Shown: positions 1 to 64,000 of the stretch, in pieces | How the letters are laid out: each line of letters opens with the position of its first letter | Numbering within the stretch: position 1 is the stretch's first letter | Virus record (IMG/VR): IMGVR_UViG_3300046787_000408 | Coordinates: 62,001 to 126,000 of that record | DNA length: 64,000 bases | Reading direction: 5' to 3' (one strand) | Position numbers and translations under genes: made by a program | The notes under the pieces: model-generated | Seen by the model: only the letters and a program-made list of their open reading frames with translations | Databases searched by the model: none | Told to the model about the DNA's origin: nothing

Positions 1-968
1 ATCACTTGTGTTCCGTCGTCTTGATCAAGCCTCAGCTGACTGATACCTGGTCTCAACACACCATACATACCTATTATAGCAGGCCACATCACGTTACTGC
101 TAGACACAATGGAAGGAGGCACAAGACTTTGGTTGGTTTGATCCACAATAGTGCGTTCTTGTAGGGCTTGTACTTGATTTCCAATTAACACAATTTTGTA
201 GTTGTAAGGAGTAATCACTTGACGAGTGCCCAGTAACAAGTCACTGTTAGTAATAGCGTTCACAGCATCGCCTTGTGCATCGTAGATGGATGCAATCACA
301 CGCTCAATGACTCCTAGCTTCTTGACTTTGGCAGGACTTGAAATCCAGATAGGCAAATTGAATCGTAAGGTAGCAATGTCAATAGGGTTTTCTGTTCCCA
401 TGGGAATAGTACGACTGCTCCACTGCACACTTTCTAGTTCTACCACACTCAAACTGGTCCAGTCAATGTAGTTGTCAGTGCTTTGTATTTCCAAACTGGG
501 ATTGAACAAGGTTAAAATTTGTTCTAGCAACTGCATTTTTTGATTGGTGTTTGTGGTCCAAATATCCAGATTCAGAGTCAACTTGTAAGGCACAGGCATC
601 AAACGCTCAATGCTGAATGCATTGCCTTGTGTGCGTTCAAATGTGTCTGTGGTTTCATCATATGTGCGTTGGCGTACTGCAATTTTGCTCACGTGATATG
701 GCTCTTGCATTCTGGGACGATCATAGTCCATGGCAGCAACATAAAAAGTCATGAGTGGTGCAGCCGGCAAGCTGTTGGCAGAGTTTTCTTGAATTATGGT
801 TTGAGCATTACGGGTAGCATCGCCATATCGCACAGGTACTCGCAACAGGGCAGCAGCATCTCCTTCTTCTTCGCGACCGTATTCAATTTGAAAATTGCTA
901 AAGATACGAGTAAATTGCAAAAGGAATCTGCGTATTTGAGCATCGTAAAAAAATTGGGACATACTCAT
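1..968 (-). CDS. gp15: Tail sheath stabiliser / tail completion protein (T4 gp15-like), runs off the left edge
   Basis: Open minus-strand frame translated by hand: MSMSQFFYDAQIRRFLLQFTRIFSNF...RVPVRYGD...PVPYKLTLNLDIWTTNTNQKMQLLEQILTLFNPSLEI...ATLRFNLPIWIS, which is typical of gp15-like proteins. It is absent from the ORF track because no stop falls in the window. Its ATG overlaps the upstream TGA (ATGA). Confidence 0.8.
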   Translation of the reverse strand, partial: MSMSQFFYDAQIRRFLLQFTRIFSNFQIEYGREEEGDAAALLRVPVRYGDATRNAQTIIQENSANSLPAAPLMTFYVAAMDYDRPRMQEPYHVSKIAVRQRTYDETTDTFERTQGNAFSIERLMPVPYKLTLNLDIWTTNTNQKMQLLEQILTLFNPSLEIQSTDNYIDWTSLSVVELESVQWSSRTIPMGTENPIDIATLRFNLPIWISSPAKVKKLGVIERVIASIYDAQGDAVNAITNSDLLLGTRQVITPYNYKIVLIGNQVQALQERTIVDQTNQSLVPPSIVSSSNVMWPAIIGMYGVLRPGISQLRLDQDDGTQV

Positions 969-1525
969 TGTTGTTTCTCCGTGTATACTCTTTTGCCATC
1001 AACTAGTTGCCAAGTTTTTCCTTTGGTCCCACTTCTTTCTAACTGCACTTGCCTTAGGCGTTCTTTTGCACTATTGGGCATATGCCACAATCCTGACACC
1101 CCTTTTCTAGGATGCGTCTTGCCTTTCATTGCGCCACCATCTCGACGAGTCCATGTATCTGTGCCACTGGCACGTCGTCGGGCATGAGCTTGTCTTTGAG
1201 ATTCTTTCATCTTTTCTTTTGATTGATCACTGTGTATCTTGTTGTTTCCGGCTTCTCTGAGATTGTAAACCTCGTTTGTTTTTCTGTATTCATCTAACCA
1301 CTGCTGTTCTTTGTTATTAAGATCGTCCAAGCAATGAGCAGAATCAATCACTTCCCATAGGAATTGGTCAATTCCGTATTTTCTCATACTGTTATAAAGA
1401 TGAGTATTTTTGCCTCCCCGAGCATCAGCCTGATGACTGTACCATCGCATCTTTGGATTTTTTTGTATGGTTTGTCCAATGTAAATCTTGTTGTTTACAA
1501 GGTTGGTTATTTTGTATATGTGCAT
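965..1525 (-). mobile_element. Free-standing GIY-YIG homing endonuclease (Seg-like)
   Basis: N-terminal HIYKITNLVNNKIYIGQT, R(W)xxH, conserved E (LNNKEQQW) and YN motifs, followed by a basic NUMOD-like tail. It lies between the gp14-like and gp15-like genes. Confidence 0.9.
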
Positions 1526-1565
1526 AAGTTTATTTATGCGTCATCATAAAAGAATTGCTGCATTG

Positions 1566-2912
1566 TTAGTATCCTGGTGGGCGTGGGTTAGGCGGTAAGT
1601 TGCCACCATCATCGCCGTTGTCTGCTTGGGGGCGCAGTATTTCTGACAAGCTTTGGCGGCTGGGAATATTGCCCATGTCTGTGGTGGGCACTGTGTATGT
1701 ATTGTTTACAAAGCCCGAGCGTAATGTTTTGTTCTCTGGACCATTGTTGAGATTGGTGCGTACACGATCTTCAATCTTGATCCAACGACGACCGTCATAT
1801 CTAAACAGCCTATTGGGCTGATAGTCCAAGCGCAATGCATAATCGCCGCTGACAGGATTGGGCGGAAAACTCACACCTGGGGTTACAGGAAAGGCGTTGG
1901 GAGCCAATCCGTCACCAGTCAAATAGCCCATGGTATAACCGTCAGTTCTAGGAGTAACATTCATGCCACCCTCGGTGCCATCGGCGGTAGCAGTACCTAC
2001 GTCGGTAGTGAGACCATAAGGGTTAGCTGGTTGTCCGTCTAGCAAGGTAGGAGTAATGTAAAACTTAGTAACATCGTAACCGCTTAGTGGTACTTCAATG
2101 TCGGCTTGAGCCAGTATAGCATCATTGATTTCGTTGTCTTTGGTACGTGTACTAAACACATCACTTTGTGTGGGCGGTGTGTACTCAATCCATTTAGAAG
2201 TGTCCGTGATAGGTGTTCCAGCAGGCACATTGGCAATAGCTTGATAGTATACGTTGCCTTGGTTTACAATATCGCCAGCAGGATAAAAGTTTCCTGGATC
2301 CCAAATTTGTTCCATCACAACTGGCTTTTTCAAGATATCTTTGTATTCTTGCGCATTGGTTAGTGGTGTAGCTTTGACTCTCCACAAGTGCGGTAACCAA
2401 GTTTGACTAAAACCTTCGCTAGCAAAACTTGCATCTTGGATCACATAGTATTTGGGCAATGGTAATGGAATTGAACTATCCAAGGGATTGTAATCTTTTA
2501 AGTTGGGAACTTCAAGTACATCACCAGCCATGAGCTTGCGTCCCACAGTGTCAATCATGCGGTTGTAGTGAAACGTAATAAACAGTGTATCATTGTTCAA
2601 AAATAAACCAAACTGACTTAGATCAAAATCAATATCTTGAGAGTTGTATACACCGCGCATGACATAAACATCGGGATCGTAAACACGATCACGGTTTTCC
2701 AACAGCAACAAGTCCTGTATGTTCAGTGGACTTTGGTCATCGTAAATGGGCACAGTAACATCGTTGGTACCTTTGGTCTCGCCTGTGATGGGACCTAGAT
2801 ATTTGTGAGTGTAGATGTCAACGCCGCCAACAGTGTACATTTCGGCAATGGTACGATCCAGAAACTGGTAGTCGCGGGTTCGATTGGGGCGGTATAAGCT
2901 AAGTCTTGGCAT
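1566..2912 (-). CDS. gp14: Neck protein (T4 gp14-like)
   Basis: Start re-picked at MPRLSLYRPNRT (2912), 8 nt after a TAAATA motif. Motifs DLLLLENRDR.Y, FDLSQFGLFL, GRKLMAGDVLEVP and head-tail junction context support the call. Confidence 0.72.
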   Translation of the reverse strand: MPRLSLYRPNRTRDYQFLDRTIAEMYTVGGVDIYTHKYLGPITGETKGTNDVTVPIYDDQSPLNIQDLLLLENRDRVYDPDVYVMRGVYNSQDIDFDLSQFGLFLNNDTLFITFHYNRMIDTVGRKLMAGDVLEVPNLKDYNPLDSSIPLPLPKYYVIQDASFASEGFSQTWLPHLWRVKATPLTNAQEYKDILKKPVVMEQIWDPGNFYPAGDIVNQGNVYYQAIANVPAGTPITDTSKWIEYTPPTQSDVFSTRTKDNEINDAILAQADIEVPLSGYDVTKFYITPTLLDGQPANPYGLTTDVGTATADGTEGGMNVTPRTDGYTMGYLTGDGLAPNAFPVTPGVSFPPNPVSGDYALRLDYQPNRLFRYDGRRWIKIEDRVRTNLNNGPENKTLRSGFVNNTYTVPTTDMGNIPSRQSLSEILRPQADNGDDGGNLPPNPRPPGY

Positions 2913-2934
2913 AGTAATACTATTTATGTACTGG

Positions 2935-2963
2935 TTGACCATAATTCTTAGACCTGCTATAAT
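2935..2963 (+). promoter_or_regulatory. Sigma70-type (early) promoter
   Basis: TTGACC-17 nt-TATAAT with an extended -10 TG. It is divergent from a minus-strand TAAATA at 2921-2926. Confidence 0.8.
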
Positions 2964-2987
2964 TACAACAATGCAACAAGGAGTCCT

Positions 2988-4127
2988 ATGAAAGTAGCTA
3001 CCAAACCCGTAAAACCGCTGAACCCCCGCAGTTCGGATACCAATGTAATGGGTCCAGAACCCACTTGGCGTGTGCAACCAGAACTCAATCGCATCAGTGC
3101 GCTGAGTCGTGCATTCTCTTGGTACAACTACTTTTACGGCAAAAAAGATGCTCGAGACATGGTTGTAAGTTATCTTGAAGCCCATGACCGCAAAGCAGAT
3201 GTGCGCACCCTTCGTTCAGTTCCAGATTCAGCTATTCGATTGACCACAGCTTGGTTGTGTCGCATGACCCTGGTAGGTCTAGAACTTACAGAACAAGAGC
3301 AAGTCAAGCTGGATAATTTGTTAAAGGAAATGTTAACAGCCAAACAGGTTGAAACAGATACTGCTGAAGCGTCTGTGCCTGAAGTGCCACGCATTACCAT
3401 TCAAGATCGTCTACGTGAAAAGGTCAGCGAGTGTGCTGGCGAACTAGACGGATTGTTTGATGATTTTGTGGCCAGCGGTGCCAAAATGTCAGCAGACTAC
3501 AAACCAATCATGACCATTCGTGGCATGAATGTGGCTCCACAAATGGTTAGTATGATTTCAGACATTTGGAAACGCAAGCAAGCTGAATTTGAACTAGCAA
3601 TAGGTGGCAAAGATCCGCAACTGGTTGAAGCGTATTCGCATCTGACCAAAATCCAAATGCGGAATGTGCTTAAATTCTGTGAAGCTGTGGTCAACGATTG
3701 TGGTGCGTATGTACAAATCAAGAAAGTTGAGCGCAAGCCACGTGCAGTTAAGGCAGTAAGTCCAGAAAAACGTGCGGCAAAGTTCAAGCATATTACAGAG
3801 TTTGCTGAACTCAAACTCAAAGGATTGCCGGCTGCTAGCTTGGTAGACAAAGCTGAAGCTTGGTTGTATGATACCAAAAAGCGCAAATTGATTCACCTGG
3901 TTGCAGACTCGCATACTCAGTCATTTACAATCAAGAGCAACAGCATAATTGGATTCAGCACTGTGGAAAGCCAGCAAAAAACTGTGCGCAAACCAGCTGA
4001 TGTTCTCAAAGCACTAGGTGCCGCAGGCAAGCCGGCTGCTAGAAAGATCTACAAGGATCTAACCACTACTGAAACACCGTTTAACGGTCGTGGTACTGAG
4101 AACTTGATTGTTATCAAAAGCTGGTAA
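2988..4127 (+). CDS. Conserved phage hypothetical protein (379 aa)
   Basis: Long ORF with an AGGAG RBS and a TTGACC-17-TATAAT promoter at 2935-2963. Function not recognised. Confidence 0.7.
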   Translation: MKVATKPVKPLNPRSSDTNVMGPEPTWRVQPELNRISALSRAFSWYNYFYGKKDARDMVVSYLEAHDRKADVRTLRSVPDSAIRLTTAWLCRMTLVGLELTEQEQVKLDNLLKEMLTAKQVETDTAEASVPEVPRITIQDRLREKVSECAGELDGLFDDFVASGAKMSADYKPIMTIRGMNVAPQMVSMISDIWKRKQAEFELAIGGKDPQLVEAYSHLTKIQMRNVLKFCEAVVNDCGAYVQIKKVERKPRAVKAVSPEKRAAKFKHITEFAELKLKGLPAASLVDKAEAWLYDTKKRKLIHLVADSHTQSFTIKSNSIIGFSTVESQQKTVRKPADVLKALGAAGKPAARKIYKDLTTTETPFNGRGTENLIVIKSW

Positions 4128-4148
4128 ATAACAGGGACGGAGTCCCTA

Positions 4149-4919
4149 ATGGCAGAACAGCAACAATCCTCGCTTGACACACTCAAGCAAAACTTGATAG
4201 AGTATGTGAAACTCCAGCTCGGTGATCAAATTATTGACATTGAGCTGGACCCTTCTCATTATGAAGCAGCATACCAAAAGACCATTGGCACATATAGACA
4301 ACGTGCCAGCAATGCCTATGAAGAAAGTTACAGCTTCATGGAGCTGGTCAAGGACGTAAACATCTACACCTTGCCGCAAGAAATTGTGAGTGTGCGCCAG
4401 ATCTTTCGTAGAACATTTGGTGATTCAACTGGCCCGTTTGCATCAAACTTTGATCCGTTTGCACAAGCATCTCTCAATGTGTATCTCATGAACTTTAACG
4501 TGGCTGGCGGCTTAGCCACTTATGACTTTTACAGCCAGTATGTTGAGCTAGCGGCACGTATGTTTGGCGGCTACATGAACTACACATTCAACCCTGTGAC
4601 CAAAAAACTGCAACTGATCCGTGATCCAAAAGGCACTGGCGAAAATGTGTTGTTGTGGAGCTACAACCTCAAACCTGAATTCAATCTGTTGAGTGACTAC
4701 CAAATTCAACAGTGGATCAAGGACTACATGGTGGCCAACTGTAAAATGATTGTGGGCGAAGCTCGTGAAAAGTTTGGCTCTATTGCTGGCCCACAAGGCG
4801 GTGGAACCTTGAACGGCACTGCTATGAAAGCTGAAGCACAGGCCCAAATGGATGCCAAAATTGAAGAGCTCAAAAACTACGTGGATGCAAGTCAGCCGTT
4901 AACCTGGGTAATTGGTTAA
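4149..4919 (+). CDS. gp13: Neck protein (T4 gp13-like)
   Basis: LIEYVKLQLG...IDIELD..HY...I motif and WIKDY..A..K...GE.R.KF...GP.GG..LNG...K.EA C-terminus. TAAATA upstream at about 4125. Confidence 0.75.
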   Translation: MAEQQQSSLDTLKQNLIEYVKLQLGDQIIDIELDPSHYEAAYQKTIGTYRQRASNAYEESYSFMELVKDVNIYTLPQEIVSVRQIFRRTFGDSTGPFASNFDPFAQASLNVYLMNFNVAGGLATYDFYSQYVELAARMFGGYMNYTFNPVTKKLQLIRDPKGTGENVLLWSYNLKPEFNLLSDYQIQQWIKDYMVANCKMIVGEAREKFGSIAGPQGGGTLNGTAMKAEAQAQMDAKIEELKNYVDASQPLTWVIG

Positions 4920-4961
4920 GCAACGATAGACTTTGTTTGATAGTTCTGTTATACTTGCAGT

Positions 4962-5486
4962 ATGGCAGACTTAATGATCGATCTTGAAGGGCTAGCAACT
5001 GGCCCAGATACATGCATACTCACTATTGCGGCCCAGAGCTTTGACCCTTTTGGGCAAGGCTATTCTGGCAAGTCTTACTATGCTAGGGTAACGCTGGAAA
5101 GCCAACCAGATCGGGCAATTGATCAAGGCACGATTGAATGGTGGGCTACCCAACCGGCGCATGCACGGGAAGAAGCCTTCAACGAAGAAGGCCGTATACC
5201 ACTAGATCAAGCACTGGATGAACTCGGCAAACTGATTTGGCACTCCGGACGCATCTGGGCACAAGGCCCTACATATGACATGAACATTCTAGAGCATGCT
5301 TACAAAAGCTACAACAAATCATTGCCCTGGAAATACTTTCAAGTATGCGACAGTCGAACACTGTTTAGATTATGGCCTGATCAACCTATTCCTCCTACCA
5401 GTCACCATGCGCTAGAAGACTGCCGCAGACAAATCGGAATGCTGCAACGCACACTTCGGCACCTAAACATTAAGGAACTAAAATGA
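4962..5486 (+). CDS. DEDDh 3'-5' exonuclease (Rv2179c-like exoribonuclease family)
   Basis: LMIDLEGL (ExoI), W.QG..YD...L (ExoII), HHALED (ExoIII). Confidence 0.85.
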   Translation: MADLMIDLEGLATGPDTCILTIAAQSFDPFGQGYSGKSYYARVTLESQPDRAIDQGTIEWWATQPAHAREEAFNEEGRIPLDQALDELGKLIWHSGRIWAQGPTYDMNILEHAYKSYNKSLPWKYFQVCDSRTLFRLWPDQPIPPTSHHALEDCRRQIGMLQRTLRHLNIKELK

Positions 5487-5977
5487 ACATTTATCTCGAC
5501 ATGGATGATGTAGTAGCTGACTGGCTAGCACATGCCCAGAACTTTTTGAAACTGCGCTGGGATCACAACAGCGGTGAACGTGTTTCCCAAGAGGAATGGA
5601 ATCGCCTCAAGTCAGACACCCACTTTTATCGCAGTTTGCCCCTTAAATCGGGCGCAATTGAGCTGGTTAACTACTGTCGTGATCTCACACAAAAAACTGG
5701 TGGACACTTGAGATTTTTAACAGCATTACCACATGATTACAGTATGCCTTTTGCTGCTAGCGATAAAGTGTTTTGGGCGCAAGAACACTTTCGTGATATT
5801 CCTGTTACCCTAGGCCCGTTTAGCCATGACAAATGGCGTCACTGCAAGCATCCAACTGATATTCTTATTGATGATCGTCACAGCAACTGTAGCGAATGGA
5901 TTGCAGCAGGCGGGCAAGCGCATGTGTACCGTGATTGGCCTACTTGCAAGACTTGGTTTGAGGAAACAATTGTATGA
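5483..5977 (+). CDS. HAD-family 5'(3')-deoxyribonucleotidase
   Basis: IYLDMDDVVAD (HAD motif I), FLTA (II), K (III), ILIDD (IV). Confidence 0.85.
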   Translation: MNIYLDMDDVVADWLAHAQNFLKLRWDHNSGERVSQEEWNRLKSDTHFYRSLPLKSGAIELVNYCRDLTQKTGGHLRFLTALPHDYSMPFAASDKVFWAQEHFRDIPVTLGPFSHDKWRHCKHPTDILIDDRHSNCSEWIAAGGQAHVYRDWPTCKTWFEETIV

Positions 5978-6555
5978 ACAAAACGAACAAAATACCTAAA
6001 CTCTTGATTATTGGTAACGCACGCCACGGCAAAGATACAGTGTGTGATATCCTGCGTGAAGAATTTGGCTACAACTTTAGATCCAGTTCAGACTTTTGTG
6101 CTGAAAAGTTTATCTATGCTGAACTAGCACCCAAGTACGGTTACACCACTTACGAGCAGTGTTTTGAAGATAGACACAATCACAGAGCAGAGTGGTACAA
6201 CATGATTCACGAATATTGCCGTGATGATTATGCTCGACTGGGCCGAGAAATTTTTGCTGAAAACGAAATCTACTGTGGTTTGCGAAACAAGGCAGAATTT
6301 CATGCCATGAAGAATACCAACGTGTTTGATTATGCTATCTGGGTAGATCGTAGCGATCACTTGCCGCAAGAAGACAAATCAAGCATGAGCTTGGAGATCT
6401 GGATGGCTGACTATGTGATTGACAATAACGGTACGTTGAGTGATCTCAAACGCAACACTCGTGAACTGGTTAGCCGTCTGGTTGCAGATCACCAGGACGC
6501 CATACTGAATCAGATTTCAATAAATCGACTTCGCAGTTACGGCACACTGTTTTGA
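5974..6555 (+). CDS. Deoxynucleoside monophosphate kinase-like P-loop protein
   Basis: GNARHGKDT P-loop and ADYVIDNNGTL C-terminal motif. Confidence 0.7.
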   Translation: MNKTNKIPKLLIIGNARHGKDTVCDILREEFGYNFRSSSDFCAEKFIYAELAPKYGYTTYEQCFEDRHNHRAEWYNMIHEYCRDDYARLGREIFAENEIYCGLRNKAEFHAMKNTNVFDYAIWVDRSDHLPQEDKSSMSLEIWMADYVIDNNGTLSDLKRNTRELVSRLVADHQDAILNQISINRLRSYGTLF

Positions 6556-6817
6556 GATTTTTTGTGTCGCAGTTGGCAAGATTCCCGTCCACATGATACA
6601 CTAGAGTTTGGGCGGAGTATCGTGCCTTGAATCCGCAACGATCACACTGCATTTTTTTCTTGTACCCAGCTGACTCCCAGCTGGGTTTTCTTGCTTTTAT
6701 GCCACGCCCTTTGCGATTACATGAGTCGCATCTAGCACGATAGTGTGGCACGCCGTCTTTGTGATAGTTTACAGCACAAGGGCGTTGATTACAAGCAGGG
6801 CATAAAGGTCTTTTCAC
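6470..6817 (-). CDS. Zn-ribbon / HNH-like protein
   Basis: CPACNQRPC, CDSC, CDRCG and YHVDGNLANCDTKNLKTVCRNC. Probable GTG start at 6817, 4 nt after a minus-strand TAAATA. Confidence 0.65.
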   Translation of the reverse strand: MKRPLCPACNQRPCAVNYHKDGVPHYRARCDSCNRKGRGIKARKPSWESAGYKKKMQCDRCGFKARYSAQTLVYHVDGNLANCDTKNLKTVCRNCEVDLLKSDSVWRPGDLQPDG

Positions 6818-6910
6818 AGGATATTTATGGCGGACCTTTGGCAAAGGGCACCGTAACAGCCCTTTTTTAGTGGCGATCCATAAATATTAGAACTTGAAAA
6901 GGAATCGACC

Positions 6911-9900
6911 ATGGCTTTAATTTCACCAGGCGTAGAAGTAACAGTAATTGACGAAAGTCAATATATCCCATCTGCGGTCAACACAGTACCGTACTTTCTG
7001 ATTGCTACTGCGCAAAACAAAGTAAGTGCTAACGGCGCTACAGTGGCAGCAGGAACGCTTGCAGCTAACGCAAACAAAACTTATCTCATTACTAGTCAGC
7101 GAGATTTGGCAGCTACTTTTGGTGTGCCATTCTTTTATCAGACTACTAATGGTACTCCAATCAACGGTTACGAACTCAATGAGTACGGCTTGTTGGCAGC
7201 GTATTCTACGCTGGGAGTAACTAATCGTGCGTTTGTACAACGTGTGGATATTGATCTGGCAGAACTCACTGCTAGCTTGACTCGTCCTACTGGTAACCCT
7301 GCTGACGGCACATACTGGCTTGATACTGGTACTTCACTGTGGGGTATTCAGGAATGGAATCAAACTACTGCAACATTTACAGTAAAAACTCCAATTGTGA
7401 TTACTGATACAGCTGATGTGGTTGACTTTGAAAATGACAACTTTACACCTCTAGCAACAGTAGGTAGCATTGGTGATTATGCAGTAAGTGCAGTAACACC
7501 CAAGAATCTTGGCTATTACAAGAACACTTCAAACCAGTGGGTATTGATTGGTGGCGATGATTGGAAAACATCATGGGCTACTGTTACTGGTACCGGAACT
7601 CCTACTAGCTTGACTGTTGGTGCAACATTTTATCTCAACAATTCGTTGATCACAGTTGGTTCTACTAACACTGTGGCTGGTCTTGCTGCGGTAATCAACG
7701 CCGCTGCTATTACTGGAGTAACCGCAGCAGCAGTCAGTGGCAAACTAGCAATCTATGCAGATTCAACAGCGGCCAATGATGGATCCACTGCTGACGGCGG
7801 TATTGTTACAATTGATATTGGTGTTGAGCCAGTATCTAGCCAAGCCTTGCTAACTGCACTAGGACTCACAACAGGTGAGTTTTATGCTCCAAACTATTTG
7901 CCTAGCTACAGCTACCAAGTGCCACGTTGGAGAACTACTGACACCAGCCCCCGACCAACAGGTTCTGTATGGAACAACGTTAGTCCAGCCAACAATGGTC
8001 TTGCTTTGCGTGTTAGAAAATACAACGCAGCTCTTGACACATTTGTGTCACAAGCATGTCCTGCATACGCTTCAGACGTGACTGCAATCTATGGACTAGA
8101 TCCCACAGGTGGTGGCAAAAATATTCCAGCTGGCTCAACATATGTTGCTTGGAACACCAATGCTGCTGGTAGCTCTATCGAATCATTCTCGTTTACTATT
8201 CTTGAAAGAATCGCAATTGGTGCTACAGTAATAACTGGTAGCACAACAACACCTGGGCCTTTTGTAAACAACAGTACTTTTAGAATTTCTGCAAGCCAAC
8301 CAGCTACTTCTAGTTCAGTAAGTGCTGTGGCAACATTGGGCGGAACTGGTGTGTCTGACTTTATTGCCGCAGTAAGTGCAGCCAACATTCCATATGTTAG
8401 TGCTAGCGTCAGCTCAGCTGGAAATATTGTGTTTACACACAGCGCTGGTGGTGTTATTGCTTTGCAAAACGTATCTGGAACTCCTGTAACTCTTGCTGGA
8501 TTTACCACAAGTACTGATGGTGTCCGTGAAAGCAACACAACAGCTGGTACATTGTTGTTGAGTAACTGGCGCACAACTCCAGACTTCACATACACAGCTA
8601 GCAGTACAGAACCAGATCAAGATCCTGCTACAGGACGTCTATGGTACTACAGCACTGTGAGCGAAGCTGATATCATGATTCAGAACAACGGTGCCTGGGT
8701 TGGATATCAAAACGTTGCAAACGATGTGCGAGGATTTGACCTGCAAGATACCAATGCTTCGGGACCAATTGTGGCTGCAACTGCACCAACCACACAGACA
8801 GACATTGCAGAAAGTCCGCTAGCATATGGCGATTTGTGGATTGATTCTAGTGACCTAGAAAACTATCCAGCATTGTATCGTTGGGAACCAGTAAGCGGTG
8901 TTGACCAGTGGGTTCCAGTTGATACTACTGACCAAGTAACTGAAAATGGTATTTTGTTTGCAGATGCACGTTGGGCACCTAACGGTACAACAGATCCTAT
9001 TGCTGATCCTATTCCAACTATTGCTAGTTTGCTAACCAGCAACTACTTGGATCTTGATGCACCAGATCCTGCTCTATATCCACAAGGTATGTTGTTGTTC
9101 AACACACGCCGTTCAGGATACAACATCAAGAGCTTCCAGAACAATTACTTCAATGCTACATCATTCCCAGATGACACATTGCCAGCTCAAACTAACACTT
9201 GGCTAACTGCTAGTGGTAACAAGAGCAATGGTGCCATGTGGTCAGGACGTCAAGCACAACGTCAAATGGTTGTAGAAGCCATGAGAGCTGGAATAGATAC
9301 TAGCGCTTCTGCTCGTGAAGAACAAGCACAGTACAGTTTGATTGCTACTCCAGCTTATCCAGAACTGATCCCTAACATGGTTGCACTCAGCAATGAACGC
9401 AACAACACATTGTTTGTGGTTGGTGATACACCAATGAGACTGGCTGCTAACGGAACAGACGTTACAACTTGGGCAACCAACAACAGTGGCCTGGGCTTGG
9501 AAACACAAGACGGCTTGGTAGCTGCTAGTCAGTACCTGGCTACATTCTATCCAAGTTGCCAGACTACAGACCTTGGCGGTCAGTTGGTAGTACAGCCACC
9601 AAGTCACATGATGATGCGTACCATTATTCGTAGTGATGCTGTGAGTTACCCATGGTTGGCTCCAGCTGGTACACGTCGTGGTGTTGTTGACAACGCTACA
9701 GCAATTGGTTACATTGATTCTGCAACTGGTGAATTCCAGCAGATCAACGTGGGCCAAGGCTTGCGTGATGTGTTGTATGAAAACGATATCAACCCAATTA
9801 CATTCATCCCTGGTGTGGGTATTACCAACTTTGGTAACAAGACCACAACTAGTATTACTAGTGCTCTGGATCGTATCAACGTTAGCCGACTGGTTGCGTT

Positions 9901-10189
9901 CTTGCGTGGACGCTTGGAAGAGATTGGTAAGTTGTACTTGTTCGAACCCAACGACGAGATTACTCGTAACGAAATCACCAACACTGTCAACAGCTTGATG
10001 ATTGATCTGATTGCCAAACGAGCAATCTACGACTACTTGGTTGTGTGCGATTTGAGCAACAACACCCCGGGTCGTATTGATCGTAACGAACTATGGGTAG
10101 ACGTTGCTATTGAACCAGTCAAAGCAATTGAGTTTATCTACATTCCGTTGCGAATCAAGAACACTGGTGAAATATCTGGTGGAGCGTGA
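6911..10189 (+). CDS. gp18: Tail sheath protein
   Basis: MALISPGVEVTVIDES N-terminus and PWLAPAGTRRG, LYENDINPI, RINVSRL, LFEPNDEITR, VCDLSNNTP..IDRNEL...IEPVKAIEFIYI C-terminus. Confidence 0.95.
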   Translation: MALISPGVEVTVIDESQYIPSAVNTVPYFLIATAQNKVSANGATVAAGTLAANANKTYLITSQRDLAATFGVPFFYQTTNGTPINGYELNEYGLLAAYSTLGVTNRAFVQRVDIDLAELTASLTRPTGNPADGTYWLDTGTSLWGIQEWNQTTATFTVKTPIVITDTADVVDFENDNFTPLATVGSIGDYAVSAVTPKNLGYYKNTSNQWVLIGGDDWKTSWATVTGTGTPTSLTVGATFYLNNSLITVGSTNTVAGLAAVINAAAITGVTAAAVSGKLAIYADSTAANDGSTADGGIVTIDIGVEPVSSQALLTALGLTTGEFYAPNYLPSYSYQVPRWRTTDTSPRPTGSVWNNVSPANNGLALRVRKYNAALDTFVSQACPAYASDVTAIYGLDPTGGGKNIPAGSTYVAWNTNAAGSSIESFSFTILERIAIGATVITGSTTTPGPFVNNSTFRISASQPATSSSVSAVATLGGTGVSDFIAAVSAANIPYVSASVSSAGNIVFTHSAGGVIALQNVSGTPVTLAGFTTSTDGVRESNTTAGTLLLSNWRTTPDFTYTASSTEPDQDPATGRLWYYSTVSEADIMIQNNGAWVGYQNVANDVRGFDLQDTNASGPIVAATAPTTQTDIAESPLAYGDLWIDSSDLENYPALYRWEPVSGVDQWVPVDTTDQVTENGILFADARWAPNGTTDPIADPIPTIASLLTSNYLDLDAPDPALYPQGMLLFNTRRSGYNIKSFQNNYFNATSFPDDTLPAQTNTWLTASGNKSNGAMWSGRQAQRQMVVEAMRAGIDTSASAREEQAQYSLIATPAYPELIPNMVALSNERNNTLFVVGDTPMRLAANGTDVTTWATNNSGLGLETQDGLVAASQYLATFYPSCQTTDLGGQLVVQPPSHMMMRTIIRSDAVSYPWLAPAGTRRGVVDNATAIGYIDSATGEFQQINVGQGLRDVLYENDINPITFIPGVGITNFGNKTTTSITSALDRINVSRLVAFLRGRLEEIGKLYLFEPNDEITRNEITNTVNSLMIDLIAKRAIYDYLVVCDLSNNTPGRIDRNELWVDVAIEPVKAIEFIYIPLRIKNTGEISGGA

Positions 10190-10200
10190 TGAAACTAAAA

Positions 10201-10222
10201 GCAGGGCTTCGGCCCTGTTTTT
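10201..10222 (+). terminator. Rho-independent terminator with UUCG tetraloop
   Basis: GCAGGGC-TTCG-GCCCTGT-TTTT directly after the sheath gene. Confidence 0.85.
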
Positions 10223-10267
10223 GGGCTAGAGATTACAGCTAAATAAAACATATAGGAGATATCAAAA

Positions 10268-10894
10268 ATGGCAGTTTCATCATTACAGAGAATGACAGTA
10301 CCGTTGGCCAGCGATCAAAGTGCAAGCACTCAAGGTCTGCTGATGCCTAAACTCAAATATCGCTTTAGAGTGATGTTTGAAAACTTCGGTATTAGCACTC
10401 CACGAACTGAATTAACCAAGCAAGTGATGACTTTTGCAAGACCCAATTTGAGTTTTGAAGAAATCACATTGCCAATTTACAACAGCACACTCAAGTTGGC
10501 TGGTAAACACACCTGGGCAGACACCACATGCGAAATCCGTGATGATGCATCTGGTGCAGTCAGTCGCTTGGTAGGCGAACAGTTGCAGAAGCAAATGGAC
10601 TTCTTGGAAATGGCATCAGCAGCGTCTGGTATCGATTACAAGTTTACCACACGCTTTGAAATCCTTGACGGCGGCAACGGAGCTGAACAACCACAAGTTC
10701 TTGAAACTTGGGAATTGTATGGCTGCTACTTGAAGTCGGCAGATTACGGCGGCATGAGCTATGCTGAAAGCGCACCAGTTACCATCAACTTGACTATTGC
10801 GTTTGATAATGCAAACCAAATTCCTTATGGAGTTGGCGTAGCAACTGGTGTTGGACGAACACTAGGCGATATTGTAACAGGCGCCGGCGTCTAA
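10268..10894 (+). CDS. gp19: Tail tube protein
   Basis: LMPKLKYRFRV.FENFG...KLAGK..W......DD...WELYGC. Follows the sheath gene, with its own TAAATA and GGAG RBS. Confidence 0.85.
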   Translation: MAVSSLQRMTVPLASDQSASTQGLLMPKLKYRFRVMFENFGISTPRTELTKQVMTFARPNLSFEEITLPIYNSTLKLAGKHTWADTTCEIRDDASGAVSRLVGEQLQKQMDFLEMASAASGIDYKFTTRFEILDGGNGAEQPQVLETWELYGCYLKSADYGGMSYAESAPVTINLTIAFDNANQIPYGVGVATGVGRTLGDIVTGAGV

Positions 10895-10900
10895 TAGCAA

Positions 10901-12034
10901 ATGGCAGATACCACCTGGGGGCAGAGTCTCCTAAAAGGTTTCTTTGGCACTGACACCTTGCGTGACTACACTCACGCAAGCAAAGTGTTTCGAAGTAACG
11001 GATATGAACTCAAGCCACGTCTTAAGTTTTTATTCCATGTCAGCTTTAGTATCAACGTTAAAGAAATTCCTTATCTTGCTGGAGCCATGGGGCTGTCTGA
11101 TGTAAGCAACCTCAGTCTAGTGGTAAAAACTGTTGACTTACCCAAGTACACAATCCAAACAGAAACTCTGAATCAGTATAATCGCAAGCGCATAATACAA
11201 ACCAAGATCAATTATGATCCCATAAACATCACCTTTCATGACGACGGTGGTGATCTTGTGCGCAACATGTGGTACAACTACTACAGCTATTACTACAAAG
11301 ATCCTACTCAGAAATACGGCAACGACAGCAACACCAATGGCAGCATTGGCCCACAAGCCAACCGCACCGCTGGATTTGGATACAACACACGAGACATATA
11401 CGACAATGATAGACTGGTCAACGACTGGGGTTACATTGGCGAAAGCACAAGTGACGGAGCCAAAGGCAAGCCACCGTTTTTTACAGACATTCGTATCTAT
11501 GGTTTTGACTACCAACACAAGTATGCTGAATACGTGTTGATCAATCCGCTGATAACCAACTGGAGTCATGATCAGTATGATTATGCTCAAGGTTCGGGTA
11601 CCATGCAACATTCAATGACTATCAATTACGAAACAGTCAAATACTATCAAGGTGCGCCCAATACCACAGCCAGTGGATTTGCCAATGAAGCTCATTATGA
11701 CCGCAAGCCAAGTCCAATTGCACGAGCAGGTAGTACACAAACTATTCTGGGTCAAGGCGGCTTGTTGGATGTGGTTGGCGGTATCAGTCAAGACTTGCAA
11801 AGCGGCAGTGTGTTGGGCCTGATAGGTGCAGCACAAAAAGCAGGTACTGCTTATAACACCATGAAAGGTGCAAACCTCAAGAGTATTGCTATCAGTGAAG
11901 CTACTGCCCTAGGCGTAGGCGCTGTTAAAGCAGTGTTGCCTGGAGGTGTGCGAGCAGTTACCAATGCAGTTGACGGTATGATCTTTCCCACAGCAACTAC
12001 CAAGACGCCGCCTAATACAAACCCAGGCAACTAA
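10901..12034 (+). CDS. Tail-tube-like baseplate protein (gp48/gp54-like)
   Basis: VKTVDLPKYTIQTETLNQYNRKR...I.Y.PI.ITFHDD...L.NP.IT.W.HD.YDY...M.I.YE pattern of gp19-family paralogues. Confidence 0.65.
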   Translation: MADTTWGQSLLKGFFGTDTLRDYTHASKVFRSNGYELKPRLKFLFHVSFSINVKEIPYLAGAMGLSDVSNLSLVVKTVDLPKYTIQTETLNQYNRKRIIQTKINYDPINITFHDDGGDLVRNMWYNYYSYYYKDPTQKYGNDSNTNGSIGPQANRTAGFGYNTRDIYDNDRLVNDWGYIGESTSDGAKGKPPFFTDIRIYGFDYQHKYAEYVLINPLITNWSHDQYDYAQGSGTMQHSMTINYETVKYYQGAPNTTASGFANEAHYDRKPSPIARAGSTQTILGQGGLLDVVGGISQDLQSGSVLGLIGAAQKAGTAYNTMKGANLKSIAISEATALGVGAVKAVLPGGVRAVTNAVDGMIFPTATTKTPPNTNPGN

Positions 12035-12037
12035 ATC

Positions 12038-12397
12038 ATGAGCACAGTTAATCAAGTAAACCTACAGCAAGACCTAACAGTACGAGTGTTTGATCGCTTT
12101 TACAGTTTTGACGTTGAGGTTCCTGTCAACGAATACGATGCTGTGTATTCTTACTTTCGCAGTGTAATGACCACAGACCGTGCAGCAGGAAATTTTGCTG
12201 TGAGCCTGTTTAGAATTGCACAGACCACCAACATTCCAGCAATGACACTGTTGGCCGGGTTCCAAGGCCAATCAGGTGTTAACCTCACAGTGAATCTTGC
12301 CTACTATCTCAACTTGATTCGTAGCAAGGCCACACTGTTGGGAGTGAATGCCAGTGCAACTCCCAACTTCTACGCAGCCCGAGCAGTGCTACAATGA
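12038..12397 (+). CDS. Hypothetical virion protein
   Basis: Coupled ORF inside the structural operon. Confidence 0.6.
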   Translation: MSTVNQVNLQQDLTVRVFDRFYSFDVEVPVNEYDAVYSYFRSVMTTDRAAGNFAVSLFRIAQTTNIPAMTLLAGFQGQSGVNLTVNLAYYLNLIRSKATLLGVNASATPNFYAARAVLQ

Positions 12398-12825
12398 GTC
12401 GTTGGGCAAACGGTCTTTATGAAGTAATCAACCGCGACAAGTATGTGGGTCGTGGAACACCGCGCTATCGTTCAGGATGGGAACACAGCTTCATGCGTTT
12501 CTGCGACACCAATGACAACATTCTGCAATGGGCCAGCGAAAGCATTGCTATACCTTACATGAATCCTGTTACAGGCAAGAAAAGCAACTATGTGCCAGAC
12601 TTCTTGATCATGTATCGCAACAAAGACAACACAATCAAAGCTGAACTGATTGAAATCAAACCCAAGAAACAAAGTGTGATTGAATCAAAAATGAGCAGCA
12701 GGGATCGTGCTGTAGTAGCAGTGAACTATGCCAAATGGGGTGCTGCTCAAAAGTGGTGTGCTCGCCAAGGTTTGACTTTTCGTGTGATTACCGAACAAGA
12801 TATGTTTACCAACGGTCGTAATTGA
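12394..12825 (+). CDS. gp4: Head completion nuclease (T4 gp4 / TnsA-N-like)
   Basis: YRSGWE..FM.FCD.N.NI..W.SE...IPY...Y.PDF...LIEIKP...VN.AKW.AA..WC..QG..F..ITE. Confidence 0.88.
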   Translation: MSRWANGLYEVINRDKYVGRGTPRYRSGWEHSFMRFCDTNDNILQWASESIAIPYMNPVTGKKSNYVPDFLIMYRNKDNTIKAELIEIKPKKQSVIESKMSSRDRAVVAVNYAKWGAAQKWCARQGLTFRVITEQDMFTNGRN

Positions 12826-12840
12826 TCCATAAATATCCGC

Positions 12841-13332
12841 ATGACGCGGAAACTTGAAGAACTTTTTGATTTGCCATCTTCAGTTGAAATACCAACTGAA
12901 TCGGACACCCCCACTATCGAGGAAACTCGTACTCAGTTGGCAGCAATTGACTCTACCATAGACAAAATAGATGCGGCATTGCCCGCAGTGCGCGGACTTG
13001 ATGCCAGCGACACAGAAATGGACGATCTAGCACAGCTGGCACAAGACAGCTACAAAGATCTCATGGATCTAGGCATGCAAGTGGATAGTCGATTTGCTAG
13101 CGAAATATTCTCGGTAGCATCAAACATGCTGGGTCATGCTATCACTGCCAAAACAGCCAAGCTCAACAAAAAACTCAAGATGATTGATCTACAAATGAAG
13201 AAGATCAAGCTGGATCGAGATGTGCCCGAGGACCAAAAACCCATGCAAACCGCCGAGGGCATGGTGTTAAACCGCAATGATTTGCTGGAGCGTTTGCTAA
13301 AAGGCAAAGACCAAAATGCTGCAAAAGAATAA
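12841..13332 (+). CDS. Possible terminase small subunit (helical)
   Basis: Helical coiled-coil, RFASEIFSVASNML...A..AK.NK, C-terminal R.DLL..L. Assigned mainly from context. Confidence 0.5.
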   Translation: MTRKLEELFDLPSSVEIPTESDTPTIEETRTQLAAIDSTIDKIDAALPAVRGLDASDTEMDDLAQLAQDSYKDLMDLGMQVDSRFASEIFSVASNMLGHAITAKTAKLNKKLKMIDLQMKKIKLDRDVPEDQKPMQTAEGMVLNRNDLLERLLKGKDQNAAKE

Positions 13333-13352
13333 ATATACAATAGGACACTGAC

Positions 13353-13961
13353 ATGAAACCATTTGCAAAATACCTGGCCGAGAGTGAACGCACATACCAA
13401 TATCGTATCAAGATAGTTGGCGACGTGCCCACAGGCTTTATCAAAGATCTTGAATCAAAGATGTCGCAATTTGATGTAGTCAAGATGGGCAAGCCCAAGA
13501 CTGCACCTGTGCGCAAAAACATTCCAGACTTTCCAGCTTTTCCCAATCAGCCCATGACCATTGTGGATGTGGAGTTTCGCTATCCAGCCATTGAGCCACA
13601 AATCAAACAGTTGGCACAGTTGTTGGGCATGGACCCAAATCGTATTGTTATGAACACAGATGCATACGAACAAAGTCTTGACGACGAAGACAAAAAAATT
13701 CTTGATCAAAACAAAGACCTGTTGGACACTGCTGAGTATCCCCAAGATGATGCACAACAACGTGCATTGAAAAAGGACTACGCAACTGGCCCATATGACC
13801 ACGCTGTGCTGAAAAATGCATATCGTACCAAGTTTACTATTGCTGGCGAAAAAACTCCCCCAGCCAAGACCACAAATGAGTTGCCACAAGGTGTCAAAAG
13901 CCCCATGACCAACATCAAGCGTAAACCCAAGCCAGCAACTGGCGCAAACCCAAGAGGATAA
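13353..13961 (+). CDS. Probable internal head protein
   Basis: N-terminus MKPFAKYLAE resembles the T4 capsid-targeting sequence. TAAATA promoter upstream. Confidence 0.6.
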   Translation: MKPFAKYLAESERTYQYRIKIVGDVPTGFIKDLESKMSQFDVVKMGKPKTAPVRKNIPDFPAFPNQPMTIVDVEFRYPAIEPQIKQLAQLLGMDPNRIVMNTDAYEQSLDDEDKKILDQNKDLLDTAEYPQDDAQQRALKKDYATGPYDHAVLKNAYRTKFTIAGEKTPPAKTTNELPQGVKSPMTNIKRKPKPATGANPRG

Positions 13962-13965
13962 TAAC

Positions 13966-15858
13966 ATGAGTTTCTTTTACAATCTAAACAACAAACTAAA
14001 CGCTATTCGCGATTTGCCCAGTACTACTCACGGACAACTCAATGAGCGTGACATGAGCCGTGCTGCCAAGGGCTATGAAAAGTATGGCAAAGAAGGCATG
14101 GAAGCTTTGGCCAAGGCTGGACGTGAAGGCAAAGACCTTGACAAGGTTCGCAACAAGTACGACAAGTATGACGAGTCAGTGGAAGAAGGTCTAGGCGACA
14201 TGGCTCGCAAGGTGGGCGGTGCTGTTAAAAAGGTAGCTGGTAAAGCACTAGATACTATTGGACATGGCAATGACGCTGACATGATTCGTGATCTACAAAA
14301 GAAAATGGGCGTGCCACAGACTGGTATGAAGCCAGGTGCAGAACCAAATCCCAAGCAAGTCAAAGAAAAAATGAATCCAGCCAAGGCCAAGAGCTTTGCT
14401 GCACTTGCTGAACCCAAAGACAAAATTACTTTTGCTGACAAGATCGCTGGTGCCAAGAAAGAAGTTGACGAGATGTTAGGTGACGTTGCTGCTGAAGCAA
14501 TGAAGCAAGCACTTGGTGGCGGCAAACAAGTTGTTGCCAGTGAAGACGATGATAACAATCCTTTCACAAACTGGAAGAAGCCACGTGCTGACAAACCCAA
14601 AGTTGGTACAATCACACATGGTCGCAAACACGATGTGGAAGAAATCCCTGGTGGTCGTAGAGTAACTCGCAGAGTTGATCCGAGTGGTATCAGTGTTGGT
14701 GCTGACGACGAAGCTGCACAAAGCGGTGAAAAGCGCGGACGTGGTCGTCCAAAGAAAGCTGGCGGCCCTGCACAAGAGCGAGTAACAGCCAACAGTCGCA
14801 AAGCCGATCGCACAAGATTCCAAAGCAAGAAAAAAGTTGCCGAAGAAGGCGATAACGAAAGCGACGAAATCAAACAAGCAATGGCCATGCTGAAAAAAGC
14901 CGGCTATAAAGTTAGCAAAGCAGCTGACGGTGCTGAACAAGTGGACGAAAAAGCAGTAAGCAAGAAGCAACAAAAGTTCATGGGCATGGTCCATGCAACA
15001 CAAAAGGGCGAAAAAGCTCCTAGCAAAGAAGTTGCTAAAGTTGCCAAGACCATGAAGAAAGGTGATGCAGAAGATTTTGCAAGCACCAAGCACAAAGGTT
15101 TGCCTGAAAAGAAAAAGCCTGAAGGCAAGAAAGAAAAAACTGAAGAAGCAACAGACAGCACTCCATCCAAAGGCGGTATGAAGTTTGGTGGCGGCATCTA
15201 TGACAGCATGAATCGTGAACTTGAAAACATGATCAAAGAAAGCATGGCTCGTCTAGACGAAAGCATGAGCATCAACATGAGCATGAACAATGATGAGCAC
15301 GGCGGCCCTACCAAGAGCCTTACTGTGACTGCTACTGACGATGATGCAATGAAACTGAGTCAGCTGTTGAAAAGCGCAGGCCTGGGCGGCGGCGATGAAG
15401 AAGGTTACGGCGGATCTGGATACAAGAGCGCATGCGGTTGCGGAACACCTGACTGCTCATGTGGTGACGACGAGTTAGACGAAGTGTCCATGAATCAACC
15501 TGACTATCCAACAGAAACAGAAACCAGTAGTGATGCACTGCAATACGCAGGTGGCCTCAACAAGCCTAAAGCAACAGGTCAAACAACCGCTCCAGTTATT
15601 GCTAGCCAAGATGATCGTCAAGAAAGTTATGCTGAAGCTGAAGAAGATGCCCTGCACCGCATGATGGAAATGGCCGGCGTCAAGAAAAAAGAAGTTGACG
15701 AAGAAAAAACTGACGAAGGCAACAAGTTCACTGGCAATCTGGCCAAGGCTCGTGCTGCTGGCAAAAAAGAAGCTGACCTAGACGGTGACGGCGACATGGA
15801 AAAAGTTCAAGAAAGTATTTTTGACTTGACCAATCAATGGAAAGCATACAAAGGATAA
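13966..15858 (+). CDS. Large charged low-complexity protein, probable internal/core protein with AT-hook and DUF3008-like segment
   Basis: K/E/D-rich 630 aa. Contains KRGRGRPKK and AVSKKQQKFMGMV...DFASTKHKGLPEKK, plus many hydrophobic-x-E sites. Confidence 0.65.
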   Translation: MSFFYNLNNKLNAIRDLPSTTHGQLNERDMSRAAKGYEKYGKEGMEALAKAGREGKDLDKVRNKYDKYDESVEEGLGDMARKVGGAVKKVAGKALDTIGHGNDADMIRDLQKKMGVPQTGMKPGAEPNPKQVKEKMNPAKAKSFAALAEPKDKITFADKIAGAKKEVDEMLGDVAAEAMKQALGGGKQVVASEDDDNNPFTNWKKPRADKPKVGTITHGRKHDVEEIPGGRRVTRRVDPSGISVGADDEAAQSGEKRGRGRPKKAGGPAQERVTANSRKADRTRFQSKKKVAEEGDNESDEIKQAMAMLKKAGYKVSKAADGAEQVDEKAVSKKQQKFMGMVHATQKGEKAPSKEVAKVAKTMKKGDAEDFASTKHKGLPEKKKPEGKKEKTEEATDSTPSKGGMKFGGGIYDSMNRELENMIKESMARLDESMSINMSMNNDEHGGPTKSLTVTATDDDAMKLSQLLKSAGLGGGDEEGYGGSGYKSACGCGTPDCSCGDDELDEVSMNQPDYPTETETSSDALQYAGGLNKPKATGQTTAPVIASQDDRQESYAEAEEDALHRMMEMAGVKKKEVDEEKTDEGNKFTGNLAKARAAGKKEADLDGDGDMEKVQESIFDLTNQWKAYKG

Positions 15859-15862
15859 TATC

Positions 15863-16033
15863 ATGAGCAAAATTCTTAAAGAATCTGTATTGACCACTGT
15901 ACCAGTCATGAACCCGCATGCTCCTGCACCACAAACAGGTCGTCAAACACCTGTGGAAATTCCAGGAGTGATGTATCAAACTCGTGAGCTGTTTCAACCT
16001 GTGGTCAGTCACCCCAACAAGGATAGCAAATAA
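15863..16033 (+). CDS. Small hypothetical protein (56 aa)
   Basis: Hand translation MSKILKESVLTTVPVMNPHAP...NKDSK. AGGA RBS, and the stop overlaps the next ATG. Confidence 0.6.
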   Translation: MSKILKESVLTTVPVMNPHAPAPQTGRQTPVEIPGVMYQTRELFQPVVSHPNKDSK

Positions 16034-16323
16034 TGGCTAATGTATACACCAGTCTGGCCAATGCAACGGTTTACACTGACAAGCTACAAATCTCTACAGC
16101 GGCAAATGCAGTGACTTACCAGTCATATGCAGTGTCGCTGGGTACAGCTAATGCAGTGGGCAACATTTATTCTGCTCCAATTAACATTCCTGCAAACACA
16201 GTGTTTGAAGTGTATGCAGGCGCGGGCAACAAAGTCACAGTAACCGGCACACCTTTTACTGCACTAGAACTAGGCACAGCCAGTTCAGCCACTGCTGGCG
16301 TTTACAACTCAGCAGGCCAATAA
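16033..16323 (+). CDS. Small beta-rich virion protein
   Basis: Coupled ORF with A/T/N/V-rich structural composition. Confidence 0.6.
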   Translation: MANVYTSLANATVYTDKLQISTAANAVTYQSYAVSLGTANAVGNIYSAPINIPANTVFEVYAGAGNKVTVTGTPFTALELGTASSATAGVYNSAGQ

Positions 16324-16688
16324 TGAGAGCACGAGAGTTCATGGCAGAAGATGCAGTTGGCAAGATTAGCAAACGCAATCAAAATGCCACTGTGGGCTTG
16401 AACAAGTTTCGAGATCCGCAGTTTGCTGACCGTGTGTATGAACTCAACCGTATCATGATGGCAGTGGCTTCTACTGACGGGACCAATGTACCTGAAATTG
16501 ATAGTGAATCTTGGAGTGGTCGCAACAACGTGGCAGCACCGTACACTCGAGAAGAACAAGCCATGCTGAAAAAAGCATATCAAGCAGTAGGCAGTCGCCA
16601 TGAAGATTTGAATCACGGTGATTTAGATTCAGAAGAGCATCCAGCGGTAAACACAACTAGTCCTGTCAAGGCGTTTCGAGGATACTGA
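16323..16688 (+). CDS. MRAREF-family small protein 1
   Basis: Starts MRAREFMAE and ends NTTSPVKAFRGY. Paralogue of the next ORF. Confidence 0.7.
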   Translation: MRAREFMAEDAVGKISKRNQNATVGLNKFRDPQFADRVYELNRIMMAVASTDGTNVPEIDSESWSGRNNVAAPYTREEQAMLKKAYQAVGSRHEDLNHGDLDSEEHPAVNTTSPVKAFRGY

Positions 16689-17068
16689 TGCGAGCACGTG
16701 AGTTTATTCGTGAGCAGAAAGAACTGCCAGCTGAGCAGGCCAATCCCATGCGTTACACTTATGTGATTCCTGGTCTAAGTGCAGCTGACCCTTATAAAAA
16801 TTATAGATTTGGTGTGGCCATGGCCAGAGCCCGCAGTGATGCTGGCACAGATGGTATCAATGCTAAATTTCCTGAGTGGGATAACGAAACAGCATTTGGT
16901 GAACATGGCGTGGTTGCTGGCATGAATGCCGGTATTGCTCAAGTTATTGATCAAGCATTGAGCATGACCAAAACACCCGGCGGCAAGAAAATAGTGTCTA
17001 CTCCTGCTAGTACAGAACCCACGTTTGTGGACACACAAAGCCCAATTAAAGCATTTAAAGGATATTGA
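16688..17068 (+). CDS. MRAREF-family small protein 2
   Basis: Starts MRAREFIRE and ends DTQSPIKAFKGY. Confidence 0.7.
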   Translation: MRAREFIREQKELPAEQANPMRYTYVIPGLSAADPYKNYRFGVAMARARSDAGTDGINAKFPEWDNETAFGEHGVVAGMNAGIAQVIDQALSMTKTPGGKKIVSTPASTEPTFVDTQSPIKAFKGY

Positions 17069-17069
17069 A

Positions 17070-17417
17070 ATGAGAGCCTCAGAAATACTACGCCAAATGG
17101 CTGACATGATTGACGCAAAGTCACAACCTGAACATTCGCATGATGATACGCATGACAGTGACTTGATTCCGGTACCCGATGGTGTGTTTTTGCCCCCACT
17201 ACAAGGCAAGTACGAACTGTTGAAAAAAGCAGTGGGTGTGGACAATGCATTTGATGAGAACGCAGGCAACCAGTCAGACGATCCCGAAGCATCAAACCAC
17301 AAAGTAACGCCCATGGAACCTGATGAACAAGATGCACTGGACCGTATGAAAAAAGCAGCTGGCATCAATGCACTGATTGTGCATGATCTTGGTGATGACG
17401 AGCCATTGGACAGTTAA
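17070..17417 (+). CDS. Small acidic protein (MRASEIL...)
   Basis: Start re-picked at 17070, directly after the previous stop. Confidence 0.65.
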   Translation: MRASEILRQMADMIDAKSQPEHSHDDTHDSDLIPVPDGVFLPPLQGKYELLKKAVGVDNAFDENAGNQSDDPEASNHKVTPMEPDEQDALDRMKKAAGINALIVHDLGDDEPLDS

Positions 17418-17429
17418 GAGTAGCCTGCA

Positions 17430-18896
17430 ATGAACTTTATTCAAAATTTCTATACCAGTCGCGACAACAATACAGATGGCAATACCTATGTAGGGCAACA
17501 GGATCGACTGTGGTGGAATCCTAATACTAATGCAATCTATGTAAATTCAGCCAATGTGGCCGGCGGTACCCCAGTAACATTGCCAGCTACCGCTAACTTG
17601 ACAATCAACAGCCTTACGGCTAACACTGCAACAATCAACACTAACCTAGTGGTCACTGGCAACATTAGCCCAGCAGCCAACAACAAGATTGGCGGTATTG
17701 CACCTGGGCCAGGTATTAACATTTCCAACATTGGTCTGCTCACAATTGACTCAGCCGGACTTCCTGTTAGTTTTGGAGACTTTTATGCCAACGTAAATCA
17801 GTTGAGCATGGTTAATGCTAATGAGGCTATGTACTTGGTATCCAATGGCACAGGCAACATCAATCTCATTGGCGGAGTAAACTTCTACAAACCCAATGGA
17901 TTCCCTCCATCTACGGAACCGTTTTTTAGAGCCAAGAGTGACGGACAACTGAGAATTTTAGTACCAGCTGAAGATCCCTTTGAAGGTGGTGTGGAAATCA
18001 TTGGAAGTTCCACAGGCAATTACCTTGCTCCCGGCAGTCCCGGTACCATGCTACACCTCACTGGTAATCCTGGAGTACCAACTCGCTTGTATATTGACGG
18101 CAATGCTGAATACGCCAGTTTTGTGGCTCGTCGATTCAACGGCAATGTTGCTGTGCCTACGCAGGTCCTAGCTGGACAAGATGTGTTACGCATCAACTCA
18201 ACTGCGGCCACAAATCTTGGTGGCGGCAACGTGGGCAACGTGGCCATGGCACAAATTCGTACCACTGCTCTAGAAAATCAAACTTCCACAGCCCAAGGAT
18301 CATCAATCACATTTACGGTGACACCTATTGGATCAGCAGCAAGTGCTAGGGTAGATGTTGCCAACGTCACAGTAGCCAACGGCATTACAGCTACTAAATT
18401 TACTACAACAGGCAATATCTCTGGTGGAAATCTCAATCTTTCTGGAAATATAACAGCTGACTATGTACAAGCCAACAATTTTGGTAATGTAGGCAATGTT
18501 GAAATTGAAGCCGGCGAGACCTATTGGTATTTTAATACAGACAACACATTCACAGGCAACGGTAACATCATAGTTGACACAGTTACTGCCAACCTTATAG
18601 GCACAGCTACCACGGCCACAAACCTCGCCGCAGCCACCAGCATATTGGCCGGCACATTGACCATAGACCCTGCCAACATCAACAAAACTTCAGCCAGCAC
18701 ACAGACTTTTACTCTAACTGGATTGACCACCAGCCACAAAATTGTAATCACTTCGGGAACAGCACTAACTTATGGTGTTGTCATTGCGGCCGCTTGGGCC
18801 AGTGCAGCTGATACAATCAGCATTGAGTTCCAAAACTACACTGGCGGCGGTGTTAATCTTGGCAGTACAAACATACAATACTTTGCCTGGGTATAA
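17430..18896 (+). CDS. Tail fibre / appendage-like structural protein
   Basis: N/T/G/A-rich beta-repeat composition (GNISGGNLNLSGNITA) and N-terminal YVGQQDRLWWNP motif. Confidence 0.6.
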   Translation: MNFIQNFYTSRDNNTDGNTYVGQQDRLWWNPNTNAIYVNSANVAGGTPVTLPATANLTINSLTANTATINTNLVVTGNISPAANNKIGGIAPGPGINISNIGLLTIDSAGLPVSFGDFYANVNQLSMVNANEAMYLVSNGTGNINLIGGVNFYKPNGFPPSTEPFFRAKSDGQLRILVPAEDPFEGGVEIIGSSTGNYLAPGSPGTMLHLTGNPGVPTRLYIDGNAEYASFVARRFNGNVAVPTQVLAGQDVLRINSTAATNLGGGNVGNVAMAQIRTTALENQTSTAQGSSITFTVTPIGSAASARVDVANVTVANGITATKFTTTGNISGGNLNLSGNITADYVQANNFGNVGNVEIEAGETYWYFNTDNTFTGNGNIIVDTVTANLIGTATTATNLAAATSILAGTLTIDPANINKTSASTQTFTLTGLTTSHKIVITSGTALTYGVVIAAAWASAADTISIEFQNYTGGGVNLGSTNIQYFAWV

Positions 18897-18898
18897 CA

Positions 18899-19156
18899 TT
18901 GGAAGTTACCTGGATTAATCCCGTAGTCCGGGGCAGTTGTAATTCACAACTCTGCGGTGGTGCTTGCTGTCGTTTTAAAAACTATACCAGTTCCACAGAA
19001 TACACAGAGTCATGGTGCGAGCATTTTGATCAACAAAACTTGAAGTGTCAAATATACGAAACTCGTCCCGAAGGATGCCGTAGGTATCCAGATGTTTTTT
19101 CCTTAACATCTTTCCCCACATACTCTGGTTGCGGATACCGTCTTGAAGAAGCATAA
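18899..19156 (+). CDS. YkgJ/UPF0153-like cysteine-cluster protein
   Basis: CNSQLCGGACC...CEHFD....CQIYETRPEGCRRYP. TTG start. Confidence 0.7.
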   Translation: MEVTWINPVVRGSCNSQLCGGACCRFKNYTSSTEYTESWCEHFDQQNLKCQIYETRPEGCRRYPDVFSLTSFPTYSGCGYRLEEA

Positions 19157-19166
19157 ATATCAAACT

Positions 19167-19604
19167 ATGAAAAAACTTCTAACACTTTTACTCATCGTGC
19201 CTTGCTTGGCATTTGCACAACCCAAACAAAAACCTGGTGTTGTGTATGACGCTGTGATCACTAGAGTGATCGACGGCGACACAGTAGGCATTCAAGCCAC
19301 TTGGTTGCCAGCACCACTCAAACCAGAACTCAGCATTAGAGTGTTTGGCGTTGATACTCCTGAAAAAGGACATCGTGCTCAGTGTGCTAGCGAAGCTCAA
19401 CGTGGCGAAGCAGCCACTGCTTTTACCAAGGCAGCAATTGCCAACAGTCAAAAGCGACAGATTGTGCTCATGGACTGGGACAAGTATGGTGGACGTGTGC
19501 TTGGCGACGTTTTGCTGAACGGTGTTAGCCTACGCCAACAACTGATTGCCAATGGATTTGCCCGTGAGTACTACGGCGAAGCCAAAACTTCTTGGTGTCA
19601 ATAA
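19167..19604 (+). CDS. Staphylococcal-nuclease (thermonuclease)-like protein with signal peptide
   Basis: MKKLLTLLLIVPCLAFA signal peptide, then RVIDGDT, IRVFGVDTPE, DKYGGRVLG, L..NG.A motifs. Confidence 0.88.
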   Translation: MKKLLTLLLIVPCLAFAQPKQKPGVVYDAVITRVIDGDTVGIQATWLPAPLKPELSIRVFGVDTPEKGHRAQCASEAQRGEAATAFTKAAIANSQKRQIVLMDWDKYGGRVLGDVLLNGVSLRQQLIANGFAREYYGEAKTSWCQ

Positions 19605-19622
19605 ACTGCCCGTAAATACGGG

Positions 19623-20762
19623 ATGAGTAATTTCTTTTGCGCAGCCCCTTGGCGTGGGCTGCATATCAATCCCCGTGGCGATGTCAAAACCTGCTGTGCC
19701 GGCGACCCCAACATGTTGGGCAACCTCAACAGCAACACCATCACAGAGATACTGGATTCAGATCTCTTAAAACAAATACGCAGCGAAATGTCACAAGGAC
19801 GAGCACACAAATACTGCTCCAACTGTGTACAGGCCGAACGCTTTGGTGCAGATTCAGAACGCAAGTGGCACAACGACACCAATCCCAATTTTGACTATGC
19901 CACAGCTGGAGAGCAGTATCACTATCCTGTGATTGTGGATGTGCGTTGGAACACCACTTGCAACCTCAGTTGTAACTATTGCAGTGAATGGGCCAGCTCC
20001 AAATGGTCAGCACTCAAGGGCATTCCGTTCAAGTCAGGCTCAAGGCCCTACTATGAACAAGTGTGTGACTTTCTTGAACAACACAAATCGCACATTCAAG
20101 ACGTTGCACTTGTGGGCGGAGAGCCTTTGCTGCTACCCGAAAACGAACGACTGTTGGATGTTATCCCAGAAGATTGTGCTGTGACCTTGATCACCAACAT
20201 GAATGTGGATCTTGACAAGAACAAGATCTTTAAGAAACTAGCACAACGCAAACGAGTTGGGTGGAGCATGAGCTTTGACAACATTGGCGACAGATTTGAA
20301 TATGTGCGTTATGGCGGCAAGTGGAGCATGCTAACAGAGAACTTGGTCAAAGTCAAAGACTTGTTCAAACAAGGCCAGTGGGGTGGTATTCATGCAGTGT
20401 ACAACATCTACAATGCCACACGTATTGTGGAGTTTCGTGAATGGGCTGCTGAACAAGGTGTGTCAGTGTTGTGGCAGAATCTGTTTCAACCCGATTATCT
20501 GGATCCGTTCTTGCACGGACCAGAAGTTGCTGCCGCTGCCGCAGCTGAAATTGAAAGATTCTATGCTACAGGCCTAGCAACACCAGCAGAGCGTCAATTC
20601 TTTGACAATGCTTTGACCACATACCGTGCAGTTACACAAGAACGATCAGGTATCACCAGCAAGTTTCGAGAACATATTGCCGAGATTGAAACTCAATACC
20701 ACAAAGACCAAGCTGGAAAGTTTGCGCAGTTGTGGCCTGAATTATCACATCTAGTACTATGA
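19623..20762 (+). CDS. Radical SAM protein with N-terminal SPASM/twitch-like domain
   Basis: FCAAPW..L.I.P.G....CC and C..C, then CNLSCNYC and GGEP. Confidence 0.88.
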   Translation: MSNFFCAAPWRGLHINPRGDVKTCCAGDPNMLGNLNSNTITEILDSDLLKQIRSEMSQGRAHKYCSNCVQAERFGADSERKWHNDTNPNFDYATAGEQYHYPVIVDVRWNTTCNLSCNYCSEWASSKWSALKGIPFKSGSRPYYEQVCDFLEQHKSHIQDVALVGGEPLLLPENERLLDVIPEDCAVTLITNMNVDLDKNKIFKKLAQRKRVGWSMSFDNIGDRFEYVRYGGKWSMLTENLVKVKDLFKQGQWGGIHAVYNIYNATRIVEFREWAAEQGVSVLWQNLFQPDYLDPFLHGPEVAAAAAAEIERFYATGLATPAERQFFDNALTTYRAVTQERSGITSKFREHIAEIETQYHKDQAGKFAQLWPELSHLVL

Positions 20763-21496
20763 AACCATTACACGCTTGGAGTAGCTATGCAGGACAAACG
20801 ATTGATTGGATCAGCCCTGACAGCAAAGAAAACTACCAACAGCACATGAATGATCCTGACAAACGCAAACTGTTGCAATTGTTTGGGTGGGAACACCAAC
20901 AGATCAAGTATACATTCAACAGTGACGGTTTTCGTACAAATGAGTTTGGTGGCGGCCCCAACTTTGTAACTATTGGATGCAGTTTCACTCAAGGTGTTGG
21001 AGTGCATCGTGAAGACACTTGGGCACAATTGGTTAGTGATCAACTGGGATTGCCTGTGTACAATCTTGGAATATCTGGAGCTAGCTCAGACACTTGCTAC
21101 AGAATCATCAAACATTATGCACCAATACTCAAGCCACAGTTTGTGGTATTGCTGGAGCCTAGAATCAATAGAACTGAGCTACATCACAACGCAGGCCAAC
21201 CGCCACATGTGATCAACTGGGCATATGACGCTGCTTCCTGGGGCAACAGTGCCTATACAAAAACTTGGTTAAGCAATGATACCAACTTGCAGCTACACGC
21301 AGAAAAGAATCAAGCAGCAATTGCGCATGTGTGTGCTCAACTTGGTATTCCTGTAGTAATGTATGCACCCGACGACTACCTAGATCTTGTGGTAGACAAA
21401 ACACAACTGGACTTGGGTCGCGACTTGTTGCATCCTGGACGCTTAAATAATCGTGCATTTGCGCAAGTGGTATATGACCACGTGAAAGACTTATGA
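20759..21496 (+). CDS. SGNH/GDSL-like hypothetical protein
   Basis: TIGCSFTQG, NLGISGAS, and D..HPG near the C-terminus. Confidence 0.55.
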   Translation: MKPLHAWSSYAGQTIDWISPDSKENYQQHMNDPDKRKLLQLFGWEHQQIKYTFNSDGFRTNEFGGGPNFVTIGCSFTQGVGVHREDTWAQLVSDQLGLPVYNLGISGASSDTCYRIIKHYAPILKPQFVVLLEPRINRTELHHNAGQPPHVINWAYDAASWGNSAYTKTWLSNDTNLQLHAEKNQAAIAHVCAQLGIPVVMYAPDDYLDLVVDKTQLDLGRDLLHPGRLNNRAFAQVVYDHVKDL

Positions 21497-23079
21497 GTAT
21501 CAAACCCACATTAGACACAGTGCTGGTAAAATCCCCGCACCGTAAAGAAACATACACACAAGACCAGCTAACTGAGTTTGCTCGTTGTGCTGACCCTGTA
21601 ACTGGTCCCATGTATTTCATGGATAACTTTTTCTATATTCAGCATCCCACACGAGGCAAGATGTTGTATCAGCCATTTGAATATCAAAAGCGACTGATTG
21701 AAAATTATCACAACAGCAGATTCTCAATTTCCTTGATGCCTCGACAAACTGGTAAGTCAACATCAGCAGCAGGTTATTTGCTATGGTATGCTATGTTTGT
21801 TCCTGACGCTACTATTCTAGTGGCTGCACACAAGTATCTAGGCGCACAAGAGATTATGCAACGTATAAGATATGCTTATGAGTTGTGCCCCAATCACATT
21901 AGAGCAGGTGCTACCAGCTACAACAAAGGCTCGCTAGAGTTTGACAACGGATCACGTATTGTATCGCAAACCACTACAGAAAACACTGGTCGTGGTATGT
22001 CTATCACGCTGCTGTATCTGGACGAATTTGCGTTTGTGCGACCCACAATTGCCAAAGAGTTCTGGACTTCTATTACGCCTACACTGAGTACTGGTGGTAA
22101 AGCTATTATTACAAGTACTCCAAACTCCGACGAAGATCAGTTTGCGCTGATTTGGAAAGGTGCCAACAAAGTCGAAGACGAGTACGGAAACCCTAGACCC
22201 AATGGCTTGGGTATCAATGGATTCCGAGCGTTTCGTGCGTTCTGGCGTGAACATCCTGATCGTGATGATTCATGGGCTGACGAACAACGAGCACAGTTGG
22301 GAGAAGAACGATTCCGTCGAGAAATGGACTGCGAATTCGTTATCAACGACGAGACCTTGATTAGTCCACTAAAATTGTTGGATCTCGAAGGTGTAGAGCC
22401 CTCCAGCAAGACTGGACAAGTGCGTTGGTACAGACCTATACAAGCAGACAAGATCTATATTGTGGCCCTGGATCCTAGTCTAGGCACCGGGGGTGACCCT
22501 GCTGCTATACAAGTATTTGAAGCAGACACCACAGAGCAAGTAGCTGAATGGCGACACAACAAAACAGACGTGCCCACACAAATCAAGATCATGGTAGATA
22601 TCATAAAAGAACTACATGCTGTGGTCAAAGACGAAAAAAAGATCTACTACTCTGTAGAAAACAACACTCTAGGCGAAGCAGCACTAATTTCTATCAACGA
22701 ATACGGTGAAGAAAACATCCCGGGTTATTTTCTCAGTGACAATTCAGTACAAGGACAAAACGGGCGCAGAATTCGCAAGGGATTTACCACCACAAACAAA
22801 AGCAAGATTGTGGCCTGTAACAAGTTCAAGATTCTAGTGGAATCGGGGCGTATGAAACTGTACAGTAAACCCTTGATTAGTGAACTCAAAAACTTTGTTG
22901 CACTGGGCAGTAGCTATGCAGCCAAGCCTGGCGAAACAGACGACCTAGTAATGAGTACTTTGCTAGCTACCCGCATGCTGATGTTGTTGCAAACTTATCA
23001 CCAAGAACTAGATTCGCACCTTAAAGATCATGGGGACAACATCATTGAACCTATGCCTTTCATTTCTATGATGCGCTAA
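21493..23079 (+). CDS. gp17: Terminase large subunit
   Basis: PRQTGKST Walker A, LLYLDEFAF Walker B, ITSTPN, ALDPSLGTGGD and DDLVMS nuclease motifs. Confidence 0.95.
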   Translation: MSIKPTLDTVLVKSPHRKETYTQDQLTEFARCADPVTGPMYFMDNFFYIQHPTRGKMLYQPFEYQKRLIENYHNSRFSISLMPRQTGKSTSAAGYLLWYAMFVPDATILVAAHKYLGAQEIMQRIRYAYELCPNHIRAGATSYNKGSLEFDNGSRIVSQTTTENTGRGMSITLLYLDEFAFVRPTIAKEFWTSITPTLSTGGKAIITSTPNSDEDQFALIWKGANKVEDEYGNPRPNGLGINGFRAFRAFWREHPDRDDSWADEQRAQLGEERFRREMDCEFVINDETLISPLKLLDLEGVEPSSKTGQVRWYRPIQADKIYIVALDPSLGTGGDPAAIQVFEADTTEQVAEWRHNKTDVPTQIKIMVDIIKELHAVVKDEKKIYYSVENNTLGEAALISINEYGEENIPGYFLSDNSVQGQNGRRIRKGFTTTNKSKIVACNKFKILVESGRMKLYSKPLISELKNFVALGSSYAAKPGETDDLVMSTLLATRMLMLLQTYHQELDSHLKDHGDNIIEPMPFISMMR

Positions 23080-23089
23080 ATATACTACT

Positions 23090-25072
23090 ATGGCCCAAGA
23101 ACACAACATTGAACAAAAATTACACGACCTGCTGATCAGCCGGGACTTTCATCCTGAATTAACTGGCAAAGACGGCCGTCCAAGCGATGCTGCTGAAGCC
23201 AAAACATTCACGTTTGACTATATTAGCAGTACTGGCAAAAACTACGGCACCATGGTAATTGTGTTGGCCAATGACAATGAAATGAAAATCATGTACGGCG
23301 ACAATTTGGGCAGGACCATGGAAGGCAACGACAAGCAAGAGTTCTTTGACTTTCTCCAGGCCGTACATCAGTTTGCTGTACGAAACTTTTGGACACCTTC
23401 TGCTGAAGATCTCAGCAAGCTCAAGTATGTGCAAGCTGGCATGGCTGCTATCAAAGAAGGCTTGTTTGAAGGCTACTATGGCAATCGTCGTGTGAGCTAT
23501 GCTGGCGAGCCCACAGAAGCCAGAATGATGATTCGTCACAGTCGTGTGCTAGGCGAAAATGATGCTAGATTCCGATACATTGAAAGTATCTATATTGAAA
23601 CAGCTGACCAAGAACGTTTCAAACTACCATTTACAAACATGACTGGAGCTCGAGCCATACTAGAGCATGTGCGTCAAGGCGGTAAGCCCTATGATGTGCG
23701 TGGTAATCACATTTGTGAGATGGTGAGTGAACTCAAGGTCTTGAACCGTTTTAATCGAGCCAGTGCTGGCCGTGTAATGGAAGGTGTCACACAAGCCATT
23801 GTGGAACAAGCACAAGCATATTACCAAAGCCTACGTGAAAGTCTCAAACGCCTGGGTCACAGTCGCGGCTACGCTACCTACTTTGAGTCATGGCACCCAG
23901 CAGAAATTGCTGAACACGAAAGCCTAGTAGAAGATATCAAAACCATGTTTGTGCAACAAACATTGGACACCAGAATCGAAGCAGCATTGCCATTGCTGGC
24001 TCGCATACAACAACAAGGAAATGCTATGAAAGAAGCTGAAATTTTTGAAAGCTGGATCAACAATATAACTGAAGGCACATGGAACTTGCCAGAAACACCT
24101 GAGCAAGTGGCCAAACTAAAAGACCTCATGAGCCAAGAACTTATTGTGGGCCCTGATGCTACCAATGCTACTGAGCAACTGTACGACTTGGTAGGCGATG
24201 ACGAATTGTTTGATCGTCTTGGTGATCTAGCTCAACGTGATCCGCGAGCAAACGCCTGGAACGACACAGACGTTATGGATCGTCTGCGTGAGTTGGGCAT
24301 CGAAACAGAAACACAAGCACCTGCTGGTGCCGAAGGTGATGCAGCACCAGTTGACCCTGCTGCTGAAGTTCCTGCTCCTGAGCAACAACCGATAGCAGAA
24401 GCTGGCGGTGCAAAACAATACAGCGCATTCAAGCGTGAGTGGCGTGCTAAACACGGTAGTGATGCTAAAGTTCCAGCATACGACAGTAAAGAATACACGT
24501 CCTACTGTTATCGCCAAAACGATAAAAAGCAAGGGGTAGCAGAAGAAATCAATGTCATGCGCAAGGCAGCTGGGTTGCCAGTGGTAGAAGGTCGTATGCT
24601 TGACGAAAGCGGCGAAACATTGAGTCATATCATGGATCGGTTCAAACACGAAGTTGATCAGTTTGAAAAAGGCGGCGACCTAGACGACGATTTGTACTAT
24701 GCATTGTTTGACTACTATTCAGACCACGGTGAGATCCCATACGGCATTGCTAAGGGTCGTGATGGAGATCCTTTTGAATGGATCACAGATCGTTTAGATC
24801 AAGAACTTAGTACAGGCAATTACGCTCCGCGAGTATCAGAAGCAGATGCACTTGCTACATTTGAAGTCATGAGTGGATTTGACGCACCAGTTGCTGAAGG
24901 GTCATGCAACATGACTGCTGAGGGCGAGTACTGCCCAGAACATGCTTTAGCCGAGTGTGGAGGCATGTACGAAATGGGTACTGTAGCTGGATCAGTAGCG
25001 CCTGTGATTGGTGAAAATCGAGACAGTGATGCATTGCTGGCACGAATAAAAAGTCTGGCACTGATCAAGTGA
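23090..25072 (+). CDS. Large modular acidic protein, probable head-associated
   Basis: 660 aa ORF after a TAAATA motif. Modules are separated by xAE/xxE sites (QGVAEE, PVVEG, PVAEG). Confidence 0.6.
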   Translation: MAQEHNIEQKLHDLLISRDFHPELTGKDGRPSDAAEAKTFTFDYISSTGKNYGTMVIVLANDNEMKIMYGDNLGRTMEGNDKQEFFDFLQAVHQFAVRNFWTPSAEDLSKLKYVQAGMAAIKEGLFEGYYGNRRVSYAGEPTEARMMIRHSRVLGENDARFRYIESIYIETADQERFKLPFTNMTGARAILEHVRQGGKPYDVRGNHICEMVSELKVLNRFNRASAGRVMEGVTQAIVEQAQAYYQSLRESLKRLGHSRGYATYFESWHPAEIAEHESLVEDIKTMFVQQTLDTRIEAALPLLARIQQQGNAMKEAEIFESWINNITEGTWNLPETPEQVAKLKDLMSQELIVGPDATNATEQLYDLVGDDELFDRLGDLAQRDPRANAWNDTDVMDRLRELGIETETQAPAGAEGDAAPVDPAAEVPAPEQQPIAEAGGAKQYSAFKREWRAKHGSDAKVPAYDSKEYTSYCYRQNDKKQGVAEEINVMRKAAGLPVVEGRMLDESGETLSHIMDRFKHEVDQFEKGGDLDDDLYYALFDYYSDHGEIPYGIAKGRDGDPFEWITDRLDQELSTGNYAPRVSEADALATFEVMSGFDAPVAEGSCNMTAEGEYCPEHALAECGGMYEMGTVAGSVAPVIGENRDSDALLARIKSLALIK

Positions 25073-25085
25073 TTTAAATATGGGC

Positions 25086-25667
25086 ATGCTAAACTTCAAA
25101 GATGCCCAACAAATCCTTCCCACAGTCTGGCGCTTGCCAGACTTTTTCTTGGACTACGAATCTGTGCAGCGCAGTTATCGCAGAGCAGAGCAGCCGTGGA
25201 CCACACAGTATCCCAACAGACTACTAACACCCTGGGCTACTAATTCCTTGTTGGAAGCAGCCTTACAGCAAGCACCTGACTTGATTCAAGAACTTACCGG
25301 GCATGCAGTACAGTCGCAAGTGTCCTATGCCAGTTTGGATCTAAGCGGCAGCAAGATTATGATGCATAGATTGCATCCAGACATTAAGTGTTTTATACAG
25401 GTGTACATGGGCCAAGAGCCAGCACCTGAACTCAGCAGTGTGTTCTGTAACAATGTAACTGTAAATGCCGAACACCCAAATGACTATGCTGACATATCAG
25501 AGTTTAGTTCACAAGATTTAGTCAAAATAAAGTACCGCCCCAACGAAGCCTGGCTCATGATCAATCAGCCTAGAACGTTCTTTGGAACGGCACATGAAGT
25601 TGCACCTAACTCGGTGCGTGAAACTGTAAACTTACACTTTGGCGCGGAACTGCCAGCAAGCACTTAA
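25086..25667 (+). CDS. 2OG-Fe(II) oxygenase-like protein
   Basis: HPD...QVY...H...R..V layout. Start re-picked at 25086, 5 nt after TAAATA. Confidence 0.55.
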   Translation: MLNFKDAQQILPTVWRLPDFFLDYESVQRSYRRAEQPWTTQYPNRLLTPWATNSLLEAALQQAPDLIQELTGHAVQSQVSYASLDLSGSKIMMHRLHPDIKCFIQVYMGQEPAPELSSVFCNNVTVNAEHPNDYADISEFSSQDLVKIKYRPNEAWLMINQPRTFFGTAHEVAPNSVRETVNLHFGAELPAST

Positions 25668-26171
25668 CCGTGTGCCTGTGATAGTGTCTGCATGATGCTC
25701 TTTGAGATCAGTGTTTAAGTTGATATAGCCTGTGTTGGGAACAAAATCAAAACGTGTGCGAGGATCACTGTGAGTAAATTCAGTACCATGTACATCACCG
25801 TGTGTCCACAAGTACACTTGATAAGTCACAACCAGTAAGTCAGCATCTGAGTGATATGGGCAATGCCAATTACTCAAATCTAGCCACATCTTGCACTCTG
25901 CGGGCATTAGCTTGACCCCAGTAATTTTTTCTAGCTCAGGCATGATTTTGGGAGCCATGGCTTGCAATTGTTTTAGGGTAGGACTATCTGGAGTCAATTG
26001 CAACCGATATTCCAAACAGTCAGGGTGACGATGCCAAGAGTCTTGATGATTTAGGTGTGTGGTGGCCAACTGTTGAAAGGTGCTGTCAGCAAAGCAGTTT
26101 TTTACGCTCCATAGTTGGCTAGCAACAGAGGTAACGTCAGAATCAGTATCATAAATGCGGTGTATGGTCAT
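25632..26171 (-). CDS. 2OG-Fe(II) oxygenase-like protein
   Basis: MWLD...YHSD...YQVYL...EHH...TRLS. Start re-picked at MTIHRIY (26171), 5 nt after a minus-strand TAAATA. Confidence 0.65.
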   Translation of the reverse strand: MTIHRIYDTDSDVTSVASQLWSVKNCFADSTFQQLATTHLNHQDSWHRHPDCLEYRLQLTPDSPTLKQLQAMAPKIMPELEKITGVKLMPAECKMWLDLSNWHCPYHSDADLLVVTYQVYLWTHGDVHGTEFTHSDPRTRFDFVPNTGYINLNTDLKEHHADTITGTRLSACWQFRAKV

Positions 26172-26190
26172 AATGTTATTTACAAGATGT

Positions 26191-27516
26191 TTATTGCTGT
26201 GTGTAGAAAGGTTTGTGAATAAACTCACAGATGTCATTTAGCTGCTGCTGAGGCAAAGACATCAGTAGTTGTTGGTTGTGGTCCAGCACCTCACGATATT
26301 TGGCATACATGGTTCTTGGATCATGATGATACAAGCGTACTATCTGCTGCCAGGCCATAGTGTAACGTTTGGCATTGTCAGGTTCGCTGTCATAACTTTC
26401 GTCAATATCGTCACCATGAAATGTTCTGAACCCTAATTCATGCAATCGATTCAGCAACCCAGCGGCTGCAAACATAATAAAAATACGACGACCAAACAAA
26501 CATTTGGCAGTTTTTTCAGTTAAAAAATTACTTGACGATCCCCAATCGGCTGTTTCACATATGATGCTGTACCAACTACTTTGATAAACTCCCCAAGGCA
26601 CAATAACACTCATGGGGGCATTTTCGCCTGGAATGTTAAACCCTACTCTATTGACTAAATTTACACTGTACTGATCTCTTGGAGACAGATCTTTGGTTCG
26701 GTCTTTGAATTTTTGTACTATAGGCTCTTCAAGATCATACAAAGCAGGGGAAGTATAAGACTCAATAATTCCGTGCTTTGCTACTCCCTCAGGGTCAACT
26801 TGGTCAATCCATAATGGATCTGGCCAAGGCCTTGGCTGTAAGTTTATCAAACACTGATTGATAAAATCAGACTCCAACAAGCGATACAATAGGTAAAGTC
26901 TACCTGTTTTGAGTGTGCCCATTAGCACATCAAACATGTATTTGCGAAAAGGTACTGTTGTTTCGCTGACATCTTGAATTTGGTTAGAACACGCCACATA
27001 CGAAAAGAAACTCATTTGATCGTTAAAAAATCTATCAGTTGGCGGGTTAGAATATGATTGATGGCCAGCAAACACACATTTGATTTGATCGTTGTGTATG
27101 GCATTGTTGATATCACCATAAATGCGCGGCCACCAGCTTTGCATGGGTTCGGTGCTGTGAGTTATCACAATGTCTGCCCAATTAAGATTGATGTTGGCTA
27201 TCAAGGTTGGTTGATCTTCAATTGGTCCGGAGTCAGCAATTTGTCCACCACTCAGTGGCCTAGCAAAATGTTCAAAAAACAACAACGCTACTTTTTTTCT
27301 GGTGTCATTGTGCCCAAATTCCCCGGGGCCCGGAGGTCGCACACCTCGATAGATCTCAGCACGTGGAAACCATTCCTGCCCCAGCATCAAGGCTTTGTTG
27401 TACTCCCACCATGAATGCGGATCCCATACAAACCATTCCGTTTCATGTCGCATGTCAGGATTGCTGGTCCAGACCCTGCGATGATTGTCCCATACATAAA
27501 AAACATTGTTGTCCAT
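26191..27516 (-). CDS. Hypothetical protein with glycosyltransferase-like C-terminus
   Basis: SIICET....FLTEKTAK......F.......L..L..LGF.TF....DESYD motif, recalled as recurrent in phage glyco-islands and loosely GT10/exostosin-like. Confidence 0.5.
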   Translation of the reverse strand: MDNNVFYVWDNHRRVWTSNPDMRHETEWFVWDPHSWWEYNKALMLGQEWFPRAEIYRGVRPPGPGEFGHNDTRKKVALLFFEHFARPLSGGQIADSGPIEDQPTLIANINLNWADIVITHSTEPMQSWWPRIYGDINNAIHNDQIKCVFAGHQSYSNPPTDRFFNDQMSFFSYVACSNQIQDVSETTVPFRKYMFDVLMGTLKTGRLYLLYRLLESDFINQCLINLQPRPWPDPLWIDQVDPEGVAKHGIIESYTSPALYDLEEPIVQKFKDRTKDLSPRDQYSVNLVNRVGFNIPGENAPMSVIVPWGVYQSSWYSIICETADWGSSSNFLTEKTAKCLFGRRIFIMFAAAGLLNRLHELGFRTFHGDDIDESYDSEPDNAKRYTMAWQQIVRLYHHDPRTMYAKYREVLDHNQQLLMSLPQQQLNDICEFIHKPFYTQQ

Positions 27517-27562
27517 TGCTATACTTATTGAACAAAAAACTTTGCCTTTTGTATTGCAATGC

Positions 27563-27661
27563 TAAATAAAGTCGTATACAATACAACTTGTATGCACAGG
27601 CAACATACAATCTAAGAATATTAGATAGGCAAAACATAGGCAACTTACAGGAGATATTACT
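27563..27661 (+). promoter_or_regulatory. Structured 5' leader of gp32
   Basis: TAAATA, then hairpin GTATACAA/TTGTATGC (27574-27595), hairpin ATCTAA/TTAGAT (27610-27626), three AGGCAA copies and an AGGAG RBS. Confidence 0.5.
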
Positions 27662-28654
27662 ATGGCATCATTAGCAGAAATTCGCGCAAGACTACAGGCA
27701 GCAGAGAACAAAGGTGGGCAATCCACTGGGGGCGGAGACAAATCGATCTATCCGCATTGGAACATGGAAGAAGGCCAAAGTGCCGCACTGCGTTTTCTTC
27801 CCGACGGCAACAGCAAAAACACTTTCTTTTGGGCAGAACGAGCCATGATTCGACTGCCATTCAACGGCGTCAAAGGTGAAATGGATTCCAAGCAAGTTAT
27901 GGTCCAAGTACCTTGCGTTGAGATGTGGGGCGAAGCTTGCCCAATCTTGGCAGAAGTGCGCACCTGGTTCAAGGACAAGAGTCTTGAAGACATGGGTCGC
28001 AAGTACTGGAAAAAGCGTTCATACATCATGCAAGGCTTTGTGCGTGAGAACCCAATTGCTGACGACAAGACTCCGGACAATCCAATCCGCAAGTTTATCA
28101 TTGGACCACAGTTGTTCACCTTGATCAAAGGTGCCTTGATGGATCCTGAATTGGAAGAATTGCCAACAGACACTCTGCGTGGCTTGGACTTCCGTATTGC
28201 AAAGACCTCCAAAGGTGGTTACGCAGACTACAACACTAGCAAGTGGGCTCGCAAGGAATCAGCATTGACTGAAGCTGAACAAGCAGCCGTAGAAACACAT
28301 GGCTTGTTTGACTTGAGCACATTCTTGCCCAAGAAGCCAACTGATGTTGAGTTGAAAGTGATCAAGGAGATGTTTGAAGCATCTGTAGATGGCCAGCCTT
28401 ACGACACAGAGCGTTGGGGTCAGTACTTCCGTCCAGCTGGCGTTAATGCCCCAGCAGGCGGCGCTACAGATGAGGCAGCACCAGCACCAGCACCAGCACC
28501 AGCAGCTCGTCCAGCACCTGTGGCAACTCCAGTTGCAGAAGCAGCACCTTGGGAAGAAGACGCTGCTGAAGCAGCCGCAGCACCAGTTACTGCACCCAAG
28601 GCAACACAAAATGCACAAGACATTTTGGCCATGATTCGTTCTAGACAAAAGTAA
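27662..28654 (+). CDS. gp32: Single-stranded DNA-binding protein
   Basis: LRFLPD, VPC.EMWG..CPI, YWKKRSY, DF.I.KT.KGGYADY..S.W motifs and an A/P-rich acidic tail. Confidence 0.9.
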   Translation: MASLAEIRARLQAAENKGGQSTGGGDKSIYPHWNMEEGQSAALRFLPDGNSKNTFFWAERAMIRLPFNGVKGEMDSKQVMVQVPCVEMWGEACPILAEVRTWFKDKSLEDMGRKYWKKRSYIMQGFVRENPIADDKTPDNPIRKFIIGPQLFTLIKGALMDPELEELPTDTLRGLDFRIAKTSKGGYADYNTSKWARKESALTEAEQAAVETHGLFDLSTFLPKKPTDVELKVIKEMFEASVDGQPYDTERWGQYFRPAGVNAPAGGATDEAAPAPAPAPAARPAPVATPVAEAAPWEEDAAEAAAAPVTAPKATQNAQDILAMIRSRQK

Positions 28655-28677
28655 GTCTATTGCGTTAACCACACGTA

Positions 28678-29598
28678 ATGACTTATTTGATAGATTATCG
28701 AGTAGGTGGCATGGGTAATACTATTTTTACCCATGCCATGTATGCTTGCAACAAAGTTGATTTGAACCTGGATACTTTTTTCTCATCCACTGGAAACGCA
28801 CATAAAATTAGACCAAACTATCTTTATGATCAGTTGATTCCAGTACACATAGATGAAAACCCAGAACTTGTTCCTGAAAACAGTCGTTGTATAATCGAAG
28901 TTAAAACATCATTGTGGTACAAGTTGTTGGAAATCAAAATGGGATATCGTAAATTTCTAGGTAAAGAACCTAATTTTACAAATGTTCTAGATTTTTTTGC
29001 AATTAACAAGCAACAGATTGATCATAAAAAAGCATGGCAGGAATTCTACCAGAACTTTAAAGATCCATCTTGGCCAGTATGCGACACATACAATGATGTT
29101 CAATTGTTGGCAACAGATATTCAGACTGAAATATACAAAAATTACAAAACACCAGAAGTTGGCATTACTGACGACAACTGGATAAGTTTGTTGACATTTG
29201 CATACTATGATGTTTTACTGAGTTCTAAAAATCATCAGTCTAGATTTGGTGGCGACATTTTTTTACTAGATGATTATTTTTCTAGCAAGATTGATGTTGT
29301 AAAAAAGCAAATCACTTGTTATCTAGGTTGGACTTGGGACGATCAGAAAAGTGACATATTTCAACAACATGTTCTAAAGAACAATCAGGTCTATTTAGCA
29401 TGGCTTGATAACCTTAGAGAATTGTTTAGCAAAACAGTTGATAAACAACTTGTTCAAGTTACTATAGATCCTTGGGAGAAGGCTTTGTTGATGGCAATGT
29501 TTTGTGCTCAATACAACAAAGATCCAAGGGAATTGCCGTGGGACACTATTGGCAAGCTAAATTCTAACAAAGAATTAATTACTATTTTTAAGGATTGA
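28678..29598 (+). CDS. Hypothetical protein, AT-rich insertion
   Basis: Full ORF between gp32 and uvsX. N-terminal GGMGNTIF and internal W..FY..FKDPSWP.C. Confidence 0.6.
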   Translation: MTYLIDYRVGGMGNTIFTHAMYACNKVDLNLDTFFSSTGNAHKIRPNYLYDQLIPVHIDENPELVPENSRCIIEVKTSLWYKLLEIKMGYRKFLGKEPNFTNVLDFFAINKQQIDHKKAWQEFYQNFKDPSWPVCDTYNDVQLLATDIQTEIYKNYKTPEVGITDDNWISLLTFAYYDVLLSSKNHQSRFGGDIFLLDDYFSSKIDVVKKQITCYLGWTWDDQKSDIFQQHVLKNNQVYLAWLDNLRELFSKTVDKQLVQVTIDPWEKALLMAMFCAQYNKDPRELPWDTIGKLNSNKELITIFKD

Positions 29599-29599
29599 T

Positions 29600-30661
29600 A
29601 TGGGAAAACCATTTGATATTTCAAAATTCCGCAAGGAAATTACCAAGAGCATTGACGGCCTAAGTATTGGCTTCAACGATCCCACAGACTGGATCTCCAC
29701 TGGCAACTATGCACTAAACTACCTGATCTCAGGTGACTTCCAACGTGGCATTCCCTTGGGCAAGGTCACTGTGTTTGCTGGTGACTCAGGTGCAGGCAAG
29801 AGCTATATCTGTTCAGGCAACATTATCAAACATGCACAAGAGCAAGGCATCTTTGTTGTGCTGGTTGATAGTGAAAACGCCTTGGACGAAAACTGGCTCA
29901 AGGCACTTGGCGTTGACACTAGTGAGCAAAAATTGCTCAAACTCAGTATGGCCATGATTGATGATGTGGCCAAGACTATTGCTACATTCATGAGCGATTA
30001 CAAAGCACTGCCTGATGGCGAGCGTCCTAAGGTACTGTTTGTTATTGACAGCTTGGGTATGTTGTTGACTCCAACAGACGTTAACCAGTTTGAAGCAGGC
30101 GAAATGAAGGGTGATCTTGGCCGTAAGCCAAAAGCGCTCACTGCCTTGGTGCGTAACTGTGTGAACATGTTTGGTTCATACAACGTGGGCTTGGTATGTA
30201 CCAACCACACATACGCAAGTCAGGACATGTTTGACCCCGATGATAAAATCTCAGGCGGTCAGGGTTTCATTTACGCTAGCTCAATTGTTGTTGCTATGAA
30301 AAAGATGAAGCTGAAAGAAGACGAAGACGGTAACAAAGTTAGTGAAGTCAATGGTATCCGTGCTGGCTGCAAGGTCATGAAAACACGTTATGCCAAGCCC
30401 TTTGAAGGTGTGCAGGTCAAGATTCCATACACAACAGGTATGAGTCCTTACTCGGGTCTTACTGACTTGATTGAGAAAAAAGGCCTGCTCAAGAAAGAAG
30501 GCAACAGCCTGGTGTTTACCACAAGCCAAGGCGAGATCATCAAGAAGTTCCGCAAGGGATGGGAACGCAACGATGACGGTTGCCTGGATACTGTAATGAA
30601 TGACTTTGGTAACATCAAGGAGGTAAGTACTCCTGAAACTGAATTAGAGGATGCAGAATGA
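29600..30661 (+). CDS. uvsX: RecA-like recombinase UvsX
   Basis: GDSGAGKS Walker A, VDSENALD, VIDSLG, NHTY, SGG.GF.YAS. Confidence 0.93.
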   Translation: MGKPFDISKFRKEITKSIDGLSIGFNDPTDWISTGNYALNYLISGDFQRGIPLGKVTVFAGDSGAGKSYICSGNIIKHAQEQGIFVVLVDSENALDENWLKALGVDTSEQKLLKLSMAMIDDVAKTIATFMSDYKALPDGERPKVLFVIDSLGMLLTPTDVNQFEAGEMKGDLGRKPKALTALVRNCVNMFGSYNVGLVCTNHTYASQDMFDPDDKISGGQGFIYASSIVVAMKKMKLKEDEDGNKVSEVNGIRAGCKVMKTRYAKPFEGVQVKIPYTTGMSPYSGLTDLIEKKGLLKKEGNSLVFTTSQGEIIKKFRKGWERNDDGCLDTVMNDFGNIKEVSTPETELEDAE

Positions 30662-30918
30662 GTTCAATTGTAGCAAGCGAAATCTGGAACGAACTAAAGC
30701 GTTACGTAAACACAGTGGATCGGCAGGAAGCTGCTGAAACGCTGGTGTCAGTGTTGATTGATCATGACGAAGATGTTGAAGACATTCGTGATGCGTTCAA
30801 GCATGACAGTGATATCAAGCGAGCGCTTACGGCATATCTTGACAATGACAAAAGTTATGATGACGAAGACGATGAAGAAGCCGACGACCTAGACGACGAA
30901 ACCGACTGGGAAGACTAA
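30658..30918 (+). CDS. Small acidic hypothetical protein
   Basis: Coupled ORF with a D/E-rich tail. Confidence 0.7.
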   Translation: MSSIVASEIWNELKRYVNTVDRQEAAETLVSVLIDHDEDVEDIRDAFKHDSDIKRALTAYLDNDKSYDDEDDEEADDLDDETDWED

Positions 30919-31371
30919 ATGTGGTACCATCGTGTAACATCGGACTTGAGTAATATTCCGGGATTCATTGCACACTATGAGACTGAGCTGATTGACGCCA
31001 AGAGAGATTGCAAGATTGGCGGCACCATGGAACATCATATCAAAGAGTTACCCGGTATCACAGAACAAAGATTCAACCAGCTACAAGAAATTGAAGCTGT
31101 GTTGAACTTTCTCAACATTCAATTACGAAAAATTCGTCGCAAGCATTTTCAAAAGTATCTTGAAGGCTACGCTCGGGCACTTACCAGTCGTGACGCTGAA
31201 AAATACGTGGATGGTGAGGACGAAGTAATTGACTTTGAGACCATTATCAATGAAGTTGCACTATTGCGCAACAAGTGGTTGGGTATCATGAAGGGGCTTG
31301 ATAGCAAGCAATGGATGTCAGGTCACATTGTTAGACTTCGTGCAGCCGGTATGGAAGATATTACACTGTAA
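30919..31371 (+). CDS. uvsY: Recombination mediator UvsY
   Basis: Helical protein with YLE.Y.R.L.S.D.EKYVDGE and K.LD.K.W....IV.LR.AG. Lies downstream of uvsX. Confidence 0.8.
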   Translation: MWYHRVTSDLSNIPGFIAHYETELIDAKRDCKIGGTMEHHIKELPGITEQRFNQLQEIEAVLNFLNIQLRKIRRKHFQKYLEGYARALTSRDAEKYVDGEDEVIDFETIINEVALLRNKWLGIMKGLDSKQWMSGHIVRLRAAGMEDITL

Positions 31372-31395
31372 TAGTTTGAGTCAGTAAATAACTGC

Positions 31396-32154
31396 ATGAA
31401 AATTGTTATTGTTACAGGTGGTTTTGACCCCATACATTCTGGTCATCTTGCTTACTTTAAAGCAGCCCGAACACTCGGAGATATGCTAGTTGTAGGTCTC
31501 AATTCAGATGCATGGCTTGCTCGAAAAAAGGGCAGGCCATTCATGCCCATGAATGAAAGATATGCACTGGTTAGTGCGCTGTCTATGGTAGATGAAGTTG
31601 TGATCTACAACGACAACGACAACAGTAGTTGTGATGCTATTCGCAAAGTCAAAGAATCCTACCCTGGCCACGAAATTATTTTTGCCAACGGTGGCGACCG
31701 CACTCGAGACAATATCCCTGAAATGATATTTGATGATGTGGAGTTTGTGTTTGGTGTAGGCGGTGAGGACAAGAAAAACAGCTCAAGCTGGATTCTTGAA
31801 GATTGGAAAAAGCCCAAAACAGATCGTACCTGGGGCTATTATCGTGTGCTACACGAAGTGGGCAATCACGTCAAACTCAAAGAGCTTACTGTAAACCCCA
31901 AAACATGCTTGAGCATGCAACGGCATGAAAATCGTGCGGAGTTTTGGTTTGTGGCTGAAGGTGAAGCTACTGTGTACACTGTGGACCCGCATAGTACAGA
32001 ATATGACTTGCTGTCCAGTCCTGCTCGTCACCAACACACTTGGATTCAGCTCAACCAGTGGCATCAGCTGTGCAACGAAACAGATCAACCACTACGGTTG
32101 ATTGAAATTCAATACGGTGAACAATGTGTTGAGGAAGACATTGAACGCAAATGA
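31396..32154 (+). CDS. Cytidylyl/adenylyltransferase (TagD/RfaE-like) fused to cupin (mannose-6-P isomerase type II C-terminal-like)
   Basis: GGFDPIHSGH, GLNSD.WL..KKG and ANGGDR, then R.WG.Y.V...LS.Q.H..R.E.W...IEIQ.G...EEDI.R. Confidence 0.88.
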   Translation: MKIVIVTGGFDPIHSGHLAYFKAARTLGDMLVVGLNSDAWLARKKGRPFMPMNERYALVSALSMVDEVVIYNDNDNSSCDAIRKVKESYPGHEIIFANGGDRTRDNIPEMIFDDVEFVFGVGGEDKKNSSSWILEDWKKPKTDRTWGYYRVLHEVGNHVKLKELTVNPKTCLSMQRHENRAEFWFVAEGEATVYTVDPHSTEYDLLSSPARHQHTWIQLNQWHQLCNETDQPLRLIEIQYGEQCVEEDIERK

Positions 32155-32828
32155 AGCCAATTCCTGTGTTTGTGGGCTACGACCCTCGTGAAGCTATTGC
32201 TTACCATACCTGCGTTAACAGTATTATTCGTAACAGCTCTCAACCTGTGGCTATTGTGCCAGTTGCACTGAACTTGTTTCGAGACTATTCTGAAACCCAT
32301 ACTGATGGATCTAACCACTTTATCTACACACGCTTCTTGGTTCCTTATCTTTGTGATTTCTCTGGTCATGCTATCTTCATTGATGGCGATATGATTGTAC
32401 GCGGTGACATTGCTGAACTATGGAACATGCGTGATTCAGTCTGTGATGTGCAAGTGGTCAAACATGATTATAAAACTCGCATGCCTGTAAAATACCTAGG
32501 AGCAAAGAATGAAGATTACCCAAGAAAAAATTGGAGTAGTGTTATTTTGTGGAATTGTAATAGTTTCCCTAATAGGAAGCTTACTCCTGATTTCATCCAG
32601 CGATCTACCGGTGCTGAGCTTCACCGTTTTACCTGGCTAGATGACAGACGAATTGGCGAACTCCCTCCTGAATGGAACTGGTTGCCCGATGAATACGGGC
32701 CAAATGCCGACGCCAAGTTACTGCACTACACACTTGGCACGCCATGCTTTCAAGAGTTTGCTGATACGCCGCAAGGCAACGAATGGCACAGAGAACGTAT
32801 TCTAACTGAATACTGTCAACAACGTTAA
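32151..32828 (+). CDS. Glycosyltransferase, GT-A fold (GT8-like)
   Basis: VFVGYDPRE, F...RFL.P, IFIDGD, RKNWSS, WNWL, HYT.G.P. Confidence 0.85.
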   Translation: MKPIPVFVGYDPREAIAYHTCVNSIIRNSSQPVAIVPVALNLFRDYSETHTDGSNHFIYTRFLVPYLCDFSGHAIFIDGDMIVRGDIAELWNMRDSVCDVQVVKHDYKTRMPVKYLGAKNEDYPRKNWSSVILWNCNSFPNRKLTPDFIQRSTGAELHRFTWLDDRRIGELPPEWNWLPDEYGPNADAKLLHYTLGTPCFQEFADTPQGNEWHRERILTEYCQQR

Positions 32829-33466
32829 CGCCAGTGTGCCTTGACCAGTGCATGATCCATCATGGTGCTGGGTTTTTGACTTGTTTTTCTAAACATCAAT
32901 AGCTTGACTTGGTCAAGAGTGTAATTCATATCTCTGCGTGATGCTATGTGAAACCATTCGGTTGGGCAGTGATCAGTTAGCAACGTGTGGGCAGTGTGCT
33001 CACTCACAATAGCTTGGTCTCCGTACAACGGTGGTACACTATACAGTTTTTCCCAGTGCGCAAGTGAACGACTATTGTACAGATCCCACAAGTGACTGTA
33101 ATCATCATTCCAATACATCAAGGCACTTGAGTGTATGTTCTTGTCGGCTTCAACCCACATCACAAACTTTTGGTGTTGTATGCGACTGATCATTTCGTCC
33201 AAGTTGCCACAAATCACAGTGTCAAGATCCAGGAACAGGGTTGGGCCCGATAACACTCCAGGGCGAAACAACTGCATCTTGCTCCAGAAACCATGATCAC
33301 CGGGCAACAACTCAATCCGCTTGCATGGTACATCACAGTCACTAAAGCATATGAATTCGTGAGGTAGTGTTAGATTGCGTTGAACTCCGCGTTGAAGCTT
33401 TTCAACCCAGGAGGCATCATACCCAACTTTGCCGCCTTGGCGCAGCAAACAAACTACGTTAATCAT
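32825..33466 (-). CDS. Glycosyltransferase, GT-A fold
   Basis: WSKMQLF, LFLDLDTVI, SSALM.W, YGDQ. Confidence 0.8.
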   Translation of the reverse strand: MINVVCLLRQGGKVGYDASWVEKLQRGVQRNLTLPHEFICFSDCDVPCKRIELLPGDHGFWSKMQLFRPGVLSGPTLFLDLDTVICGNLDEMISRIQHQKFVMWVEADKNIHSSALMYWNDDYSHLWDLYNSRSLAHWEKLYSVPPLYGDQAIVSEHTAHTLLTDHCPTEWFHIASRRDMNYTLDQVKLLMFRKTSQKPSTMMDHALVKAHWR

Positions 33467-34001
33467 TGTAGCGTTCTAATACCAGTAGTCCAGATGATTT
33501 GTTGCAGTGTTCAACAATGTGCCAATCTCTGTTGTAGTGCAAATACTCTATCACAGCTTCAAACACACCTGGCCAATCACTGGGGTCGTGTAGCACAACA
33601 TATCTCTTGGCCAGGCCAGCATGTTTGTTTAGCTCGGCAATACAATGATCTCGTGTATGCACAGTATCAATAAACAACAAGTCACATTCTTCAGCTTCAA
33701 CTTTTAGGCTGTCACCCACAGTAAACTCAAAGTCAGTTCCGTTTTGATCAGCATTGTGTTTTAATTCGTCAAGCACAGTTAGATACTTGTCAGTGATATC
33801 ATAACTTCGCAAGCGTTTGGGTTGACCAGACAGCCATGCGCAAGTGCTTAGACCGGTGTACACTCCAAACTCTATGATACTATCAACCCTGCTGGCGTAT
33901 TGCTTGTAGGTATCAAACCTTGTGGGACTATCGCCTAACCAGTTGGTTGGGACAATCTTTAAATCAATGTAATCAGCTTTTAGCTCTTGCAGTGTTCTCA
34001 T
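33459..34001 (-). CDS. Class I SAM methyltransferase (Methyltransf_24-like)
   Basis: IIEFGVYTGLST, DLLFIDTVH, VVLHD. Start re-picked at the ATGA overlap. Confidence 0.8.
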   Translation of the reverse strand: MRTLQELKADYIDLKIVPTNWLGDSPTRFDTYKQYASRVDSIIEFGVYTGLSTCAWLSGQPKRLRSYDITDKYLTVLDELKHNADQNGTDFEFTVGDSLKVEAEECDLLFIDTVHTRDHCIAELNKHAGLAKRYVVLHDPSDWPGVFEAVIEYLHYNRDWHIVEHCNKSSGLLVLERYND

Positions 34002-34540
34002 CTTGACATCCAATACACGCCCAGTTTGCTTTTTTGGCTTTTGCGATACGAGTCCTTGATGTAGTGTCCCCAGGTGGCTACAACTTCGTCATGACTCCAG
34101 TCATCCTTGATGTGTGCTTCGTGCGGGTTAGGATACGCATGTTCGTCCTGTGGCATGTGCCTGATAGGGATACTAACAATCAGCATGTCTGCCACTTGCA
34201 AAATACGATCCACAAGAGCAACGGCGTCCTCTTTGGTCATGTGTTCTAGTACATCGCCGGCTATGACCACGTTGGGATTGAACGCTGCCCAGTCCACAGT
34301 GCGAACGTCTTGATTTAGTATCTGATTGTATCTGCGTTCTAATTCAAATTCTTCAATATAAGGTTTCCAAATTTCAACACCAATCCAGTTAGCGTCTACA
34401 CAACATTTGGCATCTTCTCTTATGAGCTTGACATACGTTCCTGATCCTGGACCGATATCTACTACAGTTTTGATAGTTTCTTGATTGGATTGGAACCAAG
34501 CCAGTGTTTCGGCTTTTCCTGATTTTAGACTATACGACAT
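33998..34540 (-). CDS. Class I SAM methyltransferase
   Basis: VVDIGPGSG, GVEIW, GDVLEHM, SIP. Confidence 0.85.
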   Translation of the reverse strand: MSYSLKSGKAETLAWFQSNQETIKTVVDIGPGSGTYVKLIREDAKCCVDANWIGVEIWKPYIEEFELERRYNQILNQDVRTVDWAAFNPNVVIAGDVLEHMTKEDAVALVDRILQVADMLIVSIPIRHMPQDEHAYPNPHEAHIKDDWSHDEVVATWGHYIKDSYRKSQKSKLGVYWMSR

Positions 34541-34566
34541 TGTTTTCCTTGTAAGTTTTGCGCCAC

Positions 34567-34576
34567 TAAATATTTA
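34567..34576. promoter_or_regulatory. Palindromic bidirectional late-type promoter TAAATATTTA
   Basis: TAAATA on both strands, overlapping, between the divergent genes at 34540(-) and 34593(+). Confidence 0.6.
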
Positions 34577-34592
34577 TATACACACATAATAC

Positions 34593-35348
34593 ATGAAAGC
34601 ATTTGTAATTTACCTACCTGAACGCCCGCACAGTGTGGCATCTTCTCGCGACATGATAAAAAGTCTCAAGAGTTACAACATTGATGCTGAACTGTTTGAA
34701 GGCACACCTGGAGATCAAGCAGTGGCCATGGCCAACAAGGCACAAAAAACCTTGTACCCTTACAGCATCAAGAATCGACTGCTGGATGATCATGATATTG
34801 AGCAACTGATACGTCCAGAGCTGTACGAGGAATTCAAAAAGAAACATCGTTACGAAATAATTGAACGTCAGCTTATAGGTGAAAAAGATAAAGGCAAACT
34901 GAGTCGTCCAGGAGTAATTGGTTGTTTTTACAGTCATTACAACTTGTGGAAAAAGTGTATAGACCTTGGCGAGCCTATCATGATTTTTGAAGACGATGTC
35001 AAGTTCTATAGAGGTTACACTCCTGTGGCATTTGACGGTGTACTGATTCTAAGCCTTGGCAAGAGTTCGTTCATGAGTGATCCCCAAAAGACCTACTTGG
35101 AAAACCCCTCAGGTCCTGCTCAAGCTCGCAAGTGGCAGAATTTTAGCATGCCCGGAGCCAGCGGTTATGCTATTACTCCAGATGCTGCTTTGGCTTTGAC
35201 CAAGTTTTATCGTCCCTATTGGTATCCCGCAGACAATGCTATCAATCAGTTTGTGGTGCCTTTGCAGATCAGCACATACTTGATGGGGCGCAACACTTTG
35301 CCAGAAGAAGGCAATATATCAATGACCAAAGCCAAGGATTGGGTATGA
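34593..35348 (+). CDS. Glycosyltransferase family 25
   Basis: AFVIYL...R, G.IGC..SH..LW, IFEDD, G..GYAIT..AA..L, P.D. Confidence 0.88.
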   Translation: MKAFVIYLPERPHSVASSRDMIKSLKSYNIDAELFEGTPGDQAVAMANKAQKTLYPYSIKNRLLDDHDIEQLIRPELYEEFKKKHRYEIIERQLIGEKDKGKLSRPGVIGCFYSHYNLWKKCIDLGEPIMIFEDDVKFYRGYTPVAFDGVLILSLGKSSFMSDPQKTYLENPSGPAQARKWQNFSMPGASGYAITPDAALALTKFYRPYWYPADNAINQFVVPLQISTYLMGRNTLPEEGNISMTKAKDWV

Positions 35349-36256
35349 AAGTAGGAATTTTTTACAACTCAATATCAAACCCTGCCAAGTTCTCAAACAA
35401 GGTCATGCTCATGGACAACTTTGCCGAAGGAGTAAGATCACAAGGTGACGAAGTTATTGAATTTCGAGATAACCGATTGCCTGATCAAAAACTGGATGCT
35501 GGATTCGTACTGGGCTACACACTAGAAGAAAACTTTAGGAAAAAAATTATTGATCAGTTACGCCTGCAAAAAACGCCCAGTGTGTTTGTGGACAGCAACA
35601 TCCTGCACTATGCTAGACCCGAACACGAATGGCATCGTTACAGCATAGGTTCAGTATACCCCAATTCAGGCACGTATTTTTTTGATCAGTTGGACACTAG
35701 CAAGTGGTATAAATTTGCTGGATGGCACAACGTTACACTTCGACCCTGGCGCCAACACGGTAGTCATATCTTGATCTTGTGTCAACGCCCCAAAGGATTC
35801 AACATGTTTACAGACCAAGAAGTTTGGCTGGACAAAACCATTAGCAAAATACGCAAACACAGTAACCGCGACATCATGATTCGCATGCACCCTGGTGACG
35901 GCGCACGGTTCAAACAAATAGAAAAGATACAGAAAAAGTACGGCACCACAGTGACTATTAGTGAACATGCCAATATTCGTGATGCCTTGGTAAACTGCTG
36001 GTGTACTGTGGGTCTTAACTCAACGCCCAATGTTGTGGCAGCTATAGAAGGTGTGCCAGGTTACATTGAAGACACCACACGGTCATGGGCAGCTGACGTG
36101 GCATTTACTGATCTATCCATGATCGAAAACCCACCTTTGCCTGACCGTACAGACTGGTCTCACAAAATTGCCAACATACACTGGAGCAATACTGAAGTAC
36201 GTTCAGGCCTGCTTTGGTCAGCTATCAAAAAGTATATCGGTTCTTCTCTGCGATAA
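35345..36256 (+). CDS. Capsular-polysaccharide modification (KpsS/KpsC-like, GT-B) protein
   Basis: IL.Q, IR.HPGD, TV.LNST..V.A..EG.P. Start re-picked at MKVGIFYN. Confidence 0.6.
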   Translation: MKVGIFYNSISNPAKFSNKVMLMDNFAEGVRSQGDEVIEFRDNRLPDQKLDAGFVLGYTLEENFRKKIIDQLRLQKTPSVFVDSNILHYARPEHEWHRYSIGSVYPNSGTYFFDQLDTSKWYKFAGWHNVTLRPWRQHGSHILILCQRPKGFNMFTDQEVWLDKTISKIRKHSNRDIMIRMHPGDGARFKQIEKIQKKYGTTVTISEHANIRDALVNCWCTVGLNSTPNVVAAIEGVPGYIEDTTRSWAADVAFTDLSMIENPPLPDRTDWSHKIANIHWSNTEVRSGLLWSAIKKYIGSSLR

Positions 36257-37016
36257 ACTTGGGTAGATCTTTACGTGTGCCTTTGGCGGTCCATATCACA
36301 CTGTCTGGTCTCATGTCCCAATCAATCAGACTAATGGGCAAATTGCCACTGGCATATCGTGGCACAATTTGATCTAGAATGTCTTGATCAAGTCCCCAGT
36401 AGATATAATCATTTTCAATACTGGATCTTAGCGCTTGCGAATACTGATTCAAGAACTCACTGCTTCGCCCTTGTGCATTTACATACATTCCGCCAGCTAG
36501 AATGCGAGCTTTGGCGCCAGTGATCTTGTGCAGATAAAAATCATGTTGCTGGCTCAGTCTAGGAATAGTGTTACGTATCACAGCATCCACATCCATGCTC
36601 ATGAATGATGCAGAACCGGCTAGTTCAGCCAGTCTAATAAATCTTGCACAGGCATAGTAGGTTTTTTGCATGCGATGGTGTAGGTCAATATCTTGCCCTT
36701 TTTTCATGGCATTTCGTGTGCGTTCCAGTTGTGCCCTGCGCACTGGGTCAGTGGCCATGTCCCATTGAGCAGCGGCTGTGTCAAATTGATCTGGGGTCAC
36801 ATACTCGTAGGTTACAGTAACACCCACCTGGTCAGCACAATAGTCCAATTGATCTTGACGTGGGTTAAAGATATGCAAGTGTAAAGGATCTGGCGAGTTG
36901 GCTCTTGAGCTGTTGATTAGTTCACGTGCAAACTGGTCAAAGTAGCTTTGATCACATGCTGAATAGATAAAAAAGTCTGCGGTAGGCGCAGCGCCGTGCA
37001 TTTGTGGTAATATCAT
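36225..37016 (-). CDS. Nucleotide-diphospho-sugar transferase-like protein
   Basis: YYACARF, MDVDA (DxD), WGLDQ.IL. Confidence 0.65.
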   Translation of the reverse strand: MILPQMHGAAPTADFFIYSACDQSYFDQFARELINSSRANSPDPLHLHIFNPRQDQLDYCADQVGVTVTYEYVTPDQFDTAAAQWDMATDPVRRAQLERTRNAMKKGQDIDLHHRMQKTYYACARFIRLAELAGSASFMSMDVDAVIRNTIPRLSQQHDFYLHKITGAKARILAGGMYVNAQGRSSEFLNQYSQALRSSIENDYIYWGLDQDILDQIVPRYASGNLPISLIDWDMRPDSVIWTAKGTRKDLPKFIAEKNRYTF

Positions 37017-37047
37017 ATGTGGGTATTTAACGGTGTAAATATCCTGT

Positions 37048-37893
37048 ATGAAAATTGCCTACTTCCCTGCACAAGTTGCACTCAACGGCGCACCTGTGAT
37101 GGAGGCGTTGTTGGACTGTTTGCAAGCCGCTGGACACGAAACACAAGAGAACTCATGGGAGTCAGATGCCGCAGTAATATGGTCAGTATTGTGGCACGGG
37201 CGCATGGCTGCAAATCAAGCAGTGTATGAACACTATCGTGCTCGAAACAAGCCTATTATAGTGGTAGAAGTTGGCTCGCTGTACAGGGGCAACACCTGGA
37301 AGATTGCAGTTAATCACGTGAATGGCACAGGCTATTACGGACATCAAGATAACCTGGATTGGGATCGTCCACGCAAACTAAAGATCAGTTTGGCCACGCA
37401 ACTAGTCACACGTTCTGAGATTGTTATTGCGGCCCAGCATCAACACAGCTTGTTGGCTCAACCTATTGTTCCTGTTGATCAATGGGTACATACTCAAATA
37501 CAACTGATCAGAAACAACAGTGACCGTCCCATTGTGGTGCGATCACATCCTAGGTCACTGTTGAACATACGCAACTTGCCGCCAGGTGTAACACTACAAC
37601 GACCCAATCGTGTAACTGGCACCTACGACAGTTACGACATGCACTATGATTGTCATGCTGTGATCAACTATAATTCTGGTCCTGGCATTCAAGCTGCAAT
37701 AGCAGGCGTGCGTCCTGTAGTGGATTCAAGTAGTCTTGCATATCCAGTAGCAGTAGGGTATGCGGACCTGGAACAACCTTATCTGGTAGACAGAGATCTA
37801 TGGCTCACACAGATCTGCCACACAGAATATACCGTAGAAGAAATCAAACAAGGATTATGGCTAAACAGACTAGCACCAGCACTGAACCTGTAG
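37048..37893 (+). CDS. KpsS/KpsC-like protein, paralogue of 35345
   Basis: IAAQH, VR.HP, INYNSG.GI.A...G..., W.....EI..G. Confidence 0.6.
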   Translation: MKIAYFPAQVALNGAPVMEALLDCLQAAGHETQENSWESDAAVIWSVLWHGRMAANQAVYEHYRARNKPIIVVEVGSLYRGNTWKIAVNHVNGTGYYGHQDNLDWDRPRKLKISLATQLVTRSEIVIAAQHQHSLLAQPIVPVDQWVHTQIQLIRNNSDRPIVVRSHPRSLLNIRNLPPGVTLQRPNRVTGTYDSYDMHYDCHAVINYNSGPGIQAAIAGVRPVVDSSSLAYPVAVGYADLEQPYLVDRDLWLTQICHTEYTVEEIKQGLWLNRLAPALNL

Positions 37894-38594
37894 ACTGTGC
37901 ATGCGTGATACACGGCACTGGCTATGACTGGGTGTATGTAGAACGACTATACAACATGCTACAGCGCAACATACCACAAGGTATTCGCATGCATGTGTAC
38001 ACCGAAGCTGAGAGACCAGTTCCCTCACACATGATCCGGCATGACTTGGTAAGCTGGCCCAATGTGTCTGGTCCTAGACGCAGCTGGTGGTACAAGCTAC
38101 AACTGTTTGACCCCAGGCATCATCAAGGCAATATGCTGTACTTTGATCTTGATACTGTGATTGTTCGAGACCTTACATGGATACTGCGTTTGGATCCTGC
38201 ATACTTGTGGGGCATAAAAGATTTCAAGTACTTGCAGAATCCCAACAAGCTGACTTTGAACAGCAGTATCATGTGGTGGCACGTGCCCAGTTTTGGCGAT
38301 GTGTGGCACAATTTCAGCAGTCAAGACATTGCCACTGTTACACGTAGATATCCCGGAGATCAAGATTACATACAAGCTGCCTTGGGACACAATCGTATTC
38401 GTTATTTTGAAACACAACATGTTCAAAGTTGGCGCTGGCAGTGCTTGGACGGTGGCTACGACTTTGCATATAGAGCACATCGTCGTCCGGGCACAGGCAC
38501 AGTAATCAACAATGACACCAGTGTAGTGGTGTTTCACGGCAACCCCAAACCACACAAAATTACAGAATCTGTAATTGCAGATTTGTGGCATTAG
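37857..38594 (+). CDS. Glycosyltransferase, GT-A fold
   Basis: WWYKLQLF, LYFDLDTVI, NSS.M.W, GDQDY, FHG.PKP. Start re-picked at MAKQTS. Confidence 0.82.
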   Translation: MAKQTSTSTEPVDCACVIHGTGYDWVYVERLYNMLQRNIPQGIRMHVYTEAERPVPSHMIRHDLVSWPNVSGPRRSWWYKLQLFDPRHHQGNMLYFDLDTVIVRDLTWILRLDPAYLWGIKDFKYLQNPNKLTLNSSIMWWHVPSFGDVWHNFSSQDIATVTRRYPGDQDYIQAALGHNRIRYFETQHVQSWRWQCLDGGYDFAYRAHRRPGTGTVINNDTSVVVFHGNPKPHKITESVIADLWH

Positions 38595-38648
38595 GTTGAC
38601 CAATTAATCCCAATTTGCTATAATAACAACATAGCAACAAGGAGCAAC

Positions 38649-38876
38649 ATGTCATATTACATTTTTAATCGTAACAAAGACTATGGTCCACGCAAGGGTT
38701 TAGAGGGTCCGTTTCATTACCCCAACGGAGCGGTGCTGTACTACGATCCCAAAGAAGGCGAGTACTACGATCCTACTACAGATTTTTATGTGCCCCGCGA
38801 CGAAGTTGCAGAGTTGCAGAACACAATTTTCGACGTATTAAAAGTTAATACTTCAGTAGTACAAAAAAACATTTGA
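38649..38876 (+). CDS. Small early protein
   Basis: Own promoter and AGGAG RBS. Contains LYYDPKEG.YYDP.TDFY. Confidence 0.75.
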   Translation: MSYYIFNRNKDYGPRKGLEGPFHYPNGAVLYYDPKEGEYYDPTTDFYVPRDEVAELQNTIFDVLKVNTSVVQKNI

Positions 38877-38926
38877 CCCAAATTGGGCAATTTGTTATAA
38901 TTAACGCTTAACACAAAGGATCTACA

Positions 38927-39100
38927 ATGGCTGGCAAAGCAACTTCTTGTTATCTAACAATTTGTGCCAAAGGCACTCACACCGCAGTGACTCGCAAAGT
39001 GTTTTTCACTGCGGCTGCAATGAATCAGTACCTCAAAAGCGACGAGTGCAAAGAGAAATTTCCTGCAGATCAGTTTGATTTTGTAAAAGAAATCTACTAA
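38927..39100 (+). CDS. Small early protein (57 aa)
   Basis: Hand translation MAGKATSCYLTIC...FDFVKEIY. Own promoter and AAGGA RBS. Confidence 0.7.
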   Translation: MAGKATSCYLTICAKGTHTAVTRKVFFTAAAMNQYLKSDECKEKFPADQFDFVKEIY

Positions 39101-39159
39101 AAGGTTGACCAAAAATGCCCAATTTGCTATAATATACACATAGCAAAGCAAAAAGGATC

Positions 39160-39300
39160 ATGATGCAGTACACATTGATTTCAGGTAATGGTAAAGTATA
39201 CACTTTTTTCCTTCGTGCAGTAGCTGAAACATATCAGCAAGCATATGGCGGTGTTGTAATTACGCCACAAGTGCTTGCGGAACAAACGGTTGACCAATAA
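39160..39300 (+). CDS. Small early protein (46 aa)
   Basis: Hand translation MMQYTLISGNGKVYTFFLRAVAETYQQAYGG...DQ. Own promoter and AAGGA RBS. Confidence 0.7.
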   Translation: MMQYTLISGNGKVYTFFLRAVAETYQQAYGGVVITPQVLAEQTVDQ

Positions 39301-39348
39301 TTGCCATTTTGCTATAATAGTGGCATAGTAAGAAAAAAGGAGCCAGCA

Positions 39349-39507
39349 ATGACACGCATTTTGTTTTATACCAAAGACTCCCGTGAAGTTCTGCGCTATA
39401 CCAGTTTGGACCTTCAAAAAGCCGGTAGCATTTGGATGGAAGCATGGGCACATCCTTCAGACATTGAAACGTTTCGCCTTAATGGCTGGTGGTTTGAAAC
39501 CATTTGA
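39349..39507 (+). CDS. Small early protein (52 aa)
   Basis: MTRILFYTKD...WWFETI. Own promoter and AAGGAG RBS. Confidence 0.65.
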   Translation: MTRILFYTKDSREVLRYTSLDLQKAGSIWMEAWAHPSDIETFRLNGWWFETI

Positions 39508-39563
39508 CCATTAATTCCCAATCTGCTATAATTTAATTTTAACGCACACAAAAGGAGCCAACC

Positions 39564-40580
39564 ATGAGTGCAATTCGAGTCCTTAACGGTAACTACCGCG
39601 GCTACACTGTTCAGAACACTGAGTTTGAACTGGTGTCAGGTTTTCAAACTGGCGCCAAAGGCAGTTATGTCACAGTAAAAAACAACGGACACTTCCCGCG
39701 CTTTGGTGACACTATCCGTATCCGTGTTGACAATATCGCAGACATCGTGTACACTAGCGGCATGAATACAGATACCACTCCAGTACAAGAACCCCTTGCA
39801 ACAGAAACAGACGAGCAAGCCATGGATCGTATCCGTGAGCGCTTTGACATCTTGCACGAAATGACAAAAGCCACAGTAACAGGCGACATCCGCGCCATGA
39901 TTGTGAGCGGCCCTCCAGGCGTGGGCAAGAGCTTTGGTGTTGAGCAAGAAATTGAAAAAGCCACAATGTTTGACAAGCTGGCAGGCAAGCGCTTGCGAGC
40001 AGAAGTTGTCAAAGGCTCAGCAACTCCTATCGGCCTGTACCAGACTCTTTACAAGTATAGCGACCCCAACTGCGTGGTTGTGTTTGACGACTGCGACAGC
40101 ATTTTGCTGGATGACGTTGCACTGAACTTGCTGAAAGGTGCCCTGGACTCAGGCAAGAAGCGCAAGATTTCTTGGTTGAGCGAATCCAGCTCACTGCGCC
40201 GTGAAGGCATCCCAGACAGTTTTGAATTCAAAGGCAGTGCTATCTTTATCACTAACTTGAAGTTTGACAAGATGAAGTCGCAGAAACTGCGGGATCACTT
40301 GGATGCATTGCAAAGCCGATGCCACTACTTGGACTTGACTCTGGACACCATGCGTGACAAGATCCTGCGTATCAAGCAAATTGCCAAAGACGGTGTATTG
40401 TTCGCAGACTATGACTTTGATGAGTGTGTACAGGACGACATCATTAACTTTATGAATGATAATCAGAATCGCTTGCGTGAAATGAGCCTGCGTATGGCAA
40501 TCAAGATTGCAGACTTGCGCAAGAGCTTTCCCAACAACTGGAAGCGCATGGCAGAAACAACTTGCATGAAGGCAGCATAA
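39564..40580 (+). CDS. AAA+ ATPase
   Basis: GPPGVGKS Walker A, VVVFDDCD Walker B, FITN sensor, AL.SR. Confidence 0.85.
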   Translation: MSAIRVLNGNYRGYTVQNTEFELVSGFQTGAKGSYVTVKNNGHFPRFGDTIRIRVDNIADIVYTSGMNTDTTPVQEPLATETDEQAMDRIRERFDILHEMTKATVTGDIRAMIVSGPPGVGKSFGVEQEIEKATMFDKLAGKRLRAEVVKGSATPIGLYQTLYKYSDPNCVVVFDDCDSILLDDVALNLLKGALDSGKKRKISWLSESSSLRREGIPDSFEFKGSAIFITNLKFDKMKSQKLRDHLDALQSRCHYLDLTLDTMRDKILRIKQIAKDGVLFADYDFDECVQDDIINFMNDNQNRLREMSLRMAIKIADLRKSFPNNWKRMAETTCMKAA

Positions 40581-40581
40581 T

Positions 40582-40764
40582 ATGACTTGGGTACTTGTAT
40601 TGTTCTTGCATGCTGGCATGCTGAGTGAAAAAGACAGCATGGCTCTGACCACAGTAACGGGCTTCAAGTCCGAAGTGGCTTGTCTAACAGCTGGTAAAGC
40701 CAGCCTGGACTTGGGCAAGCGCACCACCAAAGAAGTCAAGTTTGTTTGTTTGAAGCAGGAGTAA
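40582..40764 (+). CDS. Small exported/membrane protein
   Basis: Hydrophobic N-terminus (MTWVLVLFL) and two Cys. Confidence 0.6.
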   Translation: MTWVLVLFLHAGMLSEKDSMALTTVTGFKSEVACLTAGKASLDLGKRTTKEVKFVCLKQE

Positions 40765-40767
40765 ACC

Positions 40768-40947
40768 ATGCGTGAACTGGTTATTGATCGTCTCAAAAGC
40801 ATGATTGAAGTTGACCCAGAATATGGTATTCCTCGACACATTGATTGCGATGAGGAAGAGCACATTACTGATGTTGAAGAATTGAACACCATGACCGACC
40901 AGCAACTGTTGGAAGCGTTCGAAAGTTCAATTGGGTTTTGGGGCTGA
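40768..40947 (+). CDS. Small acidic protein (59 aa)
   Basis: Hand translation MRELVIDRLKSM...SSIGFWG. AGGAG RBS. Confidence 0.6.
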   Translation: MRELVIDRLKSMIEVDPEYGIPRHIDCDEEEHITDVEELNTMTDQQLLEAFESSIGFWG

Positions 40948-40948
40948 T

Positions 40949-41182
40949 ATGAAAGACATGCTGGGTCGTGAACTTGCAGTAGGTGACTTTGTGGTGTTCT
41001 ACTCCAACCTTTATCAAGTCACTGCCCTGGGTGCTCATGCAATCTCAGGACACGGCTATGCCAAGATCATGATTCATCCGCCCAGCAAAACATCCAAGCC
41101 TGCGCGAAAGTACAGCCGAGAAATGGTGCAAGTGCCGGCAGCAGATGTGACCTTGCACTTGTTGAAGAATGGTGGCGTGTGA
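40949..41182 (+). CDS. Small hypothetical protein
   Basis: MKDMLGRELAVGDFVVFY, coupled to its neighbours. Confidence 0.65.
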   Translation: MKDMLGRELAVGDFVVFYSNLYQVTALGAHAISGHGYAKIMIHPPSKTSKPARKYSREMVQVPAADVTLHLLKNGGV

Positions 41183-41289
41183 TGGAATCAGATAAAGCCT
41201 TCTTTGGAACAGTACTTGCCATGATGGCTTTGTTGTTTGGCTATCCTGTTGCGGCATTTTTTATATTTTTGGTTGCGGTGATGTCATGA
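41182..41289 (+). CDS. Tiny membrane protein (35 aa)
   Basis: MESDKAFFGTVLAMMALLFGYPVAAFFIFLVAVMS, with overlapping start/stop codons at both ends. Confidence 0.5.
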   Translation: MESDKAFFGTVLAMMALLFGYPVAAFFIFLVAVMS

Positions 41290-41438
41290 ATGCGTGGACA
41301 ATTGTTAACATCCTTTGTGCTTGGCTCTTATGGACCTGGGCCCAACGTGACTTTGAAAACGGTCACAACAAGACAGGCTGGTTTAATATCTTTTTCAGTG
41401 CTTGGAACGCGGCAGCAGCCGCTAATGCAATTCTTTAA
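41286..41438 (+). CDS. Tiny membrane protein (50 aa)
   Basis: MNAWTIVNILCAWLLW...AANAIL. ATGA coupling. Confidence 0.55.
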   Translation: MNAWTIVNILCAWLLWTWAQRDFENGHNKTGWFNIFFSAWNAAAAANAIL

Positions 41439-41446
41439 GGAACATT

Positions 41447-41557
41447 ATGTTTGAAATTTGGGATGGTGATTTGTTTTTGTACTCAGTTGATACTCGTTAC
41501 GAAGCTGACGAAGCTGACGAAGCTGGCTTTACTGTGAAACAATCTGTTGCGGAATAA
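41447..41557 (+). CDS. Tiny acidic protein (36 aa)
   Basis: MFEIWDGDLFLYSVDTRYEADEADEAGF.... AAGGA RBS. Confidence 0.55.
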   Translation: MFEIWDGDLFLYSVDTRYEADEADEAGFTVKQSVAE

Positions 41558-41558
41558 C

Positions 41559-41891
41559 ATGAGACCATTTTTATTGATTGCATTTGTGCGCTGGATCTTT
41601 AGCAAAGTGTTTTCCAGTGTAATTGAACTCAACGAAACATTCCGCGAACTCCTGCGAGAAACACCGTGGATTGCTGTGTTTGCCTGGATCACAGGAACGA
41701 TAATTTTTATGGCGGTTGTGTCATTGTTTGGTCTGAACTATGTGGACACTTCAGAACAGCTGGGACAGTTTCTCCTGGCACAAATATCTATCGCAGTGTT
41801 GTATCTTGCGGTGAATGGTGTTACAATAATGTACGAAGCATTCAAACGGGATCGTGAGGAACTGTTTAATGTGCTGAAAGACACAAAATGA
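41559..41891 (+). CDS. Membrane protein
   Basis: Two to three hydrophobic segments. Confidence 0.6.
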   Translation: MRPFLLIAFVRWIFSKVFSSVIELNETFRELLRETPWIAVFAWITGTIIFMAVVSLFGLNYVDTSEQLGQFLLAQISIAVLYLAVNGVTIMYEAFKRDREELFNVLKDTK

Positions 41892-42052
41892 TTAGGCTTT
41901 GGGAGTTCCTGGTTCACGGGTGCTGGCATCAGTGGCGTGCCATGGAAAAGACCAAACTCGTAAGCAGTGCTAAAGATGAAATAGGCTATGGCATGCGTTA
42001 TACCTACCAATGTGGCAAATGCCATCGTATCAAAAAACAGGATGTAAAATGA
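41888..42052 (+). CDS. Small Zn-ribbon-like protein (54 aa)
   Basis: GCWHQW...YQCGKCHR. ATGA coupling at both ends. Confidence 0.55.
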   Translation: MIRLWEFLVHGCWHQWRAMEKTKLVSSAKDEIGYGMRYTYQCGKCHRIKKQDVK

Positions 42053-42276
42053 CACAAACAATTTATGGATTAACATATGACTACGGTGACGGAAGTGCCG
42101 GAATGCGTTGGTATCGCAACAAAGCAATCGTTGACGCCAAACTAGATGAGGATGGCCCAGACTGGGATGAGATGATGTATGGCAACGAAGGTACACCTAG
42201 CATGGTCTTAACCTTCCCAGCAGATTTGGATCTTGAGAAGTGTGGCTTCTACTTTGACGATGAGGATGAAGACTAA
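42049..42276 (+). CDS. Small acidic hypothetical protein
   Basis: MTQTIYGLTYDYGDGS..., coupled. Confidence 0.6.
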   Translation: MTQTIYGLTYDYGDGSAGMRWYRNKAIVDAKLDEDGPDWDEMMYGNEGTPSMVLTFPADLDLEKCGFYFDDEDED

Positions 42277-42335
42277 CTTGCGTTAACTACAGTTTTTTCC
42301 TGGGCAACAACGGTTGGCTCCGGCCCAGGCTTTAC

Positions 42336-42368
42336 AACAGGTACCCTTAAAACGGTACCTGTTTTTTT
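42336..42368 (+). terminator. Rho-independent terminator
   Basis: AACAGGTACC-loop-GGTACCTGTT followed by a T run. It closes the early cluster. Confidence 0.8.
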
Positions 42369-42401
42369 GACTTGAGGTTCGCAACAATATATACTACAGT
42401 T

Positions 42402-43268
42402 ATGAGCATTCTGTATATCCAACTTGAAGATCTAACACTACAGTTTCGTGTGCTGGCCACTCCTGTAGCAGAGCTATGGCAGGAGCGAATGAGCCAACGT
42501 CATGCTTGGCCTTTGGATCATCCCAAACGTTTTTATGGATTTGACAGTGCCAAAATTGAAGCAGATCGTGCAATTTCTGAGATCAATCGCTGTGTGAGCA
42601 CAATCAACCAGTACCAGCAAATTATTGACCGTGGCGTAACAGATGTGCATGATCAAGACACGTTGAATTATCTGCACAACATATTTGAACGCTATCACGG
42701 TTTGTTGGATCAGCAGAACAATGAATACTGGGTCTCTGCTCCGGAGCAGGTTCGTGTGGCACTAGCAGAACTCAACTTGGCTGTGCATAGATGTGAGACT
42801 GCACAATCAGCACCAAACCCCAGGATGGTCTGCACCTGGTACGGACAACCCAAACAGTACACTTTGCCGCTGACAATGCAACAGCAATATGGCACCACAA
42901 GTCCGCCCTGGGGCAGCGTTTGCTTGAACTACTGCGAAATAGGCAAAACACTAGAAGACCTGGCTCGTGACAACGATCACTATATTGGTGATGATGCGTT
43001 TCGGCCATTTTCTCATTACAGTAGTGACTTTGTAGTGAGATTCTTTGAACACTTGCCACAAACACTTGACAACCTCCGTGCAAATATGCAACAATACTAC
43101 AATACGCACCAAGAGTTTTTTCACAAGCGTGGGTTTGCATCTTTTGATGACACCCGACTACAACCATTGCGGTTCCCAGTAGCACAATTAATAGAGACTA
43201 TGCCAAGAGCTCGATTGTTACAGGAGATAGCAGCCAGACAACAAGTGAGCAGTATACAAATACAATGA
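42402..43268 (+). CDS. Hypothetical protein
   Basis: Start re-picked 6 nt after a TTGACT-17-TATACT promoter. Coupled to uvsW. Confidence 0.65.
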   Translation: MSILYIQLEDLTLQFRVLATPVAELWQERMSQRHAWPLDHPKRFYGFDSAKIEADRAISEINRCVSTINQYQQIIDRGVTDVHDQDTLNYLHNIFERYHGLLDQQNNEYWVSAPEQVRVALAELNLAVHRCETAQSAPNPRMVCTWYGQPKQYTLPLTMQQQYGTTSPPWGSVCLNYCEIGKTLEDLARDNDHYIGDDAFRPFSHYSSDFVVRFFEHLPQTLDNLRANMQQYYNTHQEFFHKRGFASFDDTRLQPLRFPVAQLIETMPRARLLQEIAARQQVSSIQIQ

Positions 43269-44734
43269 AACAAGCAACCATAGTAATCAAAGACGAAGTA
43301 AACATCAAGATAGAGGGCCTGGATCTTGACTGTCGCAAAAAATTAGTAAACACCTTCAAGTACGAAATACCCGGTGCACGATATCAACCTGCTGTGAGAT
43401 TGGGTAGGTGGGATGGTAAAGTGGCATACTTTCAACTGGGCGGATCCAGCTATATCAACCTGTTACCTGAGATACTGCCTATACTGGAACAGTATGACTA
43501 TGATGTTGATCTAGATGATCAGCGTGACTACCAAACTGTTTTTGAGTTCACACAAATACGTGAAGACTCATTCTCTCACAAGGTATGGCCCAAAGGACAT
43601 CCTGTGGCTGGCCAACCAGTAATGTTGCGAGACTATCAAGTCAAGATTGTAAACGACTATTTGAGCAATCCGCAGTGCATACAAGAAGTGGCCACAGGTG
43701 CAGGCAAAACATTAATGACTGCTGCCTTGAGTCTTAGTGTAGAACAATATGGCCGCACTATTGTGATTGTGCCCAACAAGGACCTGGTACGACAAACCGA
43801 AGCTGACTATATAAATCTAGGTCTAGACGTAGGCGTATACTTTGGAGACCGCAAAGAGAAAGGTCGTACTCACACCATTTGCACTTGGCAAAGTCTCAAC
43901 GTGCTATTAAAAAACACACAAGCTGGTACTGGAGACTTTACAATACACGAGTTTATTGAAGACGTGGTATGTGTAATTGTAGACGAAGTACACATGGCCA
44001 AAGCTGATGCACTCAAGACTCTGCTGTCAGGTGTAATGAGTCGTATCCCTATTCGTTGGGGACTCACTGGTACGGTGCCAAAAGAACCATATGAGTTCAA
44101 GAGCTTGTTGGTAAGCTTGGGACCAGTGATTAGTCATCTTAGTGCTAGTGAACTACAAGATCGCGGGGTACTGGCCAACTGTCACGTGAACATTGTGCAG
44201 TTGATAGATCATGTGGAGTACAAAGAATACCAAAGCGAGCTTAAATATTTGCTGGAAGAGTCGGGCAGGCTTGATGCAATGTCTGGGTTGATCAAAACTA
44301 TCAACGAAACAGGCAACACTCTTGTGTTGGTAGATCGAGTGGCTGCTGGTCATGCCTTGGTTGAACGGCTGGGTGACAAAGCAGTATTTGTGAGTGGTGC
44401 TACTAAATCCAAAGACCGACAAAACGAATATGCTGAAGTTGCAGATGCAACAGACAAAATCATTGTGGCCACTTATGGTGTGGCTGCTGTGGGTATCAAC
44501 ATACCTCGTATTTTTAATCTGGTACTTGTGGAGCCTGGCAAAAGCTTTGTTCGAGTCATTCAAAGTATTGGACGCGGCATTCGCAAAGCTGAAGACAAAG
44601 ATCATGTGCAAATCTGGGACATAACTTCCACATGCAAATTTGCCAAGCGTCATTTGACCAAGCGCAAGCAGTTTTACAAAGATGCTAACTATCCTTTCAC
44701 AGCAGAAAAGCTGGACTGGATGAAAATTGCTTGA
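43265..44734 (+). CDS. uvsW: SF2 DNA helicase UvsW
   Basis: ATGAGKT, VIVDEVH, GLTGT, QSIGRGIR. Confidence 0.92.
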   Translation: MKQATIVIKDEVNIKIEGLDLDCRKKLVNTFKYEIPGARYQPAVRLGRWDGKVAYFQLGGSSYINLLPEILPILEQYDYDVDLDDQRDYQTVFEFTQIREDSFSHKVWPKGHPVAGQPVMLRDYQVKIVNDYLSNPQCIQEVATGAGKTLMTAALSLSVEQYGRTIVIVPNKDLVRQTEADYINLGLDVGVYFGDRKEKGRTHTICTWQSLNVLLKNTQAGTGDFTIHEFIEDVVCVIVDEVHMAKADALKTLLSGVMSRIPIRWGLTGTVPKEPYEFKSLLVSLGPVISHLSASELQDRGVLANCHVNIVQLIDHVEYKEYQSELKYLLEESGRLDAMSGLIKTINETGNTLVLVDRVAAGHALVERLGDKAVFVSGATKSKDRQNEYAEVADATDKIIVATYGVAAVGINIPRIFNLVLVEPGKSFVRVIQSIGRGIRKAEDKDHVQIWDITSTCKFAKRHLTKRKQFYKDANYPFTAEKLDWMKIA

Positions 44735-44765
44735 CATTACCTACTAATACCTGTACACTTAACAC

Positions 44766-45269
44766 ATGCGAATTCTAACACTTGACCAAAACACCGCTTA
44801 TGACCTTGATCATCTTCCTGAAGAAGTAGATGACATGCGTTTTGCTATTCTAGATAACTCGGACCCCAAAGATCCTGACTATCAGTTTATACCACTTATC
44901 TTTCTAGAAAGTTTCAACAGTCCTGCTCTAGTATTGCGCATTGGCAAAAACACAATTCGAATGCCCATGGACTGGCAAATCTTGATTGGCGAACCTGAAG
45001 TAGGTGATCTTGAAGTGTTACCGTTAACATCAATTAACGATCGAGGATTCAAAGTATTTCAATTCAACCCACTCAGTAGCTTTAGGCCCAGTTTTCCTGA
45101 CATTGAAATCTTGGATGTTTATCATGAAGTTTCGTGGTATGCTCCCAAGCTCAAGAATGGGCAAATGCTGGCTGTGCCTTTGAGTGATGAAGCTGAACCT
45201 GACTGTGTGTATTTTGTAAAAGATGTTAGTCGCAACTGCGAGATCGTGGATTACAACAAGGCGTGGTAA
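44766..45269 (+). CDS. Conserved hypothetical protein
   Basis: Clean ORF 6 nt after a TTGACA-17-TACACT promoter. Confidence 0.7.
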   Translation: MRILTLDQNTAYDLDHLPEEVDDMRFAILDNSDPKDPDYQFIPLIFLESFNSPALVLRIGKNTIRMPMDWQILIGEPEVGDLEVLPLTSINDRGFKVFQFNPLSSFRPSFPDIEILDVYHEVSWYAPKLKNGQMLAVPLSDEAEPDCVYFVKDVSRNCEIVDYNKAW

Positions 45270-45271
45270 TC

Positions 45272-45529
45272 ATGGGCGATCTAACTCCTGGTGCCACTTA
45301 CATATATGAACGAGTTGGAGACACTGTGTTTAGACGAGAACCAGGATCTTTAGAGCGCGAAGTAGTAGGGTACGATCATCGTACCTCAGATGGTAGGCCC
45401 TTGCACGAACATATTATGGATGCCAAGATGTGGGGTGAGATTAGACGTGCAGCACCTTCGAACCCTGCTTTACAAGATGCCCTGGACCGTGTTATAATGA
45501 TATATCAACTGAGCCGAACCAATGAGTGA
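45272..45529 (+). CDS. Small hypothetical protein
   Basis: MGDLTPGATYIYERVG..., in operon. Confidence 0.6.
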   Translation: MGDLTPGATYIYERVGDTVFRREPGSLEREVVGYDHRTSDGRPLHEHIMDAKMWGEIRRAAPSNPALQDALDRVIMIYQLSRTNE

Positions 45530-45968
45530 TAAACTAAACATTGCCAACGAGATGCGAGTGTTTGACCGCAAGGACAGAACATTCTATGACAATCTAACAC
45601 CCGAAGAGCGCAAGAAGTTCAGCAACTTTCTAATGTTGCGTTGGGGCAGTTCAGTTGAAGGTTCTCGAGACCTACAAGAGTTTTATGTGATCAGTTGCAA
45701 TGAACGTTTCAACAAACACTTTTTTGATCTAGGAAAACATCCTAAATTGCAATGGCTGTTGGCCACAACAGTAAGTCCAGACATGGGAACACCGCGCCAC
45801 CCCTGGATTGCACCCAAGAAAAAAGAGCCCGGCGCAAGCTCGTTCAAGAAACAACTGAGTGAGTTGTTTCCACACTTGAAAAATGATGAAATTGATTTGT
45901 TGGCAGCAATCACTACCAAAAAAGAACTAGATGCATACATTCGTCAGCATGGCAACGACCCCAAGTAA
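45522..45968 (+). CDS. Possible clamp-loader small subunit (gp62-like)
   Basis: F..F...R..S, N...N.....L.KH..LQW..., H.WI..KK pattern and replication-gene context. Confidence 0.5.
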   Translation: MSDKLNIANEMRVFDRKDRTFYDNLTPEERKKFSNFLMLRWGSSVEGSRDLQEFYVISCNERFNKHFFDLGKHPKLQWLLATTVSPDMGTPRHPWIAPKKKEPGASSFKKQLSELFPHLKNDEIDLLAAITTKKELDAYIRQHGNDPK

Positions 45969-46638
45969 ATTCAGCTGTGACTTTTGCAACAAGACCTTTG
46001 CTAAGGAAACTAGTATAGCAGTTCACATGTGTGAGGCCAAGCGCCGTCATCAAGAGCAGAACGAGCCTGGTGTAAGACTGGGCTTTCAAGCCTACGTGAA
46101 GTTCTATGCAACAGTACAACGATCAGCCAAGACCAAGACATTTGAAGACTTTGCTGGCAGCGCATATTACAAAGCATTTGTAAAGTTTGGACGATACTGT
46201 GTAGATACTCGCACAATCAATCCTGGTCAGTTCATGACATGGTTGTTGAAGCACAACAAAAAGATTGACTACTGGTGTTCAGACAGAGTGTACACAGAAT
46301 ACTTGTTGGACTATCTCAAGGTAGAAGCTGTGGAAGATGCACTGGCACGAGCTATTGAGTACAGTATGACCTGGGCAGAAAACACTCAAGCATCTCCACA
46401 TGATTGTTTGCGTTACGGCAATGTGCATGCTTTGTGCTATGCTATATCGTCTGGCAGACTAAGTCCGTGGACCATATACTGTAGTGATTCAGGACAGAAG
46501 TTTCTCAGCAACTTGGATGCAGCGCAGGTCAGTTTGATCTGGCCCTATATTGATTCAGACGTATGGCTAAAAAAGCTACAGCAGAATCCTGATGATCAGG
46601 CATATGCTAGAACAATTTTAACTCAAGCAGGATGGTAA
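45949..46638 (+). CDS. C2H2 zinc-finger-containing protein
   Basis: FSCDFCNKTFAKETSIAVHMC at the N-terminus. Confidence 0.65.
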   Translation: MATTPSKFSCDFCNKTFAKETSIAVHMCEAKRRHQEQNEPGVRLGFQAYVKFYATVQRSAKTKTFEDFAGSAYYKAFVKFGRYCVDTRTINPGQFMTWLLKHNKKIDYWCSDRVYTEYLLDYLKVEAVEDALARAIEYSMTWAENTQASPHDCLRYGNVHALCYAISSGRLSPWTIYCSDSGQKFLSNLDAAQVSLIWPYIDSDVWLKKLQQNPDDQAYARTILTQAGW

Positions 46639-46639
46639 C

Positions 46640-46987
46640 ATGATTAGAAGTATCACAGGCGGAAACGGCATAACGGTTTCAGGCAGCGTGTACAGCGCCC
46701 CTTATATCGACAACTCACGAGCCAGTGCTGGCATGGTGCGGTACAACAGCGGCAACGTTGAAGTATATGATGGTAGCTCCTGGGTGACCATGCAATCTGG
46801 CTACCCTACCATTGAACTGGATGGAGTAACACAAGAAGCAATACAATGGGTAAAACGAAAAATGATTGAAGAAAAGCGCATGCTTGAGCTGGCCAAAACT
46901 CATCCCGCAGTGGCAGATGCATTGGCAGCACAACAACGAGCCGAGGAAGCAGTGCGCATTGCAGTGGCCCTGTGTGACGTGCAATGA
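46640..46987 (+). CDS. Hypothetical protein
   Basis: Coupled ORF with a C-terminal coiled coil. Confidence 0.6.
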   Translation: MIRSITGGNGITVSGSVYSAPYIDNSRASAGMVRYNSGNVEVYDGSSWVTMQSGYPTIELDGVTQEAIQWVKRKMIEEKRMLELAKTHPAVADALAAQQRAEEAVRIAVALCDVQ

Positions 46988-47733
46988 ATGATCATCCATT
47001 GATCTACTGTAACGGAGATAGTTACAGTGATGAGAATTACCACACTTCTCTTGTGGGCAAAACATACGCTCACGTGCTAGGGGAACACTTAAATGGTTTT
47101 GTAATCAACAATGCACTACGAGGTAGTTGTAATCGCCGCATAATTAGAACCTCAGTGCATGATTTAATACAACAACGACAACAAAACCCTGAACAAAGAA
47201 TTATTGCATTAATTGGGTTGTCTTTTGAAATAAGGTCAGAACTTTGGATTGAAAATGCAACCCCCAAGTCAGCACAAGAATCAAATTTTCAAACACATAC
47301 ATTTGCTGACAAAGACAACTGGCGTGACCTGCTGCTAGCAGGAAAAAAGATGTTTGATAAAGAGAACAAATTCCTTGACAAATATAACCAAGGTCGTGCA
47401 TACTACTACAGTCCGTACGCTGAGAGAGCAAATCTTTTGTGCGATTGTGTGATGTTCCAAGCACTAATGAAAGATTTAAACATCGAATTCTTGATGTTTC
47501 AATCGCCACAAGCTGAACAGTTAGAAAATGAATATCTTGTTGATTTTTTTAAATCACAGCTGGACAACAACTGCTTTATTGACTTTGAATCATTTGGGTT
47601 TGTGGATTGGTGTCACGAACAAGGATTTGTTCCGTTAGATTTCCTAGATCGCCCCAACATTGGACACCCTACTGCTCAAGCCCATCGTGCATTTGCAGAA
47701 CAGATTGTTATACCCTACTTTGGTAAATTATGA
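46984..47733 (+). CDS. SGNH/GDSL-like hypothetical protein
   Basis: YCNGDSYS, N.A..GSCN.RI, GHP...AH. Confidence 0.55.
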   Translation: MNDHPLIYCNGDSYSDENYHTSLVGKTYAHVLGEHLNGFVINNALRGSCNRRIIRTSVHDLIQQRQQNPEQRIIALIGLSFEIRSELWIENATPKSAQESNFQTHTFADKDNWRDLLLAGKKMFDKENKFLDKYNQGRAYYYSPYAERANLLCDCVMFQALMKDLNIEFLMFQSPQAEQLENEYLVDFFKSQLDNNCFIDFESFGFVDWCHEQGFVPLDFLDRPNIGHPTAQAHRAFAEQIVIPYFGKL

Positions 47734-48308
47734 GCGCAGATATTGACATTGACATGCCCGACAGGGACGCTGTGCTGAAGTTGATTCAGCATACTCCGGC
47801 ACGGATTGAATCAGGAACATCTGTACGCAAACACAATTCAGGTATCTATGTTACAGATATCCCACAAGATCCTGTGCATGGTGTATCTGCATTAGACTAC
47901 GAAACTGCTGAAGCTCGTGGCTATTTCAAACTGGATTTTCTGAACATGAGCGTGTACAGTTTGATTCAAAGTCCCGAACACTATGATGCTATGCTAGCAG
48001 AAACTCCTCCATGGAGCCGCTTGTGGACAGATGCTCATTGGGTCAGCCAGCTGTCACATGTAGGCAGTTATTATGATTTGTTGAAAGAAATGAAACCAGA
48101 CAGTATACCAAGACTGGCTGCTTTTATATCAATTATTCGTCCAGGAAAAGCACATCTACAAAGAAAACCTTGGGCAGAAGTGTTTGCAAGTGTATGGGAT
48201 GGAGATACCAGTCGGGGCTACACATTCAAAAAGGCACATGCAATTAGCTATGCAGCCTTGGTAGCGCTACACATGAATCTGCTTAATCAATCCGCCGAAC
48301 CAGTGTAA
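47730..48308 (+). CDS. Miniature DNA polymerase III alpha (DnaE/PolC) catalytic-domain protein
   Basis: DIDID, KHNSGIYV, GYFKLDFL, LAAFISIIRPG and GYTFKKAHAISYA match DnaE motifs (PDFDVDF, KHAGGVVI, GLVKFDFL, LVALFRPG, GYGFNKSHSAAYA) in order. Confidence 0.82.
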   Translation: MSADIDIDMPDRDAVLKLIQHTPARIESGTSVRKHNSGIYVTDIPQDPVHGVSALDYETAEARGYFKLDFLNMSVYSLIQSPEHYDAMLAETPPWSRLWTDAHWVSQLSHVGSYYDLLKEMKPDSIPRLAAFISIIRPGKAHLQRKPWAEVFASVWDGDTSRGYTFKKAHAISYAALVALHMNLLNQSAEPV

Positions 48309-48660
48309 TTGATTTTCTCTTGCTTTTTTTGCGAGCAATGTCCAGTAAGCTGCAAGCAGGTCCGTGCAGTATTTCTAGGTCTTTGTTTGAAAATGTACGC
48401 AAGGTGTGTCTGAATCGATCCCATTCTCCGCGCAAGAAAATGTTAATGGGTATGCTGCGATTGCTCTCCCACCACCAGGTATTTGCTAGTTCTAGGAATA
48501 CCAGTTTGTCTTGTAAGTCAGTAACATGACCAAAGTCGTAGATGGTAGTAACAGTGTCGTCTCTGTTTTGAACTATGCCCACGTATTCCACGTTTGCGTA
48601 CAAGCAAAGCGTGATAAAGGGGTATTTTTCTGCTAACTTAGTAAAGATGTCGTTGCCCAT
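48283..48660 (-). CDS. Hypothetical protein
   Basis: 125 aa ORF containing WWWESNRSIPINIFL. Confidence 0.65.
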   Translation of the reverse strand: MGNDIFTKLAEKYPFITLCLYANVEYVGIVQNRDDTVTTIYDFGHVTDLQDKLVFLELANTWWWESNRSIPINIFLRGEWDRFRHTLRTFSNKDLEILHGPACSLLDIARKKSKRKSITLVRRID

Positions 48661-48680
48661 AAATATTGTTCGAGGATCCT

Positions 48681-49751
48681 ATGTATTCCACCACAGCATA
48701 CTTATACCAACAAATTACCAAAGTATTATTGATTGACACCAGTGGTGGCTATTTCCAAGCGAGGTATAACCCAGTGTACGCAAAACAACTAACTATCAAC
48801 AAGGGCGTGGACAACGTTCTGTTGTTTGAATTCATCAATCAGGACCAAAAGCCTGTGAACATCACTGGCAGCGCCTTTGTGTTTAGATTGATCAGCCAAG
48901 ACGGTGACGAACTGTTGCTGTCCAAGGACATGACCATTCTTAGTGCCCCATTAGGGCGAGTCAAAGTCACTTTAGATACCGCAGATACTATCAATCTCAT
49001 GGCACAACCGGCCAGCTACAGTATTCAACGCACATCTGGCGATTATGTTCAAGCAGTGTATACTGATGCAAATTCACAAGCTCGCGCCGACTGCAACATT
49101 GTAGATTCTGTGTTTCCTGAATTCCAACTCAGCAACAATCTTACAATTCCCACAATATATGGCCCAACTAGTTGGCCGCAAAATCCGCCTGCAGGCTGGC
49201 CGGACTGGGCACTGACCCCGCAACCACAAAACTACACTCAAACAACTGAATTTTACTCTAGTGAAATCCCCACACACGGGGCTAGTTTGACCACAATCAA
49301 AATGGACCTGCATCATTTTACTGGAACCATCAAGGCCCAAGCAGCAGAAGACTATGAGTCTGCTTGGTATGACGTTACTGCCAGCACACAGTATCTAAAT
49401 GAAACCAGTACTATCTATCTGAATGTACCAGGATTTCATCCACTAATTCGGGTAGCATTTAACCAAAGCCAAGGTTGGGGCGCACAAGCCACAGCCACAG
49501 TAGTAGATGGTGTGGTTACTGGTATCACTTTGCAGAACCCAGGACAGAATTACATTGCTGCACCCAATGTGATTATTGTTGGTAACGGTGCAGGTGCTGA
49601 AGCTGTGGCGTCTTATGCTGGCGACGGACAAGTGGGTGCTATCACTGTCACTGCTGGTGGCGCTGGATATTTGCCAATCACATTCGGCAGTCCTACCTAT
49701 GCCAATGTTGTCATAAACAACGGTACAGTTACCAATTTACTTTATAGATGA
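48681..49751 (+). CDS. Baseplate/tail-associated structural protein (BppU-like N-terminus)
   Basis: Ig-like N-terminal region (NQDQKPVNITG...GRVKVTL) and C-terminal A.A.V.G.V..I......G.GY...P.V repeats. TAAATA plus GAGG upstream. Confidence 0.55.
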   Translation: MYSTTAYLYQQITKVLLIDTSGGYFQARYNPVYAKQLTINKGVDNVLLFEFINQDQKPVNITGSAFVFRLISQDGDELLLSKDMTILSAPLGRVKVTLDTADTINLMAQPASYSIQRTSGDYVQAVYTDANSQARADCNIVDSVFPEFQLSNNLTIPTIYGPTSWPQNPPAGWPDWALTPQPQNYTQTTEFYSSEIPTHGASLTTIKMDLHHFTGTIKAQAAEDYESAWYDVTASTQYLNETSTIYLNVPGFHPLIRVAFNQSQGWGAQATATVVDGVVTGITLQNPGQNYIAAPNVIIVGNGAGAEAVASYAGDGQVGAITVTAGGAGYLPITFGSPTYANVVINNGTVTNLLYR

Positions 49752-49775
49752 GTCTACTTCTGTTATAATTAACAG

Positions 49776-50744
49776 ATGTTGGACATTCTCACTTATCTGC
49801 CTGCCAAGCGTAAATCAAGCCCTAGTGGCTGGTTGAGCTTTAATGCAGTATGTTGTAGTCACAATGGTGCTAGCCTAGATCGTCGCAGTCGCGGCGGCAT
49901 CAAACTGTCCGATCAAGGATGGAGTTATCATTGTTTCAACTGCGGGTATACTGCTAGCTTTATTCTTGGCCGCTCGGTAAGCTACAAAGCCCGTAGACTC
50001 TTGAGCTGGCTGGGTGTACCTGATCGTGATATTGAACTGATCAACCTTGACAGTCTAAGACATCGCAACATCAATGGGTTAATTGAGGATCGGCAACGCA
50101 CATTTAACGTACTGCAAGGTATTGAGTTTGAAGAACGTGAATTGCCTGCTGGCGCAGAGTTTGTGCAACCTGGCACCACTTACTGGAGCTACCTATCCGC
50201 ACGCCATGCCCCGACCAATTTTCCGTTCATGATTGATCCCATGAGCAAGCGCAAAGGTATCATTATACCTTTCACACACAACAATCGTGTGGTAGGATGG
50301 ACCAAGCGTTTCCTGGATGCACATAACCCCAGATACTTTAGCGATAGTCAGCCAGGCTATGTGTTTGGTACTGATTTACAACATCCAGACTGGCAGCATG
50401 TGATTGTAACTGAAGGCATCTTTGATGCACTCAGCATTGGTGGTCTAGGTCTAATGCACAACGACATCAATGATGCTCAGGCTAGACTGATACGCAGTTT
50501 GGAGCGTCAAATCACTGTGGTACCTGATCAAGACAGTGCAGGCTTGGCTCTGATTGATCGTGCTGTGGAATTGGGATGGGCAGTGAGCATACCCAACTGG
50601 GATGATGGCGTCAAGGACGTTAATGATGCGGTGAAGAAATACGGGCGTTTGGGTACCTTGCTAACTATTATGCAGGCACGAGAAACCAGCAGAATCAAAA
50701 TTGAACTAAGGAAAAAAGCACTTGTTAAAAGAATACAACACTGA
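49776..50744 (+). CDS. gp61: DNA primase (Zn ribbon + TOPRIM)
   Basis: CC.H...YHCFNCG, IVTEGIFDAL, VPDQD.AG, KDVND. Confidence 0.88.
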   Translation: MLDILTYLPAKRKSSPSGWLSFNAVCCSHNGASLDRRSRGGIKLSDQGWSYHCFNCGYTASFILGRSVSYKARRLLSWLGVPDRDIELINLDSLRHRNINGLIEDRQRTFNVLQGIEFEERELPAGAEFVQPGTTYWSYLSARHAPTNFPFMIDPMSKRKGIIIPFTHNNRVVGWTKRFLDAHNPRYFSDSQPGYVFGTDLQHPDWQHVIVTEGIFDALSIGGLGLMHNDINDAQARLIRSLERQITVVPDQDSAGLALIDRAVELGWAVSIPNWDDGVKDVNDAVKKYGRLGTLLTIMQARETSRIKIELRKKALVKRIQH

Positions 50745-52158
50745 AGTACAGCGATTGTTTTTGGAAATGATGTTAGAAGACGCCAGCTCGTATGTGCGTG
50801 TGCAAAACATTTACAATCCAGAAAACTTTGATCGTAGTCTACGCAAAGCCGCAGAGTTTATTAAAGAACACTCAGACAAGTACAAGACTCTGCCAGATCG
50901 CACACAGATATCTGCGGCATGTGGTGTTACATTGCAAGCAGTACCTGATCTAAACGAAGGGCACAATGAATGGTTCATGTCTGAGTTTGAAAGCTTTACC
51001 AAGCGTCAAGAACTTGAACGTGCTATTCTCAAAGCAGCCGACTTGCTGGAAAAGGGTGATTTTGATCCTGTGGAAAAACTGATCAAGGATGCAGTGCAGA
51101 TCAGCTTGACCAAGGACATGGGTACAGACTATTTTGCTGACCCTGCAGGCCGTATCAACAAGTACTTCAATTCAGGCGGACAAGTTAGCACAGGCTGGCC
51201 ACAAATGGATCGACTGCTGTATGGCGGATTCAGTCGTGGTGAACTCAACATCTTTGCAGGTGGATCAGGTTCAGGCAAGTCACTTGTGATGATGAACATT
51301 GCGCTGAACTGGTTGCAACAAGGTCTAAGTGGTGTTTACATCAGTCTTGAATTGAGTGAAGAACTGACATCGTTGCGTACTGACGCTATGTTGACCAGTA
51401 TGAGTACCAAGGACATTCGCAAGGACATTGATTCAGCAGAGCTCAAGGTCAAGATGACAGGGCGCACAGCAGGCAAATACCGTGTTAAAGCATTGCCAGC
51501 ACAAAGCAACATCAATGATATTCGCAGTTACATCAAAGAAGTGCAGATACAAACAGGTATCCGCGTGGACTTTATCATGGTAGACTACTTGGACTTGCTG
51601 ATGCCAGTAAGCGCCAAGGTCAGTCCCAACGACTTGTTTGTGAAAGACAAGTATGTGTCAGAAGAATTACGAAACTTGGCCAAAGAGCTGGGTGTGTTGC
51701 TGGTAACAGCATCACAGTTGAATCGATCAGCGGTGGAAGAAATTGAATTTGATCACTCACACATTAGTGGTGGTATTTCAAAGATCAACACAGCTGATAA
51801 CGTGTTTGGTATCTTTACTAGTCGTGCTATGAAAGAGCGCGGCAAGTATCAAATACAGTGTATGAAATCTCGAAGCTCGACCGGCGTTGGTCAAAAAATT
51901 GATTTGGAGTATAACATTGACACTATGCGTATTACTGATGAAGGCGGGGACGAAGGCGGATACAACAAACCGCAAAGTGCTATCATGGAATCAATCAAGG
52001 CCAAAAGCCAAGTCAAGGCTGCTGATGCCGAAACAAACAGCAGTGCTCCATGGGAACGTGCAACAGGAACCCCTGCATGGGAGCAAGGACCCAAAGTATC
52101 AGCAGACGTTCAAAGTTCTAAACTAAAACAAATGCTGGGCAAGATCAAAGCAGGGTAA
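50722..52158 (+). CDS. gp41: Replicative DnaB-like helicase
   Basis: GGSGSGKS, YISLE, VDYLDL, TASQLNR. Confidence 0.92.
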   Translation: MLKEYNTEVQRLFLEMMLEDASSYVRVQNIYNPENFDRSLRKAAEFIKEHSDKYKTLPDRTQISAACGVTLQAVPDLNEGHNEWFMSEFESFTKRQELERAILKAADLLEKGDFDPVEKLIKDAVQISLTKDMGTDYFADPAGRINKYFNSGGQVSTGWPQMDRLLYGGFSRGELNIFAGGSGSGKSLVMMNIALNWLQQGLSGVYISLELSEELTSLRTDAMLTSMSTKDIRKDIDSAELKVKMTGRTAGKYRVKALPAQSNINDIRSYIKEVQIQTGIRVDFIMVDYLDLLMPVSAKVSPNDLFVKDKYVSEELRNLAKELGVLLVTASQLNRSAVEEIEFDHSHISGGISKINTADNVFGIFTSRAMKERGKYQIQCMKSRSSTGVGQKIDLEYNIDTMRITDEGGDEGGYNKPQSAIMESIKAKSQVKAADAETNSSAPWERATGTPAWEQGPKVSADVQSSKLKQMLGKIKAG

Positions 52159-52159
52159 C

Positions 52160-53113
52160 ATGATTACTTGCGTAGATGCGTTTAAAAATCTAAACGTTGT
52201 TATACAGCAAGGTGGTACTAGAATATCGCCTTGTTGTATATCGCCTACTGTGCCGGTACAGCAGTTGGATTTTAACCACAGCTACCTAACTTCTATTAGA
52301 GAAAGTTTTTCTCAAGGAACATGGCCTTCTAGCTGTGTTAATTGCAAAACTAACGAGCAAGCAGGATATACTAGTAGACGGATAGGCAGTAACCAATGGT
52401 ATACTGATCATCAAATAAACAACCACTCAGTTGAATTAACTAGGATAGACTATTGGACTGGTGACACCTGCAACCTTGCTTGTGTAATATGTGGTCCTGA
52501 AAACAGCAGTATGTGGCAACAGGAATTGGGGATTCAAAAATCATCAGTTGCCAACACACTATGGAAGCAACTGAATCTAACAGCATTAAAATCTGTACAC
52601 TTCAACGGAGGAGAACCGTTGTTGAGTAAAGAGCATGTGCGATTTTTACATGCAATTCCAAATAAATCACAAGTATATTTAAATTACAATACCAACGGAA
52701 CTATTTTACCTAATCAAGAGCTACAACAATTGTGGGCTGAATTCAAGTTAGTACAATTGGATTTTAGTATTGATGATGTAGGCAAAAGATTTGAATACCA
52801 GCGATATCCTGCCCAATGGGATACAATTGAAAACAATTTACAATGGTACATTGAATCTGCTCCGCACAATTGTATGTTCGCAGTCAACACCACAGTGGGG
52901 ATATTGAATCAAAATAACTTAGCTACTCTTGATCAGTGGTTGTTGGAGCATTTTACCCAATCAAGATTTGGTGATCCAATTGAGCATCGTCGACAGAATG
53001 CATTGGGTAAATTTTCAATAACATCTGATATTATACAGGTACGACTGCACCTTGACACACTAGATCAAAGACGCAAAACCAATTGGCGTCTTGTGTTCCC
53101 AGAGTTAGCGTGA
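52160..53113 (+). CDS. Radical SAM protein with N-terminal twitch/SPASM-like domain
   Basis: ISPCC, C..C, CNLACVIC, NGGEP, YNTNG. Confidence 0.85.
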   Translation: MITCVDAFKNLNVVIQQGGTRISPCCISPTVPVQQLDFNHSYLTSIRESFSQGTWPSSCVNCKTNEQAGYTSRRIGSNQWYTDHQINNHSVELTRIDYWTGDTCNLACVICGPENSSMWQQELGIQKSSVANTLWKQLNLTALKSVHFNGGEPLLSKEHVRFLHAIPNKSQVYLNYNTNGTILPNQELQQLWAEFKLVQLDFSIDDVGKRFEYQRYPAQWDTIENNLQWYIESAPHNCMFAVNTTVGILNQNNLATLDQWLLEHFTQSRFGDPIEHRRQNALGKFSITSDIIQVRLHLDTLDQRRKTNWRLVFPELA

Positions 53114-53752
53114 AGGCCAAACTGGAGCGTCAGCAGTGTAAATGGTTAAGCCCAACAAGCCACTGTAACGAACAGAATCTGTGCGATTCCAACCTTCGTG
53201 CCAGGTGTAGTTGCCATTTTGATGCCACCATCCATCACCAAAGTTGGTAGTCATACGCACAGGATCATCTCGTTGTTCTGTGCGGTAAAAGTAACTGCTG
53301 AGATCTTCGGTGTCATGATCGCTAAAGTATATCATGCCGGTGGCAATTAGTTTTCTGTAGTCAGTGTGCAGCCCGTTTACAAAGCCCGGCATGTCACGAG
53401 TAAATTCAATGTGTGTTTGGCTTTGTCTAAACATAGTGTCTCGATCCATGCCCCACGCAACATCTGTACCAGGATAGTTGTCGTACATCCAGTCAATGCT
53501 TTGACGTTTGAATTCTGAACCACCAAAGTATCGACTGATAGCAGTTAGTTTTTTGTTCTCCCACTTTGGACTCAGCACCTTGTAACGCATGCCTGGCCAA
53601 GGGTTGTGCCCAACAGGAGCCACATCACCGTGTGGTTTCCATTCTTCATTTTCTAGTTCTGCAATAATATCACTGTAGCTGAATGGCATTTTGAGATGCA
53701 GTTTGCTCACAAGATAACGAATGGGAGTGAATATAGTGGATAGTTCTGTCAT
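53105..53752 (-). CDS. 2OG-Fe(II) oxygenase-like protein
   Basis: LHTD...IYF...WHEG...R. Start re-picked 8 nt after a minus-strand TAAATA. Confidence 0.65.
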   Translation of the reverse strand: MTELSTIFTPIRYLVSKLHLKMPFSYSDIIAELENEEWKPHGDVAPVGHNPWPGMRYKVLSPKWENKKLTAISRYFGGSEFKRQSIDWMYDNYPGTDVAWGMDRDTMFRQSQTHIEFTRDMPGFVNGLHTDYRKLIATGMIYFSDHDTEDLSSYFYRTEQRDDPVRMTTNFGDGWWHQNGNYTWHEGWNRTDSVRYSGLLGLTIYTADAPVWPSR

Positions 53753-53785
53753 AGCATACATATTTAATCATGGGATACACACACA

Positions 53786-54982
53786 ATGGAAAAAGGTAAA
53801 AATTTGTATTGTGCCTGGGCTGACACAGGCCTAGCACTGCATAATTCAGGACGATGCTTGCTGTGTTGTCATAGCCAAACTTATTTGCAGGACACAAATG
53901 GCCAGGAAATATACCTGGACACAGGCTCTATTGAACAGGCCTGGAACAGTCCCACTAGAAAACAAATTCAAGCAGATCTTGAAGCTGGTATTCAGCATCC
54001 CAATTGCAGCGCATGTTGGAACGAAGAAAGTGCAGGGCGTGCAAGTCGCCGCACAGAAGCCAATCGACAGTTTGCTGATATCACTGTCAACCCTGACCGT
54101 CCGCAACTGGTAGACCTTAAACCTGGCAATACCTGCAACTTGGCATGCAGAACCTGTTGGCCTGAAGTCAGCAGCAAATGGTATCGAGACTATTGGGAAG
54201 TTGAAGCTCAGAAATGGGAACCAGACTACCGCAAGTATCTTGATGGGTGGAAACGTATCCGCACCAGTTATGACCGCGATAACGTAAAGCTGTGGTCTGA
54301 CCTAGAATCGTGGTTTACAGACGTAGAGTACTATGACATCTACGGGGCAGAGCCAATGCTGTTGGACAATGTGTTTGTGATCTTACAACAAAGTGTGGCA
54401 TCAGGTAGAGCAGCACATCAAGGCATACACATCAACACCAACTGTACTATATGGAATCAAAGCTACATTGATATTCTTGCACAATTCAAGAACGTGGTTA
54501 TTGACGTTAGCATTGATGGGATTGGCGCACAATATGACTATATTCGTTATGGCGAAACTTGGAGCACTGTGGAACTGAATCTTGCTAGGTATCAGAATCT
54601 AGTTCGTAACCACAGCAACATTCGCATGCATGTTTGTGTCACTGTGTGTATTCTAAATGTATTGCAAGTGATGAACCTGCAGGAATATTTTTGTGCCCGT
54701 GGTGTTCCTGTATTTTTTAACATGGTACATCATCCACAACACTTGAATGTGAGATCCTTGCCTGACACTATCAAACAACAGGTACGAGCCAAGTTTGCAC
54801 CTGCTGAACCCAATTGGCAAATAACCAGTATACTGGATTTCATGGACATGCCCCTGGACAATCAACCTCAACTGTGGCTCAAGTTCTTGGAGTCAACAAA
54901 AAAGCTAGACCTGTTACGAGAACAAGATCTAGCTGAAACGTTTCCTGAATTGGCAGAATTGATTAGCCGGCTACAGCCTTGA
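53786..54982 (+). CDS. Radical SAM protein with N-terminal twitch/SPASM-like domain
   Basis: YCAW...G...LCC, C..CW..E, CNLACRTC, GAEP, INTNC, SIDG. Confidence 0.87.
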   Translation: MEKGKNLYCAWADTGLALHNSGRCLLCCHSQTYLQDTNGQEIYLDTGSIEQAWNSPTRKQIQADLEAGIQHPNCSACWNEESAGRASRRTEANRQFADITVNPDRPQLVDLKPGNTCNLACRTCWPEVSSKWYRDYWEVEAQKWEPDYRKYLDGWKRIRTSYDRDNVKLWSDLESWFTDVEYYDIYGAEPMLLDNVFVILQQSVASGRAAHQGIHINTNCTIWNQSYIDILAQFKNVVIDVSIDGIGAQYDYIRYGETWSTVELNLARYQNLVRNHSNIRMHVCVTVCILNVLQVMNLQEYFCARGVPVFFNMVHHPQHLNVRSLPDTIKQQVRAKFAPAEPNWQITSILDFMDMPLDNQPQLWLKFLESTKKLDLLREQDLAETFPELAELISRLQP

Positions 54983-55904
54983 TCACAGCAAAGTTAAAGA
55001 CTGGTTGTTCAGTAGTGGTTCCTGCAGTGGTTTTATAGCTGATACGGAAACTACCTGCAGCCACAGCAGTAACGTGTATTTCATACAGATCAGTGCCAGA
55101 CTTTTGATTTACAATAACAACGTCAGTTGCAGCCACTGTGGAATTGGTTACAGTAAAGCTCTGCCAAGATGTCGTACCAGCAGCAGAAAACAAAGTAATG
55201 GCACCAGATACTGTGTTTAGTGTAACACCTGTGGTTCTACTGGTACCTTGTGTTACAGCACCACCTGCACCTGTAGCGTAGCCAATACCAGCTGTGGCAG
55301 AATTAGAAGTTACACCATTGGTGTAACGATTCAATGGACGGTTAAGGTCTTGAATAGTTATTGCTGCACCGCTATCGTATGTGGTAAATTCAAATGTGTA
55401 TGTGCCAGTAGCAGCAAATGTGATCACACTGCCTGCTAGGCCTTGAATACCAGTAGTGCCCAAACTTACTTCAGCAGGTAGTGTCACAGTGTGTGCGATA
55501 TTGGTAATGTTTATTGTTACACGAACCCATCCTGCAGAGTTATTGGCGGGCCAGTTAGAAAAGCCCAATTGAATACTGCCAGTTGTGCTAACAGTTTGGT
55601 AATGCCCAGCAGTGTAGTCAATGCTGACCAAGCCCGAAGTAGTTGCAATCTGTACCAATGTTGCGCTAAAATTACGTACTTTAGCACCAACTAACGGTGC
55701 GCCCAACATGTTGTTGTCTAACGTGCTGCCAGTTAATGCTTCTTTGAATATAGATTTGTTCTGTAATTCAGTGATTTCATTAGCAGCATACTCAAAGTTG
55801 GTTTTGGTATTGGTAAAATTATCACGGAACCCTTTGGTATTATTGGGTTGTCCAGCAACAGGGTAGTTGCCGTTGATGTCTTGGGGATTGATTTGACTAG
55901 TCAT
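54963..55904 (-). CDS. Virion structural protein (tail/baseplate appendage-like)
   Basis: T/A/G/N-rich. N-terminal YPVAG..N...GFRDNF and C-terminal VTQ.TSRTTGVTLN beta domain. AGGA RBS and TAAATA at 55935-55940. Confidence 0.6.
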   Translation of the reverse strand: MTSQINPQDINGNYPVAGQPNNTKGFRDNFTNTKTNFEYAANEITELQNKSIFKEALTGSTLDNNMLGAPLVGAKVRNFSATLVQIATTSGLVSIDYTAGHYQTVSTTGSIQLGFSNWPANNSAGWVRVTINITNIAHTVTLPAEVSLGTTGIQGLAGSVITFAATGTYTFEFTTYDSGAAITIQDLNRPLNRYTNGVTSNSATAGIGYATGAGGAVTQGTSRTTGVTLNTVSGAITLFSAAGTTSWQSFTVTNSTVAATDVVIVNQKSGTDLYEIHVTAVAAGSFRISYKTTAGTTTEQPVFNFAVIKAVAG

Positions 55905-55983
55905 GTTGTTCCTTTGCTTTGCAGCAGTTGTAGATATTTATTAGAATTCAGAATCCGCTAAATAATCCAAAGGCCCTTGAACA

Positions 55984-56244
55984 ATGCAGAAGAAAACAAA
56001 AAGTATCTTGGAAGAATTGGACACATTGTACGAAGAAAAATATGCCGAGAGAGATCGCAGGTATATTATTGAAACTCGTGCTAGCAATGTAATTGCTTCT
56101 GCCATTCGCTTGATAGAACAAATTGAGTCAGAGTTCCCCGGGGAACAAGCAGAAAATCTCACACGCAAGCTGCTCAATGCCATAAGAACAAAAGACTCTG
56201 GAAAGTTTTCCAGATCAGTAAGGAAAACCGATGCAGATTCATGA
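55984..56244 (+). CDS. Small helical hypothetical protein
   Basis: ORF after TAAATA at 55959. Confidence 0.65.
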   Translation: MQKKTKSILEELDTLYEEKYAERDRRYIIETRASNVIASAIRLIEQIESEFPGEQAENLTRKLLNAIRTKDSGKFSRSVRKTDADS

Positions 56245-56908
56245 AATAACACACCGACAGATAAACGAAATATTGGGCACAATGGCCAAGGCTGTGGGCG
56301 GCGCCCTAGCGCAAAAAGCTGCATCAACACAAGGTATTGACCTAGACAGTCAACCTGACAAAGTGGGCGTGGGACAACGACAGGGTGCTGCCATGAAAAT
56401 GAACGCTGGCCTTATTCAAGCCCTGGCCAAGAAAGCACAAGAATCCTGGACCACAGAAGTACAAAACATGATTGTAAAAAGTGAGCCCAAGATCATGAGT
56501 GCGTCCCAGATCAAACTGCCCACAATTGAATTGGAACTTCAGGCCTTGATCAACAGCTTGGCTGGATTTGATGTAACCAGCCTGGCATCGGCCAAAGACC
56601 CCAGTGGACAAAGTCAACTTACTATTAAACAGCTATTGCAGGCCAAAGATGAAGTGGTCAAGGCCACTGTGGCACCCAAGGCTGATCCTGCTGCAATGAG
56701 TCGTGCATGGAACAGTTTGGCTACCATGATTTCCCAAGCACAAAACGTCAAGGCATTTGTGCCAGCTGAAGCTGGCGGCACACAGCCAGCAAAAATTACA
56801 TTCGACGCACAAGGTAAAATGTTGTACAACAACAAGCCTTTTGACGCTAGAGATCAAAGCCATGTCATGGCTCAACAACTTCAGGCCAAGGCCGCACCCA
56901 AAACATGA
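56231..56908 (+). CDS. Probable internal head protein
   Basis: MQIHEI...INE N-terminus. A/Q/K-rich helical. Confidence 0.55.
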   Translation: MQIHEITHRQINEILGTMAKAVGGALAQKAASTQGIDLDSQPDKVGVGQRQGAAMKMNAGLIQALAKKAQESWTTEVQNMIVKSEPKIMSASQIKLPTIELELQALINSLAGFDVTSLASAKDPSGQSQLTIKQLLQAKDEVVKATVAPKADPAAMSRAWNSLATMISQAQNVKAFVPAEAGGTQPAKITFDAQGKMLYNNKPFDARDQSHVMAQQLQAKAAPKT

Positions 56909-58824
56909 AACTATTACAAACTCTATTAGAAGGCGGTAATGTCTTTAAAGACAAACAAGGACAGCCATTAACACAGCGCATCAATCAAGCAGATGTGCCT
57001 GCTACCATTGCCTATCTTGAAAACATTCTAGGCATGGAATTCCCCCAAGAACGTTGGTTGGGATCCACAGGTCGCAAGCCCACATCTGGAGACTTGGATT
57101 TAGCTGTGGATCTTGGCGAAATCAACAAAGATCAACTTGCTGCCAAGCTCACACAGTTTGTGCAAAGTCAAAAACAAGACCCACGTGAGTGGGTTAAAAA
57201 AGCCGGCGAAGTGCATTTCCGCACTCCCATTGCTGGAGATCCCAACAAAGGCTACGTACAAACAGACTTTATGTTTTTCCCTAACTTGGACTGGGGCACA
57301 TTCTTCTACGGTGGCGCAGAGGGATCCAACTACAAAGGCATGAATCGCAATGTGCTGATGTCAAGCATTGCCAAAGCACTGGGACTCAAAGTGGGTGCCA
57401 ATGGCATGTTTAGCCGTGCCACAAATGAATTGGTTCGAGGCGGTCAAGATCCCAACTATGTGGCCAACGTTTTGCTGGGACCTGCATTCTCCCGAGAAAA
57501 TCTAAAAAATGTTGAAAGCATTTACAAAGCACTCAGCAATGATCCTGATCGAGAAATCAAACTAAAAGACTTCCGTGAATATCTAGCACGTGAAGGCCTA
57601 CAAGAGCCACAACAGTCCATGGCCGAAGATGGCGTGGGCTTTTTGGGACGACTTCGCGATCGCATTGTAAATCAAGGCATGATGCCCTTGGTAGAAGCGT
57701 CTAACCCTTATGAATTGTACGAAGCAGAAGCAGCCGGTGTAGGCGGCAGAGCCAAGGGCATTGAACACTTGGAAGATCTAGTGTTTCGCCGTGGTACCCA
57801 GGGTATCCTAGATGCCTTGGAAATTGTGCAACACGCCACAGAAAAACCCAGTACAACCACTGCTAAATGGGACGGCAAACCTGCTGTGATATTTGGTCGT
57901 AAGCCTAGTACAGGTGAGTTTGTGCTTACAGACGGATCAGGGTTCGAAGCCAAGGGCTACGATGGTCTAGCTACCAGTCCCAGAATGATGGCAGACATAC
58001 AAAGTCGACGTTCGGGCGACAGAACAGAACTGATTCAATTGTATGCTACTCTGTTCCCGGTACTGGAGGCTGCACTGCCCTCCAACTTCCGTGGCTATGT
58101 CAAAGGTGACTTGTTGTACATGTCAACACCTCCTGAGATTGCAGGAAACTATGTGTTCCGTCCCAATACTGTTGAGTACAAAATTCCAGCACGAAGTTCC
58201 TTGGGGCAACGCATTGGCAACAGCAACATTGGCATTGCTATTCACAGCATGTATGCAGATGTTGGCGATGCACGTCAGCCCTTGAGCGGCGTAAAGTTCA
58301 ATGATGTTCCAGGCTTGATGTTAGAGCGTCCTGCTACACCGCGACAACTCACTACAGAACCTGCCAAGGTCAAGCAACTCAAACAACTGGTACGTAGCAG
58401 TGGTTCGGCAATCAACACACTGTTCAACCCTGTGGAATTGCGTGCTAACAAGATCACTGACTTGGCCAAACTGTGCGTGGACTATATCAACACCAAGGTA
58501 GGAACTCCACTCAACCCACAAACACTATTGCCTGAGTTTGGGGAATGGCTCAAGACCAAGGTAACACCGCAAAAGTTCCGTAACATTGTGGAATACCTGC
58601 AGAGCCCTACGTCAAATACACAGGCCATGGCTGCTGCATTTACAGCGTTCTTGTTGTTGCATGACATCAAGATGGATATCTTGCGACAAGCTGATCTTGA
58701 GCATCCTGGACAAGAAGGTTGGGTAATGGCTACCCCTGCAGGCTATGCCAAGGCAGTAAATCGCTTTGACCCCAATGCATTTGCTGCTCAAAATAGAATG
58801 CAAAATAATCCTCAAACCCGGTGA
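56905..58824 (+). CDS. Pol-beta-superfamily nucleotidyltransferase fused to an RNA/DNA-ligase-like domain
   Basis: N-half LGSTG....SGDLDLAV and VQTDF. C-half EHLEDL, KWDGKP, VKGDLLY, QEGWV, KAVNR. Confidence 0.75.
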   Translation: MKLLQTLLEGGNVFKDKQGQPLTQRINQADVPATIAYLENILGMEFPQERWLGSTGRKPTSGDLDLAVDLGEINKDQLAAKLTQFVQSQKQDPREWVKKAGEVHFRTPIAGDPNKGYVQTDFMFFPNLDWGTFFYGGAEGSNYKGMNRNVLMSSIAKALGLKVGANGMFSRATNELVRGGQDPNYVANVLLGPAFSRENLKNVESIYKALSNDPDREIKLKDFREYLAREGLQEPQQSMAEDGVGFLGRLRDRIVNQGMMPLVEASNPYELYEAEAAGVGGRAKGIEHLEDLVFRRGTQGILDALEIVQHATEKPSTTTAKWDGKPAVIFGRKPSTGEFVLTDGSGFEAKGYDGLATSPRMMADIQSRRSGDRTELIQLYATLFPVLEAALPSNFRGYVKGDLLYMSTPPEIAGNYVFRPNTVEYKIPARSSLGQRIGNSNIGIAIHSMYADVGDARQPLSGVKFNDVPGLMLERPATPRQLTTEPAKVKQLKQLVRSSGSAINTLFNPVELRANKITDLAKLCVDYINTKVGTPLNPQTLLPEFGEWLKTKVTPQKFRNIVEYLQSPTSNTQAMAAAFTAFLLLHDIKMDILRQADLEHPGQEGWVMATPAGYAKAVNRFDPNAFAAQNRMQNNPQTR

Positions 58825-58885
58825 TTTTTGTCACTTGTATAAATAAGTGTAGGGCTAAAGCCCACAAACTTAAAGGAAAACAATC

Positions 58886-59272
58886 ATGGCATATCTAACC
58901 CCAGTTAACGGTGACGCACAACCGGTATTTAACATTGACGTTCGTAACGGACCAGTTGCAGCTTCTGCATCTACCGCAGCTACTCCAGTAAACTTTACTG
59001 GTCCTAAGCTGGACTTCTTCCGCGCTGTGGCCAACACTACTGTTGTGACACAACAAGGTGTGAACGAGTACGTGGCAAACGTTATTCAAGCTGTACAACA
59101 AACCAGCACAGTAGCAATGTATCAAGTTGACGGTACAGTGTTGAGCTTCGCAGTGTTCCCAACAGGCGCATTTGCTGACGCTGCTGCTTTCTTGGCTGCT
59201 GCCAACGTTACCTACACAGGTTACCAGTTGGACAGCGCAACCAGCATTGGTTTCAAACTAGCAGCTTCCTAA
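58886..59272 (+). CDS. Small structural protein with its own promoter and terminator
   Basis: ATAAATA at about 58840 and AAGGA RBS. A/V/T-rich. Terminator follows. Confidence 0.65.
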   Translation: MAYLTPVNGDAQPVFNIDVRNGPVAASASTAATPVNFTGPKLDFFRAVANTTVVTQQGVNEYVANVIQAVQQTSTVAMYQVDGTVLSFAVFPTGAFADAAAFLAAANVTYTGYQLDSATSIGFKLAAS

Positions 59273-59293
59273 TCAATAACTGATTAACAGAAC

Positions 59294-59324
59294 AGCCCAG
59301 GGTAGAAATATCCTGGGCTTTTTG
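59294..59324 (+). terminator. Rho-independent terminator
   Basis: AGCCCAGG-loop-CCTGGGCT-TTTT. Confidence 0.8.
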
Positions 59325-59346
59325 TTGGCCGTTAAATACTGGTAGA

Positions 59347-59781
59347 ATGAAAATATTGTGTAGAACTTTTTTTGATTGCAGTGCCACCGGTATTACAGGG
59401 CATTTTAGGCCCAGCCAGGTGCCCTTTAGTGATCACAGCGGCCGCGAAATTCAAGATCAACGATCTTGGAATTATGCACGAAATCAACAACGCAACTGGG
59501 AAACTCTAACTCAATTGATCAGTTTGAGAACACAACCTTTGTCAGTAACTAGCTTGGGGCAAGATCGCGGCATCTGGAGTTTTGAATTTGAAGTAGAATC
59601 CAGCTTGGTATACAGTACATCCGGACAAGCGGATGATATTTCAGGGTTGGTTAATGAGTGTGCTGGCGTTCCCATGATAACTGGCCTAACTGAGTCCCTA
59701 ACTCAAGAAACTGTATTGATCACCACAGGACCTGATCAGAACATTTGGTTTACTCCCATAAATACATCACTGGAGATTTAA
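59347..59781 (+). CDS. Hypothetical protein
   Basis: ORF 8 nt after TAAATA. Confidence 0.65.
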   Translation: MKILCRTFFDCSATGITGHFRPSQVPFSDHSGREIQDQRSWNYARNQQRNWETLTQLISLRTQPLSVTSLGQDRGIWSFEFEVESSLVYSTSGQADDISGLVNECAGVPMITGLTESLTQETVLITTGPDQNIWFTPINTSLEI

Positions 59782-59782
59782 C

Positions 59783-60046
59783 ATGGTCGACACGACTGAC
59801 ATTGAAAAAAAGAGTTTGGAAGCCCACGTTGAATTGTGTGCTGAACGTTACAAGATGCTGGAACTCAAGCTGGAGTCTGTTGACGGCAAAATTGCAGAAG
59901 TGCATGCAGATGTTGCCACTATTGCAAGCACAGTAAACAAAATGGCTGAAAAACGCAACGATCAACTGATTGCTTGGGGCGTTGGTATAATTGGTGCGTT
60001 GACATCCACAGTGGTATGGATGTTGACACAATACGTATTCAAATGA
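59783..60046 (+). CDS. Coiled-coil protein with C-terminal transmembrane helix (holin/XhlA-like topology)
   Basis: H...C.ERY..L..., then a hydrophobic C-terminus. GGAG RBS. Confidence 0.55.
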   Translation: MVDTTDIEKKSLEAHVELCAERYKMLELKLESVDGKIAEVHADVATIASTVNKMAEKRNDQLIAWGVGIIGALTSTVVWMLTQYVFK

Positions 60047-60540
60047 TCAAACACGAGAAACTTGAACGCTTTGCCACTAAAGAAATGCAAAGTCTAGCTA
60101 CCAGGCTTATTGTGCCTGATGGCAAGGACGGCTATCATGCATTTGGCAAGTATCATGTATCTCCCAAAACTGAACATGTTACTGTTGGTATCAAGAATAG
60201 AGATCCACTAACCTTTGGAAGCAAACGCAGCGCTATCAGTTGGTGTGTAGCAGATCACCTAAATCAGCACGCTCTAGCACGTAGCATTCATTTGCTAGAC
60301 AACAAAAAACATAGCCTAGCGGCGGACATACAGTGCCGACGGGCTCTAGCCGAAAGAAGTCGCAGCCAAGACTTCTATGAATCAGTAACAACCAAGATAC
60401 AAAGCAAGGTTGAGTACTATAATGTGTTGACTCAGGAATTAGAGAAATGCATTAATTCGGCTAAATATTGGCAAATAAGAGGATTCTCCCATGAAACTGA
60501 ACGACCTGGCCGCTCCGCGTCCCACAAAACAAATCGCTAA
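60043..60540 (+). CDS. Hypothetical protein
   Basis: ATGA coupling. Start re-picked. Confidence 0.6.
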   Translation: MIKHEKLERFATKEMQSLATRLIVPDGKDGYHAFGKYHVSPKTEHVTVGIKNRDPLTFGSKRSAISWCVADHLNQHALARSIHLLDNKKHSLAADIQCRRALAERSRSQDFYESVTTKIQSKVEYYNVLTQELEKCINSAKYWQIRGFSHETERPGRSASHKTNR

Positions 60541-61435
60541 AGTATTTGAAAGTTACTTTGGTACTGGTATCAAGTTTGAAAGCCTAAGTCGCAATCAGAC
60601 TCGAAATCTGTTGAGCCGTGTGCAAGGCTTGCTCAAAGAGCACCGTAGCACATCAGCTAGACACACCAGCGAACAAAATCCCAGTTACCTCAAACTGGTT
60701 ATGATGGAACAAGCACTGACTCAGCGAGTTAAAGAAAACATGGTGCCGCCAGTGGGTCAAACTACTCCACCTGGACAACCAGCCAAGCCTGGACAACCAG
60801 CCAAGCCTGGACAACCGGCCCCTGCTGTGGCAGGCGCTGCGGCTAAAGATCCCAAGTTGGCTGCGGCACTGAAGAAAAGCCAAGCAGGCCAAACACTGAA
60901 TCCTGAAGAACAAAAGATGGTAGCTGGTGCTGCCATGATGGCGCAAGAAAGTCGTTTACGCCGTGCCTACAAGATGTTGAAAGAAAGTGAAGTTCAACAA
61001 GCTCAAGTTGTTCTTGCTGCCCAAGACATGGTAGACAAAATGCAAGGTATGTTGGAAGACGTATCTGAACTACAGTTCAAAGAACTGCCAGCCTTGGTTG
61101 ATTCAATCAAGAACCAAGTTGGTATTGACCAAGCCACTCAGTTCAACGGTGATGCTAGTGCTGCACTCAGCGGACTCATGCAAAACCTGCAAGCAGCCAA
61201 GCAACAACTGGACCAAGCCCTGGGCGTGGTAACTGGTACTGCTGCTCCAGCTGCTCCTGACGCTGCGGCAATGGGTGCTCAAGCTGGTGCTGAACTAGGC
61301 GCAGAAGCTGGTGCTGACATGGGTGCTGAACTAGGCGCAGAAGCTGGTGCTGAAGATGACCTAGCTGCTGTTGATGCTGAAGCTGAACTAGGTGCAGAGC
61401 CAGCTGGTGCTGCTCTAGGCCGCGCACGTAGATAA
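60491..61435 (+). CDS. Probable head core/scaffold-like protein with low-complexity repeats
   Basis: Coiled coils, PGQPAK x3, GAELGAEAGA repeats, LKESE site. Confidence 0.6.
   Translation: MKLNDLAAPRPTKQIAKVFESYFGTGIKFESLSRNQTRNLLSRVQGLLKEHRSTSARHTSEQNPSYLKLVMMEQALTQRVKENMVPPVGQTTPPGQPAKPGQPAKPGQPAPAVAGAAAKDPKLAAALKKSQAGQTLNPEEQKMVAGAAMMAQESRLRRAYKMLKESEVQQAQVVLAAQDMVDKMQGMLEDVSELQFKELPALVDSIKNQVGIDQATQFNGDASAALSGLMQNLQAAKQQLDQALGVVTGTAAPAAPDAAAMGAQAGAELGAEAGADMGAELGAEAGAEDDLAAVDAEAELGAEPAGAALGRARR
60770..60820 (+). repeat. 18-bp coding tandem repeat (about 2.8 copies)
   Basis: CCTGGACAACCAGCCAAG unit encoding PGQPAK. Confidence 0.9.
61286..61353 (+). repeat. 32-bp direct repeat, 36-bp period, coding
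   Basis: GGTGCTGAACTAGGCGCAGAAGCTGGTGCTGA twice, encoding GAELGAEAGA. Confidence 0.85.
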
Positions 61436-61785
61436 TGAAAATATTTGAAGTAGCCGGAGACTCATCTACACCCAGTCCTGACCAATTGTTGGGACTGGTG
61501 CAGTTTCTTGCAGGCCGCGCTGACGATACTAGCGCTCCAAAACAGATCAGTGTAGATGCGTTTGTGAACTTGGCGCAGAGCCTAGACATCAACGTAAACC
61601 GAAACAACGTTGAAGAAATTGTAGGACAACCACCACTCAGTAGTGTGTTGGAACCATTTGAACCTGACACAAACCAAATTGTGTTCAAAGGTGCCGAACA
61701 GTCTGGTCCTACCCAAATGCCCGTAAACAAAGCACAAGACATTGTGGCCGCAGCAGCCAAATCGGCGATGAAACGTAAACGATAA
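61435..61785 (+). CDS. Small hypothetical protein (MKIFEV...)
   Basis: Coupled ORF. Confidence 0.65.
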   Translation: MKIFEVAGDSSTPSPDQLLGLVQFLAGRADDTSAPKQISVDAFVNLAQSLDINVNRNNVEEIVGQPPLSSVLEPFEPDTNQIVFKGAEQSGPTQMPVNKAQDIVAAAAKSAMKRKR

Positions 61786-61789
61786 CCGG

Positions 61790-61818
61790 TTGACCTTGAC
61801 CGGCAAATAGTGTATAAT
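61790..61818 (+). promoter_or_regulatory. Sigma70-type promoter
   Basis: TTGACC-17-TATAAT ahead of the 61838-iscU-GNAT-radical SAM unit. Confidence 0.8.
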
Positions 61819-61837
61819 GCACTAAGGAGTTTTACAA

Positions 61838-62131
61838 ATGATCAAAATTATCACAGCAGTAGCACTTTTGTTTGCAACCAATGCACATGCCTGGGGCGAT
61901 CGTGAGCAAGGCGCTTTGGCAGGTATTGTGGGCACATTGATTTGGCAAAAGCTAGAACATCAAAATCACCCACCAAGGCCTCAAGTGATTCATCAGCCGG
62001 TGTATACACAGCCCACAGTGATTTATCAGTATCCACAGCCCATGCCCGAGCGTCAGTGCTATGTGGTACGTGAAACTCGCAACTACAACGGTTCCTACAC
62101 CAGAGAGATTCACTGTCATGGCCTACAGTGA
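61838..62131 (+). CDS. Small exported protein (signal peptide, glycine-zipper-like, Pro/Gln-rich)
   Basis: MIKIITAVALLFATNAHA signal, GALAGIVG segment, two Cys. AAGGAG RBS. Confidence 0.65.
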   Translation: MIKIITAVALLFATNAHAWGDREQGALAGIVGTLIWQKLEHQNHPPRPQVIHQPVYTQPTVIYQYPQPMPERQCYVVRETRNYNGSYTREIHCHGLQ

Positions 62132-62513
62132 CAAAGTAGTAGATCACTACGAAAACCCCCGCAACGTTGGTTCGTTTGACAAAAACGACTTGGACGTGGG
62201 CACTGGCATGGTAGGTGCACCTGCATGCGGTGATGTAATGAAACTGCAAATTCGAGTTCAAGATGGAATTATTACAGATGCAAGATTCAAAACCTATGGT
62301 TGCGGTAGTGCAATCGCAAGTTCCTCTCTTGTTACCGAGTGGGTTAAAGGCAAGACGTTGGACCAGGCCGCAGCTCTTAAAAATTCAGAGATTGCTGAAG
62401 AACTTGCACTGCCCCCAGTCAAAATCCATTGTAGCATCCTTGCTGAAGACGCCATCAAAGCCGCAGTAGACGACTATCGTAAACGTCATGAAAATACAAC
62501 ACAGTCACAGTGA
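62118..62513 (+). CDS. iscU: Fe-S cluster scaffold protein IscU/NifU-N
   Basis: MAYSDKVVDHYENPRNVG, GAPACGDVM, FKTYGCGSAIASSS, LPPVKIHCS.LAEDAI. All three Cys present. Confidence 0.95.
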   Translation: MAYSDKVVDHYENPRNVGSFDKNDLDVGTGMVGAPACGDVMKLQIRVQDGIITDARFKTYGCGSAIASSSLVTEWVKGKTLDQAAALKNSEIAEELALPPVKIHCSILAEDAIKAAVDDYRKRHENTTQSQ

Positions 62514-63060
62514 ACATCTAGCAGAATACGCAACTCATCTAAAGAATCTTACCGAGCAAGATAGATATACACGGTTTGGTTATGCCGCATCACCGGCTGC
62601 CATTGACTCCATGATCTTGAACATGCTGTATAATCAGAGTCAACATCATTTGTTTACGTATCGCATTGACAATCGTGTTGTGGGCTTTGGGCATTTGGCA
62701 CGTGAAGGAGCCGACTGGGAACTGGCAGTTAGTATAGATCATGAGTACCAAGGACGAGGTATTGCCAACGAACTAATGTCACACATGATTGCTTGGGGCA
62801 AGGTACACGGAGTTCATTCAGTGTTCATGCATTGTATTACAGACAATCAAAAAATACAACATCTGGCTCGCAAGCATGGATTAAAAACCATGAGTCGTGC
62901 CGGGCATGAAATAACTGCACAAGTAGAACTGCCAGATCCCACTGTGCTAGATTATACCGCAAACTTTGTAGCTGAACAACAAGAGCTAGCCCAGGGAATT
63001 GCAAAGCTACAACGCACCTGGCTCAGGAATTGGTTGAAGCCTAGTAATCATGCAGTATGA
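62488..63060 (+). CDS. GNAT acetyltransferase
   Basis: ELAVSIDHEYQGRGIA..L (motif A) and N.....L..K.G. Confidence 0.85.
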   Translation: MKIQHSHSEHLAEYATHLKNLTEQDRYTRFGYAASPAAIDSMILNMLYNQSQHHLFTYRIDNRVVGFGHLAREGADWELAVSIDHEYQGRGIANELMSHMIAWGKVHGVHSVFMHCITDNQKIQHLARKHGLKTMSRAGHEITAQVELPDPTVLDYTANFVAEQQELAQGIAKLQRTWLRNWLKPSNHAV

Positions 63061-64000
63061 AATCAATCATCTGCATCTTGAACTAAGCTCACTATGCAAT
63101 GCACGATGTCCTTTTTGTCCCAGGACTGTGCAGGGATACCCTGTAAACCAGGGATTCGTTGAGACCAATCTAAGTCTTGCTGACTTTAAAAAAACATTTG
63201 TACCTCCTCGCCTTGGACGAGTGCATCAAACCGTGATCAACGGCAACTTTGGGGACTTTGTAATGAATCCCGAAAGTATAGATATTATCAAGTATCTACG
63301 CCGCAGCCGACACAACATGGATATTCGTATTCATACCAACGGCAGTGCAAGGGATCGTGAATTCTGGCACACTCTAGGTAACATTGGAGTCACAGTACTG
63401 TTTGGTATTGACGGTCTAGAGGACACACATGCCTTGTATCGTCAAGATACCAACTTTGATAATATCATACGAAATGCTGAAACTTTTATAAGTGCAGGCG
63501 GCAATGCTATTTGGAGTATCAATCAGTTTGATCACAACCAAGCACAACTTCCTGAAATTCATGCCCTGGCTGAAAAAATAGGATTCTCAGAAGTGCAGGT
63601 TCGCCCCACTGCACGTGACAACGGACCAGTGTACAATCGTCGTGGACAAAAAGTTGCTGGTATCAAGACTGATTGGAACTGGCCTGATCAGCTGGATAAA
63701 TCTTTTATTGAAATAAAAGTTGCTCAACAAGTTGCTGCACACAAAAAAACAGTCAATATTGCATGCTGGGCAATTCAAGAACGCAGTGTGTACATGGCTG
63801 CTGACGGGCATGTGTATCCTTGTTGTTGGACTGGCCACAATCCTGCTGAGTACAGATCTCCCAACACAGTTTCTGTCTGGAACAACGAGTTGGTTAAATA
63901 TGTTAGACATAACCATGCGCCCACAGTTGGTATAGAAGCAGCATTAGATTGGTTTGACGATCTGGCTGCATCGTGGAATACGCATGACCAACCAAGAGTA
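63050..64000 (+). CDS. Radical SAM protein with C-terminal SPASM-like motif, runs off the right edge
   Basis: Hand translation MQYEINHLHLELSSLCNARCPFCPR...NGNFGD...HTNG...FGIDG...YMAADGHVYPCCW. I found no in-frame stop, and it is absent from the ORF track. Confidence 0.85.
   Translation, partial: MQYEINHLHLELSSLCNARCPFCPRTVQGYPVNQGFVETNLSLADFKKTFVPPRLGRVHQTVINGNFGDFVMNPESIDIIKYLRRSRHNMDIRIHTNGSARDREFWHTLGNIGVTVLFGIDGLEDTHALYRQDTNFDNIIRNAETFISAGGNAIWSINQFDHNQAQLPEIHALAEKIGFSEVQVRPTARDNGPVYNRRGQKVAGIKTDWNWPDQLDKSFIEIKVAQQVAAHKKTVNIACWAIQERSVYMAADGHVYPCCWTGHNPAEYRSPNTVSVWNNELVKYVRHNHAPTVGIEAALDWFDDLAASWNTHDQPRV

What the first reader, a model, noticed from the sequence alone, without database searches (positions are those of the whole stretch)
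13353..17417. Family of capsid-targeting-like N-termini marks a set of probable injected proteins
Seen: MKPFAKYLAE (13353), MSKILKE (15863), MRAREFMAE (16323), MRAREFIRE (16688) and MRASEIL (17070). Elsewhere: MQIHEI..INE (56231), MKLLQTLLE (56905), MKLNDL (60491) and MKIFEV (61435). Established: the T4 internal-protein capsid-targeting sequence is MKTYQEFIAE, cleaved by gp21 after Glu. Inference: these ORFs are the phage's internal cargo, a class that in T4 includes the anti-restriction protein IPI*, so this is a shortlist of unknown counter-defence or host-takeover proteins.
Basis: partly seen in the sequence, partly recalled or inferred. Interest (0 to 1): 0.6.

Follow-up and report, generated by a model that had tools for sequence, protein, structure and literature searches.

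The report
Nine-residue capsid-address tag on phage proteins

Summary
The window lies in a 300-kb IMG/VR jumbo-phage record. It has a T4-type head module, including an S77 (gp21-like) prohead protease.

**Confirmed.** There is a position-specific N-terminal leader, M-R-A-x-E-F-[ILV]-x-E.
- It heads window genes 16323 and 16688, and five more genes elsewhere in the genome. Two further N-termini are degenerate versions: window gene 17070 and genome gene 212792.
- It recurs 2-6 times in each of 10 related genomes, against 0 in reversed-pattern controls.
- It sits on at least 37 unrelated protein bodies, including NUDIX, GNAT-like and ligase-like ones.
- Its last five residues, E-F-[ILV]-x-E, equal the T4 capsid-targeting sequence E-F-I-A-E.
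- Where Glu9 is lost in orthologues, a new [LI]-x-E appears four residues later.

**Not confirmed.**
- A generic hydrophobic-x-Glu near the N-terminus is not enriched.
- 56231, 60491 and 61435 get no statistical support. 15863 is undecided.
- 17070 travels with a fibre-like gene.

**Separately supported.**
- 13353 has a 10-residue leader in the T4 register, and its PA5oct homologue is annotated as a virion protein.
- 56905 keeps a conserved h-x-E just before its conserved body.

Packaging, cleavage and injection are inferred, not shown. Genes 16323 and 16688 are conserved core genes, unlike the variable T4 internal proteins. I class this as a new variant of a known kind.

The parts
13328..13335 (+). 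AATAAATA, a T4-late-promoter-like motif 25 nt before gene 13353. It is the nearest promoter-like site upstream of 16323 and 16688.
   Evidence: [AT]ATAAATA occurs 16 times in the genome, 15 of them intergenic. It sits upstream of head and tail genes. This is consensus matching only.
13353..13961 (+). 202-aa protein with a 10-residue leader in the T4 register, MKPFAKYLAE|S (leader = 13353-13382). Probable virion protein.
   Evidence: In 48 clade orthologues M1, Y7, L8 and E10 are invariant, K2, F4 and S11 are near-invariant, and positions 3, 5, 6 and 9 vary. PA5oct homologue gp282 is annotated 'structural protein, ESI-MS/MS'. Atu_ph07 keeps MKTLQDYLTE, but PA5oct and Phosso lack Glu10. AF2 pLDDT is 70 with a generic ferredoxin-like core and no PDB match at E<=1e-3.
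13966..15858 (+). 630-aa charged, low-complexity protein with no leader. It is the positional counterpart of PA5oct virion protein gp281.
   Evidence: A ~50-aa central domain matches phrog_30268 and a 69-aa protein that the S-SCSM1 cyanophage record names 'virion protein'. Synteny with PA5oct.
15863..16033 (+). 56-aa protein, MSKILKE|S. Possible short leader; undecided.
   Evidence: Orthologues read M..[YILV][NK]E before a conserved NPH[AS]PA, but some lack the Glu. It does not match the MRA PSSM. No family hit.
16033..16323 (+). 96-aa protein without a leader, in the same operon.
   Evidence: No family hit.
16323..16688 (+). 121-aa core protein with leader MRAREFMAE (16323-16349) and a C-terminal SPVKAFRGY motif.
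   Evidence: Found in 78 of 80 related loci, which keep MRAxEF. Where Glu9 is lost, [LI]xE appears at 11-13. PSSM score 14.0. Paralogue of 16688.
16688..17068 (+). 126-aa core protein with leader MRAREFIRE (16688-16714) and a C-terminal SPIKAFKGY motif.
   Evidence: More than 2700 metagenomic homologues. In 37 orthologues M1, R2, A3, F6 and E9 are invariant, and insertions fall just after the leader. Median identity is 71%, against 73% for the head-closure protein. PSSM score 18.6. The AF2 model has low confidence and predicts the leader as a helix.
17070..17417 (+). 115-aa acidic protein starting MRASEILRQMAD. Degenerate resemblance only; part of a cassette with the next gene.
   Evidence: No early h-x-E. 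Found in only 12 of 80 loci, and next to a MSFIQNxxTSRDNN fibre-like gene in the loci whose downstream genes were listed. PSSM score 2.6.
17430..18896 (+). 488-aa fibre-like protein, the variable partner of 17070.
   Evidence: No family hit.
56905..58824 (+). 639-aa protein: N-terminal Pol-beta-type nucleotidyltransferase-like part plus a DUF6267 ligase-like part (KWDG), behind MKLLQTLLE|GGNVFKD (56905-56931).
   Evidence: DUF6267 at 1.1e-30. Relatives read MNIFE|GG, MHLLE|GG and MKLTE|GG. One IMG/VR homologue reads MRAQEFISTPVLLE|GGNIWK. Cyanophage and pelagiphage homologues of the ligase part have no leader. The NTase assignment comes from reading the motif, not from a family hit.
56231..56908 (+). 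225-aa protein starting MQIHEI..INE. Not supported as a member.
   Evidence: No orthologue in the syntenic loci of 5 complete relatives. PSSM null fraction 0.04. No family hit.
60491..61435 (+). 314-aa protein starting MKLNDL. Probably a virion protein, but the leader claim is unsupported.
   Evidence: phrog_14154 'virion structural protein' at 1.8e-11. Orthologues read MKLxEL, and this copy has Asp. PSSM score at chance level.
61435..61785 (+). 116-aa protein starting MKIFEV. Orthologues read MRILEV, MLIREF or MRINEV, a loose M-[RKL]-I-x-E-[VF] resemblance. Undecided.

Best explanation
The phage belongs to an abundant uncultured clade of jumbo myoviruses; complete relatives are 320-353 kb. 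Its head is built with T4-type parts: portal, small core proteins, an S77 gp21-like prohead protease, a scaffold and a gp23-like capsid protein.

In this clade the N-terminal nonapeptide M-R-A-x-E-F-[ILV]-x-E most likely acts as a capsid-targeting and processing propeptide, the local version of the T4 CTS.
- The MRAxEF part would dock the newly made protein onto the scaffolding core while the prohead assembles.
- The prohead protease would then cut after Glu9 (P3 aliphatic, P1 Glu, as for gp21).
- The mature body would stay inside the head.

In the flagged interval this applies to the paralogous core proteins 16323 and 16688, which are probably the main internal head proteins. With a different 10-residue leader in the T4 register it also applies to 13353. 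All are transcribed from a late-type promoter beside the head-closure and terminase genes.

Elsewhere in the genome and the clade the same tag is fused to variable bodies, many of them basic or enzyme-like (NUDIX, GNAT-like, ligase-like, DUF6321). These are the better candidates for cargo ejected with the DNA.

**Shown:** the motif, its position specificity, its portability, its boundary with the body, the compensatory h-x-E, the presence of the protease, and protein-level selection.
**Inferred:** docking, cleavage, retention in the head, ejection, and any host-directed function.
For: 1. **T4-type head module with an S77 protease.** PF03420 at 8.4e-25; phrog_207, phrog_213 and phrog_138; the MCP aligns to gp23 structures at 1e-39.
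2. **Match to the T4 CTS.** Aligned on the Glu, the leader E5-F6-[ILV]7-x8-E9 equals T4 E6-F7-I8-A9-E10. In T4, residues 4 and 7 carry targeting and residues 8 and 10 carry processing (PMC9026906).
3. **Position specificity and statistics**.
4. **Recurrence.** 52 pattern hits in 11 genomes (3.4 Mb), always on the coding strand, against 0 for reversed controls. The ten relatives were chosen through leader-bearing genes, so at least 1-2 hits in each are there by construction. In five cultured relatives there is 1 hit, not at a start.
5. **Portability.** At least 37 body clusters. They include a NUDIX domain beginning at residue 9 (8.8e-19).
6. **Boundary.** The body WS.KYK.SI.C has MRANEFISE here, MK[ST]FKQFQE in two cyanophages, and only Met-Gly in S-SRM01.
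7. **Compensation.** Orthologues that lose Glu9 gain LSE, ITE, INE or LKE at residues 11-13.
8. **Selection on the peptide, not the DNA.** Synonymous sites vary freely and there is no upstream conservation.
9. **Protease specificity.** The scaffold-like protein has the highest [LIVMF]xE density in the proteome (6.6 per 100 aa against a median of 1.66), and the protease ranks fourth.
10. **Co-occurrence.** All 5 further large leader-bearing contigs encode S77.
11. **Late-type motif** upstream.
12. **Charge.** Several predicted mature bodies are basic, pI 8.9-11.1 against a genome median of 5.9.
Against: - There is no direct evidence of virion presence or cleavage for any MRA protein.
- No cultured phage carrying the leader was found, so no proteome applies.
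- 16323 and 16688 are conserved core genes with near-neutral pI, unlike the T4 internal proteins.
- About one fifth of unbiased leaders (7 of 33) lack [ILV]xE at positions 7-9.
- The operon holding the MRANEFLNE protein has a sigma-70-like TATAAT motif and no late-type one.
- The residue matching T4 targeting position 4 is Ala, not an aromatic.
- PA5oct and Phosso homologues of 13353 lack Glu10.
Confidence: 0.62

Rival explanations
1. The leader is a prohead-protease propeptide of head-assembly proteins only. On this view 16323 and 16688 are core or scaffold-type components, like the small T4 core proteins. They would be needed to build or fill the head and then be degraded, or stay as structural filler. 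They would not be injected effectors, and the counter-defence idea would be wrong for the flagged interval.
For: - 16323 and 16688 are present in nearly all of the 80 related loci, and 16688 is as conserved as the head-closure protein.
- They sit between the head-closure/TerS-like genes and the TerL-like gene.
- The small head-module protein MILNEFFNKE clusters with the leader family.
- Their predicted mature pI is near neutral.
Against: - The same leader sits on variable enzyme-like bodies scattered outside structural modules. That is hard to explain for pure assembly factors.
- 16688 has only one early h-x-E rather than the many sites seen in the scaffold.
Confidence: 0.2
2. The nonapeptide is a tag for something other than the capsid: control of protein stability, recognition by a phage or host chaperone or protease, another kind of localisation, or an N-terminal sequence that favours translation.
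For: - At least one member lies behind an early-type sigma-70-like promoter motif.
- Some members lack the Glu9 site.
- AGA is strongly preferred at codon 2 (27 of 33).
- Many members lack an obvious Shine-Dalgarno sequence.
Against: - The P5-P1 residues are identical to the T4 CTS.
- Every large leader-bearing genome tested has the S77 protease.
- The h-x-E is restored by compensation.
- There is no nucleotide-level conservation beyond what the peptide requires.
- The leader has no hydrophobic core, unlike a secretion signal.
Confidence: 0.13
3. The shared N-termini are chance, or a remnant of common descent within one paralogous gene family, and have no function of their own.
For: 16323 and 16688 are paralogues.
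Against: - Reversed-pattern controls give 0 against 52 hits.
- There are at least 37 unrelated bodies, including distinct Pfam domains.
- Homologous bodies in other phages carry a different leader or none.
Confidence: 0.03

Closest known systems
[quoted passage not shown]
   Same: - A short N-terminal leader ending in Glu, with an aliphatic residue at P3 and Phe at P4. The last five residues are identical in type (E-F-I/L/V-x-E).
- It is portable between unrelated bodies.
- The genome encodes a homologous S77 protease, a scaffold and a gp23-type capsid.
- Several bodies are small and basic.
   Different: - It is 9 residues long, not 10, and starts M-R-A rather than M-K-T-Y, so there is no aromatic at the T4 'position 4' equivalent.
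- There is no DNA-level conservation of the leader or of an upstream promoter.
- The two flagged members are conserved core genes, not variable accessory genes.
- The bodies share no detectable homology with any annotated phage family.
- The cargo includes many enzyme-like domains.
- Cleavage and packaging are untested.
T4 Alt (packaged ADP-ribosyltransferase with gp21-cleaved propeptides)
   Same: An enzyme carried in the head behind a short propeptide cut by the prohead protease, then ejected with the DNA. This is the best analogy for the NUDIX, GNAT-like and ligase-like members.
   Different: Different leader, different enzyme classes, no homology, and function untested.
Virion proteins of Pseudomonas phage PA5oct (gp282, gp281) and the PA5oct / Rak2-like jumbo phages
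   Same: - The nearest cultured head: MCP 65% identical.
- The same gene order: sheath, tube, head closure, TerS-like, gp282-like, gp281-like, TerL.
- 13353 is a weak homologue of gp282, which the record marks as found in virions by ESI-MS/MS.
   Different: - PA5oct has no MRAxEF starts and no 16323/16688 family.
- Its gp282 lacks Glu10.
Ejection-protein propeptides of phiKZ-like giant phages (e.g. SPN3US)
   Same: Many head-internal proteins are processed by a prohead protease at a short motif ending in Glu (from the titles and abstracts listed, and general knowledge).
   Different: Unrelated head lineage, a different motif, and generally longer propeptides. Not compared here in detail.

Membership tests
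T4-type CTS-bearing internal head proteins | N-terminal leader of about 10 residues ending in Glu, with an aliphatic residue two positions before it (the gp21 site) | tested here: met
   16323 reads MRAREFMAE, 16688 reads MRAREFIRE and 13353 reads MKPFAKYLAE. Glu9 is present in 26 of 33 leaders collected without requiring it. The feature is not met for 17070.
T4-type CTS-bearing internal head proteins | Aromatic or hydrophobic residues at the targeting positions (T4 residues 4 and 7) | tested here: inconclusive
   F6 is invariant and corresponds to T4 F7. The residue corresponding to T4 Y4 is Ala3. In 13353 both F4 and Y7 are conserved.
T4-type CTS-bearing internal head proteins | Genome encodes a gp21-type (S77) prohead protease and a scaffolding core | tested here: met
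   PF03420 at 8.4e-25 and phrog_207 at 3.4e-59. The scaffold-like protein has the highest h-x-E density in the proteome. All 5 further leader-bearing contigs have S77.
T4-type CTS-bearing internal head proteins | The same leader on unrelated mature bodies (portability) | tested here: met
   At least 37 body clusters. NUDIX, GNAT-like, HAD-like, DUF6321 and ligase-like bodies are among them.
T4-type CTS-bearing internal head proteins | Leader removed by the prohead protease during head maturation | not testable with these tools
   Indirect support only: the compensatory h-x-E and the domain boundary.
T4-type CTS-bearing internal head proteins | Mature protein present inside virions and ejected with the DNA | not testable with these tools
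   Only the PA5oct homologue of 13353 carries an 'ESI-MS/MS' note. No cultured phage has the MRA leader.
T4-type CTS-bearing internal head proteins | Small, basic, non-conserved accessory proteins (the IPI/II/III character) | tested here: not met
   For 16323 and 16688, median identity is 60% and 71% against 73% for the head-closure protein, and predicted mature pI is 5.9 and 6.8. The feature is partly met by scattered members: pI 8.9-11.1 and different sets in different genomes.
T4-type CTS-bearing internal head proteins | Sequence homology of the mature bodies to known internal proteins | tested here: not met
   No PHROG, Pfam or NCBIfam family for 13353, 16323, 16688 or 17070. tblastn of 16688 against 50,697 phage records found nothing.

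The most novel reading that the evidence does not exclude
The 9-residue tag MRAxEF[ILV]xE is a general address label for the packaged and ejected proteome of a very large, wholly uncultured group of jumbo phages. If so, ready-made enzymes (NUDIX hydrolases, acetyltransferases, nucleotidyltransferase-ligase fusions) are delivered with the DNA as immediate host-takeover or counter-defence tools. A simple string search would then list hundreds of such effectors from metagenomes.
Probability: 0.35. Interest if true: 0.75.

Novelty: new variant of a known kind. Interest (0 to 1): 0.6.

Why it matters
Proteins that phages carry in the head and eject with their DNA act before any phage gene is expressed. 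They include known anti-restriction and host-modifying factors. They are usually found only by virion proteomics of cultured phages.

If this tag is a true capsid-targeting leader, it marks such proteins directly in sequence for a widespread clade that nobody has cultured. One member alone has more than 2700 metagenomic homologues. It would also show that the logic of the T4 CTS, with separate docking and cutting residues, extends well beyond the T-even phages, and it would offer a second, different tag for loading foreign proteins into T4-type capsids.

For the flagged interval itself the result is more modest. It most likely encodes conserved internal or virion head proteins, not a set of variable counter-defence genes.

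Tried and rejected
- **Homology searches.** Megablast of the interval and tblastn of 16688 against 50,697 phage records found nothing. Pfam, PHROGs and NCBIfam gave nothing for 13353, 15863, 16033, 16323, 16688, 17070 or 17430. The ESM Atlas gave no usable hit for 16688.
- **Structure.** AF2 of 16688 with 37 orthologues reached only pLDDT 58, so I ran no fold search on it. AF2 of 13353 reached pLDDT 70 with a generic ferredoxin-like core. Foldseek against the PDB gave no match at E<=1e-3, only S6/ACT-like look-alikes, so I assigned no function.
- **Complex prediction.** There is no verdict either way.
- **Literature.** Searching for the leader strings returned only unrelated papers. The PA5oct paper says nothing on N-terminal processing.
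- **Cultured relatives.** I looked for the leader in PA5oct, Vibrio phage 2.275.O, Phosso, Serratia BF and XaC1 so that a proteome could be borrowed. It is absent from all five.
- **Rejected ideas.**
  - A conserved DNA cassette of promoter plus leader, as in the T-even IP loci.
  - 17070 as a clear member.
- **First attempts that failed on form.** The first viral-contig pattern had too few fixed bases and was corrected. One paper search had a term that was too short.

Full report
**Context.** The window is bases 62001-126000 of a 299,983-bp IMG/VR virus record, estimated 81% complete. My own ORF calling gives about 392 genes.

The genome has a T4-type head module just upstream of the window:
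- a portal (phrog_213, 2.6e-108);
- two small head-module proteins;
- an S77 prohead protease (PF03420 at 8.4e-25; phrog_207 at 3.4e-59);
- a scaffold-like protein;
- a gp23-type major capsid protein, which matches T4 gp23 structures at about 1e-39.

By capsid protein the nearest cultured phages are PA5oct/MIJ3 (65% identity), Vibrio phage 2.275.O, Phosso, Serratia BF and other Rak2-like jumbo phages. The flagged interval has no nucleotide match in 50,697 phage records.

**Gene map of the interval.** The window carries these genes in order:
- tail sheath, tail tube, and a head-closure protein at 12394 (gp4-like, phrog_218);
- a TerS-like gene at 12841;
- 13353 (202 aa), 13966 (630 aa), 15863 (56 aa), 16033 (96 aa), 16323 (121 aa), 16688 (126 aa), 17070 (115 aa) and 17430 (488 aa);
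- further on, a TerL-like gene.

PA5oct has the same order: sheath, tube, head closure, gp283, gp282, gp281, TerL. The small genes 15863 to 17430 are therefore an addition in this clade.

**Is the observation more than chance?** The quoted N-termini are all there, but they are not one family.
- Generic motif. A hydrophobic-x-Glu with its Glu at residues 6-13 is as common in random internal windows (about 56 of 351) as at N-termini (62 of 392).
- Strict string. 7 of the 9 'RA.EF' and 7 of the 8 'A.EF[ILVM].E' occurrences in the whole proteome follow the start Met directly.
- DNA pattern. The pattern for M-R-A-x-E-F hits 7 times, against 0 for its reversal. One hit uncovered a gene I had not called, at genome 237504.
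- Clustering. Unsupervised clustering of N-terminal 9-mers gives this family as the largest cluster, ahead of the signal peptides.
- PSSM. A PSSM trained only on relatives scores seven own N-termini at 14-18.6, against a null maximum of 0.3.
- Borderline N-termini in that PSSM: genome 212792 (MRANQFISN, 5.2) and 17070 (2.6).
- Non-matching N-termini in this register: 13353, 15863, 56231, 56905, 60491 and 61435.

**The clade and the leader.** 16688 has more than 2700 metagenomic homologues at 63-90% identity. Eighty IMG/VR loci were fetched, several of them from contigs of 320-353 kb.

Orthologues of 16323 and 16688 keep MRAxEF[ILV]xE. When Glu9 is lost, an [LI]-x-E appears at residues 11-13, as in MRAREFVSAVLSE, VRAREFVSTKITE, MRAKEFVSVKINE and MRAREFVRRNLKE. 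In the 37-sequence alignment M1, R2, A3, F6 and E9 are invariant, and length variation falls just after the leader.

Counts of the pattern:
- Five complete relatives have 4-6 hits each, and five further large contigs have 2-6 each. All hits are on the coding strand, and reversed controls give 0.
- These ten genomes were chosen through leader-bearing genes, so at least 1-2 hits in each are there by construction.
- A fairer control is five cultured relatives (1.8 Mb). They give one hit, and it is not at a gene start.

**Portability and boundary.** In relatives the leader heads proteins unrelated to one another:
- a NUDIX hydrolase whose domain begins at residue 9 (8.8e-19);
- GNAT-like and HAD-like proteins (weak hits);
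- DUF6321 proteins;
- ligase-like proteins with a KWDG motif;
- many proteins of unknown function.

The body WS.KYK.SI.C..PKGFSQ shows where the leader ends. It follows MRANEFISE here, MK[ST]FKQFQE in cyanophages Bellamy and SynMITS9220M01, and only Met-Gly in S-SRM01. The ligase-like body has no leader in P-TIM40, S-CAM4 or HTVC008M.

At the DNA level there is no upstream conservation (about 0.1 bit per base), and synonymous positions vary freely. Selection therefore acts on the peptide.

**Comparison with the T4 CTS.**
- The T4 CTS is MKTYQEFIAE, cut once by the prohead protease (PMC8442874).
- Its first 10 residues are enough for packaging. Residues 4 and 7 carry targeting and residues 8 and 10 carry processing. 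Asp10 blocks cutting but not targeting (PMC9026906).
- Aligned on the Glu, E5-F6-[ILV]7-x8-E9 of the new leader equals E6-F7-I8-A9-E10 of T4.
- The roughly 20% of leaders without Glu9 (7 of 33) would then be targeted but not cut.
- A gp21-like specificity fits two further facts: the scaffold-like protein has the highest [LIVMF]xE density in the proteome (6.6 per 100 aa against a median of 1.66), and the protease ranks fourth.
- The capsid protein has ILE34|N and LKE42|N near the position that aligns with the T4 gp23 maturation site.
- All five extra large leader-bearing contigs encode S77.

**Item by item.**
- **16323 and 16688.** Clear members. They are paralogues that also share a C-terminal SPxKAFxGY motif, and a tandem pair of pattern hits about 370-420 nt apart recurs in nearly every related genome examined. 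16688 is about as conserved as the head-closure protein (71% against 73%), with 16323 at 60%. Both have near-neutral predicted mature pI. This points to core internal or assembly proteins, not variable effectors.
- **13353.** A different 10-residue leader in the T4 register.
  - In 48 orthologues M1, Y7, L8 and E10 are invariant, K2 and F4 are near-invariant, and positions 3, 5, 6 and 9 vary. This mirrors the T4 mutational map.
  - Its PA5oct homologue gp282 is annotated as a virion protein by ESI-MS/MS.
  - Atu_ph07 keeps MKTLQDYLTE, but PA5oct and Phosso lack Glu10, so cleavage is not universal.
- **15863.** [YILV]-[NK]-E is common before the conserved NPH[AS]PA but not invariant. Undecided.
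- **17070.** No early h-x-E. It occurs in only 12 of 80 loci and, wherever its neighbours were listed, sits next to a fibre-like MSFIQNxxTSRDNN gene. It is probably a fibre-associated cassette.
- **56905.** An h-x-E immediately precedes the conserved GGNVFKD in all relatives. One distant homologue carries MRAQEFISTPVLLE before the same body. Plausibly a member with a short leader.
- **56231.** Has no orthologue in the syntenic loci of the five relatives checked.
- **60491.** Hits a 'virion structural protein' PHROG, but its leader is not supported.
- **61435.** Loose resemblance only.

**Timing.** Two promoter-like classes appear in intergenic DNA:
- [AT]ATAAATA, the T4-late type. 15 of its 16 sites are intergenic, before head and tail genes. 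One lies 25 nt before 13353 and one 13 nt before genome 237504.
- A sigma-70-like TGnTATAAT/CTATAAT class.

The flagged operon is therefore probably late. The operon with the MRANEFLNE protein has the sigma-70-like type, which counts against a purely late leader set. These are consensus matches, not expression data.

**Verdict.**
- The strict leader is real. It is most likely a capsid-targeting and processing propeptide (confidence about 0.6).
- The injected counter-defence reading is unproven. It fits the scattered enzyme-like members better than the flagged core genes.
- No literature on these strings was found.
- I rate this a new variant of a known kind.

Noticed in passing
window 56905-58824: A two-part enzyme-like protein. 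The N-terminal part reads like a Pol-beta-type nucleotidyltransferase (GS...DLDLAVD). The C-terminal part is a DUF6267 ligase-like domain with a KWDG motif. Homologues of the ligase part in T4-like cyanophages and pelagiphage HTVC008M lie next to cytidyltransferase genes. It could be an RNA- or DNA-end repair enzyme.
   Followed up: partly
window 17070-18896, and loci L025, L028, L048, L055, L061, L066-L068, L072, L076, L077: The stretch downstream of the 16688 orthologue varies across the clade. It holds either the small acidic protein plus a fibre-like gene of 379-1222 aa, or MANPPPPY-type and MAxPDPxxVAPWYLRN-type proteins. It looks like a host-range swap region.
   Followed up: partly
genome 36402-38439 (outside the window; L002:8402-10439): The major capsid gene is followed directly by a 248-aa homing endonuclease (phrog_655, 2.4e-55). 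PA5oct likewise has Hef-like homing endonucleases among its tail and recombination genes.
   Followed up: no
whole genome; examples at window 13328 and genome 33473, 166895: Two intergenic motif classes: [AT]ATAAATA (15 of 16 sites intergenic, before structural genes) and TGnTATAAT/CTATAAT (47 intergenic sites on the + strand, clustered before blocks of small genes). This suggests T4-like late promoters and host sigma-70 early promoters.
   Followed up: partly
genome 231624-237704 (L005:2624-8704): A 1396-aa protein with amidoligase and nucleotidyltransferase hits comes first. It is followed by three leader-bearing genes (MRAQEFVTE 269 aa with a weak ParB-like hit, MRASEFVTE 68 aa, MRAQEFIAE 66 aa) and a DUF6321 protein. 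It looks like a small island of tagged genes.
   Followed up: partly
genome 244088-244294 (L005:15088-15294): This 68-aa basic protein starts MKMRDIME|TTTAGS. Its homologues in relatives start MRA[HS]EFIVE|TTVSG. The leader can therefore drift away from the MRA consensus while keeping the h-x-E boundary, and strict pattern counts underestimate the family.
   Followed up: partly
window 13966-15858: Its central ~50 residues (KKQQKFMGMVHA...STKHKGLPEKKK) recur as whole small proteins in T4-like cyanophages. One of them is a 69-aa protein that the S-SCSM1 record names 'virion protein'.
   Followed up: partly
window 54963-55904 (-), and genome 203870-206308: Three proteins share the N-terminus MTS[QA]INP..I[ND]G.YPV.GQ. 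They are probably paralogous fibre or baseplate proteins.
   Followed up: no

What the first reader, a model, noticed from the sequence alone, without database searches (positions are those of the whole stretch)
19623..64000. Four radical SAM/SPASM-type enzymes plus a phage-encoded IscU
Seen: CxxxCxxC enzymes at 19623, 52160, 53786 (N-terminal twitch-like CC/CxxC) and 63050 (C-terminal YPCC), dispersed among core genes. An intact iscU is in the same apparent operon as the fourth. Established: each such enzyme needs at least one [4Fe-4S] cluster, IscU is the scaffold, and SPASM/twitch enzymes often modify peptides/proteins or sugars (for example BtrN and anSME). Inference: the phage supplies its own Fe-S assembly capacity for a paralogous modification pathway whose substrates may be the glycan island products or virion proteins.
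Basis: partly seen in the sequence, partly recalled or inferred. Interest (0 to 1): 0.62.

Follow-up and report, generated by a model that had tools for sequence, protein, structure and literature searches.

The report
Jumbo phage radical-SAM arsenal with Fe-S kit
A giant freshwater phage carries at least twelve iron-sulfur "radical SAM" enzymes, four of them in this window. It also carries host-derived parts of the iron-sulfur cluster assembly line (IscU, IscA, ErpA), most likely to load those enzymes; a similar pairing has been reported once in marine phages, and what the enzymes modify is still unknown.

Summary
All four ORFs are radical SAM (rSAM) enzymes, and IscU is intact.

- **The four enzymes.** Three belong to the uncharacterised N-terminal-twitch family NF033640. 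The fourth has a C-terminal twitch domain and runs 51 nt past the window end.
- **The IscU operon.** The real gene order is IscU, GNAT, rSAM4, IscA, N-twitch rSAM.
- **The whole contig.** It is 300 kb, about 81% complete, from a freshwater jumbo phage. It holds 12 rSAM genes (7 N-twitch, 2 C-twitch, 3 class-B-like), IscU, IscA, and ErpA next to a superoxide dismutase (SOD). It has no IscS, ferredoxin or flavodoxin.
- **Relatives.** Near-complete relatives have 12-19 rSAM hits, one IscU and two A-type carriers each. Seven isolated outgroup jumbo phages have 0-6 rSAMs and no scaffold.
- **Origin of IscU.** Phage IscUs form one clade nested in Comamonadaceae, which indicates a single capture. Two unrelated rSAM types occupy the IscU-IscA slot in different sublineages.
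- **Limits on the coupling.** Phage CP220 has no scaffold or carrier gene although its paper reports 11 rSAMs. Phage C48C1 has IscU and only one rSAM.
- **Turnover.** Only rSAM1 is a core ortholog across the clade.
- **Substrates.** They remain unknown. Sugar-tailoring neighbours occur only outside the window.

Nishimura et al. 2017 (marine viral genomes) is the precedent, so this is a new member of a known kind.

The parts
18899..19156 (+). 85-aa protein with 8 Cys (CxxCxxCC, YkgJ-like). It is a possible extra metal or Fe-S protein, two genes upstream of rSAM1.
   Evidence: PF03692 scores 26.5 bits against a cut-off of 23. No function was tested.
19623..20762 (+). rSAM1, an N-terminal-twitch radical SAM enzyme (379 aa). 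It is the only rSAM conserved as a core ortholog across the clade. It lies between an SNase-like ORF and a GDSL-like ORF followed by the large terminase.
   Evidence: NF033640 226 bits (cut-off 170), Pfam SPASM over residues 6-68 (43 bits) and Radical_SAM 33 bits. Reciprocal best hits are 81% identical in G001 and 72% in G003, in both cases next to the large terminase.
52160..53113 (+). rSAM2, an N-terminal-twitch radical SAM enzyme (317 aa). Its start lies 2 nt after the stop of the DnaB-like helicase gene.
   Evidence: NF033640 193 bits. The closest counterparts in G001 and G003 are only 31-33% identical. In G001 this slot holds no rSAM.
53786..54982 (+). rSAM3, an N-terminal-twitch radical SAM enzyme (398 aa), flanked by two minus-strand ORFs of unknown function.
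   Evidence: NF033640 292 bits. There are 232 homologues at E no higher than 1e-5, and the 120 listed range from 43 to 89% identity, all from metagenomes. The nearest ESM Atlas clusters are 88-100% viral. The AF2 model has pLDDT 94. Its PDB matches cover only the generic rSAM core.
62118..62513 (+). IscU, the Fe-S cluster assembly scaffold (131 aa). It derives from a Comamonadaceae-type host isc operon.
   Evidence: TIGR01999 220.5 bits (cut-off 192.4). The three Cys, Asp, His and LPPVK are present by inspection. It is 86-90% identical to Limnohabitans, Rhodoferax and Hydrogenophaga IscU. Nine phage IscUs are monophyletic (support 96/84) and nested in Comamonadaceae.
62488..63060 (+). GNAT-family acetyltransferase (190 aa) inserted between IscU and rSAM4. 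It is absent from this position in G001.
   Evidence: PF00583 51 bits and PF13302 44 bits.
63050..64000 (+). rSAM4, a C-terminal-twitch radical SAM enzyme. The window holds 317 of its 333 aa; the last two cluster Cys (C318, C322) lie just beyond the window. IscA (window-equivalent 63984-64340) and another N-twitch rSAM (64337-65710) follow.
   Evidence: PF04055 39.9 bits. The AF2 model has pLDDT 90.9, and its best PDB match is BlsE at E = 1.4e-11. IscA scores 152.6 bits against TIGR02011 (cut-off 150.6).

Best explanation
**What the window is.** It is part of a roughly 350-kb freshwater jumbo myophage. Its large terminase is T4-type, and the nearest isolates are PA5oct-like phages at 54% identity. 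The likely host is a Comamonadaceae-type betaproteobacterium.

**The enzymes.** The phage encodes a large, fast-turning-over set of radical SAM enzymes. Most of them probably bind two [4Fe-4S] clusters: the SAM cluster plus one auxiliary 'twitch' cluster.

**The Fe-S kit.** To mature this heavy Fe-S load during infection, the lineage captured the iscU-iscA pair of a host isc operon once. It also carries ErpA next to a superoxide dismutase.

**Proposed mechanism (inferred).**
1. The phage supplies the scaffold (IscU) and the [4Fe-4S] carriers (IscA, ErpA).
2. It still relies on host IscS for sulfur, host HscBA (the LPPVK motif is retained), and host ferredoxin or flavodoxin for electrons.
3. 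rSAM genes have repeatedly inserted beside or inside the iscU-iscA pair, so that client and scaffold are co-expressed.

**Chemistry.** It is not established. The most likely single class is tailoring of sugars, nucleotide-sugars or small molecules. This reading comes from paralogs outside the window, not from the four window genes.

**Shown here:** family memberships, gene order, clade-wide conservation, single host-derived origin, gene turnover.
**Inferred:** cluster delivery to the rSAMs, dependence on host IscS, and the substrates.
For: **Family and cluster sites.** Both AF2 models are confident and have an rSAM core.

**Gene counts.** The genome has 12 rSAM genes, IscA and ErpA and SOD.

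**Clade pattern.** G001, G002, G003 and G014 (91-100% complete) have 17, 14, 19 and 12 Radical_SAM hits, with one IscU and two A-type carriers each. IscU is present in 10 of 13 long relatives, and the three without it are 25-33% fragments.

**Outgroups.** Seven isolated jumbo phages have no IscU, no A-type carrier and 0-6 rSAMs.

**Origin.**
- Phage IscU is 86-90% identical, and phage IscA 67% identical, to adjacent Comamonadaceae genes.
- 79 of 80 bacterial loci have IscA within the 3-kb flank of IscU.
- Phage IscUs are monophyletic with support 96/84.

**Linkage.**
- IscU and IscA are adjacent in G002-G006.
- An rSAM sits between them in G000, G001, G007 and G008.
- The G000 and G001 occupants are unrelated by BLAST.
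- G003 has rSAMs on both flanks.

**Sugar context, outside the window.**
- A C-twitch paralog lies in the operon GT-like, rSAM, NAD epimerase/dehydratase (184 bits), DegT.
- A conserved island in G001 and G003 joins a carbamoyltransferase with 5-6 tandem N-twitch rSAMs. In a 208-kb relative the same island also lies near DegT.
- The best Foldseek match for both models is the nucleoside-sugar decarboxylase BlsE.

**Precedent.** PMC5332604.
Against: **No direct evidence.** Nothing here shows expression or cluster transfer. No RNA run holds the stretch.

**The association is essentially one evolutionary event in this clade.** Elsewhere it breaks both ways:
- No IscU or A-type carrier was found in the CP220 genome, although the published description reports 11 rSAM genes.
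- Vibrio phage K566 has 6 rSAM hits and no scaffold.
- T4-like phage C48C1 has IscU and only one rSAM.

**The sugar reading is weak for the window genes.**
- The four window rSAMs sit beside terminase, helicase and unknown ORFs, not beside sugar genes.
- All NCBIfam equivalog scores are far below cut-off.
Confidence: 0.6

Rival explanations
1. IscU, IscA, ErpA and SOD are general auxiliary metabolic genes. They keep the host's own Fe-S proteins (respiration, central metabolism, DNA enzymes) working after host transcription is shut off. The rSAM genes are unrelated cargo that merely share a large genome.
For: Phage C48C1 has IscU and only one rSAM. The CP220 genome has no IscU or A-type carrier although its paper reports 11 rSAM genes, and K566 has 6 rSAM hits and no scaffold. 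Fe-S assembly genes are described as photic-zone viral auxiliary metabolic genes independent of rSAMs (PMC5332604). SOD and ClpP also fit general host maintenance.
Against: rSAM genes of two unrelated types sit between or beside IscU and IscA in different sublineages. Every near-complete clade member combines the kit with 12-19 rSAMs, whereas outgroup jumbo phages of the same size have neither. At two clusters each for most enzymes, the rSAMs are by far the largest predicted Fe-S demand in the genome.
Confidence: 0.22
2. The twitch rSAMs are protein or peptide maturases. They would install thioether or C-C crosslinks, epimerise residues, or form formylglycine-like groups on virion proteins or on small phage peptides, as sactisynthases, anSME, EpeE and SuiB do.
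For: Most characterised SPASM/twitch enzymes act on peptides. Profile and fold matches include anSME, SkfB, CteB, SuiB, ChlB and EpeE. rSAM1 is a core gene inside the packaging and structural module, next to the terminase. Aeromonas phage 332-Vera has eight rSAM genes inside its structural cluster (PMC12390700).
Against: Pfam found no RRE/PqqD-like recognition domain in the four proteins. No precursor-like peptide was identified, and the search for one was not exhaustive. All RiPP-maturase equivalog models score far below cut-off. The fold matches are no better than those to the sugar or nucleotide enzymes.
Confidence: 0.2
3. The rSAMs act on nucleotides or DNA. They would take part in base hypermodification or in viperin-like nucleotide chemistry used for anti-restriction, anti-defence or exclusion of competing phages. 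That role would explain the rapid turnover and their position among replication genes.
For: Several rSAMs sit between or next to primase, DnaB helicase, UvsW, DNA polymerase B and ligase. The repertoire turns over quickly while the core genome stays colinear. GTP cyclohydrolase I and a PTPS/QueD-like gene lie near one paralog. Viperin and QueE are among the tied structural matches.
Against: The 300 kb holds no TGT/DpdA and no QueC above cut-off. QueE and viperin models score 17-34 bits against cut-offs of 180-260. No hydroxymethylase or DNA glycosyltransferase was looked for or found.
Confidence: 0.13

Closest known systems
Marine environmental viral genomes with Fe-S assembly genes plus many radical SAM genes (Nishimura et al. 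2017, mSphere, PMC5332604). [quoted passage not shown]
   Same: A tailed phage encodes an Fe-S scaffold or carrier of proteobacterial origin together with a dozen rSAM enzymes. The authors also proposed that the viral assembly proteins serve viral Fe-S proteins.
   Different: - Habitat and lineage differ: freshwater, a jumbo phage of about 350 kb, related to PA5oct rather than a 183-kb T4-like genome.
- The capture was independent, from Comamonadaceae.
- One genome carries IscU, IscA and ErpA (next to a SOD gene) together.
- Counts reach 19 Radical_SAM hits, of which up to 16 belong to NF033640.
- rSAM genes are intercalated in the iscU-iscA pair.
Campylobacter phages CP220 and CPt10 (Firehammervirus), with 11-12 radical SAM genes (Timms et al. 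2010, PMC2853527).
   Same: The number of rSAM genes in a T4-type phage is unusually high. Some sit in an exchangeable multi-gene module together with a small-molecule tailoring enzyme.
   Different: CP220 has no IscU and no A-type carrier. None of its rSAMs reaches the NF033640 cut-off. Its host is microaerophilic and lives in the gut.
NCBIfam NF033640 (N_Twi_rSAM), twitch domain-containing radical SAM proteins. The family has no characterised member.
   Same: Three window proteins and four more in the genome pass the curated cut-off over their full length. They have the N-terminal Cys set as well as CxxxCxxC.
   Different: Nothing is known of the family's chemistry. Here it occurs as 7-16 deeply diverged paralogs per phage genome. 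The nearest Atlas clusters are almost all viral.
Characterised twitch rSAM enzymes that act on sugars or nucleosides: BtrN, BlsE, SpeY and DesII.
   Same: The architecture has two clusters, with a four-Cys auxiliary site. The spacing C-x17/18-C ... CxxC resembles that of BtrN (recalled from the literature, not tested here). BlsE is the top Foldseek match for both models, and BtrN and SpeY appear for the C-twitch model. Some paralogs lie in sugar-tailoring operons.
   Different: Identity is only 12-19%, and TM-scores are 0.4-0.58. In the N-twitch family the domain is at the opposite end of the chain. Equivalog models are not met (BlsE TIGR04466 scores 27 bits against a cut-off of 400). No substrate is known.
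Bacterial ISC system (iscRSUA-hscBA-fdx).
   Same: Phage IscU, IscA and ErpA pass the equivalog cut-offs. In several clade members they keep the host iscU-iscA order.
   Different: Only the scaffold and carriers are kept. IscS, ferredoxin and flavodoxin are absent. IscR, HscB and HscA were not searched for. In some lineages phage genes interrupt the pair.

Membership tests
Radical SAM superfamily (PF04055) | CxxxCxxC cluster motif near the start of the core, plus a match to the superfamily profile | tested here: met
   The motif is present in all four. PF04055 scores are 33.0, 29.5, 25.5 and 39.9 bits against a cut-off of 29.5. P0003 is below the Pfam cut-off but scores 292 bits on NF033640.
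Radical SAM superfamily (PF04055) | Partial TIM-barrel rSAM core fold | tested here: met
Radical SAM superfamily (PF04055) | Reductive cleavage of SAM by a bound [4Fe-4S] cluster | not testable with these tools
   This needs reconstitution, EPR and a 5'-deoxyadenosine assay.
NF033640 N_Twi_rSAM | Full-length score above the curated cut-off of 170 bits | tested here: met
   P0001 scores 226.1, P0002 193.0 and P0003 291.6. P0004 scores 45 bits, so it is not a member.
NF033640 N_Twi_rSAM | N-terminal twitch/SPASM-like Cys set ahead of the rSAM core | tested here: met
   C9, C27, C74 and C77 are invariant in the 7 paralogs and in 38 homologues. Pfam SPASM matches residues 6-68 of P0001 at 43 bits.
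SPASM (two auxiliary clusters, 7-Cys motif) | Seven conserved C-terminal Cys that bind two auxiliary clusters | tested here: not met
   Only 4-5 invariant auxiliary Cys are found in either type. This fits a single-cluster twitch domain, not a full SPASM domain.
IscU scaffold (TIGR01999) | Equivalog score above 192.4 bits, plus the three cluster Cys, Asp39, His105 and the LPPVK chaperone motif | tested here: met
   The score is 220.5 bits. The residues were read directly from the translation: APACGD, YGCGS, LPPVKIHC.
IscU scaffold (TIGR01999) | Assembles clusters with IscS and hands them to clients | not testable with these tools
   No IscS is present in the phage contig, so host IscS would be required.
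A-type carriers IscA (TIGR02011) and ErpA (NF010147) | Scores above the curated cut-offs, plus the C...CGC motif | tested here: met
   IscA scores 152.6 against a cut-off of 150.6, which is marginal. ErpA scores 146.1 against 117. The Cys motifs are visible. Both genes lie outside the window.
Class B (cobalamin-dependent) radical SAM: three genes outside the window | N-terminal B12-binding domain | tested here: inconclusive
   PF02310 scores 19.6 bits, 31.2 bits and no hit, against a cut-off of 32.1. The best NCBIfam hits are C- or P-methyltransferase models far below cut-off.
RiPP maturases of the rSAM-SPASM type | RRE/PqqD-like leader-recognition domain, or a neighbouring precursor peptide | tested here: not met
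   Pfam reported no RRE/PqqD family for P0001-P0004 at E no higher than 0.01. All maturase equivalogs are far below cut-off. Precursor peptides were not searched for systematically.
Named single-function rSAM equivalogs (anSME, MoaA, QueE, viperin, BlsE, NirJ) | Score above each model's curated cut-off | tested here: not met
   The best scores are 17-48 bits against cut-offs of 180-650.

The most novel reading that the evidence does not exclude
The N-terminal-twitch rSAM family is a largely phage-borne, rapidly diversifying enzyme set with 7-16 paralogs per genome, among the largest rSAM complements reported for a virus. It would build or vary a hypermodified glycan, nucleotide or other molecule in an arms race with the host. 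The captured iscU-iscA locus would serve as a recurrent integration and co-expression site for new rSAM cassettes. Together these would form a self-provisioning viral Fe-S enzyme factory with chemistry not yet seen in any characterised rSAM.
Probability: 0.3. Interest if true: 0.75.

Novelty: new member of a known kind. Interest (0 to 1): 0.5.

Why it matters
Radical SAM enzymes are costly and oxygen-sensitive. A phage of oxic lake water that carries 12-19 of them, plus its own scaffold, carriers and a superoxide dismutase, must gain something substantial from their chemistry. Nobody knows what any phage rSAM expansion does.

This clade is a tractable system for that question:
- It is abundant: more than 590 related contigs each were found for the terminase and for IscU in IMG/VR.
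- It has a predicted cultivable host group (Limnohabitans, Rhodoferax).
- It has one conserved core rSAM next to the terminase.
- It has a conserved island joining a carbamoyltransferase with tandem rSAMs.
- Its natural co-expression partners (IscU, IscA, ErpA) could help to reconstitute the uncharacterised NF033640 family in vitro.

The clade is also a second, independent case of a phage capturing host ISC genes alongside an rSAM expansion. That strengthens the idea that viral Fe-S assembly genes serve viral clients.

Tried and rejected
**Searches that found nothing useful.**
- Megablast of 12 kb of the window against isolated phages: no match.
- Single-sequence searches of P0001, P0003 and rSAM4 against PDB sequences: no hits. 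The profile search found only generic rSAM cores.
The bacterial gene contexts of NF033640 were therefore not examined.
- Literature searches for 'NF033640' and for 'iron-sulfur cluster assembly' with 'jumbo phage': no papers.
- Sequencing-run search: only freshwater DNA metagenomes hold the stretch and no RNA run does.

**Hypotheses not supported.**
- A 7-deazaguanine DNA-modification pathway, suggested by FolE plus a PTPS/QueD-like gene. The 300 kb has no TGT/DpdA and no QueC above cut-off, and no rSAM reaches QueE.
- Phage-encoded electron donors or a desulfurase. Fer2, flavodoxin and IscS are absent. The single glutaredoxin is a CPYC dithiol type, probably serving ribonucleotide reductase.

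**Misleading records.** The IscU hits labelled 'Acinetobacter phage MD-2021a' are bacterial chromosome carrying a full isc operon, and were discarded.

**Not run.**
- The large representative protein search: the family scans had already placed the proteins.
- The IscA tree: it did not finish within the time limit.

Full report
**1. What the window is**

The window is bases 62001-126000 of a 299,983-bp linear IMG/VR virus record that CheckV estimates to be 81% complete. It came from a freshwater metagenome.

It is a tailed phage. It encodes a T4-type large terminase (window 21493-23079), a tail sheath, virion proteins, a primase, a DnaB-like helicase, UvsW- and RecA-like proteins, and a family-B DNA polymerase.

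The terminase has more than 590 relatives in IMG/VR, and the 80 best are 71-99% identical. These include near-complete genomes of 316-374 kb, one of them with terminal repeats. The nearest isolates are the PA5oct-like Pseudomonas jumbo phages at 54% identity. Next come Atu_ph07 and Phosso, then the Rak2/GAP32-like phages.

**2.

The first three pass the curated cut-off of NCBIfam NF033640, 'twitch domain-containing radical SAM protein'. They score 226, 193 and 292 bits against a cut-off of 170. In an alignment of the genome's seven members, C9, C27, C74 and C77 are invariant, as are C117, C121 and C124. The same holds over 38 homologues. That amounts to one auxiliary four-Cys site plus the SAM cluster.

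The fourth is a different type. Its rSAM motif is at residues 16-23. The window cuts off its last 16 residues, including C318 and C322. The metagenome's own gene call starts 26 codons too late and loses the CxxxCxxC motif. Homologues of 333 aa support the ATG at 63050.

IscU (62118-62513) passes TIGR01999 at 220.5 bits against a cut-off of 192.4. It keeps all catalytic and chaperone-binding residues. A GNAT acetyltransferase lies between IscU and rSAM4, and the three genes overlap each other.

**3. The picture is larger than the window**

Immediately after rSAM4 come IscA (TIGR02011, 152.6 bits against 150.6) and a 457-aa N-twitch rSAM.

The 300-kb contig holds 12 rSAM genes:

| Type | Number | Notes |
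|---|---|---|
| N-twitch (NF033640) | 7 | 21-35% identical to each other |
| C-twitch | 2 | 34% identical to each other |
| Long class-B-like | 3 | B12-binding domain matches are weak or absent |

It also has a second A-type carrier that passes the ErpA model (146 bits against 117). That gene sits next to an Fe/Mn superoxide dismutase.

There is no IscS, Fer2 ferredoxin or flavodoxin. The only glutaredoxin is a CPYC dithiol type. The phage therefore brings the scaffold and the carriers, but not the sulfur donor or the electron donors.

**4. Clade-wide pattern**

| Group | Radical_SAM hits | IscU | A-type carriers |
|---|---|---|---|
| Four relatives, 91-100% complete | 17, 14, 19, 12 | 1 each | 2 each |
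| Seven isolated outgroup jumbo phages, 255-490 kb | 0, 4, 4, 1, 0, 6, 1 | none | none |

IscU is present in 10 of the 13 longest relatives. The three without it are 25-33% fragments.

The NF033640 family is expanded specifically in this clade, with 13, 12 and 16 members over the cut-off in three near-complete genomes. RsoM2USA and Vibrio phage K566 have 2 each, and the other outgroups and Campylobacter phage CP220 have none. The nearest ESM Atlas clusters to rSAM3 are 88-100% viral.

**5. Origin of the Fe-S genes**

The closest bacterial IscUs, at 86-90% identity, are from freshwater Comamonadaceae: Limnohabitans, Rhodoferax, Hydrogenophaga and Malikia.

In 79 of 80 such loci, IscA lies within the 3-kb flank of IscU, and it is 67% identical to the phage IscA. 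No other phage protein matches those loci, so they are genuine bacterial isc operons.

In a maximum-likelihood tree the nine phage IscUs form one clade (ultrafast bootstrap 96, SH-aLRT 84) nested among Comamonadaceae. This fits a single capture of iscU-iscA from a host of that family, and it suggests the host range.

**6. Linkage between the kit and the rSAMs**

- In G002-G006, IscU and IscA are adjacent, as in bacteria.
- In G000 (this genome), G001, G007 and G008, an rSAM lies between them.
- The occupant in G001 is a 315-aa enzyme with a C-x17-C-x53-CxxC C-terminal site. It has no BLAST similarity to this genome's rSAM4. Its 72%-identical ortholog in G003 lies just upstream of IscU, and an N-twitch rSAM lies downstream of IscA.

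At least two unrelated rSAM families have therefore settled into or beside the same small locus. This is the strongest evidence here that scaffold and clients are meant to be expressed together.

**7. Turnover**

G000 shares about half its genes with G001 and G003, at median identities of 70% and 60%. The rSAM genes behave differently:

| rSAM gene | Best counterpart |
|---|---|
| rSAM1 (next to the terminase) | 81% in G001 and 72% in G003: a core ortholog |
| Three others | Moderately conserved, 44-57% |
| The rest | Only 21-40% identical paralogs |

The core genome is colinear, but the rSAM genes occupy different intergenic slots. In G001 nothing follows the DnaB helicase, where this window has rSAM2 and rSAM3. 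G001 instead has rSAMs ahead of UvsW. More distant members have a C-twitch rSAM after DnaB and another between primase and helicase.

G001 and G003 share a syntenic island of a carbamoyltransferase plus five to six tandem N-twitch rSAMs. That island, and about 50 kb around it, has no counterpart in this contig. It probably lies in the missing 19%, so 12 is a lower bound for this genome.

**8. What the enzymes do**

This remains open. All named equivalog models are far below cut-off, and no solved structure is close by sequence.

Context gives the only lead.
- One C-twitch paralog (genome 258714) lies in the operon GT-like, rSAM, NAD-dependent epimerase/dehydratase, truncated DegT aminotransferase.
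- The rSAM island includes a carbamoyltransferase. In a 208-kb relative the same island also lies near a DegT gene.
- One N-twitch gene lies between weak cytidylyltransferase-like and mannosyltransferase-like ORFs.

These favour tailoring of sugars or small molecules for some members.

The four window genes have no such neighbours. The window's own glycan island (31396-35348: cytidylyltransferase-cupin, GT8, methyltransferase, GT25) is about 10 kb from rSAM1 and about 17 kb from rSAM2. Peptide or protein substrates and nucleotide or DNA substrates remain live rivals.

**9. Comparison with what is known**

- Nishimura et al. 2017 (PMC5332604) described marine viral genomes carrying IscU or A-type carriers together with rSAM genes. 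One T4-like genome had an A-type carrier and 12 rSAMs. They proposed that the viral assembly proteins serve such Fe-S proteins.
- Campylobacter phages CP220 and CPt10 have 11-12 rSAMs (PMC2853527).
- Aeromonas phage 332-Vera has eight rSAMs in its structural cluster (PMC12390700).

The coupling is not universal. No IscU or A-type carrier was found in the CP220 genome. The T4-like phage C48C1 has IscU and a single rSAM.

The finding is therefore a new member of a known kind, and an independent one. It comes from a different phage lineage, habitat and donor. It has a fuller kit (IscU, IscA and ErpA, with a SOD gene beside ErpA), larger counts, and the intercalation of rSAM genes into the isc pair, which I did not find described.

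**10. Verdict**

- The Fe-S self-provisioning idea is supported by synteny, conservation and origin, but not proven.
- The 'single paralogous pathway' and 'glycan island substrate' parts are not supported as stated.

Noticed in passing
window 18899-19156 (+): An 85-aa protein with 8 Cys of the CxxCxxCC (PF03692, YkgJ-like) family lies two genes upstream of rSAM1, next to an SNase-like ORF. It may be a further metal or Fe-S protein of the phage.
   Followed up: partly
window 31396-35348: A small glycan island holds a cytidylyltransferase plus mannose-6-P-isomerase/cupin fusion, a GT8, a Methyltransf_24 and a GT25. No rSAM lies inside or next to it.
   Followed up: partly
L015:13941-15042 (genome 193941-195042, outside the window): An IF-1-like ORF, an Fe/Mn superoxide dismutase and ErpA lie in a row. 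A phage-encoded SOD next to an Fe-S carrier suggests protection of clusters in oxic water.
   Followed up: partly
L018:17500 to L019:5828 (genome 257500-263828): The operon reads GT-like, C-twitch rSAM, NAD epimerase/dehydratase, truncated DegT (195 aa), GTP cyclohydrolase I, HIT, PTPS/QueD-like. No TGT/DpdA and no QueC above cut-off occur in the contig, so a 7-deazaguanine DNA pathway is not supported. The product of the FolE/PTPS pair is unexplained.
   Followed up: partly
L014:6935-8825 (genome 166935-168825): A ClpP protease gene (212 bits) lies directly upstream of, and overlaps, an N-twitch rSAM gene. Nishimura et al. list ClpP among Fe-S-related viral genes.
   Followed up: no
G001 255051-268266 and G003 139408-150949 (L230/L231, L206/L207): A syntenic island joins a carbamoyltransferase, five to six tandem N-twitch rSAM genes and unknown ORFs. 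It lies next to a giant ORF of about 4,850 aa. The 300-kb contig of this window has no counterpart, so the island probably lies in its missing part.
   Followed up: partly
window 63050-63127: The metagenome's own gene call for rSAM4 starts 26 codons downstream and removes the CxxxCxxC motif. Automated annotation of this gene family may therefore under-call rSAMs.
   Followed up: yes
phage collection records CAKLQF020000009.1 and CAKLQH020000011.1: The records named 'Acinetobacter phage MD-2021a' carry a complete bacterial iscRSUA-hscBA-fdx operon with chromosomal neighbours. They are bacterial DNA, not phage-encoded IscU.
   Followed up: yes
L017:11624-15814 (genome 231624-235814): A 1396-aa ORF with amidoligase (PF12224) and weak nucleotidyltransferase matches lies two genes downstream of an N-twitch rSAM. 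Its function is unknown.
   Followed up: no
G003:C1:318146-319294: One N-twitch rSAM match in the complete relative G003 contains an in-frame TAG. It may be a decaying paralog, which would fit the rapid turnover of the family.
   Followed up: no

What the first reader, a model, noticed from the sequence alone, without database searches (positions are those of the whole stretch)
31385..38594. Ten-gene glycan-building island wired entirely to late-type promoters: candidate virion or host-surface glycosylation system
Seen: a nucleotidyltransferase-cupin fusion, three GT-A (GT8-like) genes, a GT25, another DxD transferase, two KpsS/KpsC-like genes and two SAM methyltransferases. They form five short alternating operons. 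Each operon head has TAAATA upstream (31385, 34567 on both strands, 37024 minus, 37036 plus), the same motif found before sheath, tube and neck genes, and I saw no TTGAC-17-TATAAT there. Established: T4 DNA glucosyltransferases are expressed before late genes, and capsid glycosylation is documented for some mycobacteriophages and for giant viruses. Inference: co-expression with assembly genes points to a methylated oligosaccharide placed on virion proteins, or to LPS/capsule remodelling, rather than DNA modification.
Basis: partly seen in the sequence, partly recalled or inferred. Interest (0 to 1): 0.75.

Follow-up and report, generated by a model that had tools for sequence, protein, structure and literature searches.

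The report
Late-wired glycan-building island in jumbo phage
An uncultured freshwater T4-like jumbo phage carries a conserved ten-gene sugar-chain factory whose only recognisable promoters are the type that precedes its virion genes, so it probably decorates the virus particle or the host envelope rather than the DNA, though the target is untested.

Summary
Window 31385-38594 has ten soluble enzymes in five alternating transcription units. They are a cytidylyltransferase-like/PMI-cupin fusion, five GT-A-type transferases (GT8, GT25, a GT8-like paralogue pair and a Nucleotid_trans-like one), two paralogous KpsC/WbbB-like transferases and two SAM methyltransferases.

All five TAAATA copies in the 7.2 kb lie in its three intergenic gaps (107 nt). 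Position and spacing are kept in close relatives. Genome-wide, TAAATA is depleted but is the hexamer most enriched upstream of genes. It precedes neck, sheath, tube, terminase, portal, baseplate and fibre genes. A gp55-type late sigma is encoded. Consensus sigma70-type promoters (36, all on the + strand) are absent from the island and start one base after it.

'Late' is therefore well supported in silico, but no transcript timing exists. The g9 model (pLDDT 97) matches beta-Kdo transferases, yet the nucleophile Asp is Ser (g9) or Gly (g7).

The target is unresolved: virion proteins about 0.45, host LPS or capsule about 0.25, DNA about 0.07. No hydroxymethylase or DpdA was found. Similar cassettes occur in other aquatic phages. 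I rate it a new variant of a known kind, of moderate to high interest.

The parts
31385..31390 (+). TAAATA late-type -10 box of unit 1 (g1-g2), 5 nt before the ATG, implying a leaderless-type mRNA
   Evidence: The same motif and 5-nt spacing are kept in L003, L006, L008 and L009.
31396..32154 (+). g1: cytidylyltransferase-like nucleotidyltransferase (GGFDPIHSGH motif) fused to a PMI-type cupin. Predicted sugar- or polyol-phosphate activating and isomerising enzyme.
   Evidence: rfaE_dom_II 1e-21, GMP_PMI C-terminus 9e-17, all below equivalog cut-offs; N-terminal half 50% identical to cyanomyophage proteins
32151..32828 (+). g2: GT8-family GT-A glycosyltransferase (DGD at residue 78)
32825..33466 (-). 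g3: GT-A glycosyltransferase (phrog_1962), paralogue of g10, DLD motif
33459..34001 (-). g4: SAM methyltransferase (Methyltransf_24, with a faint RMNT_CmcI sugar O-methyltransferase match)
33998..34540 (-). g5: SAM methyltransferase (Methyltransf_11/25)
34567..34576 (.). Palindrome TAAATATTTA holding two back-to-back late boxes: + strand for g6-g7 (ATG 20 nt on, no SD) and - strand for g5-g4-g3 (ATG 30 nt on, AAGGA SD)
   Evidence: conserved in L003 and L006
34593..35348 (+). g6: GT25-family glycosyltransferase
   Evidence: 59.4 bits against a cut-off of 24
35345..36256 (+). g7: KpsC/WbbB-like transferase, paralogue of g9. Keeps the Q and HP motifs; Gly at the nucleophile position.
36225..37016 (-). 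g8: GT-A (Nucleotid_trans/GT8-like) transferase. Its 3' end overlaps g7 by 32 nt.
37024..37041 (.). Divergent late boxes: - strand 37029-37024 (7 nt before the g8 ATG) and + strand 37036-37041 (6 nt before the g9 ATG)
   Evidence: conserved in L003 and L006
37048..37893 (+). g9: KpsC/WbbB-like GT-B-type transferase. Q130, H167 and P168 are invariant; Ser134 sits where KpsC has its nucleophile Asp.
37857..38594 (+). g10: GT-A glycosyltransferase (phrog_1962, weak GT8 match), 245 aa as in relatives
38596..39532 (+). Right border: five tandem sigma70-type early promoters (TTGACC-N17-TGnTATAAT) before small genes
   Evidence: conserved in L003, L006, L008 and L009

Best explanation
The island is a conserved, wholly cytoplasmic glycan-assembly module of an abundant, uncultured clade of freshwater T4-superfamily jumbo phages.

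Predicted pathway. g1 would supply or isomerise an activated sugar or polyol. Five GT-A enzymes (g2, g3, g6, g8, g10) and two KpsC/WbbB-like enzymes (g7, g9) would add residues one at a time. The KpsC-like pair probably uses the host's CMP-Kdo or another CMP-ulosonic acid. g4 and g5 would O-methylate the product, giving a methylated, probably acidic oligosaccharide.

Predicted regulation. Each of the five units is read from a T4-type late promoter. That means a TAAATA -10 box recognised by host RNA polymerase carrying the phage's gp55-like sigma. Three units start so close to the box that the mRNA would be leaderless. The enzymes would therefore appear together with virion proteins.

Most likely acceptor. 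I infer virion proteins (capsid, tail or fibre), glycosylated in the cytoplasm before or during assembly.

Shown: gene families, fold, motif placement and conservation, and the sigma gene. Inferred: promoter activity and timing, donor sugars, and the acceptor.
For: Families.

g9 fold: AF2 pLDDT 97.2. The top 21 PDB matches are all KpsC or WbbB beta-Kdo transferases, with KrkA further down. The profile hits KpsC 6MGD across the Q and HP motifs, and 5 of 80 family members hit Pfam Capsule_synth.

Donor hint: a distant family member sits next to a KdsB-type CTP_transf_3 gene and a SIS isomerase in another jumbo-phage contig.

Soluble enzymes: there are no transmembrane segments in any of the ten proteins, and no flippase, polymerase or priming enzyme.

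Late wiring:
- All five TAAATA copies are intergenic.
- They are conserved in L003 and L006, while the flanking bases differ in the printed sequence.
- Genome-wide enrichment is strong.
- The motif precedes neck, sheath, tube, TerL, portal, baseplate wedge, fibre and virion proteins.
- The gp55-like sigma matches phrog_12791 at 4.8e-74.
- Early promoters are 36:0 on the + strand, none inside the island. This matches the T4 rule that early and middle transcripts have one polarity and late transcripts either (PMC2988020).

Conservation: the island is syntenic between uvsY and the early cluster in relatives, and its gene content varies between subclades.

Parallel cassette: Caulobacter phage CcrColossus has genes annotated as sialyltransferase, nucleotide-sugar transferase, methyltransferase and GT9 around a g7 homologue. 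The cassette lies between a tail protein gene and the lysis genes.

Precedent: mycobacteriophage capsid and tail-tube glycosylation (Freeman 2023, as cited in PMC12619734).
Against: - No transcript timing or 5' ends. Only short contigs of relatives appear in two metatranscriptomes, and these may be DNA carry-over.
- No glycoprotein evidence and no identified acceptor motif.
- The family set (GT8, GT25, RfaE-II-like, Kdo-transferase-like) is the classic LPS-core toolkit, which fits the host-envelope rival.
- g1-g2 could also be read through from the upstream gp32-uvsY block.
- T4 gp45 found no clamp homologue, so the T4 activation mechanism is not confirmed.
- g7 and g9 lack the Asp nucleophile of KpsC and WbbB, so their donor and chemistry are uncertain.
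- The more distant relatives L008 and L009 lack a recognisable box before g9.
Confidence: 0.45

Rival explanations
1. Host-envelope remodelling. The enzymes would act at the cytoplasmic face of the inner membrane on lipid A-core, or on a KpsS/KpsC-type lipid-linked primer. Host MsbA/Lpt or capsule exporters would carry the altered, methyl- or Kdo-capped glycan to the surface. There it would mask the receptor, blocking superinfection or keeping progeny from sticking to debris.
For: GT8, GT25, RfaE-domain-II-like and Kdo-transferase-like families are all LPS-core or capsule-linker families. LPS-core enzymes are also soluble or peripheral proteins, matching. The N-terminal half of g1 is closest to genes in cyanomyophages annotated as heptose or LPS enzymes. 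Such clusters have long been proposed to alter the host surface (my own knowledge). Island content varies between subclades, as surface-glycan loci do.
Against: Late-only wiring leaves little time for new LPS to replace old. Superinfection-exclusion genes are usually early (inference). The phage encodes no export, flippase, ligase or lipid-priming function. The CcrColossus cassette sits in the tail-to-lysis late block.
Confidence: 0.25
2. DNA hypermodification. The transferases would build a sugar chain on a modified base in phage DNA just before packaging, protecting it from restriction.
For: T4-family phages glycosylate hmC. RfaE-like nucleotidyltransferases have been linked to arabinosyl-hmC phages (my recollection, not checked here). 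Late DNA modification has a precedent in Mu Mom. The relative PA5oct appears to have modified G (bioRxiv 10.1101/2025.03.31.646159). Radical-SAM genes lie nearby.
Against: No ThyA-family hydroxymethylase and no TGT/DpdA in the 300-kb record. A Tet_JBP search found nothing, but its control did not ring, so that result is uninformative. Seven transferases plus two methyltransferases would be unusually many for a DNA glycan (inference). The island is absent from PA5oct. The record is about 81% complete, so absence is not proof.
Confidence: 0.07
3. Another acceptor. The module would glycosylate a non-virion phage protein or a host protein. Alternatively it would make a free or lipid-bound methylated oligosaccharide, for example a decoy, an osmolyte or a defence-interfering molecule.
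For: Nothing in the sequence fixes the acceptor. All the enzymes are soluble. GT-A, Capsule_synth and FkbM-methyltransferase domains occur fused in other viral and bacterial proteins of unknown role.
Against: There is no positive evidence. Conservation next to the recombination and early modules, and late co-expression, give no specific pointer.
Confidence: 0.13

Closest known systems
T4-type late promoters (gp55 sigma; TATAAATA at -13 to -6)
   Same: An AT-rich -10-only box with no -35. It is used on both strands, lies before virion genes, and a gp55 homologue is present. The core TAAATA equals T4 positions -11 to -6. Aeromonas phage Aeh1 likewise varies at -13/-12 (PMC2988020).
   Different: The two 5' bases are not conserved here. 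A TAAGTA variant exists. About 45% of gene-proximal boxes lie 2-8 nt from the ATG, implying leaderless mRNAs. No gp45 homologue was detected with T4 gp45, and gp33 was not searched for.
Retaining beta-Kdo glycosyltransferases KpsC, KpsS and WbbB (GT107/GT99, Pfam Capsule_synth)
   Same: They are the best structural matches. The Q and HP motifs align and are invariant. A family member neighbours KdsB-type and SIS genes.
   Different: g7 and g9 are short single-domain proteins of 281-303 aa, with TM-scores of only 0.4-0.56. The Asp nucleophile position is Ser in 66 of 80 family members (g9) and Gly in the g7 branch. Neither protein reaches the Pfam model itself.
Glycan or 'LPS' gene clusters of T4-like cyanomyophages (S-SSM7, P-TIM68 and others)
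   Same: A T4-superfamily myophage of aquatic bacteria carrying nucleotidyltransferase, cupin/PMI and transferase genes. The N-terminal half of g1 is 50% identical.
   Different: There the nucleotidyltransferase and cupin matches lie at separate places in the records. KpsC-like genes, this island's order and its late-box wiring have not been described for them, and their function is equally untested (my own knowledge).
Mycobacteriophage virion glycosylation (Che8, Corndog, Myrna; Freeman et al. 2023)
   Same: Phage-encoded transferases (plus methyltransferases in some, by my recollection) expressed with structural genes. The glycan is placed on capsid and tail-tube proteins.
   Different: Actinobacterial siphophages and myophages, unrelated enzymes, and experimentally proven. 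Here there are seven transferases and no proof.
Caulobacter phage CcrColossus gp126-gp131 and the Pelagibacter phage Mosig cassette
   Same: g7 homologues sit inside cassettes holding sialyltransferase-like or GT-A transferases and methyltransferases. In CcrColossus the cassette lies between tail and lysis genes.
   Different: Different phage families, only 23-28% identity, a different gene set (GT9, sulfotransferase), and no function assigned.

Membership tests
T4-type (gp55-dependent) late promoter | Conserved AT-rich -10 box related to TATAAATA, with no -35 element | tested here: met
   TAAATA is exact at all five unit heads. There is no conserved sequence upstream of it. It equals T4 positions -11 to -6.
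T4-type (gp55-dependent) late promoter | Phage encodes a gp55-family sigma | tested here: met
   L002:1003-1902 matches phrog_12791 'sigma factor for late transcription' at 4.8e-74. T4 gp55 matches it at 5.6e-7.
T4-type (gp55-dependent) late promoter | Sliding clamp (gp45) and gp33 co-activator | tested here: inconclusive
   The T4 gp45 protein found no match, and the search had no positive control. gp33 was not searched for.
T4-type (gp55-dependent) late promoter | Precedes virion and assembly genes, on either strand | tested here: met
   Precedes neck, sheath, tube, TerL, portal, baseplate wedge, tail fibre and virion proteins. There are 83 copies on the + strand and 34 on the - strand.
T4-type (gp55-dependent) late promoter | Transcripts start about 6 nt downstream, late in infection and dependent on replication | not testable with these tools
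   No RNA run holds this phage. Contigs of relatives give neither 5' ends nor timing.
Retaining beta-Kdo glycosyltransferase (GT99/GT107, KpsC/KpsS/WbbB) | GT-B-like two-domain fold of KpsC/WbbB | tested here: met
   For the g9 model (pLDDT 97.2), ranks 1-21 of the PDB search are KpsC or WbbB, with E down to 5.8e-8 and TM 0.40-0.56.
Retaining beta-Kdo glycosyltransferase (GT99/GT107, KpsC/KpsS/WbbB) | HP motif (CMP binding) | tested here: met
   H167 is in 80 of 80 and P168 in 79 of 80 family members. The motif aligns to the HP of KpsC. g7 has RMHPGDG.
Retaining beta-Kdo glycosyltransferase (GT99/GT107, KpsC/KpsS/WbbB) | Q-x-x-x-D motif with the Asp nucleophile (KpsC D160, WbbB D232) | tested here: not met
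   Q130 is invariant. The residue aligned to the KpsC Asp is Ser in 66 of 80, Asp in 8 of 80 and Gly in 3 of 80 members, the last being the g7 branch. This rests on a sequence alignment only; no residue-level structural superposition was available.
Retaining beta-Kdo glycosyltransferase (GT99/GT107, KpsC/KpsS/WbbB) | Uses CMP-beta-Kdo as donor | not testable with these tools
   There is only context. A KdsB-like and a SIS gene lie beside a distant member. This phage has no KdsA, KdsB or NeuB of its own.
GT8 (Pfam PF01501) | Score above the Pfam gathering cut-off, and a DxD motif | tested here: met
   g2 scores 29.3 bits against 24.3 and has DGD at residue 78. g10 reaches only E 0.044 and g3 has no hit, so g3 and g10 are GT8-like by paralogy and Atlas neighbours only.
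GT25 (Pfam PF01755) | Score above the Pfam gathering cut-off | tested here: met
   g6 scores 59.4 bits against 24. The match covers only part of the profile.
HldE/RfaE domain II ADP-heptose synthase, or TagD glycerol-3-P cytidylyltransferase | Reaches the NCBIfam equivalog cut-off | tested here: not met
   rfaE_dom_II scores 77 bits against 181.5, and g3p_cytidyltrns 42 against 165. Only the generic cyt_tran_rel domain passes. The fold family is certain; the substrate is unknown.
T4-type DNA glucosylation system | dCMP hydroxymethylase (ThyA family) supplying hmC | tested here: not met
   PF00303 finds nothing in the 300-kb record, while the control rings in 10 genomes. The record is about 81% complete.
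Phage virion-glycosylation system (mycobacteriophage type) | Glycan demonstrated on capsid or tail proteins | not testable with these tools
   Needs virions or heterologous expression.

The most novel reading that the evidence does not exclude
An abundant clade of freshwater T4-like jumbo phages glycosylates its own virion proteins with a methylated glycan containing Kdo or another ulosonic acid. It would be built by a late-transcribed, largely leaderless seven-transferase module. That module includes a large uncharacterised branch of KpsC/WbbB-like enzymes that lacks the Asp nucleophile. This would be the first virion-glycosylation system I know of in phages of Gram-negative-type hosts. It would also be the prototype for similar cassettes in Caulobacter, Pelagibacter and other aquatic phages.
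Probability: 0.3. Interest if true: 0.8.

Novelty: new variant of a known kind. Interest (0 to 1): 0.6.

Why it matters
Virion glycosylation is proven only for a few mycobacteriophages and for giant eukaryotic viruses. Glycan clusters in aquatic T4-like phages have stayed 'LPS-like genes of unknown role' for two decades.

This case has an unusually clean regulatory signature, conserved across a clade seen in thousands of metagenome variants. That turns the question 'virion, host surface or DNA?' into a testable one.

It also exposes a large family of KpsC/WbbB-like transferases with an altered catalytic motif: 1325 clusters at 50% identity, with none of the 80 members sampled reaching more than a weak Pfam match. 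That is of interest for glycoenzymology.

Finally, it suggests that leaderless late mRNAs are a major expression mode in this phage group.

Tried and rejected
- Megablast of the island against 50,697 phage records found nothing.
- The nearest cultured relative, PA5oct (TerL 54%), lacks the island. Its published RNA-seq classes cannot be transferred. Its paper reports only TATAATA and TTGAC promoters.
- The first AF2 model of g7, from 22 near-identical sequences, had pLDDT 56.6 and was discarded.
- Shallow profiles A1 and A2 found nothing meaningful in PDB sequences. Only the deep profile A3 reached KpsC.
- RNA evidence was thin. No RNA run holds this phage. Laying four runs at 80% likeness gave short contigs of relatives over g4-g9 in two true metatranscriptomes. 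There were no 5'-end pile-ups and no timing, and DNA carry-over is possible.
- T4 gp45 against the genome gave no hit.
- Tet_JBP search: nothing, but its control rang nowhere, so it is uninformative.
- No KdsB/NeuA, NeuB or KdsA families were found, so the phage has no ulosonic-acid pathway of its own.
- The 'moraphage' paper (PMC12619734) describes a different, Bacteroidota-linked lineage, so I did not use it for identity.
- I considered TAAATA-N5-ATG as a translational coupling or ribosome signal rather than a promoter. I rejected that as a general explanation for three reasons. The motif occurs in divergent intergenic regions with no upstream gene on that strand. It also occurs 13-43 nt upstream with an SD in between. 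And its spacing is bimodal, with none at 9-12 nt.
- Complex prediction was not used, because no specific enzyme-acceptor pair could be justified.

Full report
CONTEXT. The window is bases 62001-126000 of a 299,983-bp IMG/VR virus record. The record is linear, about 81% complete by CheckV, and has 45% GC. It is a T4-superfamily myophage. The window encodes a neck adaptor, a 1092-aa sheath, tube proteins, TerL, a gp32-like SSB, UvsX, UvsY and a UvsW-like helicase. TerL is 54% identical to that of Pseudomonas jumbo phage PA5oct. The next closest are Atu_ph07 and the RaK2/GAP32 group. DNA runs holding the sequence are freshwater and lake metagenomes. Two island proteins have 848 and 2974 metagenomic homologues, many on contigs of 200-360 kb. 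The phage therefore represents an abundant uncultured freshwater clade.

THE GENES. Ten ORFs tile 31396-38594.
- g1 is a fusion of a cytidylyltransferase-like nucleotidyltransferase and a PMI-type cupin. It carries the GGFDPIHSGH signature. Only the generic NCBIfam domain model passes its cut-off, so the substrate is unknown.
- g2 is GT8 above the Pfam threshold, and g6 is GT25.
- g3 and g10 both hit phrog_1962 'glycosyltransferase'. They are paralogues (24% identity, E 2e-10) sharing an LxxDLDTVI DxD motif. Their Atlas neighbours are viral GT8, GT34 and Nucleotid_trans clusters.
- g8 is below threshold for Nucleotid_trans. Its Atlas structure matches GT8 and Nucleotid_trans clusters at TM 0.68-0.78. 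It also matches larger proteins that carry Capsule_synth or FkbM-methyltransferase domains.
- g4 and g5 are class-I SAM methyltransferases just above threshold.
- g7 and g9 have no Pfam, PHROG or NCBIfam hit, but they are paralogues (hhalign 97.5%).

The total is seven transferases, two methyltransferases and one sugar-activating or isomerising enzyme. None has a transmembrane segment.

THE KpsC-LIKE PAIR. A profile search of 1.8 billion representatives found 1325 clusters related to g9. With 80 diverse members the AF2 model reached pLDDT 97.2. Its 21 best PDB matches are all retaining beta-Kdo transferases, KpsC and WbbB, and KrkA appears further down. The profile also hits KpsC 6MGD by sequence (E 0.004) and WbbB (E 0.04). 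Five of the 80 members hit Pfam Capsule_synth.

However, the membership test is mixed. Q130 and H167-P168 are invariant. The residue aligned with the KpsC nucleophile Asp is Ser in 66 of 80 members, Asp in only 8, and Gly in the g7 branch. I therefore describe these proteins as KpsC/WbbB-like enzymes that probably use a CMP-ulosonic acid. I do not file them as members of GT99 or GT107.

A distant member lies beside a KdsB-type synthetase and a SIS isomerase in another jumbo-phage contig. This phage has no KdsA, KdsB or NeuB of its own. Any CMP-Kdo would have to come from the host.

THE PROMOTER OBSERVATION. TAAATA lies at every unit head:
- 31385(+), 5 nt before the g1 ATG.
- The palindrome TAAATATTTA at 34567-34576, serving g6 (+) and g5 (-).
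- 37029-37024(-), 7 nt before g8.
- 37036(+), 6 nt before g9.

These are the only five copies in the island, and all lie in its 107 intergenic bases. Under random placement that has a probability of about 7e-10.

Genome-wide the motif is depleted, with 117 copies against about 255 expected. Yet 52% of copies lie within 40 nt upstream of a long ORF's first ATG, against 4-18% for hexamers of the same composition. It is the most enriched upstream hexamer, 71 genes against 5.3 expected. It precedes neck, sheath, tube, TerL, portal, baseplate wedge, tail fibre and several virion proteins.

The genome encodes a gp55-family late sigma. TAAATA equals positions -11 to -6 of the T4 late box. Aeromonas phage Aeh1 also varies at -13/-12. 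In close relatives (L003, L006) all five boxes are kept at the same distance from the start codons, while the flanking bases differ in the printed sequence. In more distant relatives (L008, L009) the g1 box is kept. The g8-side box is TAAATA or the variant TAAGTA, and no box is seen before g9.

EARLY PROMOTERS. Thirty-six TTGAC-N17-19-TATAAT sites occur, all on the + strand. None is inside the island. Five with extended -10 boxes begin at 38596, one base after g10, and are conserved in relatives. As in T4, one polarity is early and late transcription uses both polarities. The minus-strand units g5-g4-g3 and g8 thus have no recognisable alternative to the late box.

Caveats remain. No terminator separates uvsY from g1, so g1-g2 may also be read through from upstream. 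No transcript data exist for timing.

WHAT IT DOES. The parts spell out stepwise cytoplasmic assembly of a methylated oligosaccharide of up to about seven residues, probably including an ulosonic acid. Three acceptors are conceivable.

1. Virion proteins. This fits late co-expression and the lack of any export function. It also fits the diversification of island content between subclades. A parallel cassette lies in CcrColossus between a tail protein gene and the lysis genes. The mycobacteriophage precedent also applies. One possible acceptor is a late tail-fibre-like protein with 18 collagen-like GXY triplets rich in GPT and GPQ. This is speculation, resting on my recollection of glycosylated GPT repeats in Bacillus BclA.

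2. Host LPS or capsule. The families involved are the classic LPS-core toolkit, and core enzymes are also soluble. However, late-only expression gives little time for the surface to turn over.

3. DNA. This is disfavoured by the absence of ThyA-type hydroxymethylase and TGT/DpdA and by the complexity of the module. The record is incomplete, though, and late DNA modification does exist (Mu Mom).

I put these at about 0.45, 0.25 and 0.07, with about 0.13 for other acceptors.

NOVELTY. Phage glycan clusters and T4-type late promoters are both known. Three things appear new here:
- A conserved seven-transferase module wired to late boxes in a T4-superfamily jumbo phage.
- A large KpsC/WbbB-like family without the Asp nucleophile.
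- Recurrence of 'KpsC-like plus GT-A plus methyltransferase' cassettes in unrelated aquatic phages.

I rate it a new variant of a known kind, with interest 0.6.

Noticed in passing
whole genome; in the window e.g. 12830, 19613, 23077, 25075, 31385, 37036, 26182(-), 1536(-): Spacing from TAAATA to the start codon is bimodal. Of 75 gene-proximal boxes, 34 have the ATG 2-8 nt downstream (mode 5 nt, 14 cases). None lies at 9-12 nt, and the rest lie at 13-43 nt, several with an SD visible in between. If the T4 geometry holds (start about 6 nt after the box), nearly half of the late first cistrons would be leaderless mRNAs.
   Followed up: partly
window 38596-39532, and 36 sites genome-wide: Consensus early promoters TTGAC(C/A)-N17-TGnTATAAT are all on the + strand (36:0). 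They come in tandem before small ORFs. The five just after the island are conserved in four relatives.
   Followed up: partly
window 44242 (inside the UvsW-like helicase gene 43265-44734): An internal TAAATA lies 31 nt upstream of an in-frame ATG (44279) that would give a 151-aa C-terminal product. The motif and spacing are kept in L006 and L008. It may be an internal late promoter making a short helicase isoform.
   Followed up: no
genome-wide; L009 about 9990-10000: TAAGTA is the second most enriched upstream hexamer (19 against 2.6 expected). It replaces TAAATA before the g8-like gene in relative L009, so it is probably a variant late box.
   Followed up: partly
G000:C1:18472-18510 (upstream of the gp55-like gene, L002:1003-1902): The late-sigma gene is preceded by a sigma70-type TTGACA-N17-TACAAT site. 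This fits early or middle expression of the late sigma.
   Followed up: no
G000:C1:195790-195951 (- strand), within ORF 195403-197367: A tail-fibre-like protein, preceded by TAAATA, has 18 consecutive collagen-like GXY triplets rich in GPT and GPQ. It is a candidate O-glycosylation substrate, untested.
   Followed up: no
window 32825-32828 and 36225-36256: Convergent units overlap tail to tail (g2/g3 by 4 nt, g7/g8 by 32 nt) with no terminator between them. Late transcription from both sides would collide or give antisense RNA.
   Followed up: no
window 19623-20762; L003 2533-5557: A radical-SAM gene in the window is preceded by TAAATA-N4-ATG. Some relatives have one or two radical-SAM genes inserted between uvsX and uvsY. 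Their role is unknown, and the relative PA5oct is suspected of guanine modification.
   Followed up: no
window 13966-15858: This ORF encodes a 630-aa protein that is highly charged (rich in Lys, Glu, Asp), looks low in complexity and is probably disordered. It lies in the tail/neck module on a strongly purine-skewed stretch, with AT skew 0.32. Only a short central segment matches PHROGs of unknown function.
   Followed up: no
L023 (GenBank assembly GCA_001757005.1, contig MDTB01164434.1) and L024/L025: Distant g9-family members lie in other viral-looking glycan islands. These hold GT29 sialyltransferase-like, GT10, GT8, 2OG-oxygenase, FkbM methyltransferase, GDP-mannose dehydratase and KdsB/SIS genes, one of them next to a TubZ-like tubulin.
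   Followed up: partly
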